Virus record (IMG/VR): IMGVR_UViG_3300050139_000115
Coordinates: 1 to 53,474 of that record
Direction: 5' to 3' (one strand)
DNA from: a virus
Lineage: Duplodnaviria; Caudoviricetes
DNA length: 53,474 nucleotides
Shown: positions 1 through 53,474 of the stretch, in pieces
Numbering within the stretch: the stretch's first letter is position 1
How the letters are laid out: the number at the start of each line of letters is the position of its first letter
Notes under the pieces: model-generated
Told to the model about the DNA's origin: nothing
Seen by the model: only the letters and a program-made list of their open reading frames with translations
Databases searched by the model: none
Position numbers and translations under genes: made by a program

Positions 1-127
1 ACGACTCGAAAATCATCCCCCTGCAGCAGCTTTACCTTTCAACCCTTGTCGCCCTCGTCAACGCCGACAAACTGGACGCGGTGCAGCAAGACCTCGGCCA
101 GGATGCCGGCCGCTTGTGGCTGGTGAG
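1..127. repeat. Terminal direct repeat, left copy (circular-assembly overlap)
   Basis: 1-127 is identical to 53348-53474; an ORF reads through the junction. Confidence 0.95.
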
Positions 128-332
128 CAACGGTAGCACCGTCCCGGTAGCGCAGATCGCCTACAAGTTTGGCATCGACGACGTGCAGCTTGTGATCATC
201 ACCCGCGACGAGCGGAAACTTTCGCGCCTCGTCAAGTACGCCGAAGGCATCGACGGGTTTCTGGAAGAGTTGCAAAAATTCCTCCAGGCGAACCGCTTGA
301 CAGATGTCAGCAAGCGCAAGCGCGCCGCCTAA
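1..332 (+). CDS. Hypothetical protein, 3' part (starts at ATG 53344 across the circular junction)
   Basis: ATG at 53344 after GGAG RBS is in frame with ORF 81..332 (MNDSKIIPLQQ...KRKRAA). Confidence 0.75.
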   Translation, partial: DSKIIPLQQLYLSTLVALVNADKLDAVQQDLGQDAGRLWLVSNGSTVPVAQIAYKFGIDDVQLVIITRDERKLSRLVKYAEGIDGFLEELQKFLQANRLTDVSKRKRAA

Positions 333-427
333 TGCCTCAGCGTCTGCCCGGTGACAGCGGGCAGCAACGGATGCACTACCGCAACCGCAGGCGCCTCGGC
401 TGAATCCGGGGCTATAGGAGCAATACC

Positions 428-1669
428 ATGAAAACCACCAACAAAGGCAGGATCACCAACCCGGCGCAAGCCTGGGCCCCCGCTCACCGCGAGAACGAGG
501 ATCGCCGCAACGCGCCTCACGTCGCCGCCTGCGAACTCTCGCGCATCACCGATGGCAAGCTTGCCCTGCGGTTCGCGCTGATGGAATACCGCGCCAGGTC
601 GGAATACGGCGACGGCTGGCGCGAACGTCTGGCCTATGAGGTCGAGTGCGAGGAAACCCGCGTGCTTGACCAGGACGAAGCCAGCGATCAAGCCGACGAC
701 GAATACGACTTCCGCCAGGAACAGTCGGAGCACGACGAACATTGCAGCGTTGGCCAAGTTGTCCCGTTTGAGGCCGCCGAACAGCCCAACACGACGCCGC
801 CGCTCCAGCCCTTACAATCCCTCATCCTGCCGCTCAAGTTGATCGCCTCGGCCCTCCATATCGCGGCCAAAGACGACATACGCTACTATCTCTGCGGCGT
901 GTACATCCACGCGGTCGACGGCGAAATCCGCGTCTGCTCAACCGACGGCCACCGGCTGCTGGTATCCAGGTTCGAGATCGGCAAGGACTCGCCGGTCCCA
1001 ACCTGGGCCGAGGAAGGCATCATCATTCCCCGGAACGACCTGGCCCAGATGCTCCCGCTGCTCACCAAAAACGCGATCGGCAACAAATGGGACCACAGCG
1101 AGCCCTCGCTTGTCATCGACTACGGCAAGGGCAACCCGGAAATGTTTATCCGCAGCTCGAACGGCTTCGCGCAGTTCAAGGTTAAGCCACTCGACGGAAA
1201 GTTCCCGGACTACGCCAAAATCCTGGCGAGCAGCGGCGCCACCCTGGCCCGCGGCGACAACGAAGCCATGACCGCCTCGGCCATCAAGTCGCAATACCTC
1301 AAGAGCGTCGCCGAAGTGGCCGACAAACTTGGAGCGGGCGCGGTGCATTCATTCATCAACGGCAGCGACGCCTCGGCCGCTTTCTTTACGTTCGACGGCG
1401 CCCCGGATACGGTGCTGATCGTGATGCCGATGCGCTGCGGCGAAGCGGTGTCCGACAGCGTGGTGAAGCTGATCGGCTCTAACGCGGTCTCCCTTTCGAT
1501 CATCGCGATGAAGGCGCACATCACGCGTACCACCAAACTGTTGGCTAGCGCCAAAGGCCACGATGCGCAAGAGCTGGAAGCGAAGCGGATCGGCTACCAG
1601 GATCGCATCGCGCACCTGATGGCGCTCACCGGGAACGGTCCGAAGCAACTGGCGGCGCCGACAGCGTAA
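428..1669 (+). CDS. DNA polymerase III beta-clamp-like domain protein with acidic N-terminal extension
   Basis: AAKDDIRYYLCGVYI, STDGHRL, DGKFPDY and VMPMR resemble DnaN motifs; GGAG RBS. Confidence 0.7.
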   Translation: MKTTNKGRITNPAQAWAPAHRENEDRRNAPHVAACELSRITDGKLALRFALMEYRARSEYGDGWRERLAYEVECEETRVLDQDEASDQADDEYDFRQEQSEHDEHCSVGQVVPFEAAEQPNTTPPLQPLQSLILPLKLIASALHIAAKDDIRYYLCGVYIHAVDGEIRVCSTDGHRLLVSRFEIGKDSPVPTWAEEGIIIPRNDLAQMLPLLTKNAIGNKWDHSEPSLVIDYGKGNPEMFIRSSNGFAQFKVKPLDGKFPDYAKILASSGATLARGDNEAMTASAIKSQYLKSVAEVADKLGAGAVHSFINGSDASAAFFTFDGAPDTVLIVMPMRCGEAVSDSVVKLIGSNAVSLSIIAMKAHITRTTKLLASAKGHDAQELEAKRIGYQDRIAHLMALTGNGPKQLAAPTA

Positions 1670-1759
1670 ATCGATTCAACCGGCGGGCCTTTGCTCGCCG
1701 GTCACCAGGAGCTAAAATGAAACTCGAATTCAGCACCGCACCCTTCGAGGAGCAACACC

Positions 1760-1990
1760 ATGACTGCACACCCAAACCGTAGCAAACACAACCCGTCAGT
1801 GTCGCGCAACCCAACGCCGGCCGAAATAAAAACGGCACGCGAGTCGGTGGGTCTGACTCAGACCGAAGCGGCCGACCTCGTGCACACGACGTGCCGCACC
1901 TATCAACAGTGGGAAGCCGGCGATCGTCGCATGCACCCCGCTATGTGGGAACTTTTCAACATCAAAATCAAACGAAGGATCACCAAATGA
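1760..1990 (+). CDS. XRE-family HTH regulator
   Basis: EIKTARESVGLTQTEAADLVHTTCRTYQQWEAG; GAGGAG RBS. Confidence 0.85.
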   Translation: MTAHPNRSKHNPSVSRNPTPAEIKTARESVGLTQTEAADLVHTTCRTYQQWEAGDRRMHPAMWELFNIKIKRRITK

Positions 1991-2832
1991 ACCAGCAAAC
2001 CATTGCAATGCCTGCCAGCACCCGTGGCACGCCCATAATCAACCCGGACGGCGCATCCATCAAGGGGTGCTCTTTCATCTACGCGCCAGCGGGCCAGGCC
2101 GGTGAGTATTCGCCACTCGCTACCAACCCGTACCGCGGCTGCGGCCACGGCTGCGTGTACTGCTACGTGCCGGATGTGCTGCGCATGAAGCGTACCGAGT
2201 TCGACGCCGGCGCTGTCCCACGCGCCGATTTTCTCCTGAGCCTACAGAAGGATGCGCGTAAGTACCAAGCGGCTGGATTGACTGGCCAGGTGATGCTCAG
2301 TTTCACCACCGACCCATACCACCCCGGCGACAATTCATTGACGCGCGACGTGCTAAAAAATCTACAACACCATGGCCTCGGCATCTGCACCCTGACCAAA
2401 GGCGGCGCGCGCGCGCTTCGCGATATCAATCTGTTCCGGCCGGAACGCGACGCTTTCGCTTCAACGCTCACCAGCCTGGACGATCGGTTTTCCAAAAAAT
2501 GGGAACGCAACGCGGCGCTGCCATCGGATCGAATCGCTACCCTCAAGAAGTTTCACGACGCCGGAATTTTCACATGGGTCAGCCTCGAGCCCACGATCGA
2601 CTGCGACAGCAGCCTCGCGATCGTGCGCGAGACGCACAGCTTCGTCGATCTGTTCAAGATCGGCCGCGTGAATTACTTGCCGATGACAAAGACCACCGAC
2701 TGGCGCGGATACACCGAACGCATGATCGAGCTATGCCAGCAGCTCGGGGCCAAAACCTACATCAAGAAAGACCTTCAGCCGTTTCTACCGAAAGGCTACT
2801 CGAACCCACTCCGGGTACCACAGCATCATTGA
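1987..2832 (+). CDS. Radical SAM protein (SplB/Rv2578c-like)
   Basis: NPYRGCGHGCVYCY CxxxCxxC motif, TDPY, LTKG, SLEP; ATG overlaps the upstream stop. Confidence 0.8.
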   Translation: MNQQTIAMPASTRGTPIINPDGASIKGCSFIYAPAGQAGEYSPLATNPYRGCGHGCVYCYVPDVLRMKRTEFDAGAVPRADFLLSLQKDARKYQAAGLTGQVMLSFTTDPYHPGDNSLTRDVLKNLQHHGLGICTLTKGGARALRDINLFRPERDAFASTLTSLDDRFSKKWERNAALPSDRIATLKKFHDAGIFTWVSLEPTIDCDSSLAIVRETHSFVDLFKIGRVNYLPMTKTTDWRGYTERMIELCQQLGAKTYIKKDLQPFLPKGYSNPLRVPQHH

Positions 2833-3451
2833 GCCCCACCATCACCACGCCGAAGTAAAGCATCGCGCTGCCCTGCGCACGCTCGGCACACCAGCTTTTT
2901 TCAATCCGACAGTTCATCCGCCGCGCCATCGCGGAAATGGCGCGCGCGGCCAGTTCCTTTCCGGCCCGGCTTGATCCTGACAGCTTCGCCGTCGCGCCGG
3001 ACAATGTAGCAAGCGCGCCGGGTAGCGCACCGAATTTCAGTTTCAGGCCCGAGCCCTCGGTGAGCACGATCCCAATGCGCTCACCTGGCGCAACCTTTCG
3101 GCGCGCGGCGATGATGATGACAGGCTCCCACGGCGAGCCGTAACTATCCAGGTCGAAGATATGGAACGGCGCGAGGTCGATATTGCGAAGCACCCGCCTG
3201 CAGTCCGCCACAAACGCCAACCGGTCGCTGGGGAAGTAACGCACATCGCAACCCTCATAGCCACCAGGTGCGCGATGCCAGACCGCCGCATACATCGCCC
3301 CTTCGCCAGCGAAGCAATCAAACACGCGACCGCCTACCGCGTCCAGCACCAACTCGCGCAGCTTCACCTTGTCCGGTAGGCTCGCGGCGTGGTTGTCCAC
3401 TTTCTTGACCTTCGACAACCGCACCTGCATTTTGGATTTCACGCCCAGCAC
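2762..3451 (-). CDS. Putative SAM-dependent methyltransferase-like protein
   Basis: VFDCFAGEG (motif I-like) and FDLDSYGSP (motif IV-like). Confidence 0.55.
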   Translation of the reverse strand: MLGVKSKMQVRLSKVKKVDNHAASLPDKVKLRELVLDAVGGRVFDCFAGEGAMYAAVWHRAPGGYEGCDVRYFPSDRLAFVADCRRVLRNIDLAPFHIFDLDSYGSPWEPVIIIAARRKVAPGERIGIVLTEGSGLKLKFGALPGALATLSGATAKLSGSSRAGKELAARAISAMARRMNCRIEKSWCAERAQGSAMLYFGVVMVGLNDAVVPGVGSSSLSVETAEGLS

Positions 3452-3460
3452 CCGTCTGCT

Positions 3461-4129
3461 CTAAAACAGCGCATTGATCGTGCCGAGTTCGACTTCGACC
3501 CCTTCAAGATTGGCGGTCGCATCGCGCAGCGCCTTCAGGACCAGCGCCTGCTGCTTCAGCGGCCCGCGTAGAGAGATCCAAAATCGGTCCTGCAACTGGC
3601 TTATCTCCACCGCCGAGACGCCAGACGAGGCCGCGCGCATTGTCTGATCCAGCTCATCCGGTTCGAAGCCGGCCAATTCGACCGCGAAGCCGAGTTGCTT
3701 GAGATCCGCCAACTCCAGCGCCAGCAGCCCTTCGTCCCATCCCGCATTGAGCGCGAGCTTGTTGTCCGCCAGTACATACGCCCGGAACTGCGCATCGGTC
3801 CATCCGCGCACATCGAGCACCGGGATCGTGCCGGCGGGGAACGGCTCGATAGGTTCGGCGCCGGGTATTTCACCCGCAGCCCTTCCCGGCGCGGGATAAA
3901 TGGTCTTCCCCTGCGCGTAGAGCGCGCGCACCGCCTCGATGGTGCCGTGGCCCTTGGCAAGCGTCCCGTCGCGCACCACGACCGCGCCGACGAAGCCGAA
4001 CTCGTCGATACTCGCCGCGAGCTGCGCAATCTGCTCGGTAGGATGCACGCGCGCGTTGCGCTTGTATGGCGACAGCGATTCAATCATCCGATATTCAACC
4101 GCTATTTTCCGTTTTACGGCACCACTCAT
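3461..4129 (-). CDS. ParB/Srx N-terminal domain protein
   Basis: PYKRNARVH...QIAQLAASIDEFGF...YVLADNKLALNAGWD. Confidence 0.8.
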   Translation of the reverse strand: MSGAVKRKIAVEYRMIESLSPYKRNARVHPTEQIAQLAASIDEFGFVGAVVVRDGTLAKGHGTIEAVRALYAQGKTIYPAPGRAAGEIPGAEPIEPFPAGTIPVLDVRGWTDAQFRAYVLADNKLALNAGWDEGLLALELADLKQLGFAVELAGFEPDELDQTMRAASSGVSAVEISQLQDRFWISLRGPLKQQALVLKALRDATANLEGVEVELGTINALF

Positions 4130-4130
4130 C

Positions 4131-4225
4131 CCGACCCCCCCCCTCCTAATTTCGCGCACGGCGAAATGATGCTAGATAACGGTACAGCGCGGGGCGGTTG
4201 TAGACTTTCGAGCCACCCCTACCCC
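4131..4225 (-). other. Putative cos/packaging region
   Basis: Non-coding stretch directly downstream of HNH with G-runs and GAAAGTCT...CGCGAAATT; position typical of HK97-like cos sites; cut site not determined. Confidence 0.4.
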
Positions 4226-4593
4226 TCGCGACCGAAGCCGCCATCCTCGGTTGCGGTTTTCTTATCGTGACACACTTTCGCCATCGATTGCCAGTTACGC
4301 GGGTCCCAGAACAACACCATGTCCCCACGGTGCGGCTTGATGTGATCGACCACCGTGGCAAGGGTCACACGCTTACGGCCTTCGTCGCAGTCCTGGCATT
4401 GACACAACGGATGCGCGCGCAAAAACGCCTTGCTTGTTTGCTGCCAACGATATCCGTAGCCGCGTGCGGTCGGTGATCCTCGATCTCGTTCGTACTGCCG
4501 TGATACCGCTTTCAAGTGTGCGGGGCAGCGGCCCTTGTCCGTAAGTGCGCCACACCCTTGTTCATTGCATGGGCGCAGCGGGGCATTTGGCAT
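4219..4593 (-). CDS. HNH endonuclease (terminase-associated, HK97 gp74-like)
   Basis: RGY..RW, HPLC, ATVVDHIKPHRGD..LFWD..NWQS...CHDKKTA. Confidence 0.9.
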   Translation of the reverse strand: MPNAPLRPCNEQGCGALTDKGRCPAHLKAVSRQYERDRGSPTARGYGYRWQQTSKAFLRAHPLCQCQDCDEGRKRVTLATVVDHIKPHRGDMVLFWDPRNWQSMAKVCHDKKTATEDGGFGREG

Positions 4594-4932
4594 AATCTAG
4601 TCGCGTCTGCAACCTACTCGCTGCGTCCGCTCGCTACCGGCTAATAGTAGGCACCAGCGGCATCCGCTTTCGGCTGTCCTTAAATGAAAACGGCCAGCAA
4701 CCTTTCGGCTCTGGCCGGTACTGTGCCCCACATCGGGGGCTCGCTTGTGTGCGCGCCGCGTGCGGGGTGCTGCTGTATTGGGGCCGTGCCGCAGTTCCAT
4801 CTATGGATTCACAACTGCGGTCGTGCCCCTTCGGGTATTCAATTCTTCATGGCGAGCGAAAGCGCCTCATCGACTCCTCGGGTACTTGGTCACAGCGCAC
4901 GCTGATGAGACCCAAAGGATGGATAGTGCTCG

Positions 4933-5595
4933 CTACTTGCTGACGGATGGCAGCGTACCACGTTTTAATTGTGCCCGCAAGGGTCCGACGTTGCTGTCTT
5001 CGATCTTCTGCAGCAAGGCATGCGCCTTGACTAATCGTCCTTCCCAGTGCATCTCATAGCTTTCGCGCGATACGCTCAATGCCTGCTGCCTGGACCTGTG
5101 ATCCACCCGTGCAAGTCCGGCACCGCGGCAGAGCGCGCATGTCTTGGTCTGCGTATCACGGCCACGAATTTTGCCGATTGCAACCTGCCCACCACCGCCG
5201 CATTGGGCGCAGCGGTCATATAGATATTCGACGACAACGAGCGCGGCAAAACGAAACACGAGCGCATTGCCATCGCGAACACACCAATGCGCGTACTCGC
5301 GTTGTCGTCGCAAATAGTCGGCAAAGAGCAGAATCGCCGGGCGCACAGCCGCGCGATCGAGACCATACTTGGCGCGATCAAGGAGCGCCGCCATACGTCT
5401 TCGTGGGTTGATCTCCGCCACGCCAACCGCAGTCAGCTTCGCCTGCATTCGGCCGGCGTCCGAGTCAAAATAGCGATTGTGCGCTGCGGCGCCGAGCGCG
5501 CCGACAACACTTACCGCATGCCTGCCAGGACTTAGGTTCGTTGCGTTTACGGCCGTACCCAACATATCCTGGATCGAAACGACTGGCTCTTTCAT
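4933..5595 (-). CDS. Putative late antiterminator (Q-like, Zn finger)
   Basis: CAQCGGGG...CALCRGAG Zn finger; last gene before the late region. Confidence 0.55.
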   Translation of the reverse strand: MKEPVVSIQDMLGTAVNATNLSPGRHAVSVVGALGAAAHNRYFDSDAGRMQAKLTAVGVAEINPRRRMAALLDRAKYGLDRAAVRPAILLFADYLRRQREYAHWCVRDGNALVFRFAALVVVEYLYDRCAQCGGGGQVAIGKIRGRDTQTKTCALCRGAGLARVDHRSRQQALSVSRESYEMHWEGRLVKAHALLQKIEDSNVGPLRAQLKRGTLPSVSK

Positions 5596-5768
5596 CGCTG
5601 TCCTTTCATGACCTTCCCCACCAACTCCCTTATCCGCATGCGCTTGATCAGCCGCATGGTGCCGGCGCCAAGCAAGCGGTCCTTGTGCATACGTCTGCGC
5701 TCACGTTCCACCCTGGCAATCTCAGTGCGTTCGATCCGCTCGGCCACGTCCGCCGGATCACCGTACAT
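5592..5768 (-). CDS. Small hypothetical protein (start uncertain)
   Basis: MYGDPADVAERIER...; stop overlaps the Q-like start. Confidence 0.45.
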   Translation of the reverse strand: MYGDPADVAERIERTEIARVERERRRMHKDRLLGAGTMRLIKRMRIRELVGKVMKGQR

Positions 5769-5816
5769 CCATGACGGCAGCAAGACTGCGCCGAGGGTTC
5801 GGCCCAACCCGGACAA

Positions 5817-6066
5817 CGGGGGATACGGGGGATACGGGGGCTGTTTACAGCCCATTACCTTTTCTGTCATTTTCTCTTTCCCTATTCCGACGTTCCCTTT
5901 CATCTTCTTATTTTTCATCTTTTCAAAACCTATAAAGAAAGGACCACACGTATCCCCCGTTTGCGTGCCGCACTAATCCGGTGCCATGGCTTGAGTCGAA
6001 AAAAAAGTTTCGCCTGACACTTTTTGGCGGCGGCTGCAAACCTGCCCCGCATGCCCCGATCCCCCG
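5817..6066. other. Putative replication origin (inverted iterons flanking an AT-rich tract)
   Basis: CGGGGGATACGGGGGATACGGGGG at 5817-5840, inverted CGTATCCCCCG at 5949-5959, AT-rich tract between; directly downstream of the helicase. Confidence 0.5.
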
Positions 6067-7563
6067 TTAGCTGATTGGCATTATCTTCACCTTCCACAGT
6101 CTCACGTGATCGCGCTCGCCAGCGCTAACAATTTGTTTTCCATTGACAATGCGGCTTGAGTGGCGCCGCATCCAATAGCCAAGGCGGGCGCTGTCGATGG
6201 CGCCGGCGCGATCTTTTGCCACGTCCCGAAGCACCTGACCGAGCTTAGCTTCGGCTTCGGAAGTGACCGCACTGGTGACTTTCACAATGGCGTCGCGGCC
6301 AGTCATGGCCTCGTCGCCGAAGACCTCCAGCCATGCGTCGCACATACGCATGAGATCGGAGTGCTCCTGATCCTCATCCATCAACACCTGATGCGATAGG
6401 CGCGGGTCCGTGCAACCGACCCACACCAACGGAGCGCGAACCATCCTGGACCACGCCTCAAATCCGCCCCATGGGCCGACCCCTATATCCTCTGGTTTGA
6501 CCCCACTCACGACGAACGCACGCATCAGGGTCAGCCCGGCAATCACGAGCGCGGACCGATGCTCAAAGAAAAAATCCACCGCGTCGTAAGCAAAAGCCCG
6601 GTCTTCTGGCCGTTCCACCTTGGCGTCGAGGCGGCATAACATGGAGCGCGCGCGCAAGTCGCCGACGATCGATAAATGGTTGCCGGTCGCCAAAAACAAC
6701 ACCTGGGTCGGCGCGCGCACCGTGGCCGAGGAGCCGAGCAAGCGTTGTTTGAACTCCTCCGATGTGAGGATCGTGCACAACCATTCACCCTGCAACGGCC
6801 GCGTGACGTTATCGATCAGCACCACAGCATCGCCATCGAGCAACAGCGCGAGCGCGGTCTTTGCGGCTTCATCTTCTTTCGTCGGGTAGTTCATGGCCGG
6901 CGCCTTCGTACCCATGGCGAGGATGGCGATGCAATCAGCAAGTTTCGTCTTGCCGGAGCGCGCGGCGGGTGCCGTCAATCCACCCAAAGGGGCCGATGGC
7001 AGACTACGCCGCACCAGTGCGGTCAGGGCGAGGGATAGCGCGACGCCCAAGTCAACGCGCTCCTGAAATGGGAAAGTTTTGAACGCATCGAGCAGCACGT
7101 CGAGTGCCTCGCCAGCGTCATCGAGGGTCGGCTTATCTTTTACCTGCGGATACGCCGTCCCACAGGGGTCGTACCAGCATTGCGTTGCTGTGTCGTAGCC
7201 GGGCGTCTGCAGCAGCGATCCATCCGGTCTTAGAGTCGGCGTGCCGATCACCGCGCGCAGCGTCGGCAACTTCCAATGCCCCGAGCGCGCAAGGTACGTC
7301 TCGGCGACCATGCCGGGCGCATTGATACGGCGGTATTCCTCGGCGCGTGAATCCCAACGCTGCCAGCGTGCCGCGCGTGTGAGCGTCTCGACCAGGTACG
7401 GCTTGTCCACCATCAAGAGCCCCAGCGATCCCGCGGGCCGACGGAACTGACGCACAGTAGAGGCTTCGCGGATCACGATGCGCGCCAGCATTCCGCTGCG
7501 CTGGAACACGCGCACGTCGCCCTTGAGCAAGGCGGCCTCGGCCTCGTCGACGATGCCAGGCAA
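6067..7563 (-). CDS. Primase-associated P-loop helicase (C-terminal part of split replication gene)
   Basis: Walker A APAARSGKT, Walker B VVLIDNV, ATGN; frame stays open upstream to the A10 run at 7669-7678. Confidence 0.75.
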   Translation of the reverse strand: MPGIVDEAEAALLKGDVRVFQRSGMLARIVIREASTVRQFRRPAGSLGLLMVDKPYLVETLTRAARWQRWDSRAEEYRRINAPGMVAETYLARSGHWKLPTLRAVIGTPTLRPDGSLLQTPGYDTATQCWYDPCGTAYPQVKDKPTLDDAGEALDVLLDAFKTFPFQERVDLGVALSLALTALVRRSLPSAPLGGLTAPAARSGKTKLADCIAILAMGTKAPAMNYPTKEDEAAKTALALLLDGDAVVLIDNVTRPLQGEWLCTILTSEEFKQRLLGSSATVRAPTQVLFLATGNHLSIVGDLRARSMLCRLDAKVERPEDRAFAYDAVDFFFEHRSALVIAGLTLMRAFVVSGVKPEDIGVGPWGGFEAWSRMVRAPLVWVGCTDPRLSHQVLMDEDQEHSDLMRMCDAWLEVFGDEAMTGRDAIVKVTSAVTSEAEAKLGQVLRDVAKDRAGAIDSARLGYWMRRHSSRIVNGKQIVSAGERDHVRLWKVKIMPIS

Positions 7564-8321
7564 TTGGCCGTCGCGCCAAACGATCTCTGGCAGCGTGAAA
7601 TCGTCGGGGTCATCCGGTGGGCCGCCCTTCTGAGCTGGCGTTTCCGCTCCAGTACCCGCGGTCCCGTCTTTTTTTTTTCCGCATGGCCATTTGGCAAAGC
7701 GTTACCCATGATCAGCGCCTCGGCCTGCGCGGCCGTCCAGCCGGCTTCGAACGCCACGCCGAAATTCCAGCCCTCGGGCCAATCCGCGGTGACCGGCACA
7801 TCGACCTCAATTACCCCAGCAGCATAGCTGCGCAGAATCTTCGCGATCTTGGCGCGTGCTTTGTTTGTGCCAGCATCGGGCACAATCCACACCATCCGGC
7901 CGCGCAGCGGTGAAAAGTCCACGTCGTCGATCTTGCGCACACCGCCCGTCCAGGCGAGCGATGCGTAATGCGGCATCCATTCCCGCGCGGCATCAGCCGA
8001 GGCGCAATCGAACGTGATCATCACGGGGTACGGCGCCGCCAGCTCGGCGAGACGATGCAGGCCGTACAGCGGGCGCAAACTCGGGAACTGCACCCAACGC
8101 CACGCCCTCTCGTGTGCTGCGTTCGAACACCAGGTCAGCGTCTGCTGGATTTTCTCGCCGGTCGATCGGTAAAACGTGCAGACGTAACCGAGCGTGTTAT
8201 CTGCTTGGTCGCGGAAGTGGAAAATCTCTTTCGGCGTGCCGCGCACCTGGTGATCAAACCTTGGCGCGGGGGTGTCCTCTGGCACGGGAATGATCGGCGT
8301 CCATTGCTTGGGGCTTGTCAT
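7473..8321 (-). CDS. Toprim-like primase domain (N-terminal part of split replication gene)
   Basis: RPLYGL, W.GG..., VDFSPLRGR.VWIVPD, PEGW resemble phage primase Toprim regions. Confidence 0.65.
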   Translation of the reverse strand: MTSPKQWTPIIPVPEDTPAPRFDHQVRGTPKEIFHFRDQADNTLGYVCTFYRSTGEKIQQTLTWCSNAAHERAWRWVQFPSLRPLYGLHRLAELAAPYPVMITFDCASADAAREWMPHYASLAWTGGVRKIDDVDFSPLRGRMVWIVPDAGTNKARAKIAKILRSYAAGVIEVDVPVTADWPEGWNFGVAFEAGWTAAQAEALIMGNALPNGHAEKKKTGPRVLERKRQLRRAAHRMTPTISRCQRSFGATANCLASSTRPRPPCSRATCACSSAAECWRAS

Positions 8322-9649
8322 ACGAACATCGCCTGTTGGCGTTGGGCATTCTCAATGCGCTCGCACGCTATAGCGAAGTAAGCCGGGTCGAGGTCTATCC
8401 CGATAAACCGAAAGCCCTCGCGTTCAGTCGCCTTGCCAGTCGAACCACTGCCCATGAATGGATCAAGCACCGTTCCGCCTGGCGGTGTCACCAAGCGGCA
8501 TAGGTAGCGCATCAGGGCAGTCGGTTTTACGGTTGGGTGATGGTTCTGCGCCTCCCTGTTGGTGTTTTCCGATTGGAACGTGCCGGGCGACTGTTCACCG
8601 CTTGACCAGTTCAGCGGCTTAGTCGCCATGCCATGCAGGTCTTCATTACGGTCGTCGCGGCTTGCTTTGGCACAGTAGAAAAAACGGGCTGCACTCCCTG
8701 CGTCGCCGCGTGGATTGAACGTCTCGCGCGCGCCGTAGTCGCCGAAGACGTTGACGCTATCCTTGGTGCCGTGCTCAGGCCCGACGCTGCGCTGCTGTCC
8801 CGGTGCCCGCGGAAATACCGCCAGCACTTCCTCGCTGCCGTCGTGAATCAGGTTGGCGGGCCAGCGGCCGAGATCAGTTTCGCCGACGGCCTTTGAGGTT
8901 TGCAGCGAGCCGTCCACGCGCCCAGCCAGGGCGTTACCGGCGTACTCCACGTCGTCACGCATAGGCGCAACCTCTCGCAAGGGCCGCTTGCCCCCCCCCA
9001 TGCGCATGCTTGTTGAGCCGGTCGCGTTATCGTCTCTCGTGCCGTCATGGCCGCGATCGCCACTGAAGTTTCGAGCATAGGCATCGTCTTCGACCGGAAC
9101 CCTGCAGCCGTCAATGTTCAGCCCGCCAGTTCCGAACTGCTGCACGTTCTCCCCGACGTTGCCTACCAGCGGCTTACGCGCCATCACGATAGGCTCCCAT
9201 GCTGGTTTCAGCGCAGTGCCGCCCCACGAGCCATTACGTGATTTTGGAAAACCGGAACCGAACGCCCAGCCGATTTGATCGCGGATCTCAAAGCCTGCAT
9301 CCTCAATCGCGCAGGCCAGCCGGTGATAGGTTCGAGTTCCGCCGAAGGCGAGCAGGTAAGCGCCGGGCTTCGCAACACGCAGCACTTCGGCCCATATTGC
9401 AGGGTCGTGCGCAACGTTTCCGCCGTCCCATCCCATCCCCATAAATCCGGTTGTAACGCGGGCGCGCCCATATGGCGATTCAAGGTTAACGGATGCTGGT
9501 CCAGTGCCGCCCTTCTTTCCGGTCGTCAGGTGGTAGGGTGGATCGGTCACGATGGCGTCAACACTGTCCGCGGGCATCGCTGCCATGGCCTCGCGGCAGT
9601 CGCCCAAGTGCAACATCGCATTGCCGATGACGACCGGATTCACATCCAC
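8318..9649 (-). CDS. Site-specific DNA methyltransferase (N4-C/N6-A, beta class)
   Basis: DAIVTDPPY, HPTVKP, VLDPFMGSGSTG. Confidence 0.92.
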   Translation of the reverse strand: MDVNPVVIGNAMLHLGDCREAMAAMPADSVDAIVTDPPYHLTTGKKGGTGPASVNLESPYGRARVTTGFMGMGWDGGNVAHDPAIWAEVLRVAKPGAYLLAFGGTRTYHRLACAIEDAGFEIRDQIGWAFGSGFPKSRNGSWGGTALKPAWEPIVMARKPLVGNVGENVQQFGTGGLNIDGCRVPVEDDAYARNFSGDRGHDGTRDDNATGSTSMRMGGGKRPLREVAPMRDDVEYAGNALAGRVDGSLQTSKAVGETDLGRWPANLIHDGSEEVLAVFPRAPGQQRSVGPEHGTKDSVNVFGDYGARETFNPRGDAGSAARFFYCAKASRDDRNEDLHGMATKPLNWSSGEQSPGTFQSENTNREAQNHHPTVKPTALMRYLCRLVTPPGGTVLDPFMGSGSTGKATEREGFRFIGIDLDPAYFAIACERIENAQRQQAMFV

Positions 9650-10044
9650 CCCGCCACCGCAAACACCTGCACCGCCCCAGCGCGATCGGCTGGCGTGCCC
9701 GTCGGCCCATATTTTGGTAGGTGAAGCGCGCGCACAGGAAAGCGCGGCGCACTACGTTTGATTATCGCCGTAACCGCAGGCGGCACCCACGCTGCCGTCT
9801 TCGTCGAAATCAGCGAGTACACTTTCGGTATCTGCGATCTCGCCGTAGCGCGTGCCGTCGCGTCGTACCGCGCACCCACCAACCCGGCGACTTCCGCATC
9901 GCTCAACATGCCGCGGACGCATGAGCGCGATAGCGCCATCACATGCGCAAGATCGGTAAGCGTGCTACCCGGCACAGCGCGCAAGCGCTCAAGCAGTTGC
10001 TCGCGCCTGGCTGGATTTCTACGTGCCCATGAGCGGTCTGACAT
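9640..10044 (-). CDS. Hypothetical HTH protein
   Basis: PGSTLTDLAHVMALSRSCVRGML helix-turn-helix-like segment. Confidence 0.55.
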   Translation of the reverse strand: MSDRSWARRNPARREQLLERLRAVPGSTLTDLAHVMALSRSCVRGMLSDAEVAGLVGARYDATARATARSQIPKVYSLISTKTAAWVPPAVTAIIKRSAPRFPVRALHLPKYGPTGTPADRAGAVQVFAVAGWM

Positions 10045-10078
10045 GGGGGCCTAGTTCAGGTACTTGTCTCGTTGTTGA

Positions 10079-10354
10079 TCAAGGTGCAGGCTTCGAAGCC
10101 GGCGCAGGCAACGCCGTGCCGCCAGGGATCACTTCGAACGTGGGCCTGGCTACGACAGGTGTCTCGGCAGTGGCAGTAAGGCGTTTCGTGTCACACCACC
10201 ATCCATCCGAAACCTTGCCGTCCTTGTCGGCTTGCGGCATCACGTAGCCTTGAATGCAGCCGGATATGTCAAAGCTGATTGAAACGACGACCCTGGTGCG
10301 CTGGGTTACAGAATCACGCACTTGAAAGCCTAACAACGCTAAAAGATGTTCCAT
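10079..10354 (-). CDS. Conserved phage hypothetical protein
   Basis: AAGGA RBS before MEHLLALLGFQVRDSVT; GCIQ...WCD motif. Confidence 0.6.
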   Translation of the reverse strand: MEHLLALLGFQVRDSVTQRTRVVVSISFDISGCIQGYVMPQADKDGKVSDGWWCDTKRLTATAETPVVARPTFEVIPGGTALPAPASKPAP

Positions 10355-10810
10355 GGAATAGTTCCTTTCTGCTGGAGGTGGCGGCGGACGATGAACGCCA
10401 ACCGGTGGTGGAGGATTTGGAAATTTCTGGCTCACGACTTCGCTTCCGGCGGCAGCGGCCGCGGCGGTACATGGCCTGGCCAGATCCGCGCTGCGCGGTC
10501 GCTGATACGCCAGGCGCGCTCGCGGGCGTAGTGGAAGCCGATCACAAGTCCGGTCAACATGCCGAACGCATAGCCGATCAAGAAGGCGGTCAAGGGATTC
10601 ATGCCCGCACCGCCTGAACCAGATGGCAGGCATCCCGAGCCAGCGTGCCATCGGCATCGAGGATCAGCGCCAAGGGGAAAAGCGGCATCGTGTGCTCACA
10701 GCGGCGCTCACTCGCCGTCTTTACTTGGCCGATGCGAAGAAAGAAGCGGCCTTTGCACAACTGCGCGCGCTGGCGTGGCGTCGGGCTTGTATTCTCGGTG
10801 CTGGCGGCGG

Positions 10811-11038
10811 TCATTTACCACCCTTTCCCAATTTATCCCCACCAGAAGCAGATAATCCCAAGCGCGAGCAGCGTTGGGCAACGATAATAAAATCATGATA
10901 TTCAGCGACGATCATTTTTTCGAGCAGTTGCGCGGCGAGATCGCACGCATTACGACTCTGGAACTCCGCCATGACAGTCAGTTTGCGGTGCTGTTCGTCA
11001 GTAAGACGAACATGGACGGAGTTCTTTTCGGCTGCCAT
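10811..11038 (-). CDS. Small DNA-binding protein (RHH/CII-position)
   Basis: VHVRLTDEQHRKL ribbon-helix-helix-like; located downstream of cro. Confidence 0.55.
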   Translation of the reverse strand: MAAEKNSVHVRLTDEQHRKLTVMAEFQSRNACDLAAQLLEKMIVAEYHDFIIVAQRCSRLGLSASGGDKLGKGGK

Positions 11039-11079
11039 GTCCGGGGCTACGCGACACGGAAACGAATAGGAGACCACCA

Positions 11080-11370
11080 ATGAAACGTAACTACCTCGCC
11101 GTATTCCTGCTGCCTATTCCGCAGCGGGAACACCTGCAAATCGTTGAGGTTATACGGACTGCGTCGAAGGGGGATTTCAAGCAGGCGTTCTTTGGCGCAT
11201 TTGGTGGGGGCTACCTCTTTTGCAGCGAACTGCACCCTTGGGACCTCGACTTCGGCAAGGTGCTGCTGAATGACGACTCGCTCCTGATCGTCGAACTTGG
11301 CGAGACCTTCACGCATCGGAACCTCCGCGTGGCGGAGAACTGGCTGAAGGCCCATCAGGCGGGAAGATGA
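11080..11370 (+). CDS. Hypothetical protein, opposite strand to neighbours (moron-like)
   Basis: AGGAG RBS, 96 aa ORF. Confidence 0.55.
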   Translation: MKRNYLAVFLLPIPQREHLQIVEVIRTASKGDFKQAFFGAFGGGYLFCSELHPWDLDFGKVLLNDDSLLIVELGETFTHRNLRVAENWLKAHQAGR

Positions 11371-11472
11371 AACACATCTGCGCCACGCGCAACCGATCCA
11401 TCGGCCACGCCATCCAGCGCAACAACGCTATCCAGGGCGCATCGAAAAGGCACCAGGTGTATACGCGGCGGT

Positions 11473-11661
11473 TCATGCCGGCGCCTTGCTCTCGGTGCGG
11501 TCCTTGCCCCATAAATCGGGGCGCACTACCTTTATGAACATCAATCGCGCCGGCGGTATGCCATCCTCGCGCCATTGGGAAACCGCCTGCGGTGTCACCT
11601 TGCAAAGTTCAGCAACGGCGGTCGTTCCGCCAAGTTCATCAATGATCTTACTCGCGTCCAT
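11473..11661 (-). CDS. cro: Cro-like repressor
   Basis: IIDELGGTTAVAELCKVTPQAVSQWREDGIP; divergent from cI. Confidence 0.85.
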   Translation of the reverse strand: MDASKIIDELGGTTAVAELCKVTPQAVSQWREDGIPPARLMFIKVVRPDLWGKDRTESKAPA

Positions 11662-11667
11662 TTCGGA

Positions 11668-11707
11668 ATTAAAGCATGCTTGAAACTCATTTGTCAAGGA
11701 TGCTTGA
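11668..11707 (-). promoter_or_regulatory. pR-like promoter with two operators
   Basis: Minus strand TTGACA (11692-97)-18 nt-TTTAAT (11668-73); palindromic operators TAAAGCATGCTTGA (11670-83) and TCAAGGATGCTTGA (11694-707). Confidence 0.8.
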
Positions 11708-11732
11708 TGGCCGACGGAATACCCTTTGCGTC

Positions 11733-12080
11733 ATGATGTTACTGAGTGAGCGAGTGAAAGAGGCGATAGATGCCGCCGCGGACAACGGCCATACCGTTGC
11801 TCAAATTGCGAAGGCGTGCGGAATTAAACCTCAAGCCGTCTATCAATGGATGGATGGTGCCACTAAATCCATTGATGGCGAAAACCTGGTCGAGCTTGCC
11901 GAACTGTCCGGCTACCTTGCAATGTGGATAGTCAAGGAAAGGGGTCCAAAATCCGACACCAGATCAATGCAGCAGGCGGTCAAACTGATTAGACAAATGA
12001 CTCCGGAAAAGCAGGCAATCGCCGTTAAAATTATTGCTCCGCTTGTTGAACAGGACGGAGACAATGCAAAGGTCGGCTAA
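11733..12080 (+). CDS. cI: CI-like repressor (HTH only, no S24 peptidase domain)
   Basis: TVAQIAKACGIKPQAVYQWMDG; between two operator pairs. Confidence 0.8.
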   Translation: MMLLSERVKEAIDAAADNGHTVAQIAKACGIKPQAVYQWMDGATKSIDGENLVELAELSGYLAMWIVKERGPKSDTRSMQQAVKLIRQMTPEKQAIAVKIIAPLVEQDGDNAKVG

Positions 12081-12107
12081 AATTTTCTCTCTTTTCGAGG
12101 AAAAAAA

Positions 12108-12308
12108 ATGATCCGCGCCATTGCCGTCGCCGCGCTGTTCTGCATGTTGCCCATGGCTGCGACGGCCGCTGATATGACCATTGCGGCGCTGACCCTCGGC
12201 GCGCCGCTGACTCTCCCAGAGTGCAAGTTTGAGTCGCGTTATGGCAGCAGCGTCCTTCACGATCTAGCTTCAACCGAGACGTGTTCACACGATGTGCGCG
12301 TGATTTGA
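12108..12308 (+). CDS. Small exported protein (signal peptide)
   Basis: MIRAIAVAALFCMLPMAATA signal; GAGG RBS; follows cI. Confidence 0.5.
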   Translation: MIRAIAVAALFCMLPMAATAADMTIAALTLGAPLTLPECKFESRYGSSVLHDLASTETCSHDVRVI

Positions 12309-12425
12309 TCTGCCGACGCCTTTCGCCTTCCGCATAACCCCTCCAAATAGTCCCTACCCGCCCAGCGGGTTCGCCGGCCGGTTTCACGCCTGACGGAGGC
12401 AAATACACCCTTTTTGGCTTAAAAG

Positions 12426-12465
12426 TAAAGTATGCTTGACATTTAATAATCAAGCATGCTTTAAT
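12426..12465 (+). promoter_or_regulatory. pL-like promoter with two operators
   Basis: TTGACA (12436-41)-18 nt-TTTAAT (12460-65); operators TAAAGTATGCTTGA (12426-39) and TCAAGCATGCTTTA (12450-63). Confidence 0.8.
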
Positions 12466-12503
12466 CTCCCATCAGCCGCACCCAGCGGACCAGGGAGCCC
12501 AGC

Positions 12504-12809
12504 ATGAGATCAGCCGGTTTCGCAGTAAGGAAAGACGAAGCTCGCATCATCGCCAAGATCGCCGCGCGCGCCGTATCGTTGGCGGCATCGGCCGGCATCA
12601 CCTATGAGTTCATGGACGCAGACATGGACATCACCGCTACGCACGCCAACGGTTGCCCGCTCAGACTCGACGACCTGCTCGCAGCGGACGAGTTCAATTT
12701 CGGCCATGACGTGTTCGGCATTCGCAACTGCCTTGACCGTGAAACCGGCAAGTTGCTGCGCAATTTCCTGCCGCGCTTCCACGCGAAACATGCCGAGGCG
12801 CGATCATGA
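12504..12809 (+). CDS. Phage hypothetical protein, first gene of the early operon
   Basis: GGAG RBS; MDITATHANGCPL.L..LL.AD.FNF.HDV.GI...FLPRF. Confidence 0.75.
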   Translation: MRSAGFAVRKDEARIIAKIAARAVSLAASAGITYEFMDADMDITATHANGCPLRLDDLLAADEFNFGHDVFGIRNCLDRETGKLLRNFLPRFHAKHAEARS

Positions 12810-13183
12810 ACGCCCTAACCGGAGTAACCGAAAACATCCTCGGCGATCTTTGGCGCGAGGTCGTCGCTGCTGGGCGGGCGGCAACATTTAGAAAGGCAAA
12901 GGCTGACCCACAGGCACACAAGCTGACGAAGGTTATGGACGAAGGAAAATCGGCAAGCTGGCGCTACTGGTCTGCCGCGCCGGATGGTTTCGGTCGGCAA
13001 GTCCGCTTTTGCTGGTCCTGCAACAGAAACGCGGCCGGGTACTTTCTCGGATGGCGTGAAGTGGTGAACAAGAACGGAACCATCAAACGGGATCGCTTCT
13101 TGTCGCGCAAGCTCAAGCACCGCGTGCGCGAGATCGCAGCGGCCAGGCGCGATTCCTGGAACGCAGAGCGGGTGCCAACATGA
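12806..13183 (+). CDS. Hypothetical protein
   Basis: ATGA-coupled to neighbours. Confidence 0.65.
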   Translation: MNALTGVTENILGDLWREVVAAGRAATFRKAKADPQAHKLTKVMDEGKSASWRYWSAAPDGFGRQVRFCWSCNRNAAGYFLGWREVVNKNGTIKRDRFLSRKLKHRVREIAAARRDSWNAERVPT

Positions 13184-13590
13184 ACACCCAAGCCCTCATT
13201 CAACTCTGGAACTGCACACAACGGCATCACGGCGCGTCGGGCGCCCGCGCCGCGGCCGGGGTGCTGCTCGGCCTATACAACGGCGATCGCTTCCCGTTCG
13301 ACCTCGTTGACCTGCGTGTGATGGACCAGAACTACCTGGACGCGGCGATAGAGGTCATTCGTTGCGATGCCACGCGCTGCCAACGGGAAGTGCACGAGTG
13401 GCTCAATCAATTAACCGGCCGTAGAGATTTTGGTATGCGGTTCGAACGCCTCGCTCACGAATACCGGCGCAAAGGCCGCTGCAAGCTAATCCATCTCGAT
13501 CCGGTCTCACCGGAGAACCTGTTGATTGAGCAGCCAGAGCCGATTGGTAAGCAGATCGTGCGCAGCAATCCAGCGCCGATGCTGTCATGA
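13180..13590 (+). CDS. Hypothetical protein
   Basis: LLGLYNGDRFPFDL.DLR motif; ATGA-coupled. Confidence 0.7.
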   Translation: MNTQALIQLWNCTQRHHGASGARAAAGVLLGLYNGDRFPFDLVDLRVMDQNYLDAAIEVIRCDATRCQREVHEWLNQLTGRRDFGMRFERLAHEYRRKGRCKLIHLDPVSPENLLIEQPEPIGKQIVRSNPAPMLS

Positions 13591-13769
13591 GCGCCGCCGT
13601 GGAGCGCGCTATCCATGACGGCCTGAAGAACGCAATTCAGGCGATTGAGAAAGAGAACGGCATCCGGGTGCTGGATATTCACGTCGATTGGCGAGGAATA
13701 CGAGCGCTCGGCTCGCCTCCACAATTTTACGTTAACAGCATCCGAGCAACAACTGAGAGCGGAGATTGA
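13587..13769 (+). CDS. Hypothetical protein
   Basis: ATGA-coupled. Confidence 0.55.
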   Translation: MSAAVERAIHDGLKNAIQAIEKENGIRVLDIHVDWRGIRALGSPPQFYVNSIRATTESGD

Positions 13770-13771
13770 CG

Positions 13772-14038
13772 ATGCAAGCCATCTGGAAATTTCCGCTCGG
13801 CTTGCAAGACAAAACGGTCATCACCATGCCGCGCAGCGCCCAGATCCTATGCGTGCAGACTCAGTTCAACAAGCCATGTCTCTGGGCGCTGATTCACGAT
13901 ATCGATGGACCGAAGGTTTCGCGCACGTACACCACCTACGGCACCGGCCACAAGCACGAAGCAATCACCGGACGTTACATCGGCACCTATCAACTCGACG
14001 GCGGCGCGCTCGTGTTTCATGTTTTCGAGGAGGCGTGA
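13772..14038 (+). CDS. Conserved small phage protein
   Basis: IWKFPL...YGTGH...YIGT.Q...LVFHVFE; GGAG RBS. Confidence 0.7.
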   Translation: MQAIWKFPLGLQDKTVITMPRSAQILCVQTQFNKPCLWALIHDIDGPKVSRTYTTYGTGHKHEAITGRYIGTYQLDGGALVFHVFEEA

Positions 14039-14340
14039 TGTGCTTACCCTCAATCGTTGATCTGCACCAAGCCGTCCCGGTGAGCGCCGCAGAACTGACG
14101 CGGCTGCGCCCGCTTGCTCAATTCGCCCTAGCCGTGCTTGAGGAAAGCCGTAACGAATTGGCGGACCTAGACGGCGGCTGGTTGCAGGACAAGGCCGAAG
14201 CCCTTGGCTTATTGGTGCGCGTTCCAGTAACAGAGCCATGCGGCGACGAATGTCGCTGCGCTGATTATGGCGCGTTTCCGCAGGACTGCCTGCGCTATTC
14301 GGATGAAGTGAGCGCGGCTCTAGGAAGGGCACAACCATGA
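14038..14340 (+). CDS. Hypothetical protein
   Basis: GAGGAGG RBS, TGATG coupling; DLDGG.LQD.A..LGLL...PCG..C.C. Confidence 0.6.
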   Translation: MCLPSIVDLHQAVPVSAAELTRLRPLAQFALAVLEESRNELADLDGGWLQDKAEALGLLVRVPVTEPCGDECRCADYGAFPQDCLRYSDEVSAALGRAQP

Positions 14341-14567
14341 GTGCCCGCGCCGCCTATCCGAATGCCGCGATCTACCCGCACGGCGCTCTGACGGCGACGC
14401 AGCTCGAACAGCTTTGCCACGATCACAGACTGCGCCTGATGCAGACCACGCACGGATACCTTTACCTATCAACCGAGTCCACAGCAGCGCCTAAAGCGCT
14501 TCCCGTTCTCCTCCCTGTCGGGGACGTAGAGGGCGCTGCTGCTGGGCCACCATTAGAAGCGGCTTAA
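14337..14567 (+). CDS. Hypothetical protein
   Basis: ATGA-coupled. Confidence 0.5.
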   Translation: MSARAAYPNAAIYPHGALTATQLEQLCHDHRLRLMQTTHGYLYLSTESTAAPKALPVLLPVGDVEGAAAGPPLEAA

Positions 14568-14762
14568 ATGGAACGCTACGCAAACAAGCGAATGATGTTC
14601 CGCCGCGGCGGGCGGTTCTCCAAGCCACCAACATTGGCCCAACTTGGCTATCCGGTAGCCACGGGACAAATGACCTGCGTATGTGGGCACAAGTTCTATC
14701 CGATCCTGATAACGGGGTACTGCCCTAAATGCGGATCAAGCGAAAAACAGGAGGCAGCATGA
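14568..14762 (+). CDS. Small Zn-ribbon protein
   Basis: CVCGH...CPKCGS. Confidence 0.55.
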   Translation: MERYANKRMMFRRGGRFSKPPTLAQLGYPVATGQMTCVCGHKFYPILITGYCPKCGSSEKQEAA

Positions 14763-14892
14763 CCCACATCATCAGCAACGACTCGCCCAAGGAACGCCAC
14801 ATAGCCGCGCACCCCGCTGACTACATCGTCGGCAGCTTCCTCGTCGCCGTAGTGATCCTAGCGTTGCTCGGCTACATCTAGGAGACAACAAC

Positions 14893-15117
14893 ATGATCCG
14901 CCTTTTCTTCTCTCTCACCATCCACCTGGTCCTGCAATGGAACGCCCGCGTGAACGCCGCAGCACAGCGCCACGCAGCCGCGCACGCTGAGGAAGATATG
15001 CTCGCTTACCGCGCCGGCATCCCGAGGGCCGACGAATCCGCCCAGCATTGGGAATCGCGCGTGCGCGAAATCAAGACTGAACTACGGGCACGGAAACTTG
15101 CGAGGTTATTCGGATGA
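14893..15117 (+). CDS. Hypothetical protein
   Basis: AGGAG RBS. Confidence 0.55.
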   Translation: MIRLFFSLTIHLVLQWNARVNAAAQRHAAAHAEEDMLAYRAGIPRADESAQHWESRVREIKTELRARKLARLFG

Positions 15118-15323
15118 ACACCACCGCCTCGCTCGATCTTCCGCTCGACATTCCCGTGAAGCCCCACGACGATCCGGAGCCGCGCGCGGTGTGGCAGACC
15201 ATCTTCGCGCCGACACGCCCGCACGTCACGTTCGAACAGGCGATGCGCGACCCAATCCTCGCCCACAGTATCACCCAGGTCTCGCTCAAGCGCGCACGGC
15301 GCCTCGCCAAGGCCGGCAAATGA
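15114..15323 (+). CDS. Hypothetical protein
   Basis: ATGA-coupled. Confidence 0.55.
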   Translation: MNTTASLDLPLDIPVKPHDDPEPRAVWQTIFAPTRPHVTFEQAMRDPILAHSITQVSLKRARRLAKAGK

Positions 15324-15727
15324 TCCTCATCGGGTTGGCTGGCCCGCCAAGCGCAGGCAGGAGCACCGTCGCCATGCGCCTGAGCCATGGCCACAGTTTC
15401 CAGCGACTGCTGTTTCGCGGCCCCAACCTGGAACGCGAGGAAACCTGGCGGCAGCAGTATGGCGAGCGCTTTGAATTTCACCGCGCGCGAAAAACGCCTG
15501 GCGTCGTCCTCAACGTGCAATCCGACAAAGAGGCGGCATTCATCCGCGACCAGGGCGGCCAGGTTTGGCACCTGCAGCGCTTAGGCTATCTGACGCGCGC
15601 GGGCGATACCTACAAAGGCATCCTTCCGCAAGCCGCCGATCGCGGTCTGCTGAACGACGGCCCGATCGCGGCGCTCTACAACCGCGTCGACAGACTGCTC
15701 GACGACTTGGCCGACGCGCGCGGCTAA
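15320..15727 (+). CDS. Degenerate dNMP-kinase-like P-loop protein
   Basis: MILIGLAGPPSAGRST...EAAFIR..GG.VWHL.R. Confidence 0.55.
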   Translation: MILIGLAGPPSAGRSTVAMRLSHGHSFQRLLFRGPNLEREETWRQQYGERFEFHRARKTPGVVLNVQSDKEAAFIRDQGGQVWHLQRLGYLTRAGDTYKGILPQAADRGLLNDGPIAALYNRVDRLLDDLADARG

Positions 15728-15745
15728 TCACTTTCAGGAGAACCC

Positions 15746-17521
15746 ATGAACGCACCCGCCACCGCCACCACGCCAGACAGCGCCTATCAATTCATCATGC
15801 TCGACGACATCGAGCCATCGAACACGCACATCCAACAGTTGCGCAGGGCTCGGTTCGACACCGCAGCCATGGCCGAGCTGGTCGCGACCGTCGAGGCGCA
15901 CGGCGTGCTGCAGCCGATTCTGGTGCGGCCGAAATACACCGTGCGCGTGCACCATGCCGGCGAGGGCCTCCACTGGTACGCCGAGATACTGGGATTTTCC
16001 GGCAATTGGAATACGCAGGGCACCGGCCATAAGACGCAGGCCGAGGCCGAGGCCGAAGGGGCACAGCTCTCCGCGCAACACGAGATCGTAGCTGGCGAAC
16101 GCCGTTGGCTCGCCGCGCGCGCGGCGAAGCTCGCGCAGATCCCCGCCGTGGTGCGCGATCTCACCGACCTCCAGGTGCTCGAATTCCAGTTGATTGAAAA
16201 TTTACAGCAGGAAGGCTTGCACCCGCTAGAGGAGGCCGAAGGCTTTGCCGACCTGATGAAGTTGCAAGAGGTAACCGCCGAAACCATCGCCGAAACTATC
16301 GGCCGCAGCAAGAGCCACGTGCACGCCCGTTTGAAGCTGCTCGAACTCATCCCCGCAGCCCGTGAAGCGTTCAACAGCGGCTTGATCGATTTATCCAAAG
16401 CGCAGCGCATCGCGCGTATTCCGGTGCCAAAGCTGCAAGCAAAGGCGCTCAAGCTCGCGGCGACTCCCGACTACCGCGGCGACGCCATTTCGTTTAGAGA
16501 TTTCACGCACGGTCTCGAAAACAATAAATTTGTGATCGCGCTGAAACTCGCCACATTCAGCTTACGCGACTCTACCCTACCCGGCGGCGATTGCATTGGG
16601 TGCCCCAAACGCACGGGCAATCTGGGTGATTTGTTCACCGACATCAAAGACCCCGACGTATGCACCGACCCCGGTTGTTTCGATAAGAAGACCACAGCCC
16701 ATCAAAAGCACCTGCGCGCCCAGGCCGATGCAACTGGCCGCACCATCATCAGCGGCGACGCGGCCAAGGCGATCATGGGCCATCAAGATCAACTGCGCGG
16801 TTACATCGACCTCGATGCCATATCAAACGAAGAATTCCCCGAGGCGGAACCGGAAACGCCAGAGGACGGCGCAAAGACGCCAGAGTGGTTTGCCTGGGAA
16901 AAGCGCTTTGACGCCTTCACCCCGCGCACCTATCGCCAGATCCTCGGTGACATCGAAGCCGCCGTGCTGCTCGACACCGGCAAAACGCTACGTGAGATCC
17001 TCGCCATCGCCGATGCGCGCAAACTCCTCAAGCCGCACGGCATCACTTTGCCAGACTGGATTGACCGCAAACCAGAACCATCCGACCCAGCCGAACGAAA
17101 AGAAGAGGAAGAAAAGCAGCGCGAGCGCCAAGCGACCGAGGAAGAATTCCGCCGCGCATTGCTCGCGCAGATTCACGCCAAGTGGAAGGGACCGCTAAAA
17201 CGCGAGGACCTCATTGCGCTTGCCCGCTGGCTGCTGGAGACCACCGACACCACCGCGCTTGAACAAACGTGCTACGGCGGCAAGGAAATCAATCCCGAGA
17301 AAATGACCGAGGCCGAACTGATCCGCCTATTGGCGGAATTCACCGTGACGCAGACGATCGAGTACCTGAGCAACAATCCCGCCCCACTCCTCAATCTGGC
17401 CAAGCGCTGCAAGATTGATCCGGCCAAGGTGAAGAAGGACCTTGCTTCAGCGGCGAAGGCGAAAGCAAATCCGGCGCCGGCGAAGGCGCGGAGCACCAAG
17501 AAAAAGGCGGTGAAGAAATGA
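15746..17521 (+). CDS. ParB/RepB/Spo0J-family protein
   Basis: GVLQPILVRP...EIVAGERRW.AA...IENLQ, HPLEEA, HTH, C..CP...C.DP.CF. Confidence 0.85.
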   Translation: MNAPATATTPDSAYQFIMLDDIEPSNTHIQQLRRARFDTAAMAELVATVEAHGVLQPILVRPKYTVRVHHAGEGLHWYAEILGFSGNWNTQGTGHKTQAEAEAEGAQLSAQHEIVAGERRWLAARAAKLAQIPAVVRDLTDLQVLEFQLIENLQQEGLHPLEEAEGFADLMKLQEVTAETIAETIGRSKSHVHARLKLLELIPAAREAFNSGLIDLSKAQRIARIPVPKLQAKALKLAATPDYRGDAISFRDFTHGLENNKFVIALKLATFSLRDSTLPGGDCIGCPKRTGNLGDLFTDIKDPDVCTDPGCFDKKTTAHQKHLRAQADATGRTIISGDAAKAIMGHQDQLRGYIDLDAISNEEFPEAEPETPEDGAKTPEWFAWEKRFDAFTPRTYRQILGDIEAAVLLDTGKTLREILAIADARKLLKPHGITLPDWIDRKPEPSDPAERKEEEEKQRERQATEEEFRRALLAQIHAKWKGPLKREDLIALARWLLETTDTTALEQTCYGGKEINPEKMTEAELIRLLAEFTVTQTIEYLSNNPAPLLNLAKRCKIDPAKVKKDLASAAKAKANPAPAKARSTKKKAVKK

Positions 17522-17847
17522 GTGCCGCACCGGAGAGTTTCGATCTGATCGCCCACCTGCGCCGGCAGTGTGAATTTTCCCTTCACACTTTCGGACCCGG
17601 CGAGCGCACGGACGGATTGATCGATCACATCATCAAAGAGCTTGACGAGATCGAGTCGGACCCGACCGACCTCTCCGAGTGGATCGATGTCGTGATTCTC
17701 GCCCTGGATGGCGCGTGGCGAATCGGAGCGACGCCGGAGCAAATCGTCGCCGCTCTGGTAGCAAAGCAGACCAAGAACGAGGCGCGCGAATGGCCTGACT
17801 GGCGCACCGCTGCACCAGGGAAAGCCATCGAGCACGTTGAAGACTGA
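17518..17847 (+). CDS. DUF550-like dATP/dGTP pyrophosphohydrolase domain protein
   Basis: TFGPG.R...HI.KEL.EI...EW.DV.IL..DG...K..KN..R.WPDW. Confidence 0.75.
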   Translation: MSAAPESFDLIAHLRRQCEFSLHTFGPGERTDGLIDHIIKELDEIESDPTDLSEWIDVVILALDGAWRIGATPEQIVAALVAKQTKNEAREWPDWRTAAPGKAIEHVED

Positions 17848-17866
17848 CCCACAACCAGGAGCCCAC

Positions 17867-18481
17867 ATGAACGCACCAGAATCAAAGACCGAAGTTCCCA
17901 CAATCATCGGCACACCCTACGGCGGCGGTTTCTTCTACGGCCGCATCATCGACGGCGATCATCTGTTCGCACTGATCGTCGCGCCTAAGGACGGCGGCGA
18001 GCATGACGACACGCCGTGGAATAAGTCAAGGAAGGCTGTTGCCGGCGCCGGCAGCTACTTCGACGGCATGGCCAACACACGCGCGATGGCTGAGGCAGGC
18101 AGCGGACTCGCCCAGTGGGCGCTGGGCCTGAAACTCAACGGCGAGAGCGACTGGTATCTGCCCAGCCGTGACGAGCTGGAGATCCTGTACCGCAACCTCA
18201 AGCCTACCACCCACGAGAACTACGAGTACCGCAACGGCGACAATCCGAGCAGCGTGCCGGCAGGGTATCCATACACCGCCAAGCTGCCAGCGCAAACCGC
18301 TGCCGAGCACTTCCGTACTGGCGGCCCCGAGGCATTCGAGGACGCCTGGTATTGGACCTCAACGCAGTGCGCCCCGGACGACGACTATGCCTGGGCGCAG
18401 GATTTCCTCAACGGCTTCCAGAGCAACTACCGCAAGGACGACGACTTCAGGGCTCGGGCGGTCCGCAGATTGCCCATTTAG
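17867..18481 (+). CDS. DGR1 target A, DUF1566/CLec-like protein
   Basis: IGTPYGGGFFYG, DWYLPSRDEL, WYWTST, RARAVRR; 3' end is VR1a. Confidence 0.88.
   Translation: MNAPESKTEVPTIIGTPYGGGFFYGRIIDGDHLFALIVAPKDGGEHDDTPWNKSRKAVAGAGSYFDGMANTRAMAEAGSGLAQWALGLKLNGESDWYLPSRDELEILYRNLKPTTHENYEYRNGDNPSSVPAGYPYTAKLPAQTAAEHFRTGGPEAFEDAWYWTSTQCAPDDDYAWAQDFLNGFQSNYRKDDDFRARAVRRLPI
18363..18470 (+). repeat. Variable repeat VR1a
   Basis: Aligns ungapped to TR1; 14 mismatches, all at TR A. Confidence 0.95.
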
Positions 18482-18509
18482 TCCATTCAACAATTTCAGG
18501 GGTGAACCG

Positions 18510-19010
18510 ATGAAAAACGCGAAAGCACAATGGATCAAAGAAAACCTCAAGGAAGGCGAGGAATACAGCGGCCTAATTCTTGGCAAGGGCGGCGAGTCGG
18601 ATTACCACCTGATCCTGCGGCCCGGCGAGGCAGAATCCGTCACTCACGAACAAGCCAAGGAATGGGCCAAGAAAGCCGGCGGTGAACTTCCGACTCGCCG
18701 CGACCAGGCGCTGCTCTATGCCAACCTGAAGGAGCAGTTCCAGCCGCGCTGGTACTGGTCTGGCGCGCAGTACGCCCCGGACGACGGCTATGCCTGGGCG
18801 CAGGATTTCGGCTACGGCACCCAGGGCTTCTACCCCAAGGACGACTACTACAGGGCTCGGGCGGTCCGCAGATTGACCCTTCAACAATTTAACCTTTGCT
18901 TTTCAGCATGGCCATTCACACACAATTGCCGATCTACAAGGTTGCGTACAACCTCGCCGATCTTGCCGTCGATCTCATCAAGAACATGCCGCGTGAAGTC
19001 AAAGCGGTGA
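18510..19010 (+). CDS. DGR1 target B, short DUF1566-like protein (reads through into the avd region)
   Basis: GGELPTRRDQALLYANL, WYWSG, RARAVRR; contains VR1b; AGGGG RBS. Confidence 0.82.
   Translation: MKNAKAQWIKENLKEGEEYSGLILGKGGESDYHLILRPGEAESVTHEQAKEWAKKAGGELPTRRDQALLYANLKEQFQPRWYWSGAQYAPDDGYAWAQDFGYGTQGFYPKDDYYRARAVRRLTLQQFNLCFSAWPFTHNCRSTRLRTTSPILPSISSRTCRVKSKR
18766..18873 (+). repeat. Variable repeat VR1b
   Basis: Aligns ungapped to TR1; 16 mismatches, all at TR A. Confidence 0.95.
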
Positions 19011-19264
19011 TCGGCGGCGAGCTTCGGGACGAGTGTCTGCGGCTGTTGGTCCTGATCTTCAGGGCCAACGTCGCCACGGACAAACGCGCGCACCTGACTC
19101 AGTTGATCGAACGCCAGCAAGTGGTCGAGTTGCTTCTCCGCCTGTCGCGGGATAAGCGCTTCATTTCGACCGGGCAGTATGCGCGGGCGGTTCAGTTGAC
19201 CGAGAGCATCGGCAAGCAAGCCAATGGATGGCGCAAAGCTTCCGCATCGTCGCCTGCCACATGA
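18908..19264 (+). CDS. avd: DGR1 accessory variability determinant (four-helix bundle)
   Basis: LPIYK.AY.L...MPR..K..IG...LLRL..D...IGKQANGW; between target and TR. Confidence 0.85.
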   Translation: MAIHTQLPIYKVAYNLADLAVDLIKNMPREVKAVIGGELRDECLRLLVLIFRANVATDKRAHLTQLIERQQVVELLLRLSRDKRFISTGQYARAVQLTESIGKQANGWRKASASSPAT

Positions 19265-19331
19265 AGGTCAAGGCTTTCATGTCCGTGCGATATTCAATCT
19301 GGTCGTGCCGCTTCCTCACGAGGGAACCGAT

Positions 19332-20666
19332 ATGCGCGTAGTGGACACCCACGGCAGCAGCCGGGACGGGTCCGGCGCAGTTTCCCCGCTGATCGGCGCG
19401 AGCCTTCGCCGGGGTGACGTAGATAGCACGAACGACCGCAGTACGCCCCGAACAACGACTATGCCTGGGCGCAGAATTTCAACAACGGCAACCAGAACAA
19501 CTACCACAAGGACAACAACTACAGGGCTCGGGCGGTCCGCAAATGAATACGATGCTGGCCATGCTGATTTTTCTTTTGAGGAATTGGTAGTCGCGTACCT
19601 GGACTGCCGCAAGAACAAGCGCAACACCCACACCGCCGTCGCGTTCGAGCAGGACTTAGAGCGCAACCTGTCCCGGCTTCACAGCGACCTGGTTGACGAG
19701 TCCTACACGCCCGGCCGCTCGATCTGCTTCATTGTCACCAGGCCAAAGGCCCGCGAAGTCTGGGCGGCCGACTTCCGCGATCGCATCGTCCACCATCTGC
19801 TATACAACCGGATCGCGCCACGGTTCTATGCCAGCTTCATCGCTGACACCTGCGCGTGCATCCCAGGCCGCGGCACGCTCTTTGCCGCCCAACGACTCGA
19901 AGCGAAGATCCGGAGCATCACGCAAAACTGGACGCGGCCGGCGTGGTATCTGAAATGTGACATCGCCAATTTCTTCGTCAGTATCGATAAGCGCGTGGTG
20001 CGCGAGCAGCTCGCCGCGCGCGTCACCGAATCGTGGTGGATGGCGCTGGCGGAGACGGTGCTGTTTCACGATCCACGGCCGGGCGCGTCAATACAGAGCA
20101 CACCTGCATTGATGGCACGGGTGCCGCCGCATAAAAGCTTGCTGAACCAGGTCGAGAATCTTGGCCTCCCCATCGGCAATCTATCGTCGCAGTTTTTCGC
20201 CAACGTCTATCTTGATGCCTTGGACCAGCATTGCAAGCACCGCGTGCGTGCGCTGCACTACATCCGCTACGTGGACGACTTCATCCTGCTCCACGAATCA
20301 CCGCAATGGCTGAATACGGCGCACGCCGACATCGAGGCTTTCCTGCCGCGCGAACTTGGCGTCAGGCTGAATCCATCAAAAACCATCTTGCAGCCGGTCG
20401 ATCGCGGCGTGGACTTCGTTGGCCATGTGATCAAGCCCCACAGCCGCACTGTTCGGCGGCGGACCGTCCGCGTAGCCATCGAGCGCATCAGCCGAATGGA
20501 AGGCGAGGACTTATATCGATCGGCGAACAGCTATTTCGGCTTGTTGCGCCAGTCACCGCAGAGCCACACCGACCGAGCGCGCCTGGGCAACGTCCTGCGT
20601 AGCCGCGGGCGTTCGATCAACAAGCAGTTCACGCAAACTTATCGGACGGCTCGAAATGACGATTAA
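19332..20666 (+). CDS. DGR1 reverse transcriptase (start uncertain: ATG 19332, ATG 19461 or TTG 19584)
   Basis: RDRIVHH, YLKCDIANFF.SI, GLPIGNLSSQFFAN, YIRYVDDF, GVDFVG. Confidence 0.92.
   Translation: MRVVDTHGSSRDGSGAVSPLIGASLRRGDVDSTNDRSTPRTTTMPGRRISTTATRTTTTRTTTTGLGRSANEYDAGHADFSFEELVVAYLDCRKNKRNTHTAVAFEQDLERNLSRLHSDLVDESYTPGRSICFIVTRPKAREVWAADFRDRIVHHLLYNRIAPRFYASFIADTCACIPGRGTLFAAQRLEAKIRSITQNWTRPAWYLKCDIANFFVSIDKRVVREQLAARVTESWWMALAETVLFHDPRPGASIQSTPALMARVPPHKSLLNQVENLGLPIGNLSSQFFANVYLDALDQHCKHRVRALHYIRYVDDFILLHESPQWLNTAHADIEAFLPRELGVRLNPSKTILQPVDRGVDFVGHVIKPHSRTVRRRTVRVAIERISRMEGEDLYRSANSYFGLLRQSPQSHTDRARLGNVLRSRGRSINKQFTQTYRTARNDD
19437..19544 (+). repeat. Template repeat TR1
   Basis: AAC-rich copy of both VRs, ending GGGCGGTCCGCAAAT (IMH*). 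Confidence 0.95.
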
Positions 20667-21168
20667 GCCTGTCCGTTTTTCGCTTGACGACGCGCAGACC
20701 GCGGCCGGTGGGTTTTTCAATTGCGGGCCAGCAGCATTGTGCGCCGTCGCTGATCTACTGCCGGATGAGGCGGTGTCCAAGCTGCGCGGTTTCGAGCGAA
20801 AGCACTACACCAATCCCTCGATGATGCAGCAGGCCCTTGGCGATCTCGGCATCAAATTTCAGCGCGTCTATGAATGCCTCGGGCTCGGCATTGCGCGCAG
20901 TCCGCTTTATCCAACTTTCGGCCTTGTCCGGGTGCAGTGGGGCGGCCCGTGGACGAAACCTGGCGTTCCGGTGGCCGCCAGATACCGGCATACACATTGG
21001 ATCGCCGCCAGCGATGAAATGCGCTTCGACGTTAACGCGATGTGCGTTGGCGGCTGGTTGCCGCGCGCCGAGTGGGAAACGCAGCTTGTGCCGTGGCTGC
21101 TGAAGGAATGTGAGCCGAAGGAAAACGGCGAATGGTGGCCAACTCATTGTTGGGAAATTTCGAGGTGA
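20656..21168 (+). CDS. Hypothetical protein, possible papain-like (C39-like) fold
   Basis: NCGPAAL and HTHW motifs. Confidence 0.55.
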   Translation: MTIKPVRFSLDDAQTAAGGFFNCGPAALCAVADLLPDEAVSKLRGFERKHYTNPSMMQQALGDLGIKFQRVYECLGLGIARSPLYPTFGLVRVQWGGPWTKPGVPVAARYRHTHWIAASDEMRFDVNAMCVGGWLPRAEWETQLVPWLLKECEPKENGEWWPTHCWEISR

Positions 21169-21175
21169 CCAATCC

Positions 21176-21499
21176 ATGACCGCCCCCGTCCGCGTCCAGC
21201 TCTCGCGCAAGAAAGGCTTCCGGCTGCCGCCGAACACCGCCAACGTGGCACGGCCGTCGCAGTGGGGCAACCCGATCAAGGTTGGTGGCACGTTGCGCGT
21301 AGAAGCCGATGGCGACATGGTTGAAGCCGCCATCACGCCGGCGATCGCCGTCGAACTCTTCCGCGAATACATCGCCGGCGCGCTGCGCAAACACCCGGCA
21401 CTGCTCGAACCGCTGCGCGGCAAGCGCCTAGCCTGCTGGTGCGCGCTCGATGCGCCATGCCACGCCGACGTATTGCTCCAGTTGGCCAATAAACCATGA
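21176..21499 (+). CDS. DUF4326-like protein
   Basis: RVQLSR.KG.RLP.N...V.RPS.WGNP...LRGK.LACWC...PCHADVL. Confidence 0.85.
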   Translation: MTAPVRVQLSRKKGFRLPPNTANVARPSQWGNPIKVGGTLRVEADGDMVEAAITPAIAVELFREYIAGALRKHPALLEPLRGKRLACWCALDAPCHADVLLQLANKP

Positions 21500-21762
21500 A
21501 CCGGGCTGGCCCCATCGAAAACGTCGCCTACAAATCAGAGGCCGAGATCCGCGCCTATTTGCGCGGCCTCGATGATGGTGGTTTGATCGCCCAAGAAATG
21601 ACGCAGAAGGGCGCCATGCACGCCATCCGCTTCATCCTCCAGACCCCAGGCGATGCGCGCGAACTCGCCAAGCAGATGCGCGACAACCTGCGCTGGCACG
21701 CGATGATCATCAGCGAAGAATGTGCGCGCCGCGGCCTGCCCGTTGTCGCGGAGAACGGCTAA
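21496..21762 (+). CDS. Hypothetical protein
   Basis: ATGA-coupled. Confidence 0.55.
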   Translation: MNRAGPIENVAYKSEAEIRAYLRGLDDGGLIAQEMTQKGAMHAIRFILQTPGDARELAKQMRDNLRWHAMIISEECARRGLPVVAENG

Positions 21763-21765
21763 GCC

Positions 21766-21975
21766 ATGTTTCTCACCGCCGCCGAACTGCGCGAACTGAC
21801 CGGCCGCGCCCGCCGCAAGGATCAACTCGTCTGGCTCAAAGCCAAGGGCTACAAGCACGAAGTGAACGCGCTCGGCAGGATCATCGTCGCCCGTGCCCAT
21901 GTAGATCACCGACTTGGTTCAGGCCAGCCGCCGGCGCCGGAGCCGGATTTCTCGGTGTTCCACAAAGCGGCGTAA
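21766..21975 (+). CDS. Excisionase-like protein (DUF4224-like)
   Basis: MFLT..EL.ELTG....Q..WL...G; immediately upstream of the integrase. Confidence 0.8.
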   Translation: MFLTAAELRELTGRARRKDQLVWLKAKGYKHEVNALGRIIVARAHVDHRLGSGQPPAPEPDFSVFHKAA

Positions 21976-21986
21976 GATAGCCGCCC

Positions 21987-22991
21987 ATGTCCCGCCGCCG
22001 GCTTACCGACCTTCACCTGCCCGTCAGGGTGTATTTCAAGAACGGCAGTTATCGCTATGTTGATCCCGCTAACAAATGGCACACCCTGGGCCGCGCATGG
22101 GACAGGGAGGCGCGCGCAGAGTTCGACCGGCTATCCAGGGGCACCGCACCACCGCAGACCGTATCAGCCCTCCTTGACGCCTTTCTGAAGCATCGCGAAG
22201 ACGAAGTGCGCGCCGGGACGAAGGCGATGCGCACCCTGGACGACAACGAGCAGGAAGCCAAGACGTTGCGCATGGTATTCGGGCAGATGCCGGTATCGAC
22301 GGTCAAGCGCCAGCACGTTGCCCGATATCTCCGGGAGCGCAACGACAAGGACGGCAAGCCGGCGCCAGTGCGCGCCAACCGCGAAGCTGCCCTCCTTTCC
22401 TCTGCCTTCGCCTGGGCGATGGGCCTGCGCGATTGGGACATCAACGAGAATCCATGCTACGGATGCCGGCGGAACACGGAGCGGCCGCGGCGCCGTTACA
22501 TTGAGACATCCGAGCTGGCAATATGGAAGCGCACCGCACCGGCAAGGCTCCGAGCGTTCGTGCTGTTGAAGCGCCTCACCGGATCGCGCCAAGGCGAGCT
22601 ACTCGCGCTCACGCGGGCGAGCATCACAGATCGAGGGCTTACGATCGGGATCTCCAAGACAGGACGAACCAAGATCGTGCGCTGGTCATGGGCGTTGCGT
22701 GTAACGATCGATGCGATCCTGAAGATCCACGGCAAAGTGCCGAAGATCGCGTTATTCCCGGCCAGGAACGGCGGAGCGTTGACCGGGCGAGGATTCAAAA
22801 GCGCATGGGCTCGGGCGATGGAGCCTTACCTTACGGCCGGCGGGGCGCGGTTCCGGGAGAACGACATCCGGGCGAAGACCGCGAGCGACATGAGCACGGC
22901 CGATGCGCAGCAACTGCTCGACCACGCGAGCCCATCGATCACGCGCCGCACCTACCAGCGCGCGCCGGTGAAGGTCAGGCCGTTGCGCTGA
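21987..22991 (+). CDS. int: Tyrosine recombinase integrase
   Basis: LTGSRQGELL.L, SKTG, NDIRAK, LLDH, TRRTY; adjacent to attP. Confidence 0.9.
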   Translation: MSRRRLTDLHLPVRVYFKNGSYRYVDPANKWHTLGRAWDREARAEFDRLSRGTAPPQTVSALLDAFLKHREDEVRAGTKAMRTLDDNEQEAKTLRMVFGQMPVSTVKRQHVARYLRERNDKDGKPAPVRANREAALLSSAFAWAMGLRDWDINENPCYGCRRNTERPRRRYIETSELAIWKRTAPARLRAFVLLKRLTGSRQGELLALTRASITDRGLTIGISKTGRTKIVRWSWALRVTIDAILKIHGKVPKIALFPARNGGALTGRGFKSAWARAMEPYLTAGGARFRENDIRAKTASDMSTADAQQLLDHASPSITRRTYQRAPVKVRPLR

Positions 22992-23053
22992 TTGTCTAAT
23001 ATCCAAAATAGATTTTAGACAATCGCGCTTTCGACTCTTCTAACCCCTTGATT
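22990..23053. promoter_or_regulatory. attP accessory sites: inverted repeat and IHF site
   Basis: GATTGTCTAA (22990-99)/TTAGACAATC (23015-24); 23041-53 reverse complement AATCAAGGGGTTA fits the IHF consensus WATCAANNNNTTR. Confidence 0.6.
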
Positions 23054-23098
23054 TGGGGTGGCTGATGGGGCTCGAACCCACGACAACCGGAATCACAA
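23054..23098 (-). other. attP core = 3' half of tRNA-His(GTG)
   Basis: Reverse complement TTGTGATTCCGGTTGTCGTGGGTTCGAGCCCCATCAGCCACCCCA runs from the anticodon loop to CCA; 5' half absent. Confidence 0.9.
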
Positions 23099-23287
23099 AC
23101 CAAGCGACTTTTGCTGATTTTTAACTAGAAAACAGGAAAGTGTCAAAATCGAGCAATCGGCCGCAATCCGGGCGATTCTAGCCCCTTTCCCGCTGCCGTA
23201 CCCTACCACCCCACCCTAAGCGAACGCACGCGCCCTACCCCTGATCCAAAGGCGCCCGGCTAGAACGTAGCGCCACCCCGTAAACGC

Positions 23288-23320
23288 AAAAAATCCCAGA
23301 CCAGCCGAAGCTGATCTGGG
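23288..23320 (-). terminator. Rho-independent terminator ending the late operon
   Basis: CCCAGATCAGC-TTCG-GCTGGTCTGGG followed by ATTTTTT. Confidence 0.8.
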
Positions 23321-23352
23321 TAGTTCCACAGCAACGCCTTCAGGGTGTCCAG

Positions 23353-23781
23353 CTACGCGCTCGTGACCTCGCCGCCCGTAATAAAGCCATGCCAGGCGCA
23401 TCCACCAATCAGCAGCACCGACCGATTACCACCACCTCCTACCGCGTCGCCGTTCAGCGTCAGGTCGTCGAGACTGGTCCCCGATATTGACCAGCGGCCC
23501 GGACCTGGACGAGCATCCTCGGGCGTGCCGCGGCTTCGAGACCAGCAGACCACCAGGTGAGTGCCGACCGGGCCGCCGTTTGCCGCAAAGCACTTCGGGC
23601 ACAGGAACTGGATGCCCTGCGCTTCGGCAATTGAATCGACGGGGTGCATCACGACCTGTTCGCGCAATTCGGTGTGTGACCCACTCGCCGAGCCGACCGC
23701 CGGATCGTTGACGATTTCCGTTGGCCAGTTTGGTGTCACCACGCGCCGCAGGAAGTGCGGATCGAGTTCGATCAGCTTCAT
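23353..23781 (-). CDS. DUF6527-like protein (copy 1)
   Basis: CPKC...H...RW..SG....LTL...S.....CAWHGFITGG. Confidence 0.65.
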   Translation of the reverse strand: MKLIELDPHFLRRVVTPNWPTEIVNDPAVGSASGSHTELREQVVMHPVDSIAEAQGIQFLCPKCFAANGGPVGTHLVVCWSRSRGTPEDARPGPGRWSISGTSLDDLTLNGDAVGGGGNRSVLLIGGCAWHGFITGGEVTSA

Positions 23782-24260
23782 GAGTCCGCCGCCCCATACT
23801 CCAAATCATTCGCCGCGCGATTCACCCACCCCTTCCCGGCGGCCGGCCAGTTCGACAGCTTGGTCCAGTAGCGCAGGCGCTGCGCCACGAACAGCATGAT
23901 CATGTCGGTCACGCTCTTGGCCTTGATCGCCGCAACCGTCACCGGCCCGACGTGCCCATCGTCAGCGACACCTGCCGCGGCCTGTAGCTTTCTGAGCGCG
24001 GTGTCAATCCCGCTGTTCACGGCGAAGTCGAACACCTGGAAGGCGATCGCCGGGTCGTACTCGTCCATGTGGCCGCGCTGCCAGAAGTCACGCAGGTAGA
24101 TCGCCTTCGCCCCGTCGCGCGTGAGCGCCTTGATGTCGACGTCCGGGTAGGAGCGCTTGGAGATGCCCCAGTTGGTCTCGCCTCCGGGGTCAGAGGCAAG
24201 GTTGCTATACCCGCCCTCGTTTCCCAGGAGGCGATCGCAAGCAAGATCGAAGCCGGTCAT
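23778..24260 (-). CDS. Endolysin, glycoside hydrolase family 108 with PG-binding domain
   Basis: EGGY..DPGGETNWGIS, FDFAVNSG, DG.VGP.T, GW.NR. Confidence 0.92.
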   Translation of the reverse strand: MTGFDLACDRLLGNEGGYSNLASDPGGETNWGISKRSYPDVDIKALTRDGAKAIYLRDFWQRGHMDEYDPAIAFQVFDFAVNSGIDTALRKLQAAAGVADDGHVGPVTVAAIKAKSVTDMIMLFVAQRLRYWTKLSNWPAAGKGWVNRAANDLEYGAADS

Positions 24261-24409
24261 GGCGTCACCCTAATGCTTTGGCATACCGCCACCATGCGCT
24301 GATTGTTGAGGGGCTTGGCTACCGCTTCGCAGCGCGTGTACTCAGAATAAGCACTGTCAATCACAAGCGACGGAGCGCCTGCGTAGAGAATAACAAGCAG
24401 ATAGATCAT
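24257..24409 (-). CDS. 50-aa small protein with hydrophobic N-terminus (not in ORF track)
   Basis: MIYLLVILYAGAPSLV...VCQSIRVTP; ATGA-coupled on both sides. Confidence 0.55.
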   Translation of the reverse strand: MIYLLVILYAGAPSLVIDSAYSEYTRCEAVAKPLNNQRMVAVCQSIRVTP

Positions 24410-24525
24410 TTACAGTCTGTCCAGAAAAAGAACTTACCCCCTGGCTGGCCGCAGCCGTAGTCAGGGGGCAGTTGCGCGCAACCGGCGATCAGTGCCAGCG
24501 CGAGCGTGGTTATGAATCTACTCAC
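24406..24525 (-). CDS. 39-aa lipoprotein (not in ORF track; possible o-spanin)
   Basis: MSRFITTLALALIAG-C lipobox; GTGA coupling to the upstream stop. Confidence 0.6.
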   Translation of the reverse strand: MSRFITTLALALIAGCAQLPPDYGCGQPGGKFFFWTDCK

Positions 24526-24839
24526 GCCGCCGATTTGTCGTAGTTGGCATCGAGCGCAGCGAGGCGCGAGGTCTGGTCCGCTTTTTCAGCATCGGTCGGC
24601 CCGCGGTTCTCTTTCTGCATCAGAGCAACGCGCGCCGCGCCCTCGTTGACCAGGTGAGTGACATCGACGCCAGCGGTGATGAGAGCGGGGAGCTGGACCA
24701 GAAGCTGCGTGGCGAAGGTCTCGACCGGTGAGGGGGTCGGTGACGGGTTCGAGTTGGTGTGGTTAATCAAAGCCGCAACCGAAAAGCCGGTCTGCAAAAG
24801 CTGCGGCAACGCTTGTAGGACCAAGAGGGCGAGAGGCAT
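24522..24839 (-). CDS. Hypothetical lysis-region protein
   Basis: AAGGA RBS; amphipathic helices. Confidence 0.6.
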   Translation of the reverse strand: MPLALLVLQALPQLLQTGFSVAALINHTNSNPSPTPSPVETFATQLLVQLPALITAGVDVTHLVNEGAARVALMQKENRGPTDAEKADQTSRLAALDANYDKSAA

Positions 24840-24911
24840 GGCGGTGATTCCTTTTCAATGATGAATGGTTAACTGACTCGATGCACTTCGACGCGTTACG
24901 TGCGCGCGCTG

Positions 24912-25322
24912 CTACTTCGTGCCGTACTTGTTGCTGATGCTCTGGAACGCGGAGAGCCCCGACTTCATCGCGGTAAGCGCGGTCGAGATCACGTCGCTCC
25001 CAAATCCCGGGGTATCGACGGCGGTCTGCGCAGCAGCGAGAGAATCGCGAGCGACGTTACGCGCCTTAGTGATCTGCGCAATGACTGCGGGATCGCTGCA
25101 GGGCAGCACGGCTGGAACTGCGCATCGGGAAAGCTGCGCATAGGCGGTGGCGAGTCGCTCGGCGACCCCGTAGCCTTCCTTCGCGGCAAACACGTCGCGC
25201 TGTGCTTTTGTGATGTCGAAGACTGGCGCGCTCACCTCGGTGGTTGGTGAGTTGGAGCAGCCGCTGCCCGCAAGCATCGCGAGCGTGACGGCAATGAACA
25301 ACGATGCAAATAACTTTTTCAT
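24912..25322 (-). CDS. Lipoprotein
   Basis: MKKLFASLFIAVTLAMLAGSG-C signal/lipobox. Confidence 0.7.
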   Translation of the reverse strand: MKKLFASLFIAVTLAMLAGSGCSNSPTTEVSAPVFDITKAQRDVFAAKEGYGVAERLATAYAQLSRCAVPAVLPCSDPAVIAQITKARNVARDSLAAAQTAVDTPGFGSDVISTALTAMKSGLSAFQSISNKYGTK

Positions 25323-25699
25323 GGCGTGGTTCCTTTCGTGGTCGGTTGTACAGCGGGTGGGACGACATTGAGCGCCTCAGCCATCGAGGACTGCGGCGCA
25401 ACAAATGCGGCGATAATTTTCGTGGTATCTGCGGGAGAGACCGGCGGTGTGGCGCCTACGGTGGAGTCCGCCACCGCGACACCCGCGTTGACCGCGATGA
25501 CCTCACGCGCCTTGGTAGCTTGCTCAGAGCGGTGCTTGTCCCACACCCCCCAAACGATCGGGATGACGATCATCACGGCACCGATGATCTCATTGACCGA
25601 ATCGGCATCGATGTATTTGTGCGTCGCCATCCACATCCCGGCCACGCCGAGCATGGTCCGCACCGCGCTTAGCAGGGATTGCTTGGTTACATCATCCAT
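25319..25699 (-). CDS. Putative holin (two hydrophobic segments)
   Basis: Two TM-like segments; upstream of the endolysin. Confidence 0.55.
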   Translation of the reverse strand: MDDVTKQSLLSAVRTMLGVAGMWMATHKYIDADSVNEIIGAVMIVIPIVWGVWDKHRSEQATKAREVIAVNAGVAVADSTVGATPPVSPADTTKIIAAFVAPQSSMAEALNVVPPAVQPTTKGTTP

Positions 25700-25700
25700 T

Positions 25701-26204
25701 TCATTTCTCCGTTAGCATTGCCAAGCTGGCGCCACCGGCGAGCGCAGCCTGAACCACCGAGGTCGGTGTCGGGCTTTCGTAATTCTCAAGCAGCATCTGC
25801 GCGCGAATGAAAGCCGCAAGCTCGGCGCATTGCCAGACCCCGTTCGCGCCAGGCGTGACCTTGGCGATGAAAGACTTGACGGCCTCCCATTTGGAATAGG
25901 GCTCGCCGATCTTGGAGAGCGCAGTTAGTTCGGTGGCATCCGTCCACGGTTCGCGCTTTTCGCCCAAGAGCCAGTAGCATGGCAACAGGCGCGACAGCGG
26001 AAATATCCGAACAGCCGGCACCACGGCCTCGATCACCAGCACCCGATCGCCGATACACCAGGCAACCGCGGCGTGCGCGTACTCGCTACGCGTGAACATG
26101 CGGACACCCTGCACCTGCAGGTCGTACCAGCTACCCCACGCCTCATGTCCCCAGGCGAGCAGATCTCCGGAACGGATTGACGGGCGGGCGTCGGCGTAAT
26201 TCAC
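25701..26204 (-). CDS. Permuted papain-like amidase (YiiX/YaeF, C92-like)
   Basis: GDLL...S.YAHA...VIEA...G.PY...CAEL (His before Cys). Confidence 0.7.
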   Translation of the reverse strand: MNYADARPSIRSGDLLAWGHEAWGSWYDLQVQGVRMFTRSEYAHAAVAWCIGDRVLVIEAVVPAVRIFPLSRLLPCYWLLGEKREPWTDATELTALSKIGEPYSKWEAVKSFIAKVTPGANGVWQCAELAAFIRAQMLLENYESPTPTSVVQAALAGGASLAMLTEK

Positions 26205-26210
26205 TCTTTT

Positions 26211-27047
26211 CTACCGAACAAAAGTCTGCCCGCTCGGTGTCTGCCCGCTCGGTGTCTGCCCGCTCGGTGTCTGCCCGCTCGGTGTCTGCCCGCTCGGTGT
26301 CTGCCCGCTCGGTGTCTGCAAGTAGAGCACCTGGGGAGCTTGAGCCACTGGTGCCGTCGATTTGGTTTCCGCGAAGATCAGCGCGACCACGGCCACGGCG
26401 ACGCCGGCAACCGCCAGGATTGCGGCCCAGGTCGAGCCGATGCCTTCGCTCTTGCCTTGGTTCGCCGACTGCGCTTTGACCATGTTGCGCATTTCGGTCA
26501 TCAGCTCGGCCATCGCCGGGTCGGTGTAGGCGCTTCGCCCCTGTCCGGTGTACGAGGATTTTTCCAAGGTGGCGATGCGTTCGGTGAACTGCGCAGTCAG
26601 CGCGTTTTGCGCCTTCGCCATCGTGTCGGCGGTGGTTGCCACCAGGGCGCGCAGCGCGTCCGCCGATGCGGCCACCTGATTCGCCAGCACCGAGGCTTGC
26701 TGCCCGGCGCGCTCACTTGCCACCGCCACCGCCGCTACGTCCACGGCGCGGATGGCGTCGATGCGCTTCGCCTCCGCGAGCGCCAGTTTTTCATGGAAGT
26801 CAGCGACCAGCTTTTGCTGTTCGTCAATGCGCCTGCTTTCCGCCCCCCTCAAATCGTCGAGCCTCTTGCTCTCGGCCACAGAACGAAGCAAGGCGGTATC
26901 TTTCAAGTTGCCCATCACCGCGTCGTAATACTTATTGTCCGACTTGCGCAGGTCACGCTGCGCTTTGACCGCAGCCTTGACCAGCGCCATGACGTTCTCG
27001 GTCGGGTCAACGGCGCCTTTGCTATTTCTTTGTTGATCGACGGTCAT
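26211..27047 (-). CDS. Coiled-coil protein with C-terminal TM segment and (QTPSG)6 tail
   Basis: Ala-rich helices, WAAILAVAGVAVAVVALIF; GGAG RBS. Confidence 0.7.
   Translation of the reverse strand: MTVDQQRNSKGAVDPTENVMALVKAAVKAQRDLRKSDNKYYDAVMGNLKDTALLRSVAESKRLDDLRGAESRRIDEQQKLVADFHEKLALAEAKRIDAIRAVDVAAVAVASERAGQQASVLANQVAASADALRALVATTADTMAKAQNALTAQFTERIATLEKSSYTGQGRSAYTDPAMAELMTEMRNMVKAQSANQGKSEGIGSTWAAILAVAGVAVAVVALIFAETKSTAPVAQAPQVLYLQTPSGQTPSGQTPSGQTPSGQTPSGQTPSGQTFVR
26224..26319. repeat. 15-bp perfect tandem repeat x6.4
   Basis: GTCTGCCCGCTCGGT units. Confidence 0.95.
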
Positions 27048-27062
27048 CGCGTGTTCTCCGTT

Positions 27063-27443
27063 TTATTTCGCCGTGCGCCAAACGCGCTCGCCGAGCAAGT
27101 AGAATTTGTCCCAGGTGTACGGCTCCTGCTCCCAACGCATCACGTTCGGATAGCGATTGTCCAGAACGTAATCCTCATTGCCCAACGTCGCCACCAGAAC
27201 ACAGTGGTATTCGTCTTTCTCGGTGTAGCACAGACCGAGTTTCAACTGCTCACGCGGCCAACCGGCGGCCAGTAGCTTCCGCATTTTGGCGATCGCATAG
27301 TCCTCGCAATCCCCCTCGTTGCCTTCGTCGAGCGCGTCTTCCCACCAATCGTCGCGCTTGTACTTGGTGGCGTCATCAACGTAGGTCACCGCCGAGTTGA
27401 CTTCGGTGTTGATCGCGGTGAGCGCATCGAGTGTCACTGACAT
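27063..27443 (-). CDS. Transglutaminase-like cysteine peptidase (BTLCP/C93, LapG-like)
   Basis: IN..VN, GDCEDYAIAK, H.VL, VLDN triad. Confidence 0.85.
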   Translation of the reverse strand: MSVTLDALTAINTEVNSAVTYVDDATKYKRDDWWEDALDEGNEGDCEDYAIAKMRKLLAAGWPREQLKLGLCYTEKDEYHCVLVATLGNEDYVLDNRYPNVMRWEQEPYTWDKFYLLGERVWRTAK

Positions 27444-27595
27444 TCGGATCTCCCCGGATGCTCATTGCAGTACGCCGTCCAGTTCGGATTTGCGTCCGTT
27501 CTGCCGCCCATCGGTATGGTGCTGTCCGGGCCGGCCGGTTGTACCGGAGCGCACGCCGAGGCGAGCAGCAATAAAATGACGCAATATCGCCTCAT
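27434..27595 (-). CDS. Small lipoprotein resembling a BTLCP N-terminus
   Basis: LLLLASA-C lipobox; P.W..YC..HP...C. Confidence 0.6.
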   Translation of the reverse strand: MRRYCVILLLLASACAPVQPAGPDSTIPMGGRTDANPNWTAYCNEHPGRSECQ

Positions 27596-28053
27596 CACAG
27601 ACCCAGCTTCGCTTTCTCTGCGCGCCCCCACGTGCGCACGGCCTCGACGTGCGCGCCGAAAGCCACCAAAGCATCACGCTCCCCCGCTTCGAACGTGTAC
27701 GCCCCAAGCGCTACGCCCACACCAATCCGAGCAAAATACTGCTCATCTTCGAGGCTATAGCGCGCTCGAATCTGCTCCTGCATCCGGGACGAGATCAGTG
27801 CGACATGCGGGCTCGCCGCCTTGATCGCGTCGCGCAGCGCGTCGGTGAGCGTCACCGGCGCCACGTTTGCCGCGATCTCTTGCGGCTGCTCGGCAGGCAG
27901 TGCGGCCCCGTCTGGCAGGGCGACATAGGTAATGCCCTCGACGGTGGCCAGTTCGGTGCCCAGACGCTGGCGCGTCGTTGGGTCTTCAGGCAGCCGCAGC
28001 TCGCGGGTGATCTGCTCGTCGATATGCTTGCGGTAGCCAATGATGGAGGGCAT
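27595..28053 (-). CDS. Hypothetical protein downstream of the DGR2 RT
   Basis: AAGGAG RBS; MPSIIGYRK...KAKLGL. Confidence 0.7.
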   Translation of the reverse strand: MPSIIGYRKHIDEQITRELRLPEDPTTRQRLGTELATVEGITYVALPDGAALPAEQPQEIAANVAPVTLTDALRDAIKAASPHVALISSRMQEQIRARYSLEDEQYFARIGVGVALGAYTFEAGERDALVAFGAHVEAVRTWGRAEKAKLGL

Positions 28054-29002
28054 GGTTGTGCTCCTTGAGATAACGCAGCATGTGCTGCAATGAATGGGTG
28101 CGGCGCGCATGGCCGAGCACTGAAACCGTGCTCTCCATTTCGCCGCGCTTGACGGACTGGCGGAAGGTATAAAGGCTATGCCGGCGCACGAAGCGCTTGC
28201 TGATCCAGGTGCGGTAGCCGACGAAGTTCATGCCGCGCTTCACCCGCGCCAGGGTAGACTTCGACAGCTCGAGATGAAGGCCGGCGATGAACTCCACGAT
28301 CCGCGCCTTGCAGATCAGTAGTGCCTCGCGCGTCAAACCGAACAGCACGAAGTCGTCCACATAGCGGCAGTAGCGCTTGATGTGCAGAACGCGCTTGATG
28401 AAGTGATCGAGCGGGTTGAGGTAGATCAGTGCGTAGAGTTGCGAAAGCAGGTTGCCGATTGGAATGCCAACCGGCTCGCCGTGGTCCGAGAACAGCATCA
28501 TCAGATCCACGAATCGCCGGTCCTTGATCTTTCGTTCGATCAGGCCGCGAAGAATCTTCCGATCGATACGATAGAAGAACTTTCGGATGTCGAGCTTCAA
28601 CGTGTAGCTGCCAGGCGGGCAGGCTTGCAGAGCCTCCTGCGCGTAGTCAGCGGCCTTGTGCGTGCCATAACCGACGCGGCATGCAAACGATTGATCGATG
28701 AAGCCGCGGTCGAAGATCGGCCCGGCCACGGCATAGATGGCATGCTGCACCACCAGGTCGCGGAAGGCGGGAGCATAGATGCGCCGCGGCTTCGGTTCGT
28801 AGACCATGAAACTATAGTACGGGCGCGGCTTGTAGCTGCCGTCTGCCAGCTCTCGGTGCAGTGCGTCCATATTGGCGGCCAGGCGCTTCTCGAAGTTGAA
28901 ACACGCACGCTTGCCGTGCTTATGTCTCGCCGCGGCGTGGAAGGCCAACCGCAGCGCCTCCGGTGTGAAGGCGGATTCGAACAGATAACCGAAGCGCTTC
29001 AT
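27986..29002 (-). CDS. DGR2 reverse transcriptase
   Basis: FRDLVVQH, LKLDIRKFF, GIPIGNLLSQ, YCRYVDDF, NFVGY. Confidence 0.93.
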   Translation of the reverse strand: MKRFGYLFESAFTPEALRLAFHAAARHKHGKRACFNFEKRLAANMDALHRELADGSYKPRPYYSFMVYEPKPRRIYAPAFRDLVVQHAIYAVAGPIFDRGFIDQSFACRVGYGTHKAADYAQEALQACPPGSYTLKLDIRKFFYRIDRKILRGLIERKIKDRRFVDLMMLFSDHGEPVGIPIGNLLSQLYALIYLNPLDHFIKRVLHIKRYCRYVDDFVLFGLTREALLICKARIVEFIAGLHLELSKSTLARVKRGMNFVGYRTWISKRFVRRHSLYTFRQSVKRGEMESTVSVLGHARRTHSLQHMLRYLKEHNHALHHWLPQAYRRADHPRAAAA

Positions 29003-29154
29003 TACCGGAACTCCGCTTGACGTTCGAGACGGCATGCCGCCCTACCAGAAAAGCGCCGGCACACCGATTTCGCCGTGACTATCATGGCGCTAATCACGCG
29101 CCGGAAAGCGTCTCCCTTGATTCCACTTCGACCCTGCAGCCCGTGAGGTGAAAT

Positions 29155-29274
29155 CGAGTCCGCGCGAAACCCCACGTTGTTGTTGGAGTTGCTACGCACA
29201 TTGTTGAGATTGAAATACCAGACCCCGGCGTTCGACGAGTTGTTCCAGTTGCCGCCAGAGATCGGGCACATGTC
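29155..29274 (-). repeat. Template repeat TR2
   Basis: AAC-rich (GGNWNNSSNAGVW...NNNVGFRA) copy of VR2. Confidence 0.95.
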
Positions 29275-29683
29275 AAGACGCTTCCCGTTTTTCGAGCTGA
29301 TGTTCGGCGACGATCCAGCCGCCGAGCATCCTGCCTAATTCGTCCACCAGCCGCGAGAGCGCGAGATACCGATGCTCGCCCAACGCGGCCGGAGATTTGT
29401 CCACCTTCTTCCCATCCTTGAACTCGAAATATCCGAGCGTGTACGCGAGGCGCACCAGCATGCGCAGTTGCTCGTGCCGGATGTCCAGATTCGTCAGGCT
29501 GGTTTTCTTGTGATAGCGCTTCTGCGCTTCGACGATGAAACCATAGACCTCGTAGGCCGCGCGCCGGATTTCGAGCGCGAGACCGTACTTTTCATGCTTC
29601 GGGAAGTGATTCAGATGCACGTTCATCAGCTTCGCGAATTCCATGAATTTCTGATCCAGTTTGGCTTCGTCGTGTAGCCCCAT
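29273..29683 (-). CDS. avd: DGR2 accessory variability determinant
   Basis: FPKHEKYGL..EIR, KKTSL..LD...EQLR, ELGRMLGGW. Confidence 0.9.
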   Translation of the reverse strand: MGLHDEAKLDQKFMEFAKLMNVHLNHFPKHEKYGLALEIRRAAYEVYGFIVEAQKRYHKKTSLTNLDIRHEQLRMLVRLAYTLGYFEFKDGKKVDKSPAALGEHRYLALSRLVDELGRMLGGWIVAEHQLEKREAS

Positions 29684-29699
29684 CGCTATCGCTCGGGGC
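29677..29699 (-). other. Hairpin 3' of VR2 (candidate retrohoming cis element)
   Basis: GCCCC-GA-GC-GATA-GC-GA-T-GGGGC directly after the target stop. Confidence 0.55.
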
Positions 29700-29700
29700 C

Positions 29701-31050
29701 TCAGAGATACAAGGCCGCGCGAAACCCCACGCTGTAGGCGGCGTTGCCACGCACATCGTAGAGACTGAAATCCCAGACCCCGGCGCTCGACGAGGCGTTC
29801 CAGTAGCCGCCAGAGAGCGGGCACATGTCTGCCACACGATAATCGTAGAAGGCATCATTGCCGAAAGGGTTGGTGCCACCAACCCCGCCAACCAGGGGGC
29901 CACCAACCCCGGTCCATTGCCAGGCGAGTCCGCTGGTGGCCTCGCTGAACACCTGCGCGGCATTGCCGTAAAGCTTGAGACTGGCACTGGCAAGCGCCGC
30001 ACCGTAGGTCGCGCCGAGATCGTCGTAGTTCGCCGCCAGTTGCCCGGCCGTGCCCCAGAGATCGAGCGCGCCACCAACGCCGGCCGTCATGTCCTTCATG
30101 CGCGCCGAAGTCTTGAGCACGTAGTAATGCGTCGCGGCCGTCTCAGAAACCAGGCCAAGATCGATGTTGTAGATGAGGCCATTCAAATCGGCGACGCCGC
30201 TGTTCTGGCCGTTGTGTGTTGTCCGACTGAACAGGTTCGCCGATCCCGTCTTTCCGCAGTTGGTAGCCGTGCCATCGTTCAGGTAGAGGATGGCGGCGTC
30301 CTGCGCATCGCCCAGGGCGTTGTTGTTGCAGCCCTTGGGGAAGTTATTCACGGCGTGATACCAGGCGCAGTAGGTGGTGGTGCTCGACGCCTGGCCGTGG
30401 GCGTAGGCCAAGAGCGCCAGCGCCGCGCGGATGAAGCGAGACGAGCAGAAGAAGTTCGCGCCGCGCGTCTTGGCCGCCGCGATCGCGCCGTAGTAGGCAT
30501 CGATGGGCGCTCCGGTGAGGGAGGCAAAGTTCGTGTTGGCGATGCCTCCACGCAGGGCACTTGCCAGCGGGATGCCGTTTTTCAGGCTGGACGCAATGCC
30601 GCCGTTGCGACTCGGCACGTATTTGTCCACGAAGAAACCGGCCTGAATCGCGCCACCATCGTAGAACGCCCGGTGCAGCGCATAGCCCGCGGCGTTGGCC
30701 GTGGCCACGTCGACGTAAGCGGAAAATGGCTGGATCGCCACCTGGTTCAACGTGACGCCATTCGCGCCGGTCCCCCATTTGTAATAGAAGGCGGGAATCC
30801 AGACCATGACCGAGCCATCGGAATACTGGTAATTCCCGTAGGCGTCGGCGAGTGGATTCTGGTAGTCGGACAAACCGCCCATGCCGGCTGGCAGCGGGCC
30901 GGGACAGACGCCGACACCGAATCCAGCCTGGCCGGCAATGCCGATGTTGTTGATGCCACCCAGGGCGCCCGAGCCGATGACGATGCCGGTGGGGAACTGC
31001 ACCGGCTGGCCGTCCTTGCCGGTAATTTTGCGAAGATTGAGGTTGCTCAC
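29701..31050 (-). CDS. DGR2 target, Mtd-like CLec-fold tail/receptor-binding protein
   Basis: FFVDKY, HNG..SGVADLNG, C-terminal GG.W....AGVW...VGFRAA; GTG start coupled to the upstream tail gene. Confidence 0.85.
   Translation of the reverse strand: MSNLNLRKITGKDGQPVQFPTGIVIGSGALGGINNIGIAGQAGFGVGVCPGPLPAGMGGLSDYQNPLADAYGNYQYSDGSVMVWIPAFYYKWGTGANGVTLNQVAIQPFSAYVDVATANAAGYALHRAFYDGGAIQAGFFVDKYVPSRNGGIASSLKNGIPLASALRGGIANTNFASLTGAPIDAYYGAIAAAKTRGANFFCSSRFIRAALALLAYAHGQASSTTTYCAWYHAVNNFPKGCNNNALGDAQDAAILYLNDGTATNCGKTGSANLFSRTTHNGQNSGVADLNGLIYNIDLGLVSETAATHYYVLKTSARMKDMTAGVGGALDLWGTAGQLAANYDDLGATYGAALASASLKLYGNAAQVFSEATSGLAWQWTGVGGPLVGGVGGTNPFGNDAFYDYRVADMCPLSGGYWNASSSAGVWDFSLYDVRGNAAYSVGFRAALYL
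29710..29829 (-). repeat. Variable repeat VR2
   Basis: Ungapped 120-bp alignment to TR2; 14 mismatches at TR A, 2 T>G, 1 C>T at the IMH end. Confidence 0.95.
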
Positions 31051-31484
31051 AGAACGCTCCAATTTGAGTTGTCGGCTAGGGTCACTTCTACGCCGTCGCC
31101 AATGGTTAAAGGGCCGGCCGAATAGGCGTTATAGCCGGATGGTATGGTTACGTCGGCAAGTAAAGTCGTAGGGTTCATCCGCACCGCCGGATTGAGATCC
31201 GGATTCGCGGCAAGGGCCGCAGTCCATGCAGCCTGAGCAGCGACGCTGGCAGCGGCAGCGGCGATGGCATTGGCGGTCGCATTGGCAAGTCCGGCATTCA
31301 ATGCGGACTGCGCTAGGACGCCGGCAGATGTGGCCAATGACTGCTTGGCGTTCACATCGACTTGCAAGGCGTTCGCTTCGGTGACGAACGTCGGTAGTGC
31401 AGCCAAGAATGTATCTGCACGCGCCGCAAACGTGGTTGGGTCGATCGTGCTGGGCGGAGTCGGCAGCGGAGTGATACCAGGCAT
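31047..31484 (-). CDS. Tail fibre-associated protein
   Basis: ITPLPTPP...DP.TF..RAD.FL; TIPSGYNA.SAGP.TI..G..VT; tail position. Confidence 0.65.
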   Translation of the reverse strand: MPGITPLPTPPSTIDPTTFAARADTFLAALPTFVTEANALQVDVNAKQSLATSAGVLAQSALNAGLANATANAIAAAAASVAAQAAWTAALAANPDLNPAVRMNPTTLLADVTIPSGYNAYSAGPLTIGDGVEVTLADNSNWSVL

Positions 31485-32695
31485 TATATTTCCTCCAACT
31501 CTAGGGTGATTGTCGCTTTGTCCTGAAGGACCGAGTCCACGAGAAACTGCTTGTAAATACCGAGGATCGCCGTCATCTCAAACCAGTCGCTTGTCGAGTC
31601 ATCAAGACCCGTCCATAGCGCCGCTACCGCGTTCAGCGCTACCCGCGCATCGAGCGCCTTGTTCACGCGAGCGCTATCGAGCAGGAGCACCGAATTGGTC
31701 TTTGGCACCGTGCGTCGAGGAACCAAGGTTGCGTTCCCCCATGCGTCACGGGTAATCGAGCTGAAATTCACCCCATCGTTCGTCGCGTGCTCCTGCACGT
31801 CCCCGAGATATACAAAAGTCCCGAACACGGCCGCGCCGCACTTCACATTCCCGCTAGTATCCGAGAGCGTGAGCGTCACGATGATGTCCGAGTAAGGAGG
31901 AACATCAAACACCACCTTGCTAACCTTCGACGAGAAGGGCTCAAAAAAATACGCATACCCGTCGCTCACCTCACGGGTGCGCAGGTCGAACGTCGCGCCC
32001 GACACCACCGACCAGAATGTGGGCGAGCTGGCAGGGGCGTGTCCCGCGTTCCCATCCTGCAACGACTGGTAGCAGGTCGCAAAGCCCACCGTCACGCAAT
32101 CGCCTTTCGCATAGGTTAGACCAGGGATATAGGGCAGCGGGTACACGATGCCGCCCCCCGCAACCGAGGTCGCGCTAATGACGAGCGTGGTGCCCTTGAC
32201 GCCCGTAATGCCTACGGTGTTGATCCGCTCGCCAGGCGCCACGACCACCGCGAGGGGCGAGGCATGCACGGTCTGCGTATTGCGGGCGAGATCGAACATT
32301 GCCCATCGGTTCGTTGGACCAACATCGAGCCATTTTGTCGTGACGGTATCGGGGGGCACAGGCAGCGGATTTCCGATGTTGCCCGCGGCGAGCGACTCGT
32401 AGCAGCGATGGGTCGTGGCAGAGGAGCACGTGTCCCCAAGCGCGTAGGTGGTGGCCGCATTGTATGCGGTCTCGATCGGCCCAAGAATGCGCCACCACAA
32501 AGGCGAGGCGTTCGGGGTATGCCCGATGTTCGCGTTCGCTATCGATTCATAGATGGTAAAGTCGGCTGCGACGAGCGCAATATCCCCAAACGTGTAGGTT
32601 GTACCCGCCACATACGCAGGGGGAGCGTGCGGCTCGGCCGCCGAACTGCTGGTCAGCTTCGCGTCGGTAATCACCACTGGCGGGGTTACTCTCAT
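31484..32695 (-). CDS. Distal tail protein with carbohydrate-binding-like repeats
   Basis: Follows TMP; three Y..G..Y..GD.....Y.S....N.G..P...W repeats. Confidence 0.7.
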   Translation of the reverse strand: MRVTPPVVITDAKLTSSSAAEPHAPPAYVAGTTYTFGDIALVAADFTIYESIANANIGHTPNASPLWWRILGPIETAYNAATTYALGDTCSSATTHRCYESLAAGNIGNPLPVPPDTVTTKWLDVGPTNRWAMFDLARNTQTVHASPLAVVVAPGERINTVGITGVKGTTLVISATSVAGGGIVYPLPYIPGLTYAKGDCVTVGFATCYQSLQDGNAGHAPASSPTFWSVVSGATFDLRTREVSDGYAYFFEPFSSKVSKVVFDVPPYSDIIVTLTLSDTSGNVKCGAAVFGTFVYLGDVQEHATNDGVNFSSITRDAWGNATLVPRRTVPKTNSVLLLDSARVNKALDARVALNAVAALWTGLDDSTSDWFEMTAILGIYKQFLVDSVLQDKATITLELEEI

Positions 32696-35600
32696 GCCGC
32701 TACCGTTTGCAGCCTCTGACCATCTGGGGTCATGTTGCGAATTAGGTCATAGTGTTTCTTGACGCTCTGCGCGGTGACGTTCGATACCGCAACCAGCTTA
32801 TCAATTCGACCATTCAGCGTCTTGATCTCCTCTAGCAGATCATCGTTCGCGGCGCTCCCTCCGCCCCGCCAATTTGACGCCTGGGACGGGGTGAGTACAG
32901 CCTCGCCCTTGTGCGCACGCATCAGGTAGTCGTCGCTTGGCACATAGCGGAGGCCCAGCGCGTGGCCGGGAATCGCGGCGATGATCGCTTTCTGTGCCGC
33001 GATGTTGTCGGCGATAGCCTGCAACTGTGCCGCCTGTCCGTAGGTCTGGTCGTAGACGCCGCCCGCCTTCCAGAACTCCGCTTTGAATCCTGCGAAGTCA
33101 GAGTTGGTATACCCTCCGAGCAGTTGATACTGGCTCGTATTCTGAAGAATGCCCGCCGCGTCGACGTAAAGCTGTGCAGCCGCGCCACCCGAAGCGGTTT
33201 GCTGATTCACCCCATACGCGGAAACGAGTGAGTTGATACCGGTGATGCCCACGTTAACCGAAGCGACGAGTGCCGACTGCTGCGCAACAGATGCCGAGAG
33301 CGCGGCTTGTGCGTCGCTGAGGCGCTTTGCGTCAGCCGCAACCGTCGCAGCCTTTGCTGCTGCATCATCGGCTGCGGTCTTCGCTACCGCGGCTGCGTCT
33401 GCATTCTGCAAGACGCTTTGCTTGGTCAGATCAACCAAAGTCTGGAGTAATGTCGCTGTCGTCTTCGAAGCAAGGGCAATTCCATCGAGACTGTCGCTCT
33501 GAATCGTGGATCCAGAGATCAACGACGTGAGCATCGCGCTGGAATAGGTCGCGTTGAGTAGGGTTATGCTCTTGACCGCATCTTGAATTGTGTTCCCCGT
33601 CAGTACCAACTTGCTTTGCGCATCCGTCAACGCATTGCCCGCCAGAATCGCGGTCACCTGTTGCAAAGTGAGCGCGTTCCCTGCGGTAAGCTGCGCAAGC
33701 TGATTCGCGGTAATCGTGTTGCCCGCCAAAATCGCGGTCACTTGTTGTGTGGTGAGCGCGTTGCCAGAAGAAAGGGCCGCAAGCTGCTGCGCGGTCAACG
33801 TGTTCCCGGTCAGAATCGCGAGCATTTGTTCGGAGGTCAGCGCGTTCCCGGCAGAGAGTTGAGTGAGTTGCTGCGCGGTGATGGTATTCCCCGTCAGGAT
33901 TGCGACAACCTGTTGCGCGTTAAGCGTATTGCCCGCGGTGATCTGCGCAATCTGACTTTGCGTGAGCACGTTCCCGGCGAGAATCGCAAACACCTGTTGC
34001 GAGGTCATTGTGTTACCCGCAACGAGCTGGGTAAGCTGCTGCGCGGTGATCAAATTTCCAGCCAAGATTGCAAGCACCTGCTGCGTGCTCGTCGCGTTCC
34101 CTGCGGAAAGTTGCGTTACCTGCTCAGCGGTCAGGCTATTCCCAGCCATGATCGCGACAATTTGATTTGCGGTCAGCGCATTGCCCGCGGCAACTTGCGC
34201 AACCTGGTCAGAGGTCAACGTGTTGCCCGACATGATCTGGACAATCTGCGAAGCGAGCAGCGCGTTGCCCACGCCAATCTGCGCAACCTGATCAACCGTC
34301 AGCGCGTTGCCAGCATTAAGCTGCGCGATCTGAGCTTGCGTTAGCGCGTTCCCCGCGATGAGTTCGACCAACTGCGATGCGGTGATGCTGTTGCCATTGG
34401 TAATCTGCGTTACCTGCTCAGCGGTCAGGCTATTTCCGGCGATGATCTGCCCCGTCTGATCTTGTATGAACAAATTCCCGTCAATCACCTGCACCGTCTG
34501 CCCCAGAAGCGCGGCATGGATTGTGTCAAGCAAAGCGAGTTGGCCTTTGAGAATTTCCGTGTTCGGGTCGACCTTGCCCAGCTCCGCCTTAACCTGCTCC
34601 AGCACCGCGACCTGGGTTTGGAGCAAGGCAGCGTTGTGTTCTTCCCAATTTATCGACGCAACCGCAGCGGCGTTCGCTTTCTGCAACATGTCCACCACTT
34701 TGCCTTGATCTCGCGCATAGGCGTTGGCGCTGGTAGCGGTGGCCATGCTCGCAGCGAGGTAGTCGTCGGCGGCTTTCGGCAATGCCTGCAGCGCCGAAAC
34801 ATCCCCGCCCATGGCTGCGCTGAAAGTTTGATTCAGAACCTCCGACGCGCTCGACTTCCCCGCACCGATGATTTTGGTAATCTCTGCGGTGAGGTTGGTG
34901 CTGATCTGGCGATAGGTATCCGCCAGTCGGTGCGCCGTGTTCGCTGCGCTACTGCTCGCCTGTATCTCGGCGCTCACCGCTGCGGTTGCTGCCTGCTGCG
35001 CCGTGGTGATCTGCTGTGCAAGGGTCTGCACCGCATTCGCGGCGCCGGTGGCAGAGGCCGCGAGATCCTGTGCGGCATAGATCTGTAGCTGCAATGCGGC
35101 TAATGATGGGTCAAGGGCCTTGAGTTCATCCTCGCGCTTCGCGGCGAGAGCGCCGATCGCGTTGCCTTGGAGTTCCATCAGTTGGATCTCCATCTGCCGG
35201 CGCTGATTGTCGAGCGCGAGCTTGGCGGCGATCTGCGCGTTGGTGATTCGAACGAAAGTCTGCGTGAGCGACTCACCGCTTTGCTGCAACGCGGCGATAT
35301 TCGGGATCAGGGTAGAAGCAATGGTATCTGACGTCTTCGCGAGCACATCGATCATGTCCTGCTGGACGCCCTTGCCCGAGTTCGCGGCTTGCACCGTGAT
35401 TGCAGCGAGCCCGGAGGTATCCATATTCAGCGCCTTCGCTTGCGCTTCCATGCTCGCGAACACCTCTGCGACCGACTTGTTAAATGCGGTGAGCGAATCC
35501 GCGGGTATTGGATCGACGCGAGATCCGCCCCAGTAGTCATTCGGTGGAGTGCCGATCATCGTGGTCACGCCCCCACCCGAGAGACCCCCGCGTGAAACAG

Positions 35601-38202
35601 AACCCGTCAAATAGTTCCCAACGTCCTGCGCCTGGCGGTCGCTCCCGCCCCCGCCGAACATCGAGCCAATCATGCCCCCTAGAGTGGAGCCAACGATAGT
35701 GCCAATCGGACCGAAGTAGCTTCCCGCAATACCGCCGAGCGTCGATCCGATTCCACCCGCCACATTCCCGGTAGCGGCCATGACCAAACCGCTAATGAAG
35801 GGGAGGCCAAACCCGTAGTTTCCGATGTCCGCAATCCACTGGGAGCCCATGCTGACGCCCATGTCTTGGAACACCCCGTTCGCCATCCCGGTCACCCCGG
35901 TCGCGCCTTTCGAGAACATACTCCCGATGCTGCTCATGCTACTCAACGAACTCAGCGAACTGGCTGCAGTTCCACCCGCCACTGTGCTACCCGCTGCGCT
36001 CGCCACACCCGCTGCACCGCCGCTGACGACGGACCCAACAACGGTCACCATGAACTTCTGCGCCGCCAAGCGTGCGAGCGCATCCTTGAGGACGGAAATG
36101 AAGTCGGCCATCCCGAGTTTGCCGTGGCGGAAGAAGTTGTACACCGCGTCTTCCATACCCTTGAATGCGGTGGCGAACGCATTCTTGGTTTGCAATGCCG
36201 AGTTGGTGGCATTGTCCATGTACTCGTTGTACGCTTGCTTCGCGCCGGCGACCCAGTCGCGCTCTTTTGCAATCTTGAAAGCAGTTACATCGAGCACCTG
36301 TGCTTTCTGGTCTGCCGCCTCTTTCACCAGCAAAGCCTCTGCCGCCGCGTACTGCCCTCGGTCATCGTTGCTCGCTCGCGCTTGCGCAGCGAGGGCGAGG
36401 AGCTTGGTGCGCAGTTCGACATCGATCTTGTGCGCTTCATTCAGCAGCGCCTGCTCCGTGGTGGTCTTCCCAAGCAAATCGATCTGGAACTTGAGATCCT
36501 CCAGGTACGCAGCATCTTTCTCAAGTGTGGGGTCAACCATCGCGCGCATCGCGAGCGAAGCCTTGCGCGCATCCGCCGCCGCAGCTTCCGCCAGCACTTG
36601 ATTCCCCTGCACTTCGGTTAGATGCTGCAAACTTCCCGCGAGGTGCGTCACGCTACCGTCGGCAGCCATGACATCTCGCCCGTACAATTCCATCGCTACT
36701 TTTTCAGCATCGGTCTTCTCGAGCGCTGAACCAGACTTGATCTGCAACTCGTCCAGTGTCTTGGTGAACAGAATCACCTGCTTCAGCGCATCGACATGTC
36801 GCGCAAGTGCCAACACGTTTCCGGCGTGACTCTCGCCGTTCTTGTCAACGTCGAAAGAAAGTTTCTGCAATGAACCAGACAGCAACTGGTACATCGTTTT
36901 CTCTTCTTGGGTCTGGTTATCCAGCTTGCCCATTTCCTGCTCAAGCGACTGCATGGCGTGCTCGTAGAGCTTCAATTCGGCGGCGGCAAGCTTCGGGTCA
37001 CCGACAGCGAAGTTAAGGGGCTTTTTGACGACAAGTTGACCATACTGATCAACGGCGCCGGACCAAGGCCCAGGTTCTCCGGCAGGCCCAACCCCAGTCT
37101 TGGCAAGTGACTTACGATACTCAATCGCCTTCTGCACCTTGTCCGCAAAGGACTCAAATCCCATCGCAGCCTTGTTGATATCCTCCAACATCGCGTCATC
37201 AATGGTGCCAACCTGCGTTTTAAGGTCATTCCACGCGGCAACTATTCCTTCGGTGTTGAGCGCGGGTTTCTCGCTTGGTTTTGACTTCAGCGCCCAAGCT
37301 TCCGTGCGCCCCACCGTTGCCATCGCGCCGCCAATTCCCTTGCCTATGATATTGACAACGGTCGCGAAACCCTTGAAGCTGTCAACTGCATTCGCAACCG
37401 CAATCGCAATACCATCCGCCCAGTCAGCTAGCGTATTATCAGCGGCGAGCCTTTTCACCGCGCCACCTAGCGAATCCGACTGCGTGGCCGCCTCAAGCAA
37501 TACGCCTACAAAGGTCTGCATCGTTGGAATCAGCGCACTTGCAATCGTGTTCCAGAGAATTTCCTTTTGCTGGTTCAACTTGGCAACTTCAATCCGATAC
37601 TCTTCCGCTCGCTGCGCTTGCTCGGTGGTAACGCTCGCTTCGATATCCCCGAGTTCGAGCAGTTTTTTCATAACCGGAATTTGATCCGCGCCCGCTTTCC
37701 CCAATATCGCGCGTACCACCGCGAGCTTGCCCGCGCCGTCGCTGTACTTATCGAGCGCAACAGCGATGTCTTTGTACATCGTGTTTAGGTCTTTTTCATT
37801 CCCAGTCGCGTCCTTCGTCGTCAGACTCAGCTTAGCGAGTGCCTGAGTCGATACCGCAGTTGCATTCCCAGACGCCGACATCGTCTTGCTCAGAATCGAC
37901 ATCGCCTGCTCCACGCTCGCGATGTCTTTCCCGGCAATCCCAGCAACAAATTGCAGCTTCGAAAAGTTCTCTACGCTGACCCCGGTTTTCTCCGACGCGT
38001 CTTTCAGTCGCGCCATCGAATCCACTACGGAGTCAATTTTATCGATCAACATCTTCGCCGAAAACCCGACCCCGATCGTCCCAAGAATCTGTTCGATTCC
38101 GCGCACAGCATCCCCCACGATGCGATTTGCCGAGGCCATATCTGACGTCAGACGCGCCATGTTGGCGAGCATCTGAACCTCGAGTGTGCCGGCGAGCGCC
38201 AT
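32692..38202 (-). CDS. Tail tape measure protein
   Basis: ~1836 aa, Ala-rich helical, lambda-like TMP C-domain (W..G...A...Y...A), C-terminal HALGL.YVP.D.Y...AH.GEAVLT. Confidence 0.9.
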   Translation of the reverse strand: MALAGTLEVQMLANMARLTSDMASANRIVGDAVRGIEQILGTIGVGFSAKMLIDKIDSVVDSMARLKDASEKTGVSVENFSKLQFVAGIAGKDIASVEQAMSILSKTMSASGNATAVSTQALAKLSLTTKDATGNEKDLNTMYKDIAVALDKYSDGAGKLAVVRAILGKAGADQIPVMKKLLELGDIEASVTTEQAQRAEEYRIEVAKLNQQKEILWNTIASALIPTMQTFVGVLLEAATQSDSLGGAVKRLAADNTLADWADGIAIAVANAVDSFKGFATVVNIIGKGIGGAMATVGRTEAWALKSKPSEKPALNTEGIVAAWNDLKTQVGTIDDAMLEDINKAAMGFESFADKVQKAIEYRKSLAKTGVGPAGEPGPWSGAVDQYGQLVVKKPLNFAVGDPKLAAAELKLYEHAMQSLEQEMGKLDNQTQEEKTMYQLLSGSLQKLSFDVDKNGESHAGNVLALARHVDALKQVILFTKTLDELQIKSGSALEKTDAEKVAMELYGRDVMAADGSVTHLAGSLQHLTEVQGNQVLAEAAAADARKASLAMRAMVDPTLEKDAAYLEDLKFQIDLLGKTTTEQALLNEAHKIDVELRTKLLALAAQARASNDDRGQYAAAEALLVKEAADQKAQVLDVTAFKIAKERDWVAGAKQAYNEYMDNATNSALQTKNAFATAFKGMEDAVYNFFRHGKLGMADFISVLKDALARLAAQKFMVTVVGSVVSGGAAGVASAAGSTVAGGTAASSLSSLSSMSSIGSMFSKGATGVTGMANGVFQDMGVSMGSQWIADIGNYGFGLPFISGLVMAATGNVAGGIGSTLGGIAGSYFGPIGTIVGSTLGGMIGSMFGGGGSDRQAQDVGNYLTGSVSRGGLSGGGVTTMIGTPPNDYWGGSRVDPIPADSLTAFNKSVAEVFASMEAQAKALNMDTSGLAAITVQAANSGKGVQQDMIDVLAKTSDTIASTLIPNIAALQQSGESLTQTFVRITNAQIAAKLALDNQRRQMEIQLMELQGNAIGALAAKREDELKALDPSLAALQLQIYAAQDLAASATGAANAVQTLAQQITTAQQAATAAVSAEIQASSSAANTAHRLADTYRQISTNLTAEITKIIGAGKSSASEVLNQTFSAAMGGDVSALQALPKAADDYLAASMATATSANAYARDQGKVVDMLQKANAAAVASINWEEHNAALLQTQVAVLEQVKAELGKVDPNTEILKGQLALLDTIHAALLGQTVQVIDGNLFIQDQTGQIIAGNSLTAEQVTQITNGNSITASQLVELIAGNALTQAQIAQLNAGNALTVDQVAQIGVGNALLASQIVQIMSGNTLTSDQVAQVAAGNALTANQIVAIMAGNSLTAEQVTQLSAGNATSTQQVLAILAGNLITAQQLTQLVAGNTMTSQQVFAILAGNVLTQSQIAQITAGNTLNAQQVVAILTGNTITAQQLTQLSAGNALTSEQMLAILTGNTLTAQQLAALSSGNALTTQQVTAILAGNTITANQLAQLTAGNALTLQQVTAILAGNALTDAQSKLVLTGNTIQDAVKSITLLNATYSSAMLTSLISGSTIQSDSLDGIALASKTTATLLQTLVDLTKQSVLQNADAAAVAKTAADDAAAKAATVAADAKRLSDAQAALSASVAQQSALVASVNVGITGINSLVSAYGVNQQTASGGAAAQLYVDAAGILQNTSQYQLLGGYTNSDFAGFKAEFWKAGGVYDQTYGQAAQLQAIADNIAAQKAIIAAIPGHALGLRYVPSDDYLMRAHKGEAVLTPSQASNWRGGGSAANDDLLEEIKTLNGRIDKLVAVSNVTAQSVKKHYDLIRNMTPDGQRLQTVAA
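33590..34490 (-). repeat. ~22 degenerate 14-aa (42-bp) repeats within TMP
   Basis: AGNALTxxQxxxIx units counted in the translation. Confidence 0.9.
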
Positions 38203-38212
38203 GTGTTTTCCC

Positions 38213-38240
38213 AATAAAAAGGCCCGCCGAAGCGGGCCTT
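38213..38240 (-). terminator. Rho-independent terminator after moron
   Basis: AAGGCCCGC-TTCG-GCGGGCCTT then TTTATT. Confidence 0.75.
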
Positions 38241-38259
38241 GATTTAGAGCGTTTCAGTG

Positions 38260-38451
38260 CTACTTATCGCGCAACCATATTGTTAAACGGCAGCCGGCTA
38301 TCAGCGCCGCTCCAAGAGTAAAAAAGATAGCCATCAACGCCGACTGGTCTAGGTCTGTTCGGTTGCCCATCTTCACGAAAATCCAAACACTATAAACAAG
38401 CAGAGCAAAGCCGAGCAACTGCCCCACCTTCAGCCAAGTTTCGATTCGCAT
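38260..38451 (-). CDS. Small two-TM membrane protein (moron)
   Basis: 63 aa, two hydrophobic helices, lower GC, own terminator. Confidence 0.65.
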   Translation of the reverse strand: MRIETWLKVGQLLGFALLVYSVWIFVKMGNRTDLDQSALMAIFFTLGAALIAGCRLTIWLRDK

Positions 38452-38493
38452 CGGTTCCCTCCATTGCCCAAAAATGGAACGATACGCCGATTC

Positions 38494-38996
38494 CTAGAGC
38501 TTTTCGAAGTTTTGAATTGACAGTTGCAGCGCTGTCTTTTCCGGTTTTAGATCAGGCGATTTCCACGGCGGCGCACAGCCTAGCTTTTCGGCGCGGTGCG
38601 ATTCAGACAGATATTCACCCGACAGACGGCGCAGCGTCTTCGCTTCCCATGGTTGTAGATTGACGCCTGTTTCCTGTTGCCAGGCGATTAAGTCTTTGCT
38701 GGTGATAGGCCCCGCGCCCATTCCGGCCGCGACGGTTGGCCCAACGTCGAGCAGGTAGCCAACCAGATATGCGCCCTGTTCCAGCGGCGGCATCTCCGGC
38801 ATATACGTATCGCGCATTGCCTCGACAATCGCTTCCGAAACCCACCCAGCCCATTCCGGTGCCCATTCTTCCCGTATGCGCTCAAGTCGCGAAATCTGCG
38901 GTTCCTTTGATTTGTCGTGCTTCGCCCTCTCCGGGGTTGCGTTCAGATACGCGACCTGCTTTATGTAGAGGGCAAGGTCGCCGAAGAGGGCTTGCT
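38494..38996 (-). CDS. Tail assembly chaperone GT extension (-1 frame)
   Basis: Frame of ORF 38494..38817 is open back to the CAATTTC at 38997-39003. Confidence 0.65.
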
Positions 38997-39377
38997 GAAA
39001 TTGCTGTCATCGTCCAGGAACTTGATGACCTGTTTCGTGATGTAGCCGAGCTTCGGATTCGCGTACAGTTCTGCAGGCGGGACTGGAAAATTGTTGATTA
39101 CCAGCGTGCAAGCGGTGAGCTTCTCGACCATTTCCGCATCTGCCGCCTCAGCAGCCCGCTTGTCCACCTTGCCGCGAAATAGGGCCTGCAAGCGAAGCTG
39201 CGCCTGTTGGCCTGCCTTGTGCAGCGCCTTGACCGCTTGGCGGCTTCCCGACCCGTATAGCGCGATTGTGACTGGGGTTTCGCCGTCGGCCCCAATCAAG
39301 TCATCGTCGCCCTTGGCGTTTTGAACCGTTAGAACTGCGGTTTCCTCAAGCTCGTATTTCGATACATCGAAGTCCAT
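38961..39377 (-). CDS. Tail assembly chaperone G
   Basis: Between tail tube and TMP; AAGGA RBS; ends ...DDSNF. Confidence 0.75.
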   Translation of the reverse strand: MDFDVSKYELEETAVLTVQNAKGDDDLIGADGETPVTIALYGSGSRQAVKALHKAGQQAQLRLQALFRGKVDKRAAEAADAEMVEKLTACTLVINNFPVPPAELYANPKLGYITKQVIKFLDDDSNFSKPSSATLPST

Positions 39378-39477
39378 GATTTTCCTTTCCTGGGAAATTA
39401 TGCCCGTGCCCAGCCCGCGCGCCCCAGGAGAGGGCGACATCGGGCCGGGTCGGTGCTGGTGATGGGCTTTCGCCCGA

Positions 39478-40050
39478 TTAGACTGCGGCGACGGTGACCG
39501 GCGCTTTGCAAAATTGCAGGTTCGCCGTCCGCTCTTTCGCAGCGCCTTCCGATGCCGCCGAGGCTTTCCACGAGCAGACCAGGCAGTCGAAATAGGTGAT
39601 CTCACCATCCGGGAACGTGGCTTTGATGCTGTAATGATTCGGCGAGTCATTGGCTGCTGCGCAGATCACCTGGCCGGCATCGGCCGGCATGTCGCCGACC
39701 ACCATCGGGCCGCCGCCGTAGTTCGCGGTGCCCTTAGTTTTTTCAATGGGACCGGCAATGGGTTTCCACTCGTTCACCGCGCGATCGGCGCCGAACTCGG
39801 GAAACGACTTCACCTTGCCGATGGTGGTGTAGACGATCGAGGTGAGACCGTAACCGGCGGCGTCATAGGTTGTGGGCAGCGTTGCGCTGATGGCGTAGAC
39901 GGTATCTGTGTACGACTCGACGGCTGTGTGGGCTGCCTGGAGCAGGAAGCCGCTTCGTTGCATGTAGTTGAACAGCTTGTCATTCGCCAGTTCAAACAGG
40001 GAAAACACCGCCGAAGCCAGCGGCCGAACAAGTGATTTAATGCTTTTCAT
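39478..40050 (-). CDS. Major tail (tube) protein with N-terminal leader
   Basis: ISATLP.TYDAAGY, IG.V...EFG, K.KG..N.G, DAGQ. Confidence 0.8.
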   Translation of the reverse strand: MKSIKSLVRPLASAVFSLFELANDKLFNYMQRSGFLLQAAHTAVESYTDTVYAISATLPTTYDAAGYGLTSIVYTTIGKVKSFPEFGADRAVNEWKPIAGPIEKTKGTANYGGGPMVVGDMPADAGQVICAAANDSPNHYSIKATFPDGEITYFDCLVCSWKASAASEGAAKERTANLQFCKAPVTVAAV

Positions 40051-40075
40051 GATTTCATCCTCTCGACGGTATTTC

Positions 40076-40103
40076 AAAGAAAAAGCCCGCGACTTAGCGG
40101 GCT
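40076..40103 (-). terminator. Terminator-like hairpin
   Basis: AGCCCGC-TAAGTC-GCGGGCT then TTTTCTTT. Confidence 0.65.
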
Positions 40104-40124
40104 GGTGGTGGTGCTCGGTGGTGC

Positions 40125-40370
40125 TTATCGGCGCAATCGATTCACGATGCGCGCGATGATGCCGGGATCAGGCCGTAAGATCGCGATGTCCTGCCCGTTG
40201 TCTAAAATCACGCATTCGAAGTCGTCAAATACTTCATTCAGCATCGCGGCGGCTTCGCCACGCTGCTTGTCGGTCAGCCGAAACGGACAGCGGAATAACA
40301 CGACATCGCCCGCGCGCAAGCTGACCACGGCAGCGGATTCGAAGACGGACAGTGGATTTTCAGCGTCCAT
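40125..40370 (-). CDS. Hypothetical protein
   Basis: MDAENPLSVF...; overlaps the upstream stop. Confidence 0.5.
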   Translation of the reverse strand: MDAENPLSVFESAAVVSLRAGDVVLFRCPFRLTDKQRGEAAAMLNEVFDDFECVILDNGQDIAILRPDPGIIARIVNRLRR

Positions 40371-40887
40371 CAACTTTGCCCGACTCAACACGCTCGACCT
40401 CGATCCCAGTCGCGCGCAACTCGGCGGTAATCTGCTCCAGCCCTTCGGTGAAGCCGTAAAACCCAAACTCGCCGTGCGTCTTGTCGTACGCTTGCGGGTC
40501 GAAACCAAGCAGCACGATCTTGACGGCGCCGGCAAGGGCGGCAATGCGGATCGCGGCGAGCGCGTTGTTGCGGATCTCGATCGTGTGGCCGGGCTCGATC
40601 GTGACGGTCTCGTACATCATTCCTGGATACAACGCGTCGATGTCACACTCAACTCCACAGATGCGCAGGCCCTTGAAACCGGCTGCGGCCTCCCAAAACG
40701 GATGATGCGGATCGAGCGCAACGAACATGTCGGCCCAGGGCGCAAACTGCACGGCGCGATTAACCGCGATGGTCTTGTAGCCGCGGGCGCCGTCGGCAAC
40801 AGCTTGGCTCATGCTTGGGGCATTGCCGAGGATGGCGACGGTCTCGCCTTTCCATAGATCGTTCGGGACAGTCCACGGTTTCGTCAT
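40360..40887 (-). CDS. DUF115/MptE/Maf-like (sugar-transferase fold) protein
   Basis: GETVAILGNAPSM, IAVN, PWAD...D, IVLLGFD; AGGAG RBS. Confidence 0.65.
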   Translation of the reverse strand: MTKPWTVPNDLWKGETVAILGNAPSMSQAVADGARGYKTIAVNRAVQFAPWADMFVALDPHHPFWEAAAGFKGLRICGVECDIDALYPGMMYETVTIEPGHTIEIRNNALAAIRIAALAGAVKIVLLGFDPQAYDKTHGEFGFYGFTEGLEQITAELRATGIEVERVESGKVDGR

Positions 40888-40901
40888 GTTCGACTCCTAA
40901 T

Positions 40902-41333
40902 TTATGTGCCTACCCAGCGCACTAAAAAATCCTGCGACTTCGTCCACAAATCGGTAACCTGGTCATGCAGACTTGGCCCGAGCGTATCGGGGCTTATGCT
41001 GTCAACGACAATCCCGTTGACCGTCGCCCGTTGGCTAGGGCACGCCGCCACGACGAGTTTAAGCAGTGCCTTGCATCCGGCTTTGCCGTCGCCCTGCGGC
41101 GTTCCATACTGCCCTTTGCACAAGACGGCGACCTGCACACGCTCCGTGTACAGGTTTAGCCCATCGCTAATCTTTATCGTTTTGTAGCGCACGGTATCAA
41201 TGTCATCCACAACAATGAATGGCATCACCGCGCCCAGGGCTGGGTCGTTGTCTTGAATGCGCGCAGCGGGCACGATAGCGAGGACCGGGCCGTTGTTGGC
41301 CAGGAGGTAGCGGATTACCGCAGTGCCGCTCAT
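40902..41333 (-). CDS. Tail terminator/completion protein
   Basis: Position; VPAARI...ERVQV...SQDF.V. Confidence 0.65.
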   Translation of the reverse strand: MSGTAVIRYLLANNGPVLAIVPAARIQDNDPALGAVMPFIVVDDIDTVRYKTIKISDGLNLYTERVQVAVLCKGQYGTPQGDGKAGCKALLKLVVAACPSQRATVNGIVVDSISPDTLGPSLHDQVTDLWTKSQDFLVRWVGT

Positions 41334-41689
41334 TCCGGATCACCAACGACACCGTTGGTCAGCCATCCGTGATACCGACCGACGAAGTTGATCGACGGGT
41401 GCATGGTGATATTCGGCGGCACGCCGGTCACAGTCCAGCAGTCGTAGTGGCCTTTCTCTGCGCTGAACCCCTGGCCGTCGATGAGAAAATAGTTCCTGCC
41501 GGGCAACATCACCACAAGTGGCTTGCGGTTTGCGTTCTGCGCGAAATATTGCGCGGTCAGGTGACGCTCTTTCAGTTCCTCGGCTGGCACGTCGAGAAAC
41601 CACATATCGCCGATCTCGCGCTTGGAAACGTCGACGTTGCCGTCCTCGTTGAGTTCCGGCTTTTCGATCAAGCGGCAGGGCCAGCTCAT
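41330..41689 (-). CDS. DUF6527-like protein (copy 2)
   Basis: WTVTG.PPNITMHPSI....YHGWLTNG. Confidence 0.65.
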   Translation of the reverse strand: MSWPCRLIEKPELNEDGNVDVSKREIGDMWFLDVPAEELKERHLTAQYFAQNANRKPLVVMLPGRNYFLIDGQGFSAEKGHYDCWTVTGVPPNITMHPSINFVGRYHGWLTNGVVGDPE

Positions 41690-42000
41690 ATTTTTACCCA
41701 GATACCCTTCGTCAGATGCCCGTGCCAACCGTCGCTCTCCGATCCCGGGCCGGCCATGTCGCCCAGCGACGCCGTGATCGTCAGCGTGCCGTCCGGTTCC
41801 TCGGTGAACACATGTGGCGGCGAGACGACGTGCTGCACACTACGCGCTCGCGCTGGCGCACCGGGATCGCGCGCGTTCGGCTTTAGGAAAAATACGGCAG
41901 GTTTGTCGCCCGTGTAGCCCGTAACCGGGCCGCAGTAGTCACCAGGTTGCTCCGGCGTCGGGTGCTGGCCGGGGATCAGGGGAAGGCGCCGACCGATCAT
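41686..42000 (-). CDS. DUF6527-like protein (copy 3)
   Basis: H.FTEEPDGTLTITASL...WHGHLTKG.W. Confidence 0.65.
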   Translation of the reverse strand: MIGRRLPLIPGQHPTPEQPGDYCGPVTGYTGDKPAVFFLKPNARDPGAPARARSVQHVVSPPHVFTEEPDGTLTITASLGDMAGPGSESDGWHGHLTKGIWVKI

Positions 42001-42245
42001 TCTTTTCTCCAAATGCCGCGCTCTAGGAACCCATGCCAGCTCGGGCGCCCCGTTCCTTGTTCAATCAGTATTGACGGGCTTACAGTGATCGTGCCGTCGT
42101 CGTGCTCAGTGACGGTGTGATTTTCGAGCGACCCGAGATGCACGTTCTCATCAGGCGGACGCGCACGCCATACGCCATTAGCATCCTTGCCGTAATCGCC
42201 CGGCCCGTATGAATTCGTGTAGACGCGCCGACCTTGCATGGTCAC
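41997..42245 (-). CDS. DUF6527-like protein (copy 4)
   Basis: HTVTEHDDGTITVSPSIL...WHGFLERG.W. Confidence 0.65.
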   Translation of the reverse strand: MTMQGRRVYTNSYGPGDYGKDANGVWRARPPDENVHLGSLENHTVTEHDDGTITVSPSILIEQGTGRPSWHGFLERGIWRKE

Positions 42246-42814
42246 TCATCCCCTTCGATCAGTACCGCCGAAGTGTCGATGCCTTCCTTTGTCGCAAGGC
42301 GCTGCTTTATATACTCCGCCGCGGCAATCACAGCGTTCTGCGCTTGGCTATCCAGTGCAGGTCGTAAGAACGGGTGTGCGACAAGGGGCGGGTGCATCAC
42401 GGTTTTGCGGAAGAGCCCACCAATGGAAAGGAACCCGCCCTTCTTGAACGCCGCAATCGGATAAGGAGTTGTGGTGTGGTGTTTCCAAAACCCTTCGATC
42501 ATGTGCGCATAGAACACGTCGGCGCCGGTCTTTTTATTTTTTCCGCCGACCGTAACCATTGAGGTGACCCATTGGCCCCTGACGCGCGTCCCGATGCGGA
42601 TGCTATCTCTCAGCGCCCCCATGTAGCCTCCGTACAGCCGGACATTTTCTTTGTTCGGCGGCCCGACCGGGCAATTGGCAACGGCTGCATCCCTGATTGG
42701 TTTGATGCCTGCGCGCAACGCCCCGCGCATGATGTTTTTTTCCATCTTGACGGGAAATTCATCGAGGAATTTCTGGAGGTCCGAAAGGCCCTTGACGTGG
42801 ATCGTATCGCTCAT
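42242..42814 (-). CDS. HK97 gp10-like tail component
   Basis: VKGL.DL...L, R.ALRAG, GALRDSI, FYAH..E, PFLRPALD. Confidence 0.85.
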   Translation of the reverse strand: MSDTIHVKGLSDLQKFLDEFPVKMEKNIMRGALRAGIKPIRDAAVANCPVGPPNKENVRLYGGYMGALRDSIRIGTRVRGQWVTSMVTVGGKNKKTGADVFYAHMIEGFWKHHTTTPYPIAAFKKGGFLSIGGLFRKTVMHPPLVAHPFLRPALDSQAQNAVIAAAEYIKQRLATKEGIDTSAVLIEGDE

Positions 42815-43197
42815 GACGAGTACCGCTCCGCCATCACCTCATTCGACTCCCGATTACCGAACGTCGCAGGCCCAGCGACAATCTGGAATGTCTGATCCGC
42901 CTCGCCGCCGCGGCCGTGCAGGGTGATGCGCATGGCGGAATTCAGATCGTCACGCCACGGATAGATGCGTATGCGGACTTGCTCGCGCGCCGTTGGGAGT
43001 CCCATTTTCACGGCCTCGCTATATGATGGCAGCACGTCTTTCGCATTCGCCCAAAAGCGCACTGCGGTTGGTGGGCTATCATTCGTCGGCACAAGCGGCA
43101 CCCAGGCCACAATCTCCGTTCCGGTATTTGGGTCCAGATCGGGCGGCTCTTTTATTTTCCACACGCTGATCAGCCGGTCGTAGTCTGCGATGCGCAT
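42811..43197 (-). CDS. Head closure/head-tail adaptor
   Basis: Position; W...WA..., RIRI...MRI. Confidence 0.7.
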   Translation of the reverse strand: MRIADYDRLISVWKIKEPPDLDPNTGTEIVAWVPLVPTNDSPPTAVRFWANAKDVLPSYSEAVKMGLPTAREQVRIRIYPWRDDLNSAMRITLHGRGGEADQTFQIVAGPATFGNRESNEVMAERYSS

Positions 43198-43198
43198 T

Positions 43199-43882
43199 TC
43201 ACACCCCGAGGCCTGTCCGGTAATTCCACCACAAGTCATGCACGCGCATCGGTAAAGAGAACGTCTGCGCAGCGCTCACTTCCTCGCGGTTCATGAACAG
43301 CGAGCCGATGACGAGCAGCATTCCGGCCTTAACGAGAAACGGCACAGCAGCCGGCGCCATGCCAGCAACAAACTGCACAATCACAGCGTCGTCCAAACCG
43401 TAGCCACTCCGCCTGAAGTTTTCGCTCTCGCTTGAGGCATTCGAGCCAAAACCTACTGGCCACATATCCATCTCATGGTCGAGCCGGTGATAAACAGCCG
43501 GCCACGTCTGCCCGATCTTCAGCCGCAGCTTCGGCTCGTTAAGGTTTCCGTTCAACTCATACACGGTGTCGGCAAGCGTCTGCCGAGCGCCGGCCGCGTC
43601 CAGATACGTCACACTCACAATCGAAGTCACCGGCGGGAATAGCGGAACACCAAAATTGCGCCCGCGCGCCTCACGTGTCGATACGGCGAATGCGCGCTGG
43701 CAAAACTGTTCGGCCATTTCGCGCGCGGTGCTGATCAGGCGTGTAACGTCGGCGTCGGTCGGGTGCGCCGTCACATCAGCCGGGTCGGCCGTGATCTTCA
43801 GATGGGAATTTGCCTCACCGAGCGTGATCGGTTCCACGATGGTAGTTTCAGAATCTATGCTCACGGGGCCCTCCAGTAGCAT
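43199..43882 (-). CDS. Head-tail connector (gp6-like)
   Basis: EPITL.EA..HL, LI..ARE.AE.F, VP..VK...LL.IG.L..NRE. Confidence 0.85.
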   Translation of the reverse strand: MLLEGPVSIDSETTIVEPITLGEANSHLKITADPADVTAHPTDADVTRLISTAREMAEQFCQRAFAVSTREARGRNFGVPLFPPVTSIVSVTYLDAAGARQTLADTVYELNGNLNEPKLRLKIGQTWPAVYHRLDHEMDMWPVGFGSNASSESENFRRSGYGLDDAVIVQFVAGMAPAAVPFLVKAGMLLVIGSLFMNREEVSAAQTFSLPMRVHDLWWNYRTGLGV

Positions 43883-44391
43883 TGACACGGTGCCGATTCG
43901 ATCACATGCAGCCCCGCCGCTTCAATCGCCTTTGCCACACCAGCGCAGTTCTTCCAATGCCAATCATCGAACACCACCAGGCCGCCTGACACCATGCGCG
44001 GGCGCAACCATACGATTGCGTCCGCCGTACTTTTCTCCAGATCCATGTCCACATGGGCGAAAGCCACCTGATCGTGCAGCCCTTCGGCGGATTGAGGGAA
44101 CAACCCGGCGATCAGGGTGACGTTCCCCGGCATCCCGGCCTGGACGGTGGTCAGAGTCGTGTCGCCGAATTCGCCCGGCTTGTGGAAGTCGATCGCCCGC
44201 CATGATTCGGCCGGCATGCCGGCGAAGGTGTCGAACCCGTAACAGGACCGCCGAGGCGAGGCCTGGGCTAGGGCTTTCAGAGTTCCACCCTGGTACACCC
44301 CAAGCTCCACGATAGCGCCCTGCAGGCCCTCCACCGTAGCCAGCAGCCGCAACAAGGCCGCGGACTTGGCCGGCGTCATCAGTGTTTGCAT
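43861..44391 (-). CDS. TylF/MycF-like O-methyltransferase
   Basis: GAIVELGVYQGG, YGFDTF.GMP, FAHVD.D, GG.VVFDD. Confidence 0.85.
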   Translation of the reverse strand: MQTLMTPAKSAALLRLLATVEGLQGAIVELGVYQGGTLKALAQASPRRSCYGFDTFAGMPAESWRAIDFHKPGEFGDTTLTTVQAGMPGNVTLIAGLFPQSAEGLHDQVAFAHVDMDLEKSTADAIVWLRPRMVSGGLVVFDDWHWKNCAGVAKAIEAAGLHVIESAPCQCYWRAP

Positions 44392-45929
44392 GTTTCCTCG
44401 ATAAATTTTGCAATCCGCTCCCGCGCCGCCGGCACATCGATCGCCTTGTCGTGGTTGCAACCATGCGACCAACACGCGCACGGCTTCACCGGCTCGATGG
44501 CGCACCAGGGCGAATACCGCGCACCGGCTGAAAACGACCGCGCATCCTCGAATCCGCCGAAAATAGCAATGACTGGCGTGCTGACCGCCTGCGCCAACAC
44601 CAGCGCAAAGCCGGGCGAGCAGAACACTAGATTCGCCGCCGCCGTGAGCGCGGCAATCGTCTCAAAATCCAACTCGCCGCGGTGAAACTCGGCGTCGGCC
44701 TTGATCTGCGGGCCGATGAGCCACTCAATTCCGTCCATCAGGTCCGCCAGACTGATCACGAAATACCGATCGCGGATGCCTGCGATCAACGCGTGGCTGG
44801 CTGCCAGGTCGGGGTTACGCGCGACCTTCGCCCGCGCCGAGCCGTTGTTCTGGTCCGAAATTGCGACCGGCGGCCGGTAGATCAGCAGCGGCTTCGTCGG
44901 TTTCAACTTCGCCAGCAGCGCGTCGGCCTTCGCTTTCCATTCCGGCTTGATTGGCATGCGGAAGTCGCCAACCGGAACGCCGCATACATGGGCCATCACG
45001 CCGAGTACGGAGCCGCAGTCCTTCACACCACGCGGCATCATGGACAGGTAACCGTTTTCAATCGTCCGCGCGCCTCGCGGTGGCTGCGTGGCGCCGTAGA
45101 GTGCTGCCGCGCGCACCTCATTCTTCGCCATCCAGCAAATCCGCGACTTTTTCGGCACTAGGTGCAGACGCGGCATATCCCAAAACACCTGCGGCCAGGA
45201 AGTCGTCAGCCAAACCTCGTTCGACTTCATCAACTCGCGCACAAGCGCCCGTTCGTGCAGGTTGTCTCCGAGGCCGTGCATGCCATGCAGGAGCAGCGCC
45301 TGCTTACCCGGCGCCAGCGCTTCCTCGATCGGCAGCCGCTCAAAACACGTGATCGCCGTGCGCCTGGTAGCGTTGACGACCTCGACTCCGTGCGAGCGCA
45401 GATCCGCACCGAGCTGCACCATGCGCCGGCCCCACTCCGGCATCGTCCCCAGGTTTGGCAAATTCCCTTCGTGGTCGCCGTGGTGATGGCTCTCACCCTT
45501 CGGCCCGCGCTGCATGTCGTAGCCGAGCAGGATGATCCGCGCGGCACCCCACATATAGGCGAGGTTAATCGCCTGGTAGCCGCTGTTCAGGCCGGTATGG
45601 ATGCGGCCTGGCTTCGTCCCCAGCCCAGGCTCGTCAACCGCCTCTACGTGGTTGATGACGCCTCGGAGCCGGTCGGCGCACGTCCAGCATTCCCCGGTGA
45701 AGTTCCGCTCGACTTCCTCGCTGTACACTGTCCACCAGCGCATGTCTGCCGCGTAGCACGCGTCGGCCCATAGCGCCTTGCGAAATGTCGTGCAGACTGC
45801 GATTACGCGCCGCTCTTGCGGTGCTTTCCGGCGCCAGGCTTTGACAAGAGCGACTTCCCCATCGCTAAGGCTTGGTCCACTGGCGAGGCAGACGACGGTG
45901 GAACCTTTCCATCGTCCGGCGCTTTTCCC
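44379..45929 (-). CDS. Two-domain DUF115/Maf-like + GT9-like glycosyltransferase (probably expressed as a -1 frameshift fusion)
   Basis: VVCLASGPSL, NSGYQA.NLA, IILLGYD, VVNAT; then GLGD and LAQAV.TPV.AIFG; no in-frame start near the domain N-terminus. Confidence 0.75.
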   Translation of the reverse strand, partial: GKSAGRWKGSTVVCLASGPSLSDGEVALVKAWRRKAPQERRVIAVCTTFRKALWADACYAADMRWWTVYSEEVERNFTGECWTCADRLRGVINHVEAVDEPGLGTKPGRIHTGLNSGYQAINLAYMWGAARIILLGYDMQRGPKGESHHHGDHEGNLPNLGTMPEWGRRMVQLGADLRSHGVEVVNATRRTAITCFERLPIEEALAPGKQALLLHGMHGLGDNLHERALVRELMKSNEVWLTTSWPQVFWDMPRLHLVPKKSRICWMAKNEVRAAALYGATQPPRGARTIENGYLSMMPRGVKDCGSVLGVMAHVCGVPVGDFRMPIKPEWKAKADALLAKLKPTKPLLIYRPPVAISDQNNGSARAKVARNPDLAASHALIAGIRDRYFVISLADLMDGIEWLIGPQIKADAEFHRGELDFETIAALTAAANLVFCSPGFALVLAQAVSTPVIAIFGGFEDARSFSAGARYSPWCAIEPVKPCACWSHGCNHDKAIDVPAARERIAKFIEETCKH

Positions 45930-46123
45930 GCTTCGGCCACGATAGCTGCGGCACCGCGCACGCTCAGCGCCTGATCGACGCGGCGCGCTATGAGCTTCAC
46001 GCGCACGAGGCCGGCGCGCTCCAAGTCGCGCGCAAGGCCCTCTTCCATCAGCATCGGCCGGCCTTCGTCCGCGTTGATGTGGCCGTGGACAAAGGAGGTC
46101 AACGGCACTGCTTCGACTTGCAT
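45803..46123 (-). CDS. Small capsid-adjacent protein containing slippery site G GGA AAA
   Basis: GGAG RBS; A.DLE.AGLV motif; directly after the major capsid gene. Confidence 0.75.
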   Translation of the reverse strand: MQVEAVPLTSFVHGHINADEGRPMLMEEGLARDLERAGLVRVKLIARRVDQALSVRGAAAIVAEAGKAPDDGKVPPSSASPVDQALAMGKSLLSKPGAGKHRKSGA

Positions 46124-46135
46124 TATCTTTTCTCC

Positions 46136-46163
46136 AAAAAAAGGCCCGGCCGAAACCGGGCCT
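46136..46163 (-). terminator. Terminator after major capsid gene
   Basis: AGGCCCGG-TTTCGG-CCGGGCCT then TTTTTT. Confidence 0.75.
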
Positions 46164-46182
46164 GGTTGCATCACTCGACGGA

Positions 46183-47469
46183 TTACGTCGCCGGCAGGTC
46201 AGTATTCTTGATGAAACTTTCCGGCCGATACACCGCGAGTCCCAGTCTCTCTTCGTTGCGCACCGAAACCATGTTGCGCACAAAGTTGTCCTGATCTTCG
46301 CTCGATATCACGACGTTCGAATCCTCCCGGTCGAACACCTGCGCGCCAAGCTTGAACGCGCCGACAAGCGCCGTGTCCACCGTCATCGCCGGAGTATCCA
46401 CTACCGGCCGCCCCCACAAAGCAGGTTGCGCCAGCGATTGCGGATTCGCGAAGATGTAGGCGCCGATATCGTTCTTCGTCAACTCGATCGCCGCCCAGTC
46501 CGACGGGTGCATCACGATACCGGTCGACGGAAATAGCGCGAGTTCTGCCTGCAACAGCATCAGGCGAATCACGTCGATCTTGGTCGCTTTCGCAATCGCG
46601 ATCGGTGCGCTAAACGCAGTTGCCTGCGTATAGATGCCGTTCAGGTTGTTCCCGACACCGGAGCCCTTCAGCAATTGCGTTTCTTCTTTGAATTGCAGGC
46701 CGTAGCGGAGCCGTTGGTCGATCATCGATTGCAGTTGCGCAAAGTCATCGAGGATCTGCTTCGATGCCTTGATCCAGTGCGCGACCGTGACGACAGCCGA
46801 CTGCATGAGTTCGTAGGTGATGTCCGATTCCGGCTTGAGCGTCGTTTCCGAAACGGTCGCGGCGTTGTTGGTAAACCCAGTTTCCTTCACGTACTGGATC
46901 AGGTTCGATCCGGTACGACCAGGGCTGATCAGGTCGCGCACCGTCATACGCCGCTGCGGAATGCCGATGATGCCAGGCTGAAAGTCCGGCGCCACCCCCG
47001 TGGTCGTCGTGTTCGTTGTCGGGATGCTGGTGAGCGCCGCCTTGACCGGCAGCACGTAACCGGACTGCGCGCTCTTCATGCCGCCAGCCCCGATCCACGC
47101 CTTGAATCCGTCGTCCGTAACGAGCATTTCCCCGAGCGTCTGCGCCTGCGGCTTTTCCTCGGACCCGCGCCGCGCCGCCTTCTGCTCCACCTCGAGCAGC
47201 CGCGCCTGCAGCTCGCCCTGCTTGACCAGCATTTCGTCGACCTTCGGCTTGTCGGCCGCGTACATGTCGCCGTATTTCTTCGCCTCGGCCAGAGCCTTTT
47301 CGCCGGCCTCTTTAACCTGGTCGCCGATCTTGTCCAGCGCGGCCTTGATTTCTTTCGGGTCCATGTCGTACAAAACCATGCCGACGCGCCCCATGTACCC
47401 GGTCAACGCGCGGTGGAGTGATTCCCCGAGCGCTACCGCCACGGCAACAGCCATTACTTTCAGTTTCAT
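46183..47469 (-). CDS. Major capsid protein (HK97 fold, delta domain, extra N-terminal leader)
   Basis: TVRDLI.PG, V.E...KPES, AHW...SKQIL.D, EE.QLL.G.G, NF..NM...R.EER. Confidence 0.93.
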   Translation of the reverse strand: MKLKVMAVAVAVALGESLHRALTGYMGRVGMVLYDMDPKEIKAALDKIGDQVKEAGEKALAEAKKYGDMYAADKPKVDEMLVKQGELQARLLEVEQKAARRGSEEKPQAQTLGEMLVTDDGFKAWIGAGGMKSAQSGYVLPVKAALTSIPTTNTTTTGVAPDFQPGIIGIPQRRMTVRDLISPGRTGSNLIQYVKETGFTNNAATVSETTLKPESDITYELMQSAVVTVAHWIKASKQILDDFAQLQSMIDQRLRYGLQFKEETQLLKGSGVGNNLNGIYTQATAFSAPIAIAKATKIDVIRLMLLQAELALFPSTGIVMHPSDWAAIELTKNDIGAYIFANPQSLAQPALWGRPVVDTPAMTVDTALVGAFKLGAQVFDREDSNVVISSEDQDNFVRNMVSVRNEERLGLAVYRPESFIKNTDLPAT

Positions 47470-48344
47470 GGTGATTCCTTTCCAATTTCTATTGAGAACG
47501 ATTTCAATGCAGCGAGAACTTCACTTGCCTCGGCAGCGTTCTGCGTGCCGACTTCGGTAGCGCCAGGCGTACCTGTTCCGGTAGCGCCAGGCGTACCGGC
47601 CTTGAATTCTTGGAGTAGCGCGCGCCGTTCGCTGCGCGGCATTCCGGCTTTCGCCAGCCCCATGTCGAGCAAATAGGCCGCGATTTGGTCTTTTTTCACG
47701 CTCGCGCCTTTTTTGACCTCATCGGCAGGGAGTAGTGCGTCGGCAAAACCTTGGTCAACCGCCGCCGCGCCGCCGATCCACGTTTCCGCGTCCATCATTT
47801 TCAGCATGGCCTTCGTCTCACCGCCGGTGCGCGCCGCGTAAATGTCGGCCATCGCGGCGTCGAACGGTTCCAGCGTGTCGGCGATTGCGCGCAGATCGTT
47901 GCGGTTTCCCATCGCCATGACCCATGTGTCATGAATCATCAGGAAGCCCGCGCGCGCAATCAGGATCTCGTCGCCAGCCATCGCGACGACGGACGCGGCT
48001 GAAGCTGCGATGCCAAGCACCTTGACCGTTACGCTGCCCTTGTGGTCGCGCAGGAGGTTGTAAATCGCCATGCCTTCGAACAGGTCACCGCCGGGACTGT
48101 TCATCAGCACGGTCACATCCTTTTCCGCGCCGATGGAGCGAAGAATCCCCGCCATGCGTTTCGCGGTCATGCCTTCGCCGGTCCACGGGTCCACGCCGAT
48201 CGGCTCAAGCACCGAGACCGTGTTTTCCGTAGCCGCGGCCATCAGGTCGGGCGTCCAGCGCTCCAGGGCCTGGGGCGAGATTTCCCATTGCAGCCCGTTC
48301 GGGCGGTCGATCTGGCGGGCTTGCGGCATGGTGCGTTTAGACAT
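47466..48344 (-). CDS. ClpP-like prohead protease
   Basis: NSPGGD.FEG, GIAASAAS, MIH, ETW. Confidence 0.92.
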   Translation of the reverse strand: MSKRTMPQARQIDRPNGLQWEISPQALERWTPDLMAAATENTVSVLEPIGVDPWTGEGMTAKRMAGILRSIGAEKDVTVLMNSPGGDLFEGMAIYNLLRDHKGSVTVKVLGIAASAASVVAMAGDEILIARAGFLMIHDTWVMAMGNRNDLRAIADTLEPFDAAMADIYAARTGGETKAMLKMMDAETWIGGAAAVDQGFADALLPADEVKKGASVKKDQIAAYLLDMGLAKAGMPRSERRALLQEFKAGTPGATGTGTPGATEVGTQNAAEASEVLAALKSFSIEIGKESP

Positions 48345-49680
48345 TTGTTTGCTCCTTCGCCGGTGCGCCGGCAGATAAGTCGATTCCTAACCACGCTTTT
48401 AGCGCGTCGGCTGCGCTTTGGGCCGCGGCGTTGGTGCCCTTGTTCATGTCATCTATTCCTACCATTGCCGATTGCACCGTGAGTACCCCAGCGTTGCCGC
48501 CCTTCGGCGCGAGATTCTCCAGTTGGCGGCACTCGTCTCTGGTATAGAGACCGTTGCTCACCATCATCGTATAGAACGTCGCGCGCGAAGTAGAATCTCC
48601 GCGCAGCAAACCTTCCATATTCCACTCGGCGAAATATCGGAGGCGCTCTGCCGGGGTGAGCAAGCTCTTGCGCACCGCCTGTTCGATCCGCACGCACCAT
48701 TGCCGCAACGTGAACGTCAGGAACCAGAGCATCTTCTGCTCAAGTCCGGTTCCCCAGTTCGAGTCTTTCCCTCCATGCCCGATCATCGCGGGGTCAACGC
48801 GGAACCAACGTGTTATCTCTTCCGTGTTCCACTTGCGACTGTCGAGCGTTTCGGCGGACACGGGATCGAAACCTAACTTCTGGTACGAGCTTCCTCTTTC
48901 CAGCACGTAGACGCCGCCTTCCGCATTCACGCTCTTGATGTGCGCCCGAATTTCCTCGCGTTGCTGTTTCTGCAGGACCGAGTCCATCGTTACTATGCCG
49001 GTCGCGCGCGTTGAATCGCGGAATACCTCGGCGGCCGCGCGGTCGGTCTCGATCGACGCGCCAAACACGTTTGCGCCGTACACAATCGGCGACAGTCCAA
49101 GAAAACCGTCGGTTGAAAACGCGAGGATGTGCATCATGTCGGCTTCTGCAATCACGCGCGCCGTCGCGGAGGCAGGGTAATCTCGGTAGCGAAACTCAAG
49201 CGTCCCGTCGTACAAGCGGCGCACCACCATCCGCGCCGGGTGCAGGAAATGCAGCGAGATAATCGTGTTGCCGCTACGCATTATCTCGATGTAGGTATTG
49301 CCCCAGAGCAGCATGCTCGCGACCACGACCTCCCAAAATATGACCGCCGTCATGTCTGCGTTCGGTTGATAGTGGAGAATGTCGTAGAGTTGGTGATTCG
49401 TGGCGGGCGCGCGCGAACCATCCGGCTTTTTCTCATAAAACCCAAGCGGCAACGTAGCCAGTGTCTCCGCAATCAGCCGCACGCAAGCCCACACCGTCGC
49501 GAGCTGCAGCGCCTTATCGACGGTGATGTTCTTGCCTAGAAACGATCCGGTGCCGCTCAATTGCCGCCAGAAGTCCCCGGACTGCAATGTGATCGGAACC
49601 CCGAGCCAGTCTTGCAGAGACGCTTTGATCGACAGCGGGCGCACGCCGTCCGCAATGGCCGCGATCAGCGATTTAGCCAC
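48337..49680 (-). CDS. HK97-family portal protein
   Basis: AL....VWACV..I...ATLP, PN..MT...FW, GLSP, SNWG.G.EQ, LLRGD. Confidence 0.93.
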   Translation of the reverse strand: MAKSLIAAIADGVRPLSIKASLQDWLGVPITLQSGDFWRQLSGTGSFLGKNITVDKALQLATVWACVRLIAETLATLPLGFYEKKPDGSRAPATNHQLYDILHYQPNADMTAVIFWEVVVASMLLWGNTYIEIMRSGNTIISLHFLHPARMVVRRLYDGTLEFRYRDYPASATARVIAEADMMHILAFSTDGFLGLSPIVYGANVFGASIETDRAAAEVFRDSTRATGIVTMDSVLQKQQREEIRAHIKSVNAEGGVYVLERGSSYQKLGFDPVSAETLDSRKWNTEEITRWFRVDPAMIGHGGKDSNWGTGLEQKMLWFLTFTLRQWCVRIEQAVRKSLLTPAERLRYFAEWNMEGLLRGDSTSRATFYTMMVSNGLYTRDECRQLENLAPKGGNAGVLTVQSAMVGIDDMNKGTNAAAQSAADALKAWLGIDLSAGAPAKEQTNV

Positions 49681-49864
49681 GGTAGAGTCCTCTCAAAATC
49701 ACCGCCGCGAACAGAAAACACGGAAGAGCACCCGCGAGCATCGCCCAGCCAGGCCCCGCTAGGAGGTAGATGCCACCGACGGCCAGGCCCGCGCCCGCCA
49801 CAAGCGCAAGGCAAGCCATCACCGGCGCCCAAGGAAACTGGCGGGGTGTATCTAATTCACTCAT
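49673..49864 (-). CDS. Small membrane protein between TerL and portal
   Basis: Hydrophobic 63 aa; ATGA-coupled. Confidence 0.6.
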   Translation of the reverse strand: MSELDTPRQFPWAPVMACLALVAGAGLAVGGIYLLAGPGWAMLAGALPCFLFAAVILRGLYRG

Positions 49865-51612
49865 GCGATGATTGCGTTCGCTAGAAAGTCGGAAAGGCCG
49901 AGATCGACGCCCAGCATCGCCCGCGACATGGCGATGATCAACATCAAGGCCGGATCTATTTTCTTTTTTGTCGCGCCGCGTAGCGGAAACCAACTATCGT
50001 TTTTTCCGGGTTTGACCGAGACGTTCGACACGCCCCAAGTCGCAACAGGATCGCCGCAATGGTGAAGACGCCCATCGGTGACTAAGGCGTCGATGAATTT
50101 CATCGGCACCGATAGGTGCGAGGGCATTTGCGGCACGGCAATGACGGTGAAGCCCGCGTTCTGCAGATTTGCCGAGATCCCGGCGGCGCCCCAGGAGTCT
50201 ATTCCGACCTCGCCGCAGTGGAATAGATCAATGTCGCCGACGATGCCGCGTTCGATCAGCGACTGGTCAATCATGTTGCCCGGCGACTCTATCAGCCAGC
50301 CCTCACGCTTCCATCCCTGGTAATGCCGGTTGACCGGATCGTTAATACACGCCTCGGGCAGGTAAAAGCGCCAAAAGGCGTAAAAATGCGTCTTGTCGTT
50401 GATGACGCGTTTGAATACGCGACAGTCTCCGGCAATGTCTTTCTGATTCGCGAGATCGAGCCCATGCCATACCTGCTCGCCCAGAAAATCCTCAATCTTC
50501 AGTGTGCGATCGGCGAGCCCTTTCCACTCATGCAGATTCAGCCACGGGTTCGACGAGCCGACCCACATATTCAAATGTTTCGTCTGAAACCCAGCCTGCT
50601 TGCGCGGATTGCGCACCGCCTCGGCTTGGTCGGCGAGCATCGTATCGCGGTCGATCGAAATGCCGTAGTTCGGATTGGCTTTTATCAGCGCCTCTTCTGA
50701 TGTCCAATCGTCTCCCGGTTGCGACACTTCGCCGTCGCGTTCGATCGGCTGATCGATTCCATAGATGATGCCGAAACGCCGTTCGTCCACAACCGCGCCC
50801 TCGAGGATGGACTGCAAATCCTCTTGATGCGCATAACACGGGCCAGATACATCATCGCCCGCAGTGGTGATCATCAGCATTAACGGCTGCGAGCGTGCGC
50901 CCATGCCGGTCTTCATCGTGTCGTACAACTCTTCCGTCGGGTGCTCGTGGTATTCGTCCACGATCGCGCAGGAAGGTGAAGCCCCATCACCAGGTTTGCC
51001 GATGATCGGCTCGAATTTGCTGTTGGTGTTTGCGATGGAAATATTCGACGCGCGCACCGTTACACCGAACCGGGACAAAAATTCCGGCGTCCCCTCGGCC
51101 ATTTTTTTTGCCGGATCGAAAACTTCGAATGCTTGGTCTTCTGAGGTAGCGCCGGAATATATTTCGGCGCCAAACTCACCATCGGCCGAGAGCATGTAGA
51201 GGCCAATGCCGGCGGCTTTTGTGCTCTTAGCGTTCTTGCGAGGTACGAACAAATCCGCCACGCGAAAGCGCCGCCGCAGCGTCTCGCGATCGATCCAGCC
51301 GAAGATCGAGCCGACGATAAACACCTGCCACGGCTGCAGGAGAATTTTTTCGCCACGCGCCGCCCAATCACCTTTTATGTGCGGCAGCATTTCGAGGAAC
51401 GTACACACGCGCTCGACCGGCGTCGCGATCTTACCTTGTTCGACCGGTAGCGCCGGGTTCCATGCGTAACGCCAGGGTGTGCCGTCTGGGTTCACCCGCG
51501 CGAGGTCATCGAGGTGCCGCTGGCAGGCAAGTCTCGCCCACTTGTTAGCGAGCAGCCTCCCTTCAACAATGTCGCGCGCGTACTGCGTCGCGGTCTCGGC
51601 GTAGTCCTTCAT
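49861..51612 (-). CDS. terL: Terminase large subunit
   Basis: LQPWQ, PRKNAKST, IVDEYH, ITTAG, GLDLA, KIDP. Confidence 0.95.
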   Translation of the reverse strand: MKDYAETATQYARDIVEGRLLANKWARLACQRHLDDLARVNPDGTPWRYAWNPALPVEQGKIATPVERVCTFLEMLPHIKGDWAARGEKILLQPWQVFIVGSIFGWIDRETLRRRFRVADLFVPRKNAKSTKAAGIGLYMLSADGEFGAEIYSGATSEDQAFEVFDPAKKMAEGTPEFLSRFGVTVRASNISIANTNSKFEPIIGKPGDGASPSCAIVDEYHEHPTEELYDTMKTGMGARSQPLMLMITTAGDDVSGPCYAHQEDLQSILEGAVVDERRFGIIYGIDQPIERDGEVSQPGDDWTSEEALIKANPNYGISIDRDTMLADQAEAVRNPRKQAGFQTKHLNMWVGSSNPWLNLHEWKGLADRTLKIEDFLGEQVWHGLDLANQKDIAGDCRVFKRVINDKTHFYAFWRFYLPEACINDPVNRHYQGWKREGWLIESPGNMIDQSLIERGIVGDIDLFHCGEVGIDSWGAAGISANLQNAGFTVIAVPQMPSHLSVPMKFIDALVTDGRLHHCGDPVATWGVSNVSVKPGKNDSWFPLRGATKKKIDPALMLIIAMSRAMLGVDLGLSDFLANAIIA

Positions 51613-52121
51613 TACAGCGCGTGAAACCCACCGGCCGGCGCCCCGGTAGCGGGCGTGAATGGCAACGACATCTGTGGATCGGACGGCGAGACACGCGTGC
51701 GTGCACTCGGCGACATGCCGAAGTCGGACAGGAATTTCCAGCAGAACTCCATGGCCTTATTGCTCACCGACAGCCACGGCGATTGCACCGGGAACCCGTT
51801 CGGTGTTTTCACAAAAAGACCAGCGCCGATTGGGTCGCGGTCCGCCGCCTTCTTGATGATGTCTTCGGCCTCGACGTGTCTGGCCCAGTTGACGCAGTAG
51901 AACGTGAGGTCCGCCCGGTCGACGTGCGCGATCAGCCCGTACTGCGCCAGCTCGGCGGTGACACGCTTCCATTCTTTATACGCCTCGACGTTCTCGCGCA
52001 CATGCGCGGGCGGCCGAGGAATCGCAACCGCCGGGCGAAACTCGTCCAGCTTCAGCGGCCGGCGCCCAGGGTTGCCCTGGATCAGCTTTAGCACCGTTGG
52101 TTTAGGTTTGCGACCTTGCAT
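51612..52121 (-). CDS. terS: Terminase small subunit (P27 family)
   Basis: GRKPKPT.LK..GNPG.R, EW.R, FGMSPSAR. Confidence 0.92.
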   Translation of the reverse strand: MQGRKPKPTVLKLIQGNPGRRPLKLDEFRPAVAIPRPPAHVRENVEAYKEWKRVTAELAQYGLIAHVDRADLTFYCVNWARHVEAEDIIKKAADRDPIGAGLFVKTPNGFPVQSPWLSVSNKAMEFCWKFLSDFGMSPSARTRVSPSDPQMSLPFTPATGAPAGGFHAL

Positions 52122-52182
52122 GATGTGATAACTCCCACAAAAAGCTAATGTTTTGCTCACCTTACGAGGGTAAAAATAAGAC

Positions 52183-52211
52183 TTGCGTAATACGCGCAAT
52201 GCGCATATCCT
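52183..52211 (+). promoter_or_regulatory. Sigma70-like promoter for the inverted cassette
   Basis: TTGCGT-17 nt-TATCCT; contains TTGCG/CGCAA/TGCGCA repeats. Confidence 0.55.
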
Positions 52212-52267
52212 TAAATCTGGTTCAACGAACCGCCGCGCCTCGGGTACTGGGGCTAAGAGGACACCAA

Positions 52268-53287
52268 ATGGCTCATGAAATCGATCACAGCAACAACCGC
52301 GCGAACATGGCATACGCGGGCGAAAAACCCTGGCACGGCCTGGGCTTCAAGATCAACGCCGAAGCGAGCATTCAGGAATGGCGCACCGCGGCCGGCTTGG
52401 ATTGGGAAATCAAAAAAGGCGGTCTCGTAATGCGCGCCGAAGATGGCGCGCTCGTTGACGCCTCCGACCTTAACCGCTCCATCCTCTACCGCAGCGACAC
52501 GCACGCGCGGCTGTCTATCATGTCCACCAGCGGCCACCACGTGGTGCAGCCGGATGAAATTCTTTCATTCATCGGCGACAGCGTGAAGGCCATGGGCTGG
52601 AAAATGGAAACCGCCGGCAGCTTGAAAGGCGGTCGCAAAATCTGGGCCCTAGCAAACATCGGCGAAGAAGCCGAGGTCGGCAAAGGCGACAAGGTCAAAG
52701 GCTATCTGCTCGCCGCTACCGCGTGCGACGGATCGATGGCCAGCGAGTTTATCTTTACCTCGGTTCGCGTGGTCTGCGACAACACCCTGCACATGGCCGT
52801 CGATGGCAGCATCAAGGAAGCCAAAGGCGACGGCGCGCGCGTTAAGGTGTATCACTACAACAGCCTCAACGTGGCAGCGGTCAAGCAGCAGCTCGGCATC
52901 GCTACTTCAGTCTGGTCCGGCTTCATCGAACGCGCCAAGACCCTGAGCCGGATCAACCTGTCGGACAAAAAAGCGGTCCAGATCCTGCGCAGCGTTTACG
53001 CACCGGAGGAAAAACAAGTCGAAGGCGAAGTGATCTCCGACGAGCAATTCCTGAAAGAGAACGCCACCGCCCGCCGCGTGCTCGAACTGTACCAAGGCGC
53101 CGGCATCGGGATGCAACTCAAGACCGCGCGCGACACCGCCTGGGGCTTGGTCAATGCCACCACGGAATTCTACGACCACACCAGCAAGACCAGGTCCACG
53201 GACAATCGGATTAATTCCGCATGGTTCGGCGCCGGCGCAATCAAAAAACAGGAAGTGATGGACGCCTGCTTCGAAATGGCCGACTAG
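52268..53287 (+). CDS. DUF932-like phage/plasmid protein
   Basis: MAY.GE.PWHGLG, AGLDW, ETAGSL.GG..IW.LA, RVVC.NT, TAWG..NA.TE..DH. Confidence 0.88.
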   Translation: MAHEIDHSNNRANMAYAGEKPWHGLGFKINAEASIQEWRTAAGLDWEIKKGGLVMRAEDGALVDASDLNRSILYRSDTHARLSIMSTSGHHVVQPDEILSFIGDSVKAMGWKMETAGSLKGGRKIWALANIGEEAEVGKGDKVKGYLLAATACDGSMASEFIFTSVRVVCDNTLHMAVDGSIKEAKGDGARVKVYHYNSLNVAAVKQQLGIATSVWSGFIERAKTLSRINLSDKKAVQILRSVYAPEEKQVEGEVISDEQFLKENATARRVLELYQGAGIGMQLKTARDTAWGLVNATTEFYDHTSKTRSTDNRINSAWFGAGAIKKQEVMDACFEMAD

Positions 53288-53343
53288 CAAATCCGGGCGG
53301 CGCAGTCCCGGCCGCCCACCTTACCCTACACCGGAGAATCAAA

Positions 53344-53474
53344 ATGAACGACTCGAAAATCATCCCCCTGCAGCAGCTTTACCTTTCAACCCTTGTCGCC
53401 CTCGTCAACGCCGACAAACTGGACGCGGTGCAGCAAGACCTCGGCCAGGATGCCGGCCGCTTGTGGCTGGTGAG
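53344..53474 (+). CDS. Hypothetical protein, 5' part (continues to position 332)
   Basis: GGAG RBS and ATG 53344. Confidence 0.75.
   Translation, partial: MNDSKIIPLQQLYLSTLVALVNADKLDAVQQDLGQDAGRLWLV
53348..53474. repeat. Terminal direct repeat, right copy
   Basis: Identical to 1-127. Confidence 0.95.

What the first reader, a model, noticed from the sequence alone, without database searches (positions are those of the whole stretch)
17867..31050. Two complete, unrelated DGRs in one 53-kb phage, one early and one late
Seen: two RTs, two Avds and two TRs with no evident nucleotide similarity, on opposite strands either side of attP. DGR1 is in the repressor-controlled early operon; DGR2 is in the tail module. 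Known: the BPP-1 paradigm is one DGR acting on the tail fibre Mtd. Inference: this phage diversifies its receptor binding and an intracellular function with separate machinery at different stages, which offers a natural test of RT/Avd/TR specificity.
Basis: partly seen in the sequence, partly recalled or inferred. Interest (0 to 1): 0.88.

Follow-up and report, generated by a model that had tools for sequence, protein, structure and literature searches.

The report
Temperate phage with two separate DGRs
One complete temperate phage genome carries two different targeted-hypermutation systems, one rewriting a tail protein and one rewriting two small soluble lectin-fold proteins encoded among its early genes; this pairing is rare but recurs in other phages.

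Summary
The window is a complete virus record of 53,474 bases with a 127-base terminal repeat. It holds two full diversity-generating retroelements (DGRs), each with target, Avd, TR and RT, on opposite strands either side of xis-int-attP.

All three VRs differ from their TR almost only at TR adenines: 14 of 15, 16 of 17 and 14 of 16 mismatches. The two RTs are 29% identical and fall in separate clades. The TRs share no similarity, and the helper RNAs differ: Rfam RT-15 lies 5' of TR1, and an uncatalogued covarying spacer lies 3' of TR2.

DGR2 is a BPP-1-like tail-module element whose target has a TaqVP/Mtd-like fold. DGR1 belongs to the Magia-type early-operon class with stand-alone DUF1566 targets. 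This scan has noted that class many times on other DNA.

The pairing is the new part. It occurs in 2 of 44 related virus records, in 0 of 80 bacterial loci, and in none of the 110 and 155 matching GenBank phage records. "Repressor-controlled" and "intracellular" remain inferences. The second gains support from close homologues fused to an exoribonuclease or Dam domain.

Activity and orthogonality are untested. Verdict: a new variant of a known kind, of moderate to high interest.

The parts
17867..18481 (+). DGR1 target 1a: a stand-alone DUF1566/Lcl_C lectin-fold protein of 204 aa from the ATG (the ORF opens at TTG 17837)
   Evidence: Pfam Lcl_C 2.4e-12, 47.6 bits against a cut-off of 34.9. The AF2 model has pLDDT 95.2. 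Best PDB match is the Legionella Lcl C-terminal domain at E 5.6e-4. No hydrophobic N-terminus. A homologue is present in 65 of 80 RT1-family viral loci.
18363..18471 (+). VR1a
   Evidence: 15 mismatches to TR1 over 109 bases, 14 of them at TR adenines.
18510..19010 (+). DGR1 target 1b: a second small DUF1566-like protein of 166 aa. Its normal stop is missing, so it reads 43 aa on into avd1.
   Evidence: Lcl_C 5.4e-5, 23.9 bits, which is below the cut-off. Translation. The ORF runs 46 residues past the RARAVR motif, against 4-6 residues in most relatives. A homologue is present in 74 of 80 loci.
18766..18874 (+). VR1b
   Evidence: 17 mismatches to TR1, 16 of them at TR adenines.
18908..19264 (+). 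avd1 (accessory variability determinant)
   Evidence: Pfam bAvd 7.6e-14. 97% identical to the copy in L003, and present in 79 of 80 loci.
19248..19438 (+). RT-15 RNA motif (Rfam RF03018), a structured RNA directly 5' of TR1
   Evidence: 167 bits against a gathering score of 82, E 2.1e-40, full length 1-192. It sits in the same place in L076 and in phage Magia.
19437..19545 (+). TR1 (template repeat), rich in AAC codons when read in the VR frame
   Evidence: and the sequence.
19224..20666 (+). RT1 open frame. RT homology runs from about residue 105. The true start lies at or after TR1 and is not resolved.
   Evidence: RVT_1 2e-16. IGNLSSQ and YVDD motifs are present. 58-62% identical to the RTs of phages Magia and Cruim01. 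Clade support 97.
21766..21975 (+). excisionase
   Evidence: phrog_4764, 9.8e-17.
21987..22991 (+). tyrosine integrase
   Evidence: Pfam Phage_integrase 4.5e-10.
23053..23100 (.). attP core, matching the 3' end of a tRNA gene (reverse complement)
   Evidence: Sequence. In public contigs the depth is 48 against about 15, with a joint and tRNA-like loose ends at 23051-23102.
29701..31062 (-). DGR2 target: a 453-aa variable protein at the distal end of the tail module
   Evidence: No Pfam family. The AF2 model has pLDDT 76.8. Foldseek matches TaqVP (5vf4) at E 2.5e-12 and Mtd weakly at 0.04. A homologue is present in 68 of 80 RT2-family loci.
29712..29829 (-). VR2
   Evidence: 16 mismatches to TR2: 14 at TR adenines and 2 T-to-G.
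29273..29683 (-). avd2
   Evidence: bAvd 9.5e-18. ATG at 29683. Up to 88% identical in relatives and present in 77 of 80 loci.
29157..29274 (-). TR2
29036..29158 (-). TR2-to-RT2 spacer: a conserved structured RNA that is not in Rfam
   Evidence: No Rfam match at E<=1. The structure has 22 pairs, 10 of them with compensatory changes, across 37 sequences. 99.1% of cells pair, against 34-53% in slid controls, and 0 of 500 shuffles reach the observed covariation score.
27986..29035 (-). RT2
   Evidence: RVT_1 1.2e-12. IGNLLSQ and YVDD motifs are present. 61.5% identical to the RT of Pseudomonas phage Bise and 36.5% to BPP-1 Brt.
27595..28053 (-). Conserved small ORF downstream of RT2 (152 aa from the internal Met), function unknown
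   Evidence: A homologue is present in 77 of 80 RT2-family loci. The Atlas places it in viral hypothetical clusters, with only sub-0.9 leads to XkdW, DUF4376 and Caudo_TAP.

Best explanation
This is one genuine temperate, lambda-like phage genome. It carries two independent DGRs that were acquired from different DGR lineages and that sit on either side of xis-int-attP.

DGR2 has the order target-avd2-TR2-spacer RNA-RT2 on the late strand, between the tail genes and the lysis genes. It is a BPP-1-like element. Its RT/Avd complex copies TR2 RNA with errors at adenines, and the cDNA replaces VR2 at the C-terminus of a TaqVP/Mtd-like tail protein. The inferred result is variation in receptor binding.

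DGR1 has the order target1a-target1b-avd1-RT-15 RNA-TR1-RT1 on the early strand, just upstream of xis-int. It is a Magia-type element that does the same to two small stand-alone DUF1566 lectin-fold proteins. These have no signal peptide and no fibre stalk. Their most likely role is as soluble binders inside the infected or lysogenic cell, for example in counter-defence, exclusion or targeting of nucleic-acid enzymes.

The two systems differ in RT, Avd, TR, the 3' homing sequence and the side on which the helper RNA lies. Each therefore probably serves only its own VRs.

Shown: the anatomy, the adenine bias, the lineages, the folds, the synteny and the recurrence of the pairing.
Inferred: current activity, timing of expression, the location and ligands of the DGR1 targets, and orthogonality.
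For: Completeness and adenine bias.

Single genome:
- The record has direct terminal repeats and is rated 100% complete. The terminal repeat is exact over 127 bases.
- Contig depth is even at 14-16 across both cassettes in run X1, which may be the source sample. Pieces from both sides also occur in runs X2 and X3.
- Tetranucleotide correlation between the two halves is 0.98, higher than within either half.

Lineages:
- RT1 and RT2 are 29% identical.
- In the tree, RT1 groups with Magia, Cruim01 and L076_RTa (support 97). RT2 groups with Bise on the side that holds BPP-1 Brt (support 96).

Different RNAs: RT-15 lies 5' of TR1. A covarying spacer lies 3' of TR2, with no Rfam match.

Folds: for target 1a; for target 2.

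Context:
- RT1-type cassettes are flanked by RecE, RecT, ParB, methyltransferase, HNH and integrase families. No tail family appears in the top 25 families for the 100 upstream ORFs or the 94 downstream ORFs.
- Magia has the same synteny.
- RT2-type and BPP-1 cassettes follow tail genes.

Intracellular hint: of the 10 long homologues that I scanned, all 51-58% identical to target 1a, one is fused to an Rv2179c-like 3'-5' exoribonuclease domain (2.4e-48), one to a Dam domain (1.1e-10), and one weakly to DHH/DHHA1.

Recurrence: L076/G029 and G034 also have an early-slot DGR between RecE and the integrase, plus a second DGR. In L076 the second target is a tail protein (phrog_11262, 2.3e-82). All of these repeats show adenine-biased mismatches.
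Against: - There is no read-level evidence of ongoing mutagenesis. The public runs are kept only as contigs, which drop rare variants.
- No repressor or promoter was identified, so 'early' rests on strand and synteny alone.
- Target 1b has lost its usual stop and overlaps avd1. TR2/VR2 has two non-adenine mismatches. Some decay is therefore possible.
- No significant hairpin lies downstream of any VR (z between -0.3 and 0).
- The DUF1566 fold also forms the tips of tail-fibre-like phage proteins carrying collagen, tail-collar or Mtd_N domains, at about 40% identity. A virion or extracellular role for the DGR1 targets is therefore not excluded.
- The tree is a quick search, not the careful one.
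Confidence: 0.7

Rival explanations
1. Both DGRs serve host recognition. On this reading the small DGR1 proteins are extracellular or virion-associated, for example adaptor tips that dock on the tail or proteins released at lysis. The phage would then diversify two receptor-binding specificities rather than one external and one internal function.
For: The target 1a fold matches an adhesin domain (Legionella Lcl C-terminal domain). It also matches DUF1566 domains at the ends of phage proteins annotated as tail fibre, collagen repeat or peptidase S74. Many long homologues at about 40% identity carry collagen (PF01391), PF12571 or PF18454 domains (those family names are recalled, not returned by a call).
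Against: There is no signal peptide and no stalk or anchoring domain. The genes lie on the early strand, 5-10 kb and one attP away from the tail genes. No tail family appears among the top 25 families flanking 80 related cassettes. Of the 10 closest long homologues scanned, two are clearly fused to cytoplasmic enzymes and one weakly, and none showed a fibre domain.
Confidence: 0.2
2. DGR1 is a lysogenic-conversion or prophage-expressed module rather than an early lytic one. On this reading it is transcribed from the integrated prophage next to int. Its diversified binders would protect the lysogen, for example by superinfection exclusion or sensing, rather than help the infecting phage.
For: The cassette sits at the int-proximal end of the genome. 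That is where it lies at a prophage end in provirus records, and many RT1 loci end 1.5-5 kb after the RT. In Magia an annotated terminator precedes the first target, which suggests a transcription unit of its own. Published work links some non-structural DGR targets to defence islands (Benler 2021, passages read).
Against: No promoter or terminator was detected around the cassette in this window. It is co-oriented with, and contiguous to, recombination-type early genes in relatives. No expression data are available.
Confidence: 0.25
3. One of the two cassettes is a decaying relic that no longer mutagenises, so the phage effectively runs only one DGR.
For: Target 1b has lost its stop codon and runs into avd1. 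TR2/VR2 carries two T-to-G mismatches. No VR-proximal hairpin is significant. No read-level variation could be seen.
Against: Both RT frames are open and keep the SQ and YVDD motifs. Both Avds are intact. VR1a and VR1b carry largely different adenine-site substitutions. TRs are conserved across relatives while VRs differ at adenine positions. Both helper RNAs are intact.
Confidence: 0.12
4. The contig is an assembly chimera of two phages, joined at the tRNA-like attP core that is shared with other genomes.
For: Logan unitigs break exactly at the attP core, where depth triples. No single listed public contig spans the whole 15.5-33 kb stretch.
Against: A chimera would need a second false join at the 127-base terminal repeat. 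The genome has one set each of terminase, portal, protease, tail, lysis and integrase genes. Depth is even at 14-16 on both sides in X1. Tetranucleotide correlation is 0.98. The same layout is seen in the DTR record L076/G029 and in phage Magia, apart from DGR2.
Confidence: 0.03

Closest known systems
Bordetella phage BPP-1 DGR (mtd-avd/bbp7-TR-brt; record AY029185)
   Same: DGR2 has the same gene order, with the VR at the 3' end of a tail protein. The element lies at the distal end of the late genes, near an attP that matches a tRNA 3' end. The RTs are 36.5% identical. There is a structured spacer between TR and RT.
   Different: The DGR2 spacer does not match Rfam Phage_DGR (RF03022) at E<=1, whereas BPP-1 does at 104.7 bits. 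The target is closer in fold to TaqVP than to Mtd. BPP-1 has a single DGR.
Burkholderia cenocepacia phage Magia DGR (MT701587; Microbiol Resour Announc 2021, PMC7883833; passages read)
   Same: The RT is 58% identical to RT1. RT-15 RNA lies between avd and TR. Small lectin-fold targets, Avd and RT sit in the early block between recombination genes and the integrase, converging on the lysis genes.
   Different: Magia has only this one RT locus (1 place). Its targets have not been studied functionally. The paper suggests only adaptation or a change in host range.
Quimbyvirus DGR (Benler et al. 2021, PMC8008677; passages read)
   Same: It is a phage that hypermutates both a structural-module protein and a non-structural protein among defence and counter-defence genes. 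This is the same two-compartment idea.
   Different: Quimbyvirus does this with one RT and one TR acting on two VRs. Here, two separate RT/Avd/TR/RNA sets each serve their own targets.
Cellular genomes with several DGRs (Wu et al. 2018, PMC5758913: about 10% of DGR-bearing complete genomes; Trichodesmium IMS101 with two DGR RTs, PMC8867640; passages read)
   Same: More than one DGR in one replicon, each with targets of its own nearby.
   Different: Those are chromosomes of several megabases. In the example given by Wu et al. the copies are nearly identical. Here two distant lineages share a 53-kb virus.
TaqVP (PDB 5vf4) and the Legionella Lcl C-terminal domain (PDB 8q4e)
   Same: These are the best fold matches for target 2 (E 2.5e-12) and target 1a (E 5.6e-4) respectively. 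Both are C-type-lectin-like scaffolds.
   Different: Sequence identity is only 14-16%. No ligand can be inferred for either target.

Membership tests
Diversity-generating retroelement (applies to DGR1 and DGR2) | A reverse transcriptase of the DGR type, with an SQ motif in the finger/palm region and a YxDD catalytic site (motif definitions recalled from the DGR literature) | tested here: met
   RVT_1 at 2e-16 and 1.2e-12. IGNLSSQ with YVDD in RT1 and IGNLLSQ with YVDD in RT2. Both fall in clades with known phage DGR RTs.
Diversity-generating retroelement (applies to DGR1 and DGR2) | A TR/VR pair whose differences lie at TR adenines | tested here: met
   14 of 15, 16 of 17 and 14 of 16 mismatches at adenines, with Fisher p between 2.8e-7 and 7e-9.
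Diversity-generating retroelement (applies to DGR1 and DGR2) | The VR lies at the 3' end of a target ORF and encodes part of a C-type-lectin-like fold | tested here: met
   Lcl_C, and models with fold matches. For target 1b the ORF now continues 43 aa past the VR.
Diversity-generating retroelement (applies to DGR1 and DGR2) | An accessory Avd gene next to the TR | tested here: met
   bAvd at 7.6e-14 and 9.5e-18.
Diversity-generating retroelement (applies to DGR1 and DGR2) | An IMH at the 3' end of the VR, seen as a G+C-rich stretch shared with the TR followed by divergence (IMH versus IMH*) | tested here: met
   Read directly from the alignments. A 17-base G+C-rich block ends VR1a, VR1b and TR1, and a 14-base block ends VR2 and TR2. 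After each block the VR and TR diverge. Function was not tested.
Diversity-generating retroelement (applies to DGR1 and DGR2) | A hairpin or cruciform just downstream of the VR (described for BPP-1; recalled) | tested here: inconclusive
   DNA folds of the 76 bases at each VR end are no better than shuffled sequence (z -0.28, -0.29, -0.03). An 8-pair stem at VR1a is not significant.
Diversity-generating retroelement (applies to DGR1 and DGR2) | Ongoing mutagenic retrohoming | not testable with these tools
   The runs that hold the phage are kept as contigs only.
RT-15-RNA / Magia-type early-operon phage DGR (DGR1) | An RT-15 RNA (RF03018) between avd and TR, an RT in the Magia/Cruim01 clade, and small stand-alone DUF1566 targets | tested here: met
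   167 bits. Clade support 97. Both targets are conserved, in 65 and 74 of 80 loci.
BPP-1-type DGR RNA (Rfam Phage_DGR, RF03022) (DGR2) | A match of the TR-to-RT spacer to RF03022 | tested here: not met
   No Rfam match at E<=1 in 28800-29800. The positive controls BPP-1 (104.7 bits) and L076 DGRb (77.6 bits) do match. DGR2 works like BPP-1 in layout but has its own spacer family.
Temperate lambda-like phage | Integrase and excisionase next to attP at the junction of converging early and late blocks, and a complete genome | tested here: met
   A repressor was not found.

The most novel reading that the evidence does not exclude
Phages repeatedly assemble a two-compartment hypermutation system. 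An early-operon DGR evolves soluble intracellular binders for counter-defence, exclusion or targeting of nucleic-acid enzymes. A separate late-operon DGR evolves the receptor-binding tail protein. The two are kept orthogonal by different RT, Avd, TR, IMH and helper-RNA sets. The pairing arose at least three times from different lineage combinations: RT-15-type with RT2-type here, RT-15-type with BPP-1-type in L076, and a divergent RT with RT2-type in G034. That pattern would imply selection for independent control of the two diversification programmes.
Probability: 0.3. Interest if true: 0.8.

Novelty: new variant of a known kind. Interest (0 to 1): 0.6.

Why it matters
DGRs are the only known natural system of targeted protein hypermutation in prokaryotes and their viruses. 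The one phage paradigm that has been studied experimentally is a single DGR acting on a tail fibre.

A complete phage with two distant DGRs is a natural specificity experiment. It has two RTs, two Avds, two TRs, two homing sequences and two differently placed helper RNAs in one cytoplasm. This makes it possible to test which parts decide which VR is rewritten.

It also places an example of the poorly understood early-operon class, with stand-alone lectin-fold targets, beside a classical tail DGR in one genome. If both are needed, the early class is not simply a displaced receptor-binding system. The fusions of close target homologues to an exoribonuclease or Dam domain give a concrete lead to an intracellular role linked to nucleic acids.

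The uncatalogued spacer RNA of the RT2 family could be added to RNA family libraries. Orthogonal DGR pairs would also be useful for in-vivo directed evolution.

Tried and rejected
- Megablast of 17-32 kb against GenBank phages found no match.
- Sequence search of target 1a, target 2 and the small ORF against PDB sequences found nothing useful. Fold searches were needed instead.
- Repressor hunt: Pfam on 29 small ORFs gave only DUF6457 (below cut-off) and DUF7352. I therefore dropped 'repressor-controlled'.
- The promoter scan found 2 sites against 5.3 expected by chance. The only convincing terminator is on the - strand at 23320-23295, after the last late gene. Operon limits for DGR1 stay unresolved.
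- ARAGORN found no tRNA gene in the window. The attP core is only a tRNA fragment.
- VR-proximal hairpins were not significant.
- Read-level variation: read laying returned contigs only. It listed 40 of 377 variant rows, and none of those fell in a VR. Bins without cover in X2, X3 and X14 (for example 17836-18419) prove nothing.
- The joint 29714->29160 in X2 is a contig jumping between VR2 and TR2, not biology.
- I first read the conserved N-terminal 100 residues of the 480-aa RT1 frame as possible protein. I rejected this because the region is the RT-15 RNA plus TR1.
- The careful tree did not finish, so the quick tree is reported.
- Literature: searches for two DGRs in one phage and passages read in PMC11661182, PMC7981956, PMC8144416, PMC11792537, PMC8867640 and PMC10053308 gave no report of a phage with two DGRs. 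Searches for 'Burkholderia phage Magia' and for 'RT-15' with DGR returned nothing. Supplementary tables were closed and not seen. Those of Roux 2021, Wu 2018 and similar surveys may list such contigs.

Full report
WHAT THE WINDOW IS

The window is a whole IMG/VR virus record of 53,474 bases. It is classed as having direct terminal repeats and as 100% complete. The first and last 127 bases are identical.

The late genes lie on the - strand:
- terminase large subunit (49861-51612), portal, head protease, head-tail adaptors, tail completion protein and major tail protein (39478-40077);
- a 1840-aa protein with a lambda tape-measure C-terminal domain;
- an endolysin at 23778-24260;
- a strong terminator at 23320-23295.

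A + strand block runs from about 10874 to 22991. It contains a ParB-like protein, a dATP/dGTP pyrophosphohydrolase, DGR1, DUF4326, an excisionase (21766-21975, phrog_4764 at 9.8e-17) and a tyrosine integrase (21987-22991).

Between the converging blocks lies an attP-like core at about 23053-23100. It reads as the reverse complement of a tRNA 3' end. In public contigs this spot has triple depth and tRNA-like loose ends. The arrangement is the same as in phage lambda, with xis-int at the end of the leftward early operon, converging on attP and the late genes.

THE OBSERVATION

DGR1 (+ strand) consists of:
- target 1a, 17867-18481 (Lcl_C/DUF1566, 2.4e-12);
- target 1b, 18510-19010;
- avd1, 18908-19264 (bAvd, 7.6e-14);
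- TR1, 19437-19545;
- RT1, ending at 20666 (RVT_1, 2e-16).

DGR2 (- strand) consists of:
- a 453-aa target, 31062-29701;
- avd2, 29683-29273 (bAvd, 9.5e-18);
- TR2, 29274-29157;
- RT2, 29035-27986 (RVT_1, 1.2e-12).

Over the 109-base core, TR1 differs from VR1a at 15 positions, 14 of them TR adenines. It differs from VR1b at 17 positions, 16 of them adenines. TR2 differs from VR2 at 16 positions, 14 of them adenines. Fisher p lies between 2.8e-7 and 7e-9.

A scan of both strands of the window for further copies, at 80% or more identity over non-A positions, found only these five repeats and no cross-match. blastn between the cassettes gave one 37-base, 81% match inside the RT genes and nothing at TR or VR.

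The RTs are 29% identical (E 2e-41). The Avds are 22% identical (E 0.001). Both RTs keep the SQ and YVDD motifs (the motif definitions are recalled). The word 'unrelated' should be read as 'two distant lineages of the DGR family'.

IS IT ONE GENOME?

- In run X1, which may be the source and so is not independent, Logan unitigs tile 15.5-33 kb at an even depth of 14-16. They break only at repeats: the VRs, the 15-base tandem repeat at 26.2 kb, and the attP core.
- Runs X2 and X3, from other samples, hold identical pieces from both sides, for example 20199-21431 and 23094-27670.
- The tetranucleotide profiles of the two halves correlate at 0.98, which is higher than within either half.
- A chimera would need false joins both at attP and at the terminal repeat.
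- The same layout occurs independently elsewhere (see the section on rarity).

I put the chance of chimerism at about 3%.

TWO LINEAGES WITH DIFFERENT HELPER RNAS

RT1 has 379 relatives in IMG/VR and RT2 has 130.

A quick maximum-likelihood tree of 36 RTs separates two clades. The careful search did not finish.
- One clade holds RT1, phage Magia, phage Cruim01 and L076_RTa (support 97).
- The other holds the RT2 family with phage Bise, and BPP-1 Brt with L076_RTb (support 96).

Rfam finds a full-length RT-15 RNA (RF03018, 167 bits) at 19248-19438, between avd1 and TR1. The same motif lies at the same place in L076 and Magia. This explains why the long RT1 'ORF' looked conserved upstream of the RT domain.

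DGR2 has no Rfam match. However, the 120 bases between TR2 and RT2 form a conserved structure in 37 family members:
- 22 pairs, 10 of them with compensatory changes;
- 99.1% of cells paired, against 34-53% when the partners are slid;
- covariation score 0.376, against 0.065 or less in slid controls;
- 0 of 500 shuffles as high.

BPP-1 and L076's second DGR carry the Rfam Phage_DGR RNA at that position instead. The two cassettes of this phage thus differ in every known specificity element, including the side of the TR on which the structured RNA lies.

WHAT DGR2 DOES

The gene order is that of BPP-1, mtd-avd-TR-brt, next to an attP that matches a tRNA. In phage Bise the RT2-type cassette follows baseplate and tail genes.

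The 453-aa target has no Pfam family. Its model (pLDDT 76.8) matches the DGR variable protein TaqVP at E 2.5e-12, and matches Mtd and formylglycine-generating enzymes weakly.

Across relatives the TRs are conserved while the VRs differ at adenine positions. Diversification of a receptor-binding tail protein is the straightforward reading.

WHAT DGR1 DOES

Target 1a is essentially one domain. Its model (pLDDT 95.2) is closest to the Legionella Lcl C-terminal domain and to C-type lectin domains. Neither target has a signal peptide or a stalk.

The cassette with both small targets is conserved in 65-79 of 80 RT1-family viral loci. The family alignment shows a fixed scaffold with hypervariable VR columns.

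For the two ORFs on each side of these cassettes (100 upstream and 94 downstream), the most frequent PHROG families are RecE, RecT and Bet recombinases, dNMP phosphatase, ParB-like proteins, DNA methyltransferases, HNH endonucleases and integrase. No tail family is in either top 25.

Phage Magia has the order nuclease-RecT-ATPase-regulator-terminator-lectin target-ORF-Avd-RT-...-integrase, converging on the lysis genes. Its genome announcement only notes a 'potential DGR' with targets in short genes 47 and 57 (PMC7883833, passages read).

In bacterial genomes the type occurs in Burkholderiales and Pseudomonas. That makes a betaproteobacterial host likely.

A search for longer homologues of target 1a found 226 at E<=1e-5.
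- Those at about 40% identity often carry collagen or fibre-type domains.
- I scanned ten of those at 51-58% identity. One has an N-terminal Rv2179c-like 3'-5' exoribonuclease domain (2.4e-48). One has a Dam methyltransferase domain (1.1e-10). One has weak DHH/DHHA1 matches. Seven have no other family.
- The three sequences I fetched (P0017, P0023 and P0011) each end in the VR-type RxRAVRRF tail.

Together with the context, this favours an intracellular job linked to nucleic acids or host-phage conflict.

No repressor was found among the 29 small ORFs tested. 'Repressor-controlled' is therefore unproven.

Target 1b is atypical. Its frame runs 46 residues past the RARAVR motif, into avd1. In 47 of 65 sequences with two or more motif hits (the window included), the first two targets both stop within 6 residues.

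HOW RARE IS THE PAIRING?

| Set examined | With a second RT locus |
|---|---|
| Viral loci, within +/-10 kb | 1 of 160 (L076) |
| Whole related virus records of 30 kb or more | 2 of 44 (G029 = L076; G034) |
| Bacterial RT1-type loci | 0 of 80 |
| GenBank phage records matching RT1 | 0 of 110 |
| GenBank phage records matching RT2 | 0 of 155 |

Both other cases repeat the logic of this phage.

L076 is a 41-kb record with terminal repeats. It has RecE-target-avd-RT-15-TR-RT-...-integrase on one strand. Converging on it is a 711-aa tail protein (phrog_11262, 2.3e-82) with VR-avd-TR-Phage_DGR RNA-RT. Mismatches at adenines are 18 of 19 and 11 of 11.

G034 is 61 kb. It has RecE-...-a 227-aa stand-alone FGE-like lectin target-TR-RT-...-integrase. 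That RT is very divergent but carries IGNLSSQ, and 16 of 17 mismatches are at adenines. An RT2-type DGR lies 30 kb away.

The slot between the recombination genes and int therefore attracts DGRs of different lineages, and the early-plus-late pairing has arisen from at least three lineage combinations.

COMPARISON WITH WHAT IS KNOWN

- Single tail-fibre DGRs (BPP-1) are textbook knowledge.
- Magia-type early-operon DGRs exist in deposited phages. This scan has noted them repeatedly on other DNA. None of the notes shown described two DGRs in one phage.
- Benler et al. 2021 reported that Quimbyvirus's single DGR targets one structural protein and one protein in a defence-related island (PMC8008677, passages read).
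- Wu et al. 2018 state that about 10% of DGR-bearing complete genomes have several DGRs (PMC5758913, passage read).
- Roux et al. 2021 distinguish structural from 'non-structural' viral targets (PMC8144416, passages read).
- My literature searches found no report of one phage with two DGRs.

VERDICT

The finding is real. It is best described as a new variant of a known kind: a dual-DGR temperate phage that combines a classical tail DGR with an early-operon DGR, using fully distinct machinery.

Its main value is as a natural test bed for DGR specificity and as leverage on the unknown function of the early-operon lectin targets. Activity, timing, target location and orthogonality remain to be shown.

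Interest 0.6.

Noticed in passing
window 29036-29158 (-), and RT2-family loci (alignment A7): The TR2-to-RT2 spacer is a conserved structured RNA: three helices, strong covariation, and invariant single-stranded GAAATCGG and TTCTGGTAGG blocks. It matches no Rfam family, so it is a candidate new DGR RNA family.
   Followed up: partly
window 19248-19438 (+): A full-length Rfam RT-15 RNA lies 5' of TR1. The textbook BPP-1 helper RNA lies 3' of the TR. RT-15 also explains the apparent conservation of the long N-terminal extension of the RT1 open frame.
   Followed up: yes
window 18875-19010 (+): Target 1b lacks the stop that follows the VR in relatives and in target 1a. The difference looks like a 9-base deletion relative to target 1a that removed the TAG. 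The frame now reads 43 aa into avd1 in another frame.
   Followed up: partly
proteins P0017, P0023, P0011: Close homologues of target 1a (51-54% identical) are C-terminal heads on an Rv2179c-like 3'-5' exoribonuclease, on a Dam methyltransferase, and (weakly) on a DHH/DHHA1 phosphoesterase. Each ends in a VR-like sequence.
   Followed up: partly
L076 (G029) 4171-16164; L163 (G034) 797-10363 plus G034:C1:34761-35345: Two other virus records also carry two DGRs. In each, one DGR lies between RecE and the integrase and has a small stand-alone lectin target. In G034 that early DGR has a very divergent RT and an FGE-like target.
   Followed up: partly
window 27595-28053 (-): A small ORF overlapping the 3' end of RT2 is conserved in 77 of 80 RT2-family loci. 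It belongs to viral hypothetical-protein clusters only. Weak leads point to tail-fibre-assembly-like families.
   Followed up: partly
window 29217/29772 and 29187/29742 (-): There are two T-to-G TR2/VR2 mismatches. At the first, the TRs of relatives have A (ACG) where this TR has T. This fits a change in the TR itself. At the second, relatives keep T in both TR and VR.
   Followed up: partly
window 26209-26328: About seven tandem copies of a 15-base unit lie at the 3' end of the 278-aa ORF 26211-27047 (-). Public unitigs break there.
   Followed up: no
window 33635-34480 (-), inside the 1840-aa gene 32692-38214: There are long arrays of 42-base (14-aa) repeats downstream of the lambda tape-measure C-terminal domain. 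The protein is much longer than the tape-measure part alone.
   Followed up: no
window 27063-27443 (-): A BTLCP-type transglutaminase-like cysteine peptidase (Peptidase_C93, 4.1e-28) is encoded between DGR2 and the lysis genes.
   Followed up: no

Follow-up and report, generated by a model that had tools for sequence, protein, structure and literature searches.

A phage diversity-generating retroelement whose single template repeat appears to serve two small C-type-lectin proteins of the early arm

The window, meaning the whole stretch of 53,474 nucleotides that was analysed, has a GC content of 60% and carries the same 127 bases at its start and at its end, which gives it the appearance of a circular phage genome, complete at about 53.3 kb. 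The phage is temperate. Its + strand arm has genes for a sliding-clamp homologue, a radical SAM enzyme, an HTH protein, ParB and a MazG-like pyrophosphohydrolase, and after the last of these come the diversity-generating retroelement (DGR) treated here, DGR1, a 170-aa ORF that has no match, a DUF4326 gene and the integrase gene. A short − strand block at about 3.4-10.8 kb includes a DNA methylase. The − strand from 51612 down to 23353 encodes the large terminase, portal, protease, major head protein, adaptor, tail proteins and endolysin, and the capsid protein has 47-54% identity to its counterparts in phages phi1026b and D3. A preliminary description of this DNA had placed the two targets of DGR1 among early genes and far from the virion module. 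That placement holds, as the targets are in the integrase-side + strand arm and the head, tail and lysis genes are in the − strand interval 23353-51612. A second complete DGR, DGR2, is on the − strand with the layout target, avd2, TR2, RT2; its VR2 differs from TR2 at 16 positions, 14 of them at A and two at T.

On the + strand the order of DGR1 is target A, target B, bAvd, RT-15 RNA, TR1 and reverse transcriptase (RT), and with these parts the cassette looks complete (Table 1).

Table 1. Features of DGR1 and DGR2, with positions in the window
Feature	Position	Strand	Description
Target A	17867..18481	+	204 aa; stand-alone Lcl_C/DUF1566 C-type-lectin domain
VR1a	18363-18470	+	14 mismatches to TR1, 14/14 at TR adenines
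Target B	18510..19010	+	166 aa as encoded; residues 1-124 a short C-type-lectin domain
VR1b	18766-18873	+	16 mismatches to TR1, 16/16 at TR adenines
avd	18908..19264	+	118 aa; Pfam bAvd PF22296, 52.7 bits (cut-off 40)
RT-15 RNA (Rfam RF03018)	19248..19438	+	167 bits (gathering score 82); full length, model 1-192
TR1 (template repeat)	19437-19544	+	36 A per 108 bases
Reverse transcriptase	19461..20666	+	Pfam RVT_1, E 1e-16; start uncertain
RT2	27986-29035	−	29% identical to RT1
TR2	29157-29274	−	
DGR2 target	VR2 29712-29829	−	453 aa, tail-fibre-like

Of the two accessory proteins looked for in a DGR, Avd and HRDC, the cassette has the former by its Pfam bAvd match; the score with the NCBIfam model DivGenRetAVD, 53.6 bits, is under that model's cut-off of 80, and the protein is 39-65% identical to the Avd of related cassettes. 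The RT-15 RNA is directly 5′ of TR1, and a match to the same family is present between avd and TR in 10 of the 10 related loci that were scanned. Weinberg et al. 2017 defined the motifs RT-1 to RT-19 and tied RT-10 to the DGR of BPP-1, and the view of other RT motifs as DGR parts was for them speculation only. The open frame of the reverse transcriptase spans 19224-20666 (480 codons), with the conserved part beginning at about 19569, and its first in-frame ATG 3′ of RT-15 is at 19461 and so within TR1. Because the frame has no ATG, GTG or TTG from the end of TR1 up to its conserved N-terminal part, initiation is probably at that ATG inside TR1 or further upstream. The catalytic motifs YVDD and IGNLSSQ, which we take to be typical of DGR reverse transcriptases, are present, and the enzyme is 57-75% identical to most of the reverse transcriptases of related cassettes and 46% identical to two of them.

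The basis for assigning the cassette is a repeat of about 108 bases that occurs in three copies in the region. Ungapped comparison of the two VRs with TR1 reproduces the mismatch counts of the preliminary description, 14 for VR1a and 16 for VR1b with every one at a TR1 adenine, and supports its proposal that one TR serves two tandem small targets. The chance of 30 of 30 mismatches falling at TR adenines is approximately (1/3)^30, or about 5e-15, which corresponds to about once per 2e14 trials, and because of this specificity divergence of paralogues, considered as an alternative to a DGR, was rejected. By this pattern the identification of DGR1 as a DGR, with A and B both among its targets, is almost certain. 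The disposition of the adenines is such that 35 of the 36 in TR1 are at codon position 1 or 2 in the frame of the targets, with ten AAY codons and a theoretical repertoire of about 2e19 peptide variants.

The two VRs also have changes in common. The five that were listed at the outset, four Asn>Asp and one AAA>AGA, are found again when the comparison is made codon by codon. At the level of single bases there are 11 sites changed in both VRs, against about 6 expected (p about 0.001), and at six of these the new base is the same (offsets 14, 17, 38, 60, 77 and 105), the one shared base that has no counterpart among the five codon changes being in a codon that differs between the VRs, AGC in one and GGC in the other. 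For six identical new bases p is about 0.04, and it is about 0.08 when the IMH position is left out. The shared identical substitutions are modestly above chance, keeping in mind that 19 of the 30 changes across VR1a and VR1b are A>G and that coincidentally identical bases are therefore likelier. Site-specific selection, or similarity of the ligands, is a possible source of the shared Asn>Asp changes. A family-wide need for Asp at the four sites was considered as well, and was rejected because among 63 homologues these columns are some of the most variable.

At the 3′ end of the repeats the GC-rich sequence CAGGGCTCGGGCGGTCCGCA is common to TR1, VR1a and VR1b, and 3′ of it both VRs have GATTG and TR1 has AATGA, so that, in sequence at least, the VR ends differ from the TR1 end in the way looked for in an IMH. 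The distinction between IMH and IMH* is known from BPP-1. We infer that GATTG and AATGA represent such a difference, in which case the shared AAA>AGA would belong to the IMH and not to mutagenesis. A hairpin is present downstream of the VR in BPP-1, but no hairpin or cruciform stands out downstream of VR1a or VR1b (z −0.04 and −0.44). Nor does any structure stand out 3′ of TR1 (z +1.12).

The two targets were modelled separately, and both have the C-terminal domain of Legionella Lcl (8q4e) as best PDB match. Target A scores 47.8 bits with Pfam PF07603, above the gathering threshold of 34.9, and its AlphaFold model (pLDDT 92.9) has a C-type-lectin fold for which a Bacteroides fimbrial protein is the next match. 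A GGAG-containing stretch is closely upstream of its ATG, and its stop codon is 11 nt from the end of VR1a. Target B, at 24.8 bits, is under the same Lcl_C threshold of 34.9. Many of its homologues have a precomputed PF07603 hit, however, and it is 37% identical to target A across the C-terminal part; its model has a pLDDT of 78.7, with low values in the VR loops, and the E value of its match to 8q4e is 1e-2. This is consistent with target B working like an Lcl_C/DUF1566 protein even though the family threshold is failed. In both targets the VR is at the 3′ end and in the C-type-lectin fold.

The end of target B is unusual. Its frame extends 137 nt past VR1b, and codons 126-166 form an atypical extension that overlaps avd in another frame. 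Among the matches listed, the four closest relatives (79-84% identical) are 124-125 aa long, stop 2-3 codons after the VR and end in ...RAVRRLTLQ, ...LTIQ or ...LPI. In the present sequence codon 126 is CAA and not a stop, and translation would continue for 41 more residues into avd, a tail that may impair the protein.

In line with the preliminary description, which gave A and B no signal peptide, neither has a hydrophobic stretch, a membrane-like stretch or a lipobox-like motif, and the maximum Kyte-Doolittle mean over 19 residues, on what is a crude scale rather than a signal-peptide predictor, is 1.06 for A and 0.35 for B. Both proteins match phrog_4245, a PHROG family to which no function is assigned, and neither matches any NCBIfam model. 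Against the 5027 PADLOC models A and B match no family, the same is true of Avd, the 170-aa ORF and the DUF4326 protein, and the reverse transcriptase matches generic RT models only.

Target A starts 19 nt after the MazG-like gene. A scan of 15000-23500 for promoter-like and terminator-like sites, a weak tool for a phage of 60% GC, gave none on the + strand; on the − strand it gave one promoter-like site and all of its 13 terminator-like sites, a number not above that of shuffled sequences (mean 11). From the short gap, and from the lack of a + strand site of either kind nearby, A and B are likely to be co-transcribed with the early operon.

Relatives of the cassette are numerous, several Pseudomonas phages and many prophages being among the carriers. 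The same arrangement is present in Burkholderia phages Magia and vB_PL1, Shewanella phage vB_Sb_QDWS and Pseudomonas phage LPPA56, in each of them in the early arm, upstream of the integrase gene and in the same orientation as it, and it is present also in five IMG/VR contigs. Among these phage and IMG/VR loci, the nine with both avd and RT have either two VRs (seven loci) or three (two loci), and their VR mismatches are almost only at TR adenines. In a set that has each prokaryote species represented by a single genome, a relative of A is encoded in 397 of 546 candidate stretches, of which the best 80 were kept. Of 60 genome loci in which avd and RT are ordered as expected, 44 have two, 12 have three and four have one adenine-biased VR, with 1732 of the 1805 mismatches at TR adenines. 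With two or three VRs in 56 of 60 loci, at least two targets per TR are the rule in the DGR1 lineage. The genomes with relatives are mostly those of Burkholderiales, Rhodocyclales and Pseudomonas, and the lineage is common in temperate phages of Beta- and Gammaproteobacteria. Homologues of similar length number 1955 for A and 1157 for B, those of B being mostly 122-128 aa among the 120 matches listed. DUF1566 genes in tandem are also found in phage Medea1, where their surroundings are recombination and methylase genes and where neither avd nor RT is annotated within 7 kb.

In the closest homologues, with identities of 70-87% for A and 66-84% for B, the scaffold is kept nearly as it is and the differences are at the VR codons. 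In the alignments used for column entropy (63 and 66 sequences) the columns of B with more than 2.5 bits cluster in the VR; those of A fill the VR and also occur upstream of it. This is evidence that both types of target are diversified in nature, at the level of the population and not in this genome specifically. Given such variation among relatives, it is quite probable that DGR1 acted recently in its lineage.

Contigs from several samples bear on the present locus. In sample X1, which may be the source of the phage, contig records 1, 2, 4 and 5 cover 17500-20700 with no differences, and in the Logan contigs of records 2 and 4 the stop of target B is missing too; this supports the assembly, the missing stop included, as a check that is not independent of it. 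A single sequence runs over both VRs in that sample (contig records 1, 2 and 4), keeping in mind that contigs drop rare variants, so that it is silent on minority VR variants. In sample X3, from another study, contig records 19 and 20 share the start position 18742 and read through VR1b with letters that differ, for example T>A at 18828 in 5.47 of a depth of 13.2. Two VR variants or two related phages could account for this, and the difference was left uncounted. The contigs of sample X2 cover only parts of the stretch.

The best explanation for the locus is that DGR1 is an intact DGR that rewrites two stand-alone C-type-lectin proteins; together with the role for these proteins that is taken up below, we give it a probability of about 0.5. 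An RNA spanning RT-15 and TR1 would be copied into cDNA by the reverse transcriptase with Avd, template adenines would be miscopied during that synthesis, and the cDNA would replace VR1a or VR1b, guided by the GC-rich 3′ end common to the three copies and by the 5-nt GATTG of both VRs. Up to 22 codons would be rewritten on the ligand-binding face of A and B, in two forms of target, a long one (A, 204 aa) and a short one (B, about 125 aa in relatives).

The least probable of the alternatives, and an improbable one, is that the cassette is here a decaying relic in which the differences between VRs are historical and target B is already damaged. The absence of the stop codon that the four closest relatives of B among the matches listed possess, with the 41 residues that run into avd, is what such decay would look like. 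The lack of any start codon, be it ATG, GTG or TTG, for the reverse transcriptase from the TR up to its conserved N-terminus, and the single sequence over both VRs in sample X1, can be read likewise. Degenerate relatives do exist, one locus (L005) having only a 44-residue fragment of RT and another (L046) a target with neither avd nor RT. Yet the RT frame is open for all of its 480 codons with the catalytic motifs kept, avd, RT-15 and the TR are intact, and 35 of 36 TR adenines are still at codon positions 1 or 2. The RT annotated in Magia also starts upstream of the TR, and a start inside or before the TR thus seems normal for the lineage.

If the element is intact, what its products do is a separate matter. 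The preliminary description took A and B to be non-structural and cytoplasmic. The position of the genes and the build of the proteins fit that reading, and they are consistent with it, short of proof. We put it at even odds that A and B are soluble, non-virion binders that are made with the early operon and act within the cell during infection or induction, or else once lysis has set them free. Both lack an anchoring domain and a leader and are encoded in the early arm, with the virion and lysis genes on the other strand. The short gap to the MazG-like gene, the neighbouring genes of the arm and the like position of the cassette in Magia, vB_PL1, LPPA56 and vB_Sb_QDWS speak for this reading too, as do the tandem DUF1566 genes of Medea1 with their recombination and methylase neighbours. 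The cassette occurs in phages of differing tail types, Magia being a myophage by its authors' reading (PMC7883833) and Cruim01 and Aurca01 being listed as siphoviruses (PMC11256456). A separate DGR, DGR2, is devoted to a tail-fibre-like protein in the same phage, and in some relatives of A a cytoplasmic nucleic-acid enzyme is the fusion partner. The fusions concern three closer relatives (51-54% identity) that are joined by read-through to an Rv2179c-like exonuclease, Dam and a DHH phosphoesterase; each keeps an internal Met at the usual start of A, and for that reason they may be accidents of lost stop codons.

It is unlikely, though the lineage has features that speak for it, that A and B are instead virion-associated accessory receptor-binding modules, lectin tips that dock on the tail fibre or baseplate and widen the host range. 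For receptor binding that determines host range the Mtd protein of BPP-1 is the precedent. To our knowledge every phage DGR target with a tested function is a receptor-binding protein, and phage virion proteins need no signal peptide. At about 40% identity, full-length A-type domains occur as the C-terminal tip of proteins whose other domains are Phage_tail_fib, collagen, Ig and Mtd_N, and structural matches in BFVD include a tail-fibre protein and a Peptidase_S74 protein, because of which a virion role for a free-standing lectin tip is possible. Viral DGR targets in general are mostly tail proteins (Roux et al. 2021, PMC8144416). A and B, however, consist of the lectin domain alone, with nothing by which to be anchored, and their genes are on the strand opposite to all the virion genes. 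The occurrence of one cassette in both a myophage and siphoviruses, and the diversification by DGR2 of a 453-aa tail-fibre-like protein that is already there, also tell against tips on the virion. A literature search for a tested function of small early-region DGR targets found none, and the accessible parts of the papers on Medea1 and on P. syringae phages report no virion proteomics and make no mention of DUF1566 or of DGRs.

A role in the lysogen is somewhat less probable again. A and B, made by the prophage, would be variable proteins that serve the host by sensing or blocking phages or other invaders as they arrive, and the cassette does adjoin the integrase end of the prophage, a usual site of accessory genes. 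Some DGRs have been argued to serve immunity (Belalov et al. 2023). The annotation of Magia places a terminator immediately 5′ of its first target, a sign of a separate transcription unit in that phage. In the present phage, by contrast, A begins only 19 nt past an early gene and the scan gave no promoter-like site on its strand. The proteins match none of the 5027 PADLOC models, and no effector domain adjoins them.

Returning to soluble binders made early in infection, one may ask what a hypervariable pair would be for. The preliminary description had suggested anti-defence or host-takeover factors, perhaps acting as a pair, and no result of the analysis gives direct support to either idea. 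It is conceivable, and we regard it as doubtful, that the pair constitutes a repertoire of intracellular binders, with each progeny phage carrying a different hypervariable early pair and some of these neutralising a defence protein, or another cytoplasmic factor, of the next host. Were this the case, the prophage lineage would be a natural source of cytoplasmic antibody-like scaffolds. More generally, if the early-arm targets act inside the cell, phages would be putting DGRs to a new use. The question that the whole lineage raises is why temperate phages aim hypermutation at small soluble lectins encoded by early genes and not at tail fibres. Because the present phage has a tail-fibre DGR and an early-arm DGR, with a separate RT, Avd and TR for each, the two types can be compared within a single genome.

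As a DGR, DGR1 is nothing new in kind, since cassettes with two targets, DUF1566-only targets and the architecture of Magia are already on record. The survey of Wu et al. 2018 counts two targets in 50 of 372 DGRs (13%) and assigns 14% to the DUF1566-type category, with about half of these being short DUF1566-only proteins, and about 10% of the complete DGR-containing genomes in it carry several DGRs. The targets of its category 'd', or CLec2, of which LdtA of Legionella pneumophila is one, are like A and B in that the VR overlaps a DUF1566-type C-type-lectin domain. LdtA differs in that it is described as a surface lipoprotein with an exposed variable end; A and B have neither lipobox nor hydrophobic leader and are encoded in the early region of a phage.

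Closer to DGR1 is the cassette of Magia (NC_070954), with two tandem small lectin-fold targets (gp47 and gp46), Avd (gp45), RT-15, TR and RT (gp44), likewise in the early arm and upstream of excisionase and integrase genes. Its GenBank record notes gp47 as a lectin-fold potential target, and its announcement speaks of a potential DGR with targets in short reading frames (PMC7883833). Identity to DGR1 is 64% for the RT and 57% for Avd, and the mismatches of its VRs, 8 and 11 in number, are without exception at TR adenines. At 120 and 154 aa the two targets of Magia are short and B-like, with no counterpart of the 204-aa A-type target of DGR1, and the second stops 14 nt before avd, whereas target B of the present phage runs into it. 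LPPA56 (OR188718) does have a target of the A type, with 50% identity across 204 aa, and after it come a second target, avd, RT-15, TR and an RT that is 60% identical to that of DGR1, with the integrase gene downstream; its second target is longer, at 220 aa, and all of the genes are annotated as encoding hypothetical proteins.

The cassette of Bordetella phage BPP-1, mtd-avd-TR-brt, shares with DGR1 the same parts and the same adenine-specific logic. It has one target, a tail-fibre protein of the late region, where DGR1 has two targets in the early arm, and it differs also from DGR1 with respect to the structured RT-15 RNA 5′ of the TR and the RT frame that abuts or covers the TR. It is DGR2 that copies the BPP-1 layout, with a tail-fibre-like target followed by avd2, TR2 and RT2.

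The first 127 nt of the window (1-127) recur identically as a direct repeat at its end (53348-53474), and because of this the contig looks like a complete, circularly assembled phage genome of ~53.3 kb. In addition to DGR1 it has, on the - strand, a second DGR that is complete and classical in layout. VR2 and TR2 differ by 16 mismatches, 14 of which are at TR adenines and the other 2 at T. RT1 and RT2 share just 29% identity, so the phage has two DGRs that are unrelated to each other.

Coordinates of the second DGR, the RT-15 RNA, three further ORFs and the tandem DUF1566 locus of a Pseudomonas phage
Feature	Location	Strand	Remarks
DGR2	window 27986-31062	-	
DGR2 target	window 29701-31062	-	453 aa, tail-fibre-like
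VR2	window 29712-29829	-	in DGR2 target
avd2	within ORF 29273-29824	-	
TR2	window 29157-29274	-	
RT2	window 27986-29035	-	
RT-15	window 19248-19438	+	Rfam
170-aa ORF	window 20656-21168	+	11-nt overlap with RT end
278-aa protein	window 26211-27047	-	between tail and lysis genes
1840-aa ORF	window 32692-38214	-	largest of tail region
DUF1566 gene pair plus 164-aa ORF	L091 (Pseudomonas phage Medea1) 6313-8132		tandem

The 1840-aa ORF, for which there was no PHROG match at E 1e-5, contains seven copies, 66-71% alike, of an 84-nt (28-residue) unit at window 33635-34447. The 278-aa protein, also without a match in the PHROG search, has at its C-terminal end a hydrophobic stretch followed by six QTPSG repeats. 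Searches of Pfam, PHROGs, PADLOC and NCBIfam gave no match for the 170-aa ORF, and related cassettes have different genes downstream of RT.

In the four closest relatives of target B a stop codon follows ...LTLQ, ...LTIQ or ...LPI. Target B has no stop there; its codon 126 is CAA, and 41 further residues follow in frame (window 18885-19010, + strand), an extension that takes in the initial 103 nt of avd. No obvious ribosome-binding site was found for the avd start.

Elsewhere the A-type domain, represented in DGR1 by the stand-alone target A, is joined to an enzyme in one open frame (locus L046, 7338-8588, and proteins P0252, P0258 and P0246), the partner being an Rv2179c-like exonuclease, a Dam methylase or a DHH phosphoesterase, and the Met at the usual start of A is kept in each enzyme fusion. 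At L046 an integrase adjoins the fusion, and neither avd nor RT is present within 8 kb. The tandem DUF1566 genes of Medea1, together with the 164-aa ORF, are flanked by recombination genes and two DNA methyltransferases. Since neither avd nor RT is annotated within 7 kb of them, this locus may represent a version of the cassette that has decayed or that has no DGR.

The Rfam motif RT-15 lies between avd and TR in every one of the 11 cassettes scanned (that of the window and those of the related loci L001-L004, L007-L010, L015 and L087), which ties this orphan RNA motif to a DGR lineage.

Follow-up and report, generated by a model that had tools for sequence, protein, structure and literature searches.

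In phage T4, the capsid-targeting sequence and the propeptides cleaved by gp21 represent an N-terminal tag that is present on unrelated proteins and is lost in maturation; this tag brings its carriers to the core of the prohead, is cleaved by the protease of the phage itself and is not known to occur on tail tubes. In HK97-type phages, the delta domain is an established N-terminal scaffold (i.e., a helical pro-region that is removed by the prohead protease), and bacterial microcompartment encapsulation peptides, which consist of a short amphipathic helix and a linker, are portable between unrelated cargo proteins. A leader found on both head and tail proteins is the one removed by the host protease Prp; Prp removes a shared N-terminal leader of 13-14 residues, cutting between F and A, from the capsid and scaffold proteins of phage 80alpha, and the same motif occurs on the phage 80 capsid protein and the phi13 major tail protein and is shared with ribosomal protein L27 (PMC5744158).

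The DNA analyzed here (the window) is a whole virus record of 53,474 bp with its structural genes on the minus strand. A preliminary description of this DNA had noted a motif shared by residues 22-33 of the capsid protein and residues 26-37 of the tail tube protein, and had proposed that it represents a common tag for membrane tethering, for cleavage by the prohead protease or for recognition by nearby transferases. The features relevant to this proposal are as follows.

39478..39936, minus strand: tail-tube body with a lambda-gpV-like fold, beginning AAHT (from model and homologues)
39937..40050, minus strand: tail-tube leader MKSIKSLVRPLASAVFSLFELANDKLFNYMQRSGFLLQ, residues 1-38, with a predicted helix at residues 2-32; the invariant Gly is G34
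39940..39975, minus strand: tail-tube core motif LFNYMQRSGFLL, residues 26-37 (from motif search)
40059..40062, minus strand: Shine-Dalgarno site GAGG ahead of the tail-tube ATG (from sequence)
40084..40103, minus strand: terminator-like hairpin with T-run, directly upstream of the tail-tube gene (from sequence)
40360..40887, minus strand: short DUF115-like/sialyltransferase-like gene (phrog_4603) adjoining the tail-tube gene; context, unlinked to the leader
44379..45929, minus strand: body with DUF115-like and glycosyltransferase parts, past the capsid gene, with a frame that opens at a slippery heptamer (45923-45929); context
46142..46163, minus strand: terminator-like hairpin with T-run, directly past the capsid stop (from sequence)
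46183..47364, minus strand: capsid delta domain and HK97-fold body, PF05065 covering residues 159-421 (from Pfam and homologues)
47365..47469, minus strand: capsid leader MKLKVMAVAVAVALGESLHRALTGYMGRVGMVLYD, residues 1-35 (known capsid homologues start at approx. residue 36)
47371..47406, minus strand: capsid core motif LTGYMGRVGMVL, residues 22-33 (from motif search)
47466..48344, minus strand: ClpP-like prohead protease, PF00574 (from Pfam)
47476..47480, minus strand: Shine-Dalgarno site AAGGA ahead of the capsid ATG at 47469 (from sequence)

The capsid gene (46183-47469, minus strand) encodes an HK97-fold major capsid protein, matching PF05065 with E=1.8e-56 and 192 bits, well above the Pfam cut-off of 24.2. 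The product of the tail-tube gene (39478-40050, minus strand; start ATG at 40050) is assigned to the lambda gpV-like tail tubes by fold as well as by place in the tail gene order: its model matches the lambda gpV tube (7t2e, Foldseek E=1.6e-7; 9mfe, E=3.2e-8), the protein matches the phrog_158 major tail protein (E=6.2e-8), and the gene lies between the tail-completion and the chaperone/tape-measure genes. The two folds are therefore unrelated, as had been stated in the preliminary description.

When the window was translated in all six frames, the motif YMxRxG was present at two places only, the capsid and the tube site. To compare the leaders as a whole, we used an HMM of 36 positions built from 39 tail-tube leaders, including that of the window's own tube and no capsid leader. 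This tube-leader HMM detected the window capsid with E=6.9e-8 among 10,081 ORFs, where no ORF other than leader-bearing tubes and this capsid scored better than E=2.6, and with E=1.1e-7 among 15,727 ORFs, where, leader-bearing tubes aside, the only further matches with E<1 were the capsids of L081 (E=1.3e-6), L138 (E=3.4e-6) and L092. In a search of 9,842 ORFs, the capsids of L207 (E=3.4e-5) and L213 (E=4.0e-5) were also detected. In the alignment, the likeness spans all 35 residues, beyond the motif of 12 residues. These data indicate that capsid and tube bear homologous N-terminal leaders (about 28-40 residues), with the two motifs as their conserved core; the original observation was thus correct but understated. 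Codon choice differs between the capsid and tube leader DNA, so the pair does not stem from a recent duplication. By hand count, capsid and tube leaders share 6 of 17 core positions in the window and 9 of 17 in L207; leaders within one genome are not clearly closer to each other than to those of other genomes, and we do not claim concerted evolution.

All 13 leader genes examined open with an ATG preceded by a Shine-Dalgarno-like site, and none of the 13 has such a site just ahead of the mature junction. In the window, these sites are AAGGA (capsid) and GAGG (tube), consistent with the good ribosome binding sites originally noted at both starts, and between the window and L081 the leader frame is kept, with synonymous changes. 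Translation thus does not start downstream of the motif, and the motif is also carried by tubes and capsids of other contigs; neither of the two observations that were to refute the preliminary description thus holds.

The leader was found on 45 of 124 lambda-gpV-like tubes, on 9 members of a third, unrelated family of proteins with approx. 275 amino acids and on about 7 capsids of the HK97 type, where it precedes the delta domain. In one further contig (L207), capsid and tube both bear it, and a search for a second leader gene in 5 whole records found one leader gene per record. On a tree of the tube domain (quick IQ-TREE), the leader label changes 23 times, with at least 7 changes forced by well-supported branches, and leader-bearing and leaderless tubes can be sisters (e.g., P0012 and P0059). 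As judged from these sequences, the leader is an optional, dispensable and portable module that was repeatedly gained and lost. Some tubes carry a different, polar, Q-rich leader at the same place.

A search of 1.84 billion representatives with the leader profile yielded 12 matches with E<=0.001: 7 tubes, 3 repeat proteins, 1 capsid-like fragment and 1 protein of the third family. It thus revealed no host protein that begins in a similar way, although a profile of 36 positions is weak at such scale. Named genomes, for the most part of Betaproteobacteria, contained 24 related prophage loci, none of which carried the leader and 1 of which carried the Q-rich leader. The hosts are probably Proteobacteria and not Firmicutes. 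For the third family (P0132), a single-sequence search found no match in Pfam, PHROG, GenBank phages or viral contigs, and its members in Atlas fall only into unnamed viral clusters; AlphaFold modeled it poorly, with a mean pLDDT of 52.8, and the model gave no Foldseek match at E<=0.001. A weak likeness of this family to jelly-roll capsids is a lead only, by which it may be considered a candidate capsid protein. In the openly accessible literature, we found no account of this leader, nor any of HK97 capsids that begin with a signal-like one.

The leader starts with a basic segment (MK.IK). Next come a hydrophobic stretch, which varies in length, an acidic/His-Arg patch ([DE]xLHR) and the core, [FL]x[YFH]Mx[RK]xG plus three hydrophobic residues and one variable residue, which directly abuts residue 1 of the mature protein. 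Among 48 tube leaders, G is present in 48, M in 41, Y in 39 and R in 33, while the segment that precedes the motif varies widely, being only 12 residues long in the L207 capsid and comprising two membrane-like segments in L213. The tube leader is modeled as a helix (residues 2-32, pLDDT 74-84) followed by a weak linker, and the model of the third family likewise has an N-terminal helix (residues 2-41). The leader (net charge, +2 to +5; hydrophobic moment, 0.4-0.7) is predicted to be a single cationic, amphipathic helix with the invariant Gly as its cap. The junction in tubes reads G-h-h-L-x|(A/T/V)AHT, and leaderless tubes of 153 amino acids start M-[APTS]-A-H-T at the same point, so that the start of the window tube body (AAHT) equals what these homologues show after Met. 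The third family matches likewise, with the leaderless start M..LPTAADF, and capsids show the same boundary (G-M-V-L-Y-D|M in the window).

As compared to the systems described above, the leader most resembles the Prp leader in logic, though not in sequence. Both are short extensions with a conserved motif on non-homologous self-assembling virion proteins, including capsid and major tail proteins (here tube, HK97 capsid and third family); neither is tied to a phage protease, and the Prp leader, too, is dispensable for at least the capsid. Unlike the Prp leader, the leader described here is longer (28-40 residues) and helical, with a cleavage that is presumed; the F|A cut site is missing from the window leaders of 35-38 residues, and the profile search gave no host protein that shares its N-terminus. 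The probable hosts are Proteobacteria rather than Firmicutes. Like the T4 tag, the leader is N-terminal and common to unrelated proteins, but it has no sequence likeness to that tag and is present on tubes. It is similar to the HK97-type delta domain in being an N-terminal helical region, but it precedes a delta domain that is itself intact, as the alignment to homologues begins at approx. residue 36, and it is also found on non-capsid proteins. With Sec signal peptides and anchors it shares a basic start and a subsequent hydrophobic stretch, and related capsids bear true-looking signals at the same position; the window leaders, however, are too polar, have a charged patch in mid-leader and show no consistent small-x-small site. 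Encapsulation peptides provide an analogy only, i.e., a portable amphipathic helix with linker, with no shell partner known here.

We tentatively favor a role of the leader as a removable pre-assembly tag that is read by a common, probably host, factor. Under this hypothesis, phages would add the module to those self-assembling subunits that they make in the largest amounts (tail tube, HK97 capsid and the third family), and it would act as a temporary tag on the unassembled subunit, with the conserved motif near the junction being recognized by one common factor. This factor, which may be a protease or a chaperone, would probably be encoded by the host, since the leader shows no covariation with any phage gene; apart from head genes, no gene is common to the window, G001 and G002. 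We infer that the leader acts before assembly and is removed before or during it. In the capsid, by analogy with HK97-type maturation, the leader is likely lost inside the prohead, together with the delta domain. Tubes would be cut near G-h-h-L-x|(A/T/V)-A-H-T, which would restore the leaderless N-terminus used in tube stacking. In T5 pb6, the tube N-terminus contributes to ring-to-ring contacts and an N-terminal deletion abolishes tubes (PMC8718954).

Some observations count against such a tag. The residue before the presumed cut varies (S, Y, C, Q and others), which would be unusual for a specific protease, and no cellular counterpart of a Prp/L27-style mimicry was found in the searches above. 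The Q-rich leader at the same tube position indicates that the sequence requirement is not universal. In addition, neither leader had a match at E<=10 by tblastn in cultured phages (50,697 GenBank phage records), and cleavage itself is something that we infer.

A possible but rather doubtful alternative is that the leader tethers subunits to the inner face of the cytoplasmic membrane, as an in-plane amphipathic anchor or, in other phages, as a signal-anchor or hairpin, which would concentrate subunits for assembly until their release by proteolysis or polymerization. The charge and hydrophobic moment of the leader are compatible with lipid binding, and 28 of 77 related capsid genes encode, in front of the delta domain, an N-terminal extension of >=25 amino acids that includes a hydrophobic stretch; in 21 of these 28, a 19-residue window reaches <=+1 kcal/mol on the Hessa insertion scale. 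Many of these extensions resemble Sec signal peptides by eye, ending AQA or AHA. Hybrids of a signal-like segment followed by a YMxRxG-type motif also exist (L092, L213, P0143 and P0153), and L007 combines a signal-like leader on the capsid with a YMxRxG-type leader on the tube. On the same scale, however, none of the 39 tube leaders could span a membrane (lowest 19-residue energy per leader +2.9 to +13.4 kcal/mol, median +9.0), nor could the window capsid leader (+7.0 kcal/mol), and these leaders show neither the insertable hydrophobic core nor a consistent small-x-small site of a Sec signal peptide. The leader is thus too polar for membrane spanning, and the membrane tethering initially suggested is conceivable only in a form without a spanning anchor. 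Moreover, lipid binding would not need a conserved YMxRxG or an invariant Gly, the L207 capsid leader is nearly devoid of a hydrophobic N-terminal part, and some tubes bear the polar Q-rich leaders. In SPP1, procapsid precursors form at the membrane but tails assemble away from it (PMC13212656).

More speculatively, and with a lower likelihood still, the YMxRxG-type leaders and the signal-peptide-like ones (found on about one third of related HK97 capsids) might be interchangeable labels that send major subunits to the cytoplasmic membrane, with a host factor that reads YMxRxG acting as gatekeeper. If so, the heads (and in some phages the tails) of many uncultured proteobacterial siphophages would arise from membrane-bound precursors that are freed by proteolysis.

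It is improbable, if less far-fetched than the readings below, that the leader controls assembly by itself, as a small scaffold or brake that acts in cis or between subunits, e.g., as a coiled-coil that pre-organizes oligomers or as a plug that is displaced by the initiator complex; neither an outside factor nor cleavage would then be required. Hydrophobic residues recur every 3-4 positions along the consensus helix, the capsid leader extends the helical delta domain (itself an N-terminal scaffold), and the leader was found only on subunits that polymerize in high copy number. It also sits at the N-terminus, which is involved in the ring stacking of tubes (PMC8718954). Such a mechanism would nevertheless need the same plug or zipper on three unrelated folds, close leaderless sisters assemble without it, and conservation is located by the junction and not along the hydrophobic stripe.

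There is little to recommend the notion that the phage maturation protease reads the motif and trims both capsid and tube. By HK97-type reasoning, the capsid leader would be inside the prohead with the delta domain, where this protease acts, and the overlap of the capsid ATG (47469) with the protease stop, as ATGA, couples the two genes in translation. Yet the same leader occurs with a ClpP-like protease (window) and with the unrelated S78 protease (L007), leaderless tubes co-occur with ClpP-like proteases as well (e.g., L018, L026 and L030), and tail assembly happens outside proheads; tubes are not known to be substrates of prohead proteases. The proposed prohead-protease tag is thus weakened, while the part of it that concerns loss of the capsid leader with the delta domain is still likely.

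Recognition by DUF115-like, glycosyl- or methyl-transferases, in the manner of leader-guided modification, is very improbable and is already largely refuted by co-occurrence. A DUF115-like gene lies near each leader gene in the window, and a DUF115-GT gene follows the leader-bearing capsid genes of G001 and L207. The short DUF115-like gene is, however, present at 51 of 52 leaderless-tube loci, as compared to 4 of 5 loci with leader-bearing tubes and 2 of 2 with Q-rich leaders, and it is absent next to the leader-bearing tubes of L004 and L207. G002 is a 92%-complete provirus whose capsid bears the leader, yet BLAST matched neither transferase of the window to it, and L001, with the largest glycosylation island, has a leaderless capsid. 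Leader and enzyme do not show the co-occurrence typical of leader-guided modification, and this part of the preliminary description is not supported; overall, the leader is independent of transferases and of the protease family. Finally, although cultured capsid homologues start near residue 36, a chance resemblance or an untranslated upstream sequence is virtually precluded by HMM E-values of approx. 1e-7, by conservation of the leader (at least 45 tubes, 9 members of the third family and about 7 capsids), and by the ATG and Shine-Dalgarno-like site in 13 of 13 leader genes.

A common N-terminal tag on two unrelated folds, as initially proposed, is thus supported and can be extended to a homologous and portable family of leaders. 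For annotation, gene callers that trim such starts, or that take a signal peptide to mean secretion, will mislabel major capsid and tail genes in metagenomes. The leader also offers a simple experimental handle (reporter fusion or deletion). No phage proteins are more abundant than the subunits of capsid and tube, and both the prevention of misassembly and the site where virions are built are at stake; a leader that has moved among three unrelated virion proteins, with frequent gain and loss, may therefore mark a step of assembly or host interaction that is missing in model phages.

The N-terminal motif that the preliminary description had placed at capsid residues 22-33 and tail tube residues 26-37 was recovered with the same sequences, and its core, YMxRxG, occurs in the six frames of the window at these two sites only. 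As had also been described, both starts have good ribosome binding sites (capsid: ATG at 47469, sharing ATGA with the stop of the protease gene and preceded by AAGGA; tube: ATG at 40050, preceded by GAGG), and the bodies of the two proteins are unrelated, as the capsid matches PF05065 and the tube is modelled with the lambda gpV fold. The window is a complete virus record (53.5 kb), with its late genes encoded on the minus strand and ordered as follows:

first in the block, minus: large terminase
after the terminase, minus: portal
47466-48344, minus: ClpP-like prohead protease
46183-47469, minus: HK97-fold capsid
45803-46174, minus: small ORF
44379-45929, minus: DUF115-like/glycosyltransferase gene
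next, minus: TylF-like methyltransferase
next, minus: connector, head-closure and gp10-like genes
41330-42245, minus: three DUF6527-like small genes
next, minus: tail-completion gene
40360-40887, minus: short DUF115-like gene
39478-40050, minus: tail tube
next, minus: chaperones and the 1840-aa tape measure (32692-38214)

Terminator-like T-run hairpins (minus strand) at 46142-46163, directly after the capsid gene, and at 40084-40103, directly before the tube gene, are consistent with transcript boundaries flanking the two most highly expressed genes. Two of the three small genes at 41330-42245 matched DUF6527 (one above and one below the Pfam cut-off); the middle gene had no match in Pfam or PHROG and appears paralogous by eye. 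The tape measure contains a long tandem run of approx. 13-residue repeats (AGNxLTxxQxxQI).

Public tail tube homologues occur in two forms, one of 153 aa, which begins M-A-A-H-T, and one of approx. 187 aa with approx. 35 extra N-terminal residues (consensus MKRIKxLxxxLxAAVxExLHRxxFxYMQRxGLxLxA). Some of these leaders resemble that of the window capsid more closely than the tube leader of the window does (e.g., RESLHRVLSGYMERVGLVLY in the tube of the related locus L005 as compared to ESLHRALTGYMGRVGMVLY in the window capsid). When 15,727 stop-to-stop ORFs from 161 sources were compared to a profile of 39 tube leaders, the window capsid matched with E = 1.1e-7; the alignment of the capsid and tube leaders spans all 35 residues, and a chance resemblance between them is scarcely credible. 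At the DNA level, the two leaders show no likeness beyond that forced by shared residues. Each of the 13 leader genes examined has an ATG start behind a Shine-Dalgarno-like site, and in none of the 13 does such a site precede the mature junction.

Among 48 tube leaders, numbered from the invariant Gly (position 0, 48/48), we observed Leu at -12 (41/48), Tyr at -5 (39/48), Met at -4 (41/48), Arg at -2 (33/48) and Leu at +3 (36/48); position +4 is variable and is followed by A/T/V-A-H-T, which is also the beginning of the leaderless proteins. The tube leader of L003 (319-453) has an internally duplicated LHR segment (..AETLHRELHDLGEMLHARLF..) and reaches 45 residues. A second type of tube leader, present in L001 (10001-10135), L011, L178 and the proteins P0032, P0045, P0097 and P0114, keeps the MK..RPLVSAV start, with the remainder a polar stretch that has QQQQ directly before AHT.

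Among 124 tube homologues (most homologues come from short contigs of metagenomes, with genes called automatically), 45 carry the YMxRxG leader, 5 the polar Q-rich type and 2 another type, and 72 lack a leader. In a tree built from the tube domain only (a quick IQ-TREE search), the leader label requires 23 changes, at least 7 of them forced by strongly supported branches, indicating that the leader was often gained or lost. Capsids with the leader ahead of the delta domain were found in the window, L081, L138, L207, L213 and fragment P0130, and weakly in L092. The capsid of L207 shares 74% identity with that of the window, and L207 likewise has the leader on its capsid as well as its tube; close relatives such as L087 (76% identity) are without it. 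Exactly one leader gene was found in each of five other whole records, and none was found in cultured phages.

An exhaustive search of 1.84 billion representatives with the leader profile yielded 12 matches at E ≤ 0.001, i.e., seven tubes, one capsid-like fragment, three repeat proteins and P0132, the founder of an unrelated family of approx. 275-aa proteins. All 20 long members have a hydrophobic N-terminal leader, and in 9 of the 21 sequences (20 long members plus P0132) the leader matched the tube leader profile, with E-values of 1e-11 to 1e-4 that refer to this small set of 21 sequences only; the seven members from viral contigs begin at the same junction, without a leader. The protein (P0132, P0138-P0157, L199-L205) is uncharacterised, beta-rich and approx. 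235 aa long (RVTNPxQSEVIRQRLYDYQLYP...), with or without an N-terminal leader, and comes from viral contigs of 16-20 kb on which PHROGs detected no terminase or portal.

The shared motif had been proposed to be a common tag for the membrane, the prohead protease or nearby transferases. A membrane tether is rather doubtful. The leaders are amphipathic with a charge of +2 to +5 and, on the Hessa scale, much too polar for membrane spanning; those of the window could not cross a bilayer. On the other hand, 28 of 77 related HK97 capsid genes carry a non-homologous hydrophobic N-terminal leader ahead of the delta domain (loci L084, L088-L090, L099-L102, L104, L107-L110, L117, L118, L120-L122, L126, L139, L143, L148, L150, L154 and L007 3081-3230), of membrane-inserting grade in 21 of the 28. 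Many look like textbook signal peptides, and several are Sec signal-like, ending in AQA or AHA before a second weakly hydrophobic segment; we found no description of signal-like N-terminal leaders on HK97 capsids in the literature. Moreover, hybrids place a hydrophobic segment ahead of a YMxRxG-type motif, and L007 combines a signal-like capsid leader with the YMxRxG leader on its tube. Peripheral membrane binding is therefore possible.

AlphaFold predicts the window tube leader as a single helix (residues 2-32, pLDDT 74-84), connected to the tube fold by a linker of low confidence. That the leader is a self-contained brake or zipper is unlikely. A prohead protease tag is more improbable still, since the leader occurs with an S78 protease in L007 (on the tube) as well as with the ClpP-like protease of the window, and a tag specific to one protease is thus unlikely; in an HK97-like maturation, the capsid leader must nevertheless be lost along with the delta domain. 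Recognition by the transferases can be largely set aside, as the short DUF115-like gene, an almost constant component of this head-tail module, occurs in 51 of the 52 loci without a leader (and in 4/5 with the YMxRxG leader and 2/2 with the Q-rich type), and as genome G002, with a leader-bearing capsid, matched neither window transferase. This sialyltransferase-like gene (phrog_4603; L001-L080) lies in the head-tail joining block in 57 of 59 covered loci, pointing to virion glycosylation as a trait of the family irrespective of the leader.

No start codon lies close to the domain start of the DUF115-like/glycosyltransferase body. Its frame opens within the upstream small ORF at a conserved GGGAAAA (45923-45929, minus strand; L168 15197, L001 2197 and L207 11496), where translation gives ..EAGK APDDG.. 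in the zero frame and, in the -1 frame, GK SAGRWKGSTVVCLASGPS, with which the DUF115-like domain begins. A stop in the -1 frame lies just ahead of the heptamer in L001 and L207. The arrangement resembles a conserved -1 programmed frameshift that would yield one short and one long product.

The motif's position beside the junction, the variable N-terminal part, the unrelated cargo, the frequent loss and the lack of co-variation with any phage gene lead us to favour, tentatively, a portable tag of temporary use that a single shared factor would recognise, in the simplest case a protease or chaperone of the host, and that would later be removed. The nearest precedent comes from staphylococcal phages, in which a Prp-cleaved leader is also found on capsid, scaffold and a major tail protein; its purpose is described as unclear (PMC5744158). 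Tube N-termini contribute to ring stacking and, in T5, deletion of the N-terminus prevents tube formation (PMC8718954). Removal of the tag, which we infer along with the host factor and the timing, would expose an N-terminus used in assembly.

What the first reader, a model, noticed from the sequence alone, without database searches (positions are those of the whole stretch)
44379..46123. Glycosyltransferase apparently made by -1 frameshift from a small capsid-adjacent gene
Seen: the DUF115+GT9 frame has no ATG/GTG start just before its first conserved motif. The upstream 106-aa gene has an in-frame slippery heptamer G GGA AAA (45929-45923). A -1 shift there gives ...GK-SAGRWKGSTVVCLASGPSL, a ~581-aa fusion. 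A hairpin (GGACGATGG...CCGTCGTCT, inner TGGAA/TTCCA) starts 5 nt downstream. Known: lambda G/GT uses GGGAAAG. Inference: a fixed minor fraction of the small protein carries the enzyme, possibly docking it on the head. I know of no description of this arrangement.
Basis: partly seen in the sequence, partly recalled or inferred. Interest (0 to 1): 0.82.

Follow-up and report, generated by a model that had tools for sequence, protein, structure and literature searches.

The report
Frameshift-made capsid-module glycosyltransferase fusion
In this phage the ribosome most likely slips back one base in a small gene next to the capsid gene and so makes a sugar-transferring enzyme joined to that small protein, an unannotated arrangement shared by dozens of related phages, including Pseudomonas phage D3.

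Summary
The DUF115/Maf-like + GT9-like frame has no ATG, GTG, TTG, CTG or ATH codon between 46202 and 45803. The 106-aa ORF (46123-45803) carries G_GGA_AAA in register at 45929-45923. A -1 slip there gives a 581-aa fusion.

It is neither an error nor a pseudogene. I examined 89 distinct related loci. In 42 the enzyme frame has no nearby start, and all 42 have a small ORF positioned so that the enzyme is in its -1 frame. None has only a +1 arrangement. In the window's clade the heptamer is invariant inside a variable linker. From the heptamer onward, substitutions concentrate at third positions of the enzyme frame. Other clades use C_CCA_AAG (phage D3), A_AAA_AAG, C_CCU_UUN or a bare C_CCU. One in-frame fusion homologue has the same N-domain.

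The downstream hairpin exists, but it is not unusually stable and shows no covariation in this clade.

The small protein's N-domain is DUF7210-like, and its gene follows the capsid gene in 42 of 45 frameshift loci. Capsid docking has only weak support.

Earlier agents of this scan reached the same reading on other DNA. My literature searches found no paper describing it. I class it as a new variant of a known kind.

The parts
46183..47469 (-). Major capsid protein gene (HK97 type), immediately upstream of the small ORF
   Evidence: Pfam Phage_capsid PF05065, E 1.8e-56. A capsid gene ends just upstream of the small ORF in 42 of 45 frameshift-type loci.
46142..46163 (-). Terminator-like hairpin plus T-run between the capsid gene and the small ORF
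   Evidence: Consensus scan: 9-pair stem, 7 G-C pairs, then a run of seven T. This is a pattern match only.
45803..46123 (-). Small ORF (zero frame), 106 aa, P0001. It has an ATG start with GGAG 9 nt upstream. It is the zero-frame product of the recoding site.
   Evidence: Homologous small ORFs occupy the same position in related loci.
45980..46123 (-). Folded N-terminal domain of the small protein (residues 1-48), DUF7210-like
   Evidence: AlphaFold2 pLDDT is above 90 for residues 1-44 and about 50 for the rest. 7 of 30 aligned relatives hit PF23843, best E 4.9e-08; the window's own copy does not. 632 representative proteins match a profile of the domain at E <= 0.001.
45923..45929 (-). Slippery heptamer G_GGA_AAA in X_XXY_YYZ register (Gly66-Lys67 of the small ORF)
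   Evidence: It is invariant in WIN, L003, L004, L028, L029, L033/L045 and L011; L068 has G_GGA_AAC.
45889..45918 (-). Downstream hairpin: 10-bp stem and 10-nt loop, 4-5 nt after the heptamer. Candidate stimulator, unproven.
   Evidence: -15.7 kcal/mol; 21% of windows in the locus are as stable. 92.5% of cells pair across 8 sequences, with no compensatory change.
45803..45922 (-). Dual-coded overlap between the tail of the small ORF and the N-terminus of the enzyme frame
   Evidence: Variable columns by enzyme-frame codon position 1/2/3 are 16, 17 and 29 of 39 each. The zero-frame stop lies 124 nt after the heptamer start in all six clade members compared.
44379..45929 (-). Enzyme frame from the heptamer to its stop (P0002, 516 aa): DUF115/Maf-like domain plus GT9-like GT-B domain
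   Evidence: phrog_4603 (E 2e-42, residues 15-206) and phrog_6804 (E 2.6e-23, residues 212-461). AlphaFold2 pLDDT 92.6, with strand beta1 at residues 11-15. Foldseek hits to GT9 3tov, TibC 4rap and heptosyltransferase II 1psw, E 3e-9 to 3e-8.
43861..44505 (-). TylF-like O-methyltransferase. The likely ATG at 44391 overlaps the end of the enzyme gene.
   Evidence: Pfam TylF E 4.5e-14 and Methyltransf_24 E 2.2e-12. The start position is read from the ORF translation. Some homologues carry this domain fused to the enzyme (PF13578 column).
43199..43888 (-). Head-tail adaptor gene, marking the downstream edge of the inserted enzyme cassette
   Evidence: phrog_442, E 1.6e-15.

Best explanation
Ribosomes start at ATG 46123 and translate the small capsid-adjacent ORF. 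Most read on to the stop at 45803 and make a 106-aa protein. This protein has a folded 44-residue DUF7210-like N-domain and a disordered tail. A fraction slips back one base on G_GGA_AAA (45929-45923). The slip lies in the disordered linker, and the 10-bp hairpin 4-5 nt downstream may help it. These ribosomes continue in the -1 frame and make a 581-aa protein: N-domain, linker, Maf/DUF115-like domain, GT9-like GT-B domain. The enzyme has no other route to expression, because it lacks any start codon and its first beta-strand and nucleotide-binding loop lie inside the overlap. Shown here: the sequence features, conservation of the frame offset, conservation of the heptamer, and selection on the enzyme frame from the heptamer onward. 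Inferred: that slippage actually occurs, and at what efficiency. Further inferred, with lower confidence: the N-domain binds the major capsid protein, so a set fraction of it carries the enzyme to the procapsid. There the enzyme, with the co-transcribed methyltransferase, would put a methylated glycan on a virion protein.
For: No start codon of any common or near-cognate type lies between 46202 and 45803. The heptamer is in register. One search examined 122 loci: 111 had an N-terminal enzyme match, 5 lacked a recognisable motif and 17 duplicates were dropped, leaving 89 distinct loci. Of these, 42 have no ATG/GTG/TTG within 35 codons before the GPS motif. All 42 carry an ORF spanning the motif in the frame that puts the enzyme at -1. 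Nine of them are also open in the third frame, and none has only the +1 arrangement. In four loci (L006, L007, L039, L041) a stop in the enzyme frame leaves only about 13 codons for the shift. In the window's clade the heptamer is invariant, while 19 of 21 upstream columns vary. Variable columns in the overlap are 16, 17 and 29 of 39 at enzyme-frame positions 1, 2 and 3. Candidate slip sites in the 45 frameshift-type loci are all known or plausible shift motifs: G_GGA_AAA 8, G_GGA_AAC 1, C_CCA_AAG 2 (D3, PP9W2), A_AAA_AAG 2, C_CCT_TTN 6, G_GGC_CCT 3, A_AAC_CCY 5, bare C_CCY 16, T_TTT 2. Passages I read in the Atkins 2016 review (PMC5009743) name G_GGA_AAG and C_CCA_AAG as highly shift-prone in E. 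coli and Z_ZZN as the minimal -1 site. In the AlphaFold2 model (pLDDT 92.6), strand beta1 is residues 11-15 of P0002, so a start at the next ATG would delete the core of the fold. Natural in-frame fusion P0041 has the same N-domain (hhalign 92.5%, E 4.7e-7). On a quick tree the frameshift label needs 8 changes (at least 4 forced), against a shuffled mean of 30.2, with 0 of 500 shuffles as low. The window sits in a 7-row all-frameshift clade with support 99. For capsid docking: the capsid gene ends just upstream in 42 of 45 frameshift loci but in only 2 of 44 others. The complex prediction of the N-domain with the capsid protein scored 0.50, with the best of 3 controls at 0.00. That is a weak pass. 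The mark was reached by 58 of 80 solved complexes and 2 of 110 mismatched pairs, but at 0.60 or under by only 7 of those 80 and by both mismatches that passed. The runs agree in at least 95% of contacts, and the partner's pLDDT is at least 78.
Against: There is no direct evidence of the fusion protein: no RNA, ribosome-profiling or proteomic data. The hairpin is not unusually stable (z = 0.00; 21% of local windows are as stable). It shows no compensatory change in the window's clade, so coding constraints could explain its conservation. G_GGA_AAA differs in its last base from the well-tested G_GGA_AAG, and I found no passage on its efficiency (0 occurrences in the review). Sixteen relatives have only a tetramer site, so the mechanism may not be uniform across the family. 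The window's own N-domain does not reach any Pfam family. The fold matches of the N-domain are all non-significant (best E 0.097). PAJU2 has the enzyme with its own start and without the N-domain, so the fusion is not needed for enzyme function as such. The second in-frame candidate, P0036, matched the N-domain profile only weakly (9% probability).
Confidence: 0.82

Rival explanations
1. The enzyme gene is a decaying pseudogene, or the contig carries an indel error. On this view the small ORF and the enzyme were once one in-frame gene or two separate genes.
For: In-frame fusions and self-starting forms exist among homologues. The contig comes from a metagenome, and the only full-length read support is its probable source run.
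Against: The same -1 offset occurs in all 42 start-less distinct loci, and none has only a +1 offset. Third-position variation shows purifying selection in the enzyme frame from the heptamer onward. The enzyme frame is intact over 516 codons and folds with pLDDT 92.6. The zero-frame stop sits at an identical distance in six clade members.
Confidence: 0.03
2. Two separate proteins are made. The enzyme is initiated independently, either at an unusual codon or by reinitiation, or it is made from the downstream ATG 45743 as a truncated but functional enzyme, as the gene callers assume.
For: Gene callers predict exactly this: P0003 is 454 aa and covers 88% of the query, and many homologues are called the same way. 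D3 orf7 is annotated separately and begins with an Ile codon.
Against: No near-cognate start lies in the 400 nt before 45803. The ATG at 45743 is not conserved; L003 and L004 use different downstream GTGs. The stretch upstream of it is conserved as protein and forms beta1 and the GPSL loop of the fold. The small ORF's stop lies downstream of that motif, so termination-reinitiation cannot supply it.
Confidence: 0.07
3. The frame change happens at the RNA level, by transcriptional slippage or editing at the A run, and not on the ribosome.
For: One relative (L102) has a run of about ten A at the site, where polymerase slippage is plausible.
Against: The window has only four A in a row. Sixteen relatives have a bare C_CCY site with no homopolymer. 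From recalled knowledge, productive transcriptional slippage needs runs of about 7 or more.
Confidence: 0.04
4. The frameshift is real but serves regulation or stoichiometry only. The N-domain would be a linker-bearing leader with no capsid-binding role, and the enzyme would act on a non-virion target such as a host surface glycan.
For: Support for capsid binding is weak. The self-starting enzymes of other clades lie at other positions in the structural operon. No glycosylated virion protein is known for these phages; I found none in print.
Against: The N-domain is a widespread independent small protein: 143 of the best 150 representatives are under 150 aa. It is tightly syntenic with the capsid gene (42 of 45). 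The cassette sits inside the late structural operon.
Confidence: 0.35

Closest known systems
Tail assembly chaperone G/GT -1 frameshift of phage lambda and other tailed phages
   Same: A -1 slip on a G_GGA_AAN-type heptamer inside a late structural operon. It gives a short product and a C-terminally extended product that share an N-terminal part. The frame offset is conserved while the sequences drift. The review passages list G_GGA_AAG and G_GGA_AAC in g-t genes.
   Different: Different genes at a different place, after the capsid gene and not before the tape measure. The extension is a two-domain enzyme of 514 residues, not a chaperone domain. The last heptamer base here is A. That lambda G/GT uses GGGAAAG is recalled, and it agrees with the finding text.
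Pseudomonas phage D3 orf6.5/orf7 (also PP9W2, PMG1 and relatives), uncharacterised
   Same: Homologous arrangement: capsid gene, DUF7210-like small ORF, then a DUF115-like frame at -1 with no proper start.
   Different: D3 uses C_CCA_AAG. It carries only the DUF115 domain at this spot, with the GT-B and methyltransferase genes further downstream. The public records annotate two separate CDS.
C-terminally extended capsid and tail proteins made by recoding (T7 gene 10A/10B at -1; Listeria phages PSA, A118 and A500 cps/tsh at +1)
   Same: Recoding in a structural module produces a minor longer form alongside a major short form. The review passage on the Listeria phage +1 sites was seen.
   Different: In those cases the extended protein is itself a capsid or tail subunit. 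Here the short form is a small accessory protein and the extension is an enzyme. The T7 case is recalled, not checked here.
Virion glycosylation by structural-operon glycosyltransferases in mycobacteriophages
   Same: Glycosyltransferase genes embedded among capsid and tail genes. One genome announcement states in its abstract that two putative GTs suggest capsid glycosylation (PMC11256854, abstract in the listing).
   Different: No frameshift or adaptor domain is reported there as far as I could see. The hosts are Gram-positive-type actinobacteria, and the enzyme families differ. The primary experimental paper is recalled only.
Lambda gpFI (packaging chaperone encoded directly after capsid gene E)
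   Same: Same gene position. The review passage says gpFI bridges the capsid and the terminase-DNA complex and that capsid mutations bypass it (PMC13595911). The gpFI C-domain 2LSM is among the nearest folds to the N-domain (E 0.13, TM 0.54 by target). A Packaging_FI cluster appears as a low-score Atlas lead.
   Different: All similarity scores are non-significant. The folded domain is C-terminal in gpFI and N-terminal here. Homology is not shown.
TibC/AAH protein O-heptosyltransferases and LPS heptosyltransferases (GT9)
   Same: The C-terminal half has the same GT-B fold (Foldseek E 1.3e-8 to TibC 4rap and 2.7e-9 to 3tov). There is a conserved Cys/His cluster near the C-terminus, with invariant C484 and C486.
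   Different: No sequence-level match to any PDB chain, to Pfam GT9 or to NCBIfam. The donor sugar and the acceptor are unknown.

Membership tests
-1 programmed ribosomal frameshift cassette | Slippery X_XXY_YYZ heptamer in the zero-frame register | tested here: met
   G_GGA_AAA at 45929-45923, in register with the ORF that starts at 46123.
-1 programmed ribosomal frameshift cassette | The -1 frame is open across the site, encodes a real protein, and has no start of its own | tested here: met
-1 programmed ribosomal frameshift cassette | Site and frame offset conserved among diverged homologues | tested here: met
   All 42 start-less distinct loci have the -1 arrangement. The heptamer is invariant in 7 of 8 clade members.
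-1 programmed ribosomal frameshift cassette | Stimulatory RNA structure 5-9 nt downstream | tested here: inconclusive
   A hairpin is present 4-5 nt downstream. It pairs in 92.5% of cells but shows no covariation and ordinary stability. A candidate second helix (pseudoknot) has one covarying pair, with 27 of 500 shuffles as high. The sister clade has a stronger stem with 2 compensatory pairs and 5 of 500 shuffles as high.
-1 programmed ribosomal frameshift cassette | Trans-frame protein demonstrated | not testable with these tools
   No RNA holder was listed and no proteomic data were available.
DUF7210 (Pfam PF23843) | Match to the family model above the gathering score | tested here: not met
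   The window's copy has no hit at E <= 1. 7 of 30 aligned relatives hit, best E 4.9e-08. One relative scored 25.1 bits against a cut-off of 27. The link is by transitive alignment only, so I call it DUF7210-like and not a member.
MptE/Maf-like DUF115 (Pfam PF01973) | Match above the gathering score | tested here: not met
   18 bits against a cut-off of 34.6 (E 0.0025). One homologue carries a precomputed PF01973 hit (P0061). It is a member of phrog_4603, E 2e-42.
GT9 glycosyltransferases (GT-B heptosyltransferase-like) | GT-B fold similar to solved GT9 enzymes | tested here: met
   Foldseek probability 1.00, E 2.7e-9 to 3.4e-8 against 3tov, 4rap and 1psw. This is fold-level similarity only.
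GT9 glycosyltransferases (GT-B heptosyltransferase-like) | Sequence-level family match | tested here: not met
   No Pfam GT9 hit, no NCBIfam hit and no PDB sequence hit. Some sources name homologues as ADP-heptose:LPS heptosyltransferase or GT9 family protein.
Lambda gpFI-like capsid-binding domain | Significant fold or sequence similarity to the gpFI C-domain | tested here: not met
   E 0.13 to 2LSM. Atlas score 0.80 for a cluster in which 16% of members carry Packaging_FI. This is a lead only.

The most novel reading that the evidence does not exclude
The DUF7210-like domain is a general capsid-docking module, functionally like the capsid-binding end of lambda gpFI. Phages of Proteobacteria would use a conserved -1 frameshift to set the ratio of free adaptor to enzyme-bearing adaptor. 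A few glycosyltransferase molecules would then ride on each procapsid and glycosylate and methylate the head from its surface. That would be a virion-tethered glycosylation system, so far undescribed for phages of Gram-negative hosts.
Probability: 0.25. Interest if true: 0.85.

Novelty: new variant of a known kind. Interest (0 to 1): 0.7.

Why it matters
If the slip is real, gene finders and curated records mis-annotate a whole family of phage enzymes. Examples are D3 orf7 and NCBI 'GT9 family' proteins that start about 60 residues too late. A textbook-era phage, D3, would then carry an unnoticed programmed frameshift. It would add an enzyme to the short list of things phages append by recoding. 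It would also make directly testable the idea that phages of Gram-negative bacteria glycosylate their virions: inactivate the heptamer and look at the head. The range of slip sites at one homologous position (four canonical heptamers, C_CCU_UUN and a bare C_CCU followed by a GC-rich hairpin) is also a natural series for studying what makes a bacterial -1 site work.

Tried and rejected
Hairpin as an independent signal: the 81-nt fold had z = 0.00. In the window's clade the shuffle control was uninformative (500 of 500) and there were no compensatory changes. The sister-clade stem applied to this clade paired in only 67.2% of cells. I therefore do not claim the hairpin as evidence.

Pseudoknot idea: one covarying pair only, with 27 of 500 shuffles as high. 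I keep it as a hint.

Sequence search of the enzyme profile against PDB: only chance hits, E >= 0.4. NCBIfam: none.

Word-index search for fused longer forms of the small protein: none among 8000 candidates. The tool itself calls this weak evidence.

tblastn of a small-protein representative against cultured phages: no match at E <= 0.001.

Expression: no RNA holder was listed for 45600-46300. Of the four runs laid, X2 gave nothing, and X3 and X4 gave short contigs only.

The careful tree did not finish in 288 s. The figures I cite are from the quick tree.

My first MAFFT alignment (A3) misplaced L011 and L068. I dropped those two, realigned as A4, and treated them in A5 instead.

Literature: searches found no paper on this frameshift, on DUF7210 (0 papers) or on the PAJU2 virion proteins. 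The original PAJU2 and gpFI structure papers are not held. Supplements were not consulted. The 'structural protein' label of PAJU2 ORF010 could therefore not be traced to data.

The window's own tail-chaperone frameshift was examined as an internal control for heptamer usage. It has no heptamer, only U_UUC, so it gives no guidance.
Full report
WHAT IS THERE. The window is a complete 53,474-bp IMG/VR virus record with direct terminal repeats. The region lies on the minus strand. In order it holds: a ClpP-type protease gene; an HK97-type major capsid gene (46183-47469; Pfam Phage_capsid E 1.8e-56); a terminator-like hairpin (46163-46142); a 106-aa ORF (46123-45803, P0001); a long frame encoding a two-domain enzyme that ends at 44379; a TylF-like methyltransferase; and a head-tail adaptor. 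P0002 is the enzyme frame read from the heptamer. It matches phrog_4603 ('alpha-2,3-sialyltransferase', E 2e-42, residues 15-206) and phrog_6804 (E 2.6e-23, residues 212-461). Its Pfam MptE-like hit is below threshold (18 bits against 34.6).

CHECK OF THE OBSERVATION. The enzyme frame is open from 46307. Between 46202 and 45803 it has no ATG, GTG, TTG, CTG, ATT, ATC or ATA. The few candidate starts further upstream lie inside the capsid gene, ahead of the terminator-like hairpin. The next ATG (45743) is 62 codons past the heptamer. The small ORF reads GCG GGA AAA, so G_GGA_AAA (45929-45923) is in X_XXY_YYZ register at Gly66-Lys67. The hairpin exists: a 10-bp stem, 45918-45909 pairing with 45898-45889. 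It is ordinary for this GC-rich DNA. The 81-nt fold has z = 0.00. The 48 nt downstream fold at -15.7 kcal/mol, and 21% of windows in the locus fold at least as well.

COMPARATIVE TEST. I fetched relatives of the enzyme: 2 close viral loci; 22 genome loci; 80 viral loci, the best of 154; 14 more; and three cultured-phage records. One search examined 122 loci including the window. Of these, 111 had an N-terminal enzyme match, 5 lacked a recognisable GPS-type motif, and 17 duplicates were dropped. That left 89 distinct loci.

In 42 of them the enzyme frame has no ATG/GTG/TTG within 35 codons before the motif. All 42 have an ORF running through the motif in the frame that puts the enzyme at -1. 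Nine are also open in the third frame, as high GC content allows. None has only the +1 arrangement.

Of the 47 loci with a nearby start, 39 have no spanning ORF. Their enzymes begin a few residues before the motif and mostly sit elsewhere in the structural operon. Three look like frameshift cases with a chance start: L102, D3 and PP9W2. Two are spurious (L085, L096). Three have a +1-frame overlap with an upstream gene.

In L006, L007, L039 and L041 an enzyme-frame stop lies only about 13 codons before the motif. The shift is therefore confined to that stretch, which contains no start codon.

THE WINDOW'S OWN CLADE. WIN, L003, L004, L028, L029, L033/L045 and L011 all carry G_GGA_AAA at the same aligned position; L068 has G_GGA_AAC. 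Among six of them, 19 of the 21 columns just upstream vary, yet the seven heptamer columns do not. The zero-frame stop falls exactly 124 nt after the heptamer start in all six. In the 117-nt overlap, the variable columns by enzyme-frame codon position are 16, 17 and 29 of 39, with mean pairwise differences of 0.21, 0.20 and 0.43. The enzyme frame is therefore the one under purifying selection from the heptamer onward. Upstream of the heptamer that frame is not conserved, and in L004 and L011 it is closed 15-18 codons before it.

The AlphaFold2 model of P0002 is confident (pLDDT 92.6, pTM 0.81). It places strand beta1 at residues 11-15 and the GPSL loop right after it. The gene callers' start, which gives P0003 of 454 aa covering 88% of the query, would remove the core of the first domain.

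OTHER SLIP SITES AT THE SAME PLACE. The candidate sites in the 45 frameshift-type loci are: G_GGA_AAA 8; G_GGA_AAC 1; C_CCA_AAG 2 (D3, PP9W2); A_AAA_AAG 2 (L032, L102); C_CCT_TTN 6; G_GGC_CCT 3; A_AAC_CCY 5; bare C_CCY tetramer 16; T_TTT 2. Where several candidates existed I assigned the site by a fixed priority rule, so these are candidates and not mapped sites.

Passages I read in the Atkins et al. 2016 review (PMC5009743) say three things. Z_ZZN is the minimal -1 site. G_GGA_AAG and C_CCA_AAG are highly shift-prone in E. coli. G_GGA_AAC and G_GGA_AAG serve in archaeal-virus g-t genes. G_GGA_AAA itself does not occur in that text.

RNA STRUCTURE. The C_CCY clade has a GC-rich stem (GGCCGCUGGC pairing with GCCAGCGGCC) that starts about 5 nt after the slip codon. 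It folds at -20 to -32 kcal/mol, and only 0.2-6.6% of local windows are as stable. It pairs in 87.9% of cells, against 19.7-56.8% when the partner columns are slid. Two pairs show compensatory changes, and 5 of 500 shuffles reach the observed covariation score. Relatedness and coding constraints temper this result.

The window's clade uses a different 3' partner for the same 5' arm. This stem pairs in 92.5% of cells (16.3-61.3% when slid) but shows no compensatory change. A possible second helix would make a pseudoknot. It has one pair seen as G-C four times, C-G once, U-A once and unpaired twice, both columns being synonymous third positions of Gly codons. Overall, 27 of 500 shuffles do as well. 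The stimulator in this phage therefore remains open.

THE TWO PRODUCTS. The small protein has a confidently folded N-domain with four short strands, a helix and a fifth strand (residues 1-44, pLDDT above 90). The rest is predicted disordered, and the slip site lies in that disordered stretch. Seven of 30 aligned N-domains match Pfam DUF7210, best E 4.9e-08; the window's own does not. A profile of the domain finds 632 representative proteins at E <= 0.001 among 1.84 billion. Of the best 150, 143 are under 150 aa with the domain at the N-terminus. At least 52 of the 150 carry the tail that is the +1-frame shadow of the enzyme's conserved first motif. The domain therefore exists widely as a protein in its own right, and a large subset overlaps an enzyme frame.

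Natural in-frame fusions exist. The first 42 residues of P0041 match the small-ORF profile (hhalign 92.5%, E 4.7e-7). P0036 matches only weakly. P0047, P0061 and P0064 look similar by eye.

The enzyme's second half has a GT9-type GT-B fold. Its nearest solved structures are a Veillonella GT9 (E 2.7e-9), the protein heptosyltransferase TibC (1.3e-8) and LPS heptosyltransferases.

WHERE IT MIGHT ACT. The small ORF follows the capsid gene directly. A capsid C-terminus lies upstream of the motif in 42 of 45 frameshift loci, mostly 216-340 nt before it, but in only 2 of 44 other loci.

A complex prediction of the N-domain (residues 1-48, 28-row alignment) with the capsid protein (residues 120-428, 31 rows) scored 0.50, with the best of three controls at 0.00. 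The tool calls this weak support. The mark was reached by 58 of 80 solved complexes and 2 of 110 mismatched pairs, but at 0.60 or under by only 7 of those 80 and by both mismatches that passed. The runs agree in at least 95% of contacts, and the partner's pLDDT is at least 78.

The nearest folds to the N-domain are all non-significant (best E 0.097). They include GINS B-domains, the ribosomal protein L9 N-domain and the lambda gpFI C-domain (E 0.13). The Atlas gives DUF7210 and, faintly, Packaging_FI as leads. A 2026 review describes gpFI as bridging the capsid and terminase (passages read). That its gene also sits right after the capsid gene is recalled. This is a lead and not a result.

PAJU2 ORF010, a self-starting homologue of the first enzyme domain, is labelled 'structural protein' in its record. 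I could not trace the data behind that label.

PHYLOGENETIC SPREAD. On a quick maximum-likelihood tree of the first enzyme domain (89 rows; the careful search did not finish), the frameshift label needs 8 changes (at least 4 forced), against 30.2 when shuffled, and 0 of 500 shuffles are as low. The window lies in a 7-row clade that is all frameshift type (support 99). Frameshift loci come from prophages of Alpha-, Beta- and Gammaproteobacteria.

ANNOTATION AND PRINT. The records I looked at annotate two genes. D3 has orf6.5 and an orf7 that begins with an Ile codon. PP9W2 has two 'hypothetical proteins'. An NCBI 'glycosyltransferase family 9 protein' covers 88% of the query. Full-text searches found no description of this frameshift, and 'DUF7210' occurs in no held paper. 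Earlier agents of this scan reported the same frameshift in D3-like and other phages. Those are unchecked AI notes. I reached D3 independently before reading them.

VERDICT. The evidence supports a real, conserved programmed -1 frameshift, with confidence about 0.8. It is a new variant of a known kind. The window contributes the G_GGA_AAA clade and a version in which both enzyme domains are appended in one polypeptide. The role of the hairpin and the idea of capsid docking remain open.

Noticed in passing
window 38963-39006 (minus strand): The phage's own tail assembly chaperone pair also has a -1 arrangement. The T-like frame is open from 39006 and the G-like stop is at 38963. The roughly 43-nt overlap holds no X_XXY_YYZ heptamer, only a U_UUC tetramer at 39000.
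   Followed up: partly
window 40450-40857 (minus strand): A second, weak match to the first enzyme domain (E 2e-5, 32% identity to residues 6-152 of P0002) lies in a 178-codon open frame among the head-tail genes. It may be a DUF115-like paralogue.
   Followed up: no
L005, L006, L037, L044, L046, L048, L053, L058 and others, about 41 nt before the GPS motif: The sister clade has only a bare C_CCU (or C_CCC) proline tetramer at the shift position, most often as GAC CCU. About 5 nt later comes a strong GC-rich hairpin that shows two compensatory pairs. This would be an unusual minimal -1 site and is worth testing in its own right.
   Followed up: partly
L107 (phage D3, record 5691-6409): D3 orf6.5 carries C_CCA_AAG in register. 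The orf7 frame is open about 50 codons upstream of its annotated Ile start and encodes the missing GPSL motif there.
   Followed up: yes
L109 (phage PAJU2 ORF010, record 7780-8349): A self-starting homologue of the first enzyme domain, placed after the head-tail adaptor gene, is annotated 'structural protein'. If the label rests on virion proteomics, the enzyme travels with the particle even without the N-domain.
   Followed up: no
window 44379-44391: The likely ATG of the TylF-like methyltransferase (44391) overlaps the last codons of the enzyme gene, which suggests translational coupling. In several homologues the methyltransferase is fused to the enzyme (PF13578 column).
   Followed up: no
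L102, about 53-59 nt before the motif: A low-GC relative has a run of about ten A containing A_AAA_AAG at the shift position. Either ribosomal or transcriptional slippage could act there.
   Followed up: no
window 46142-46163: A terminator-like hairpin with a T-run sits between the capsid gene and the small ORF. The same feature is visible by eye in L003 and L004. It could lower expression of everything downstream of the capsid gene.
   Followed up: no
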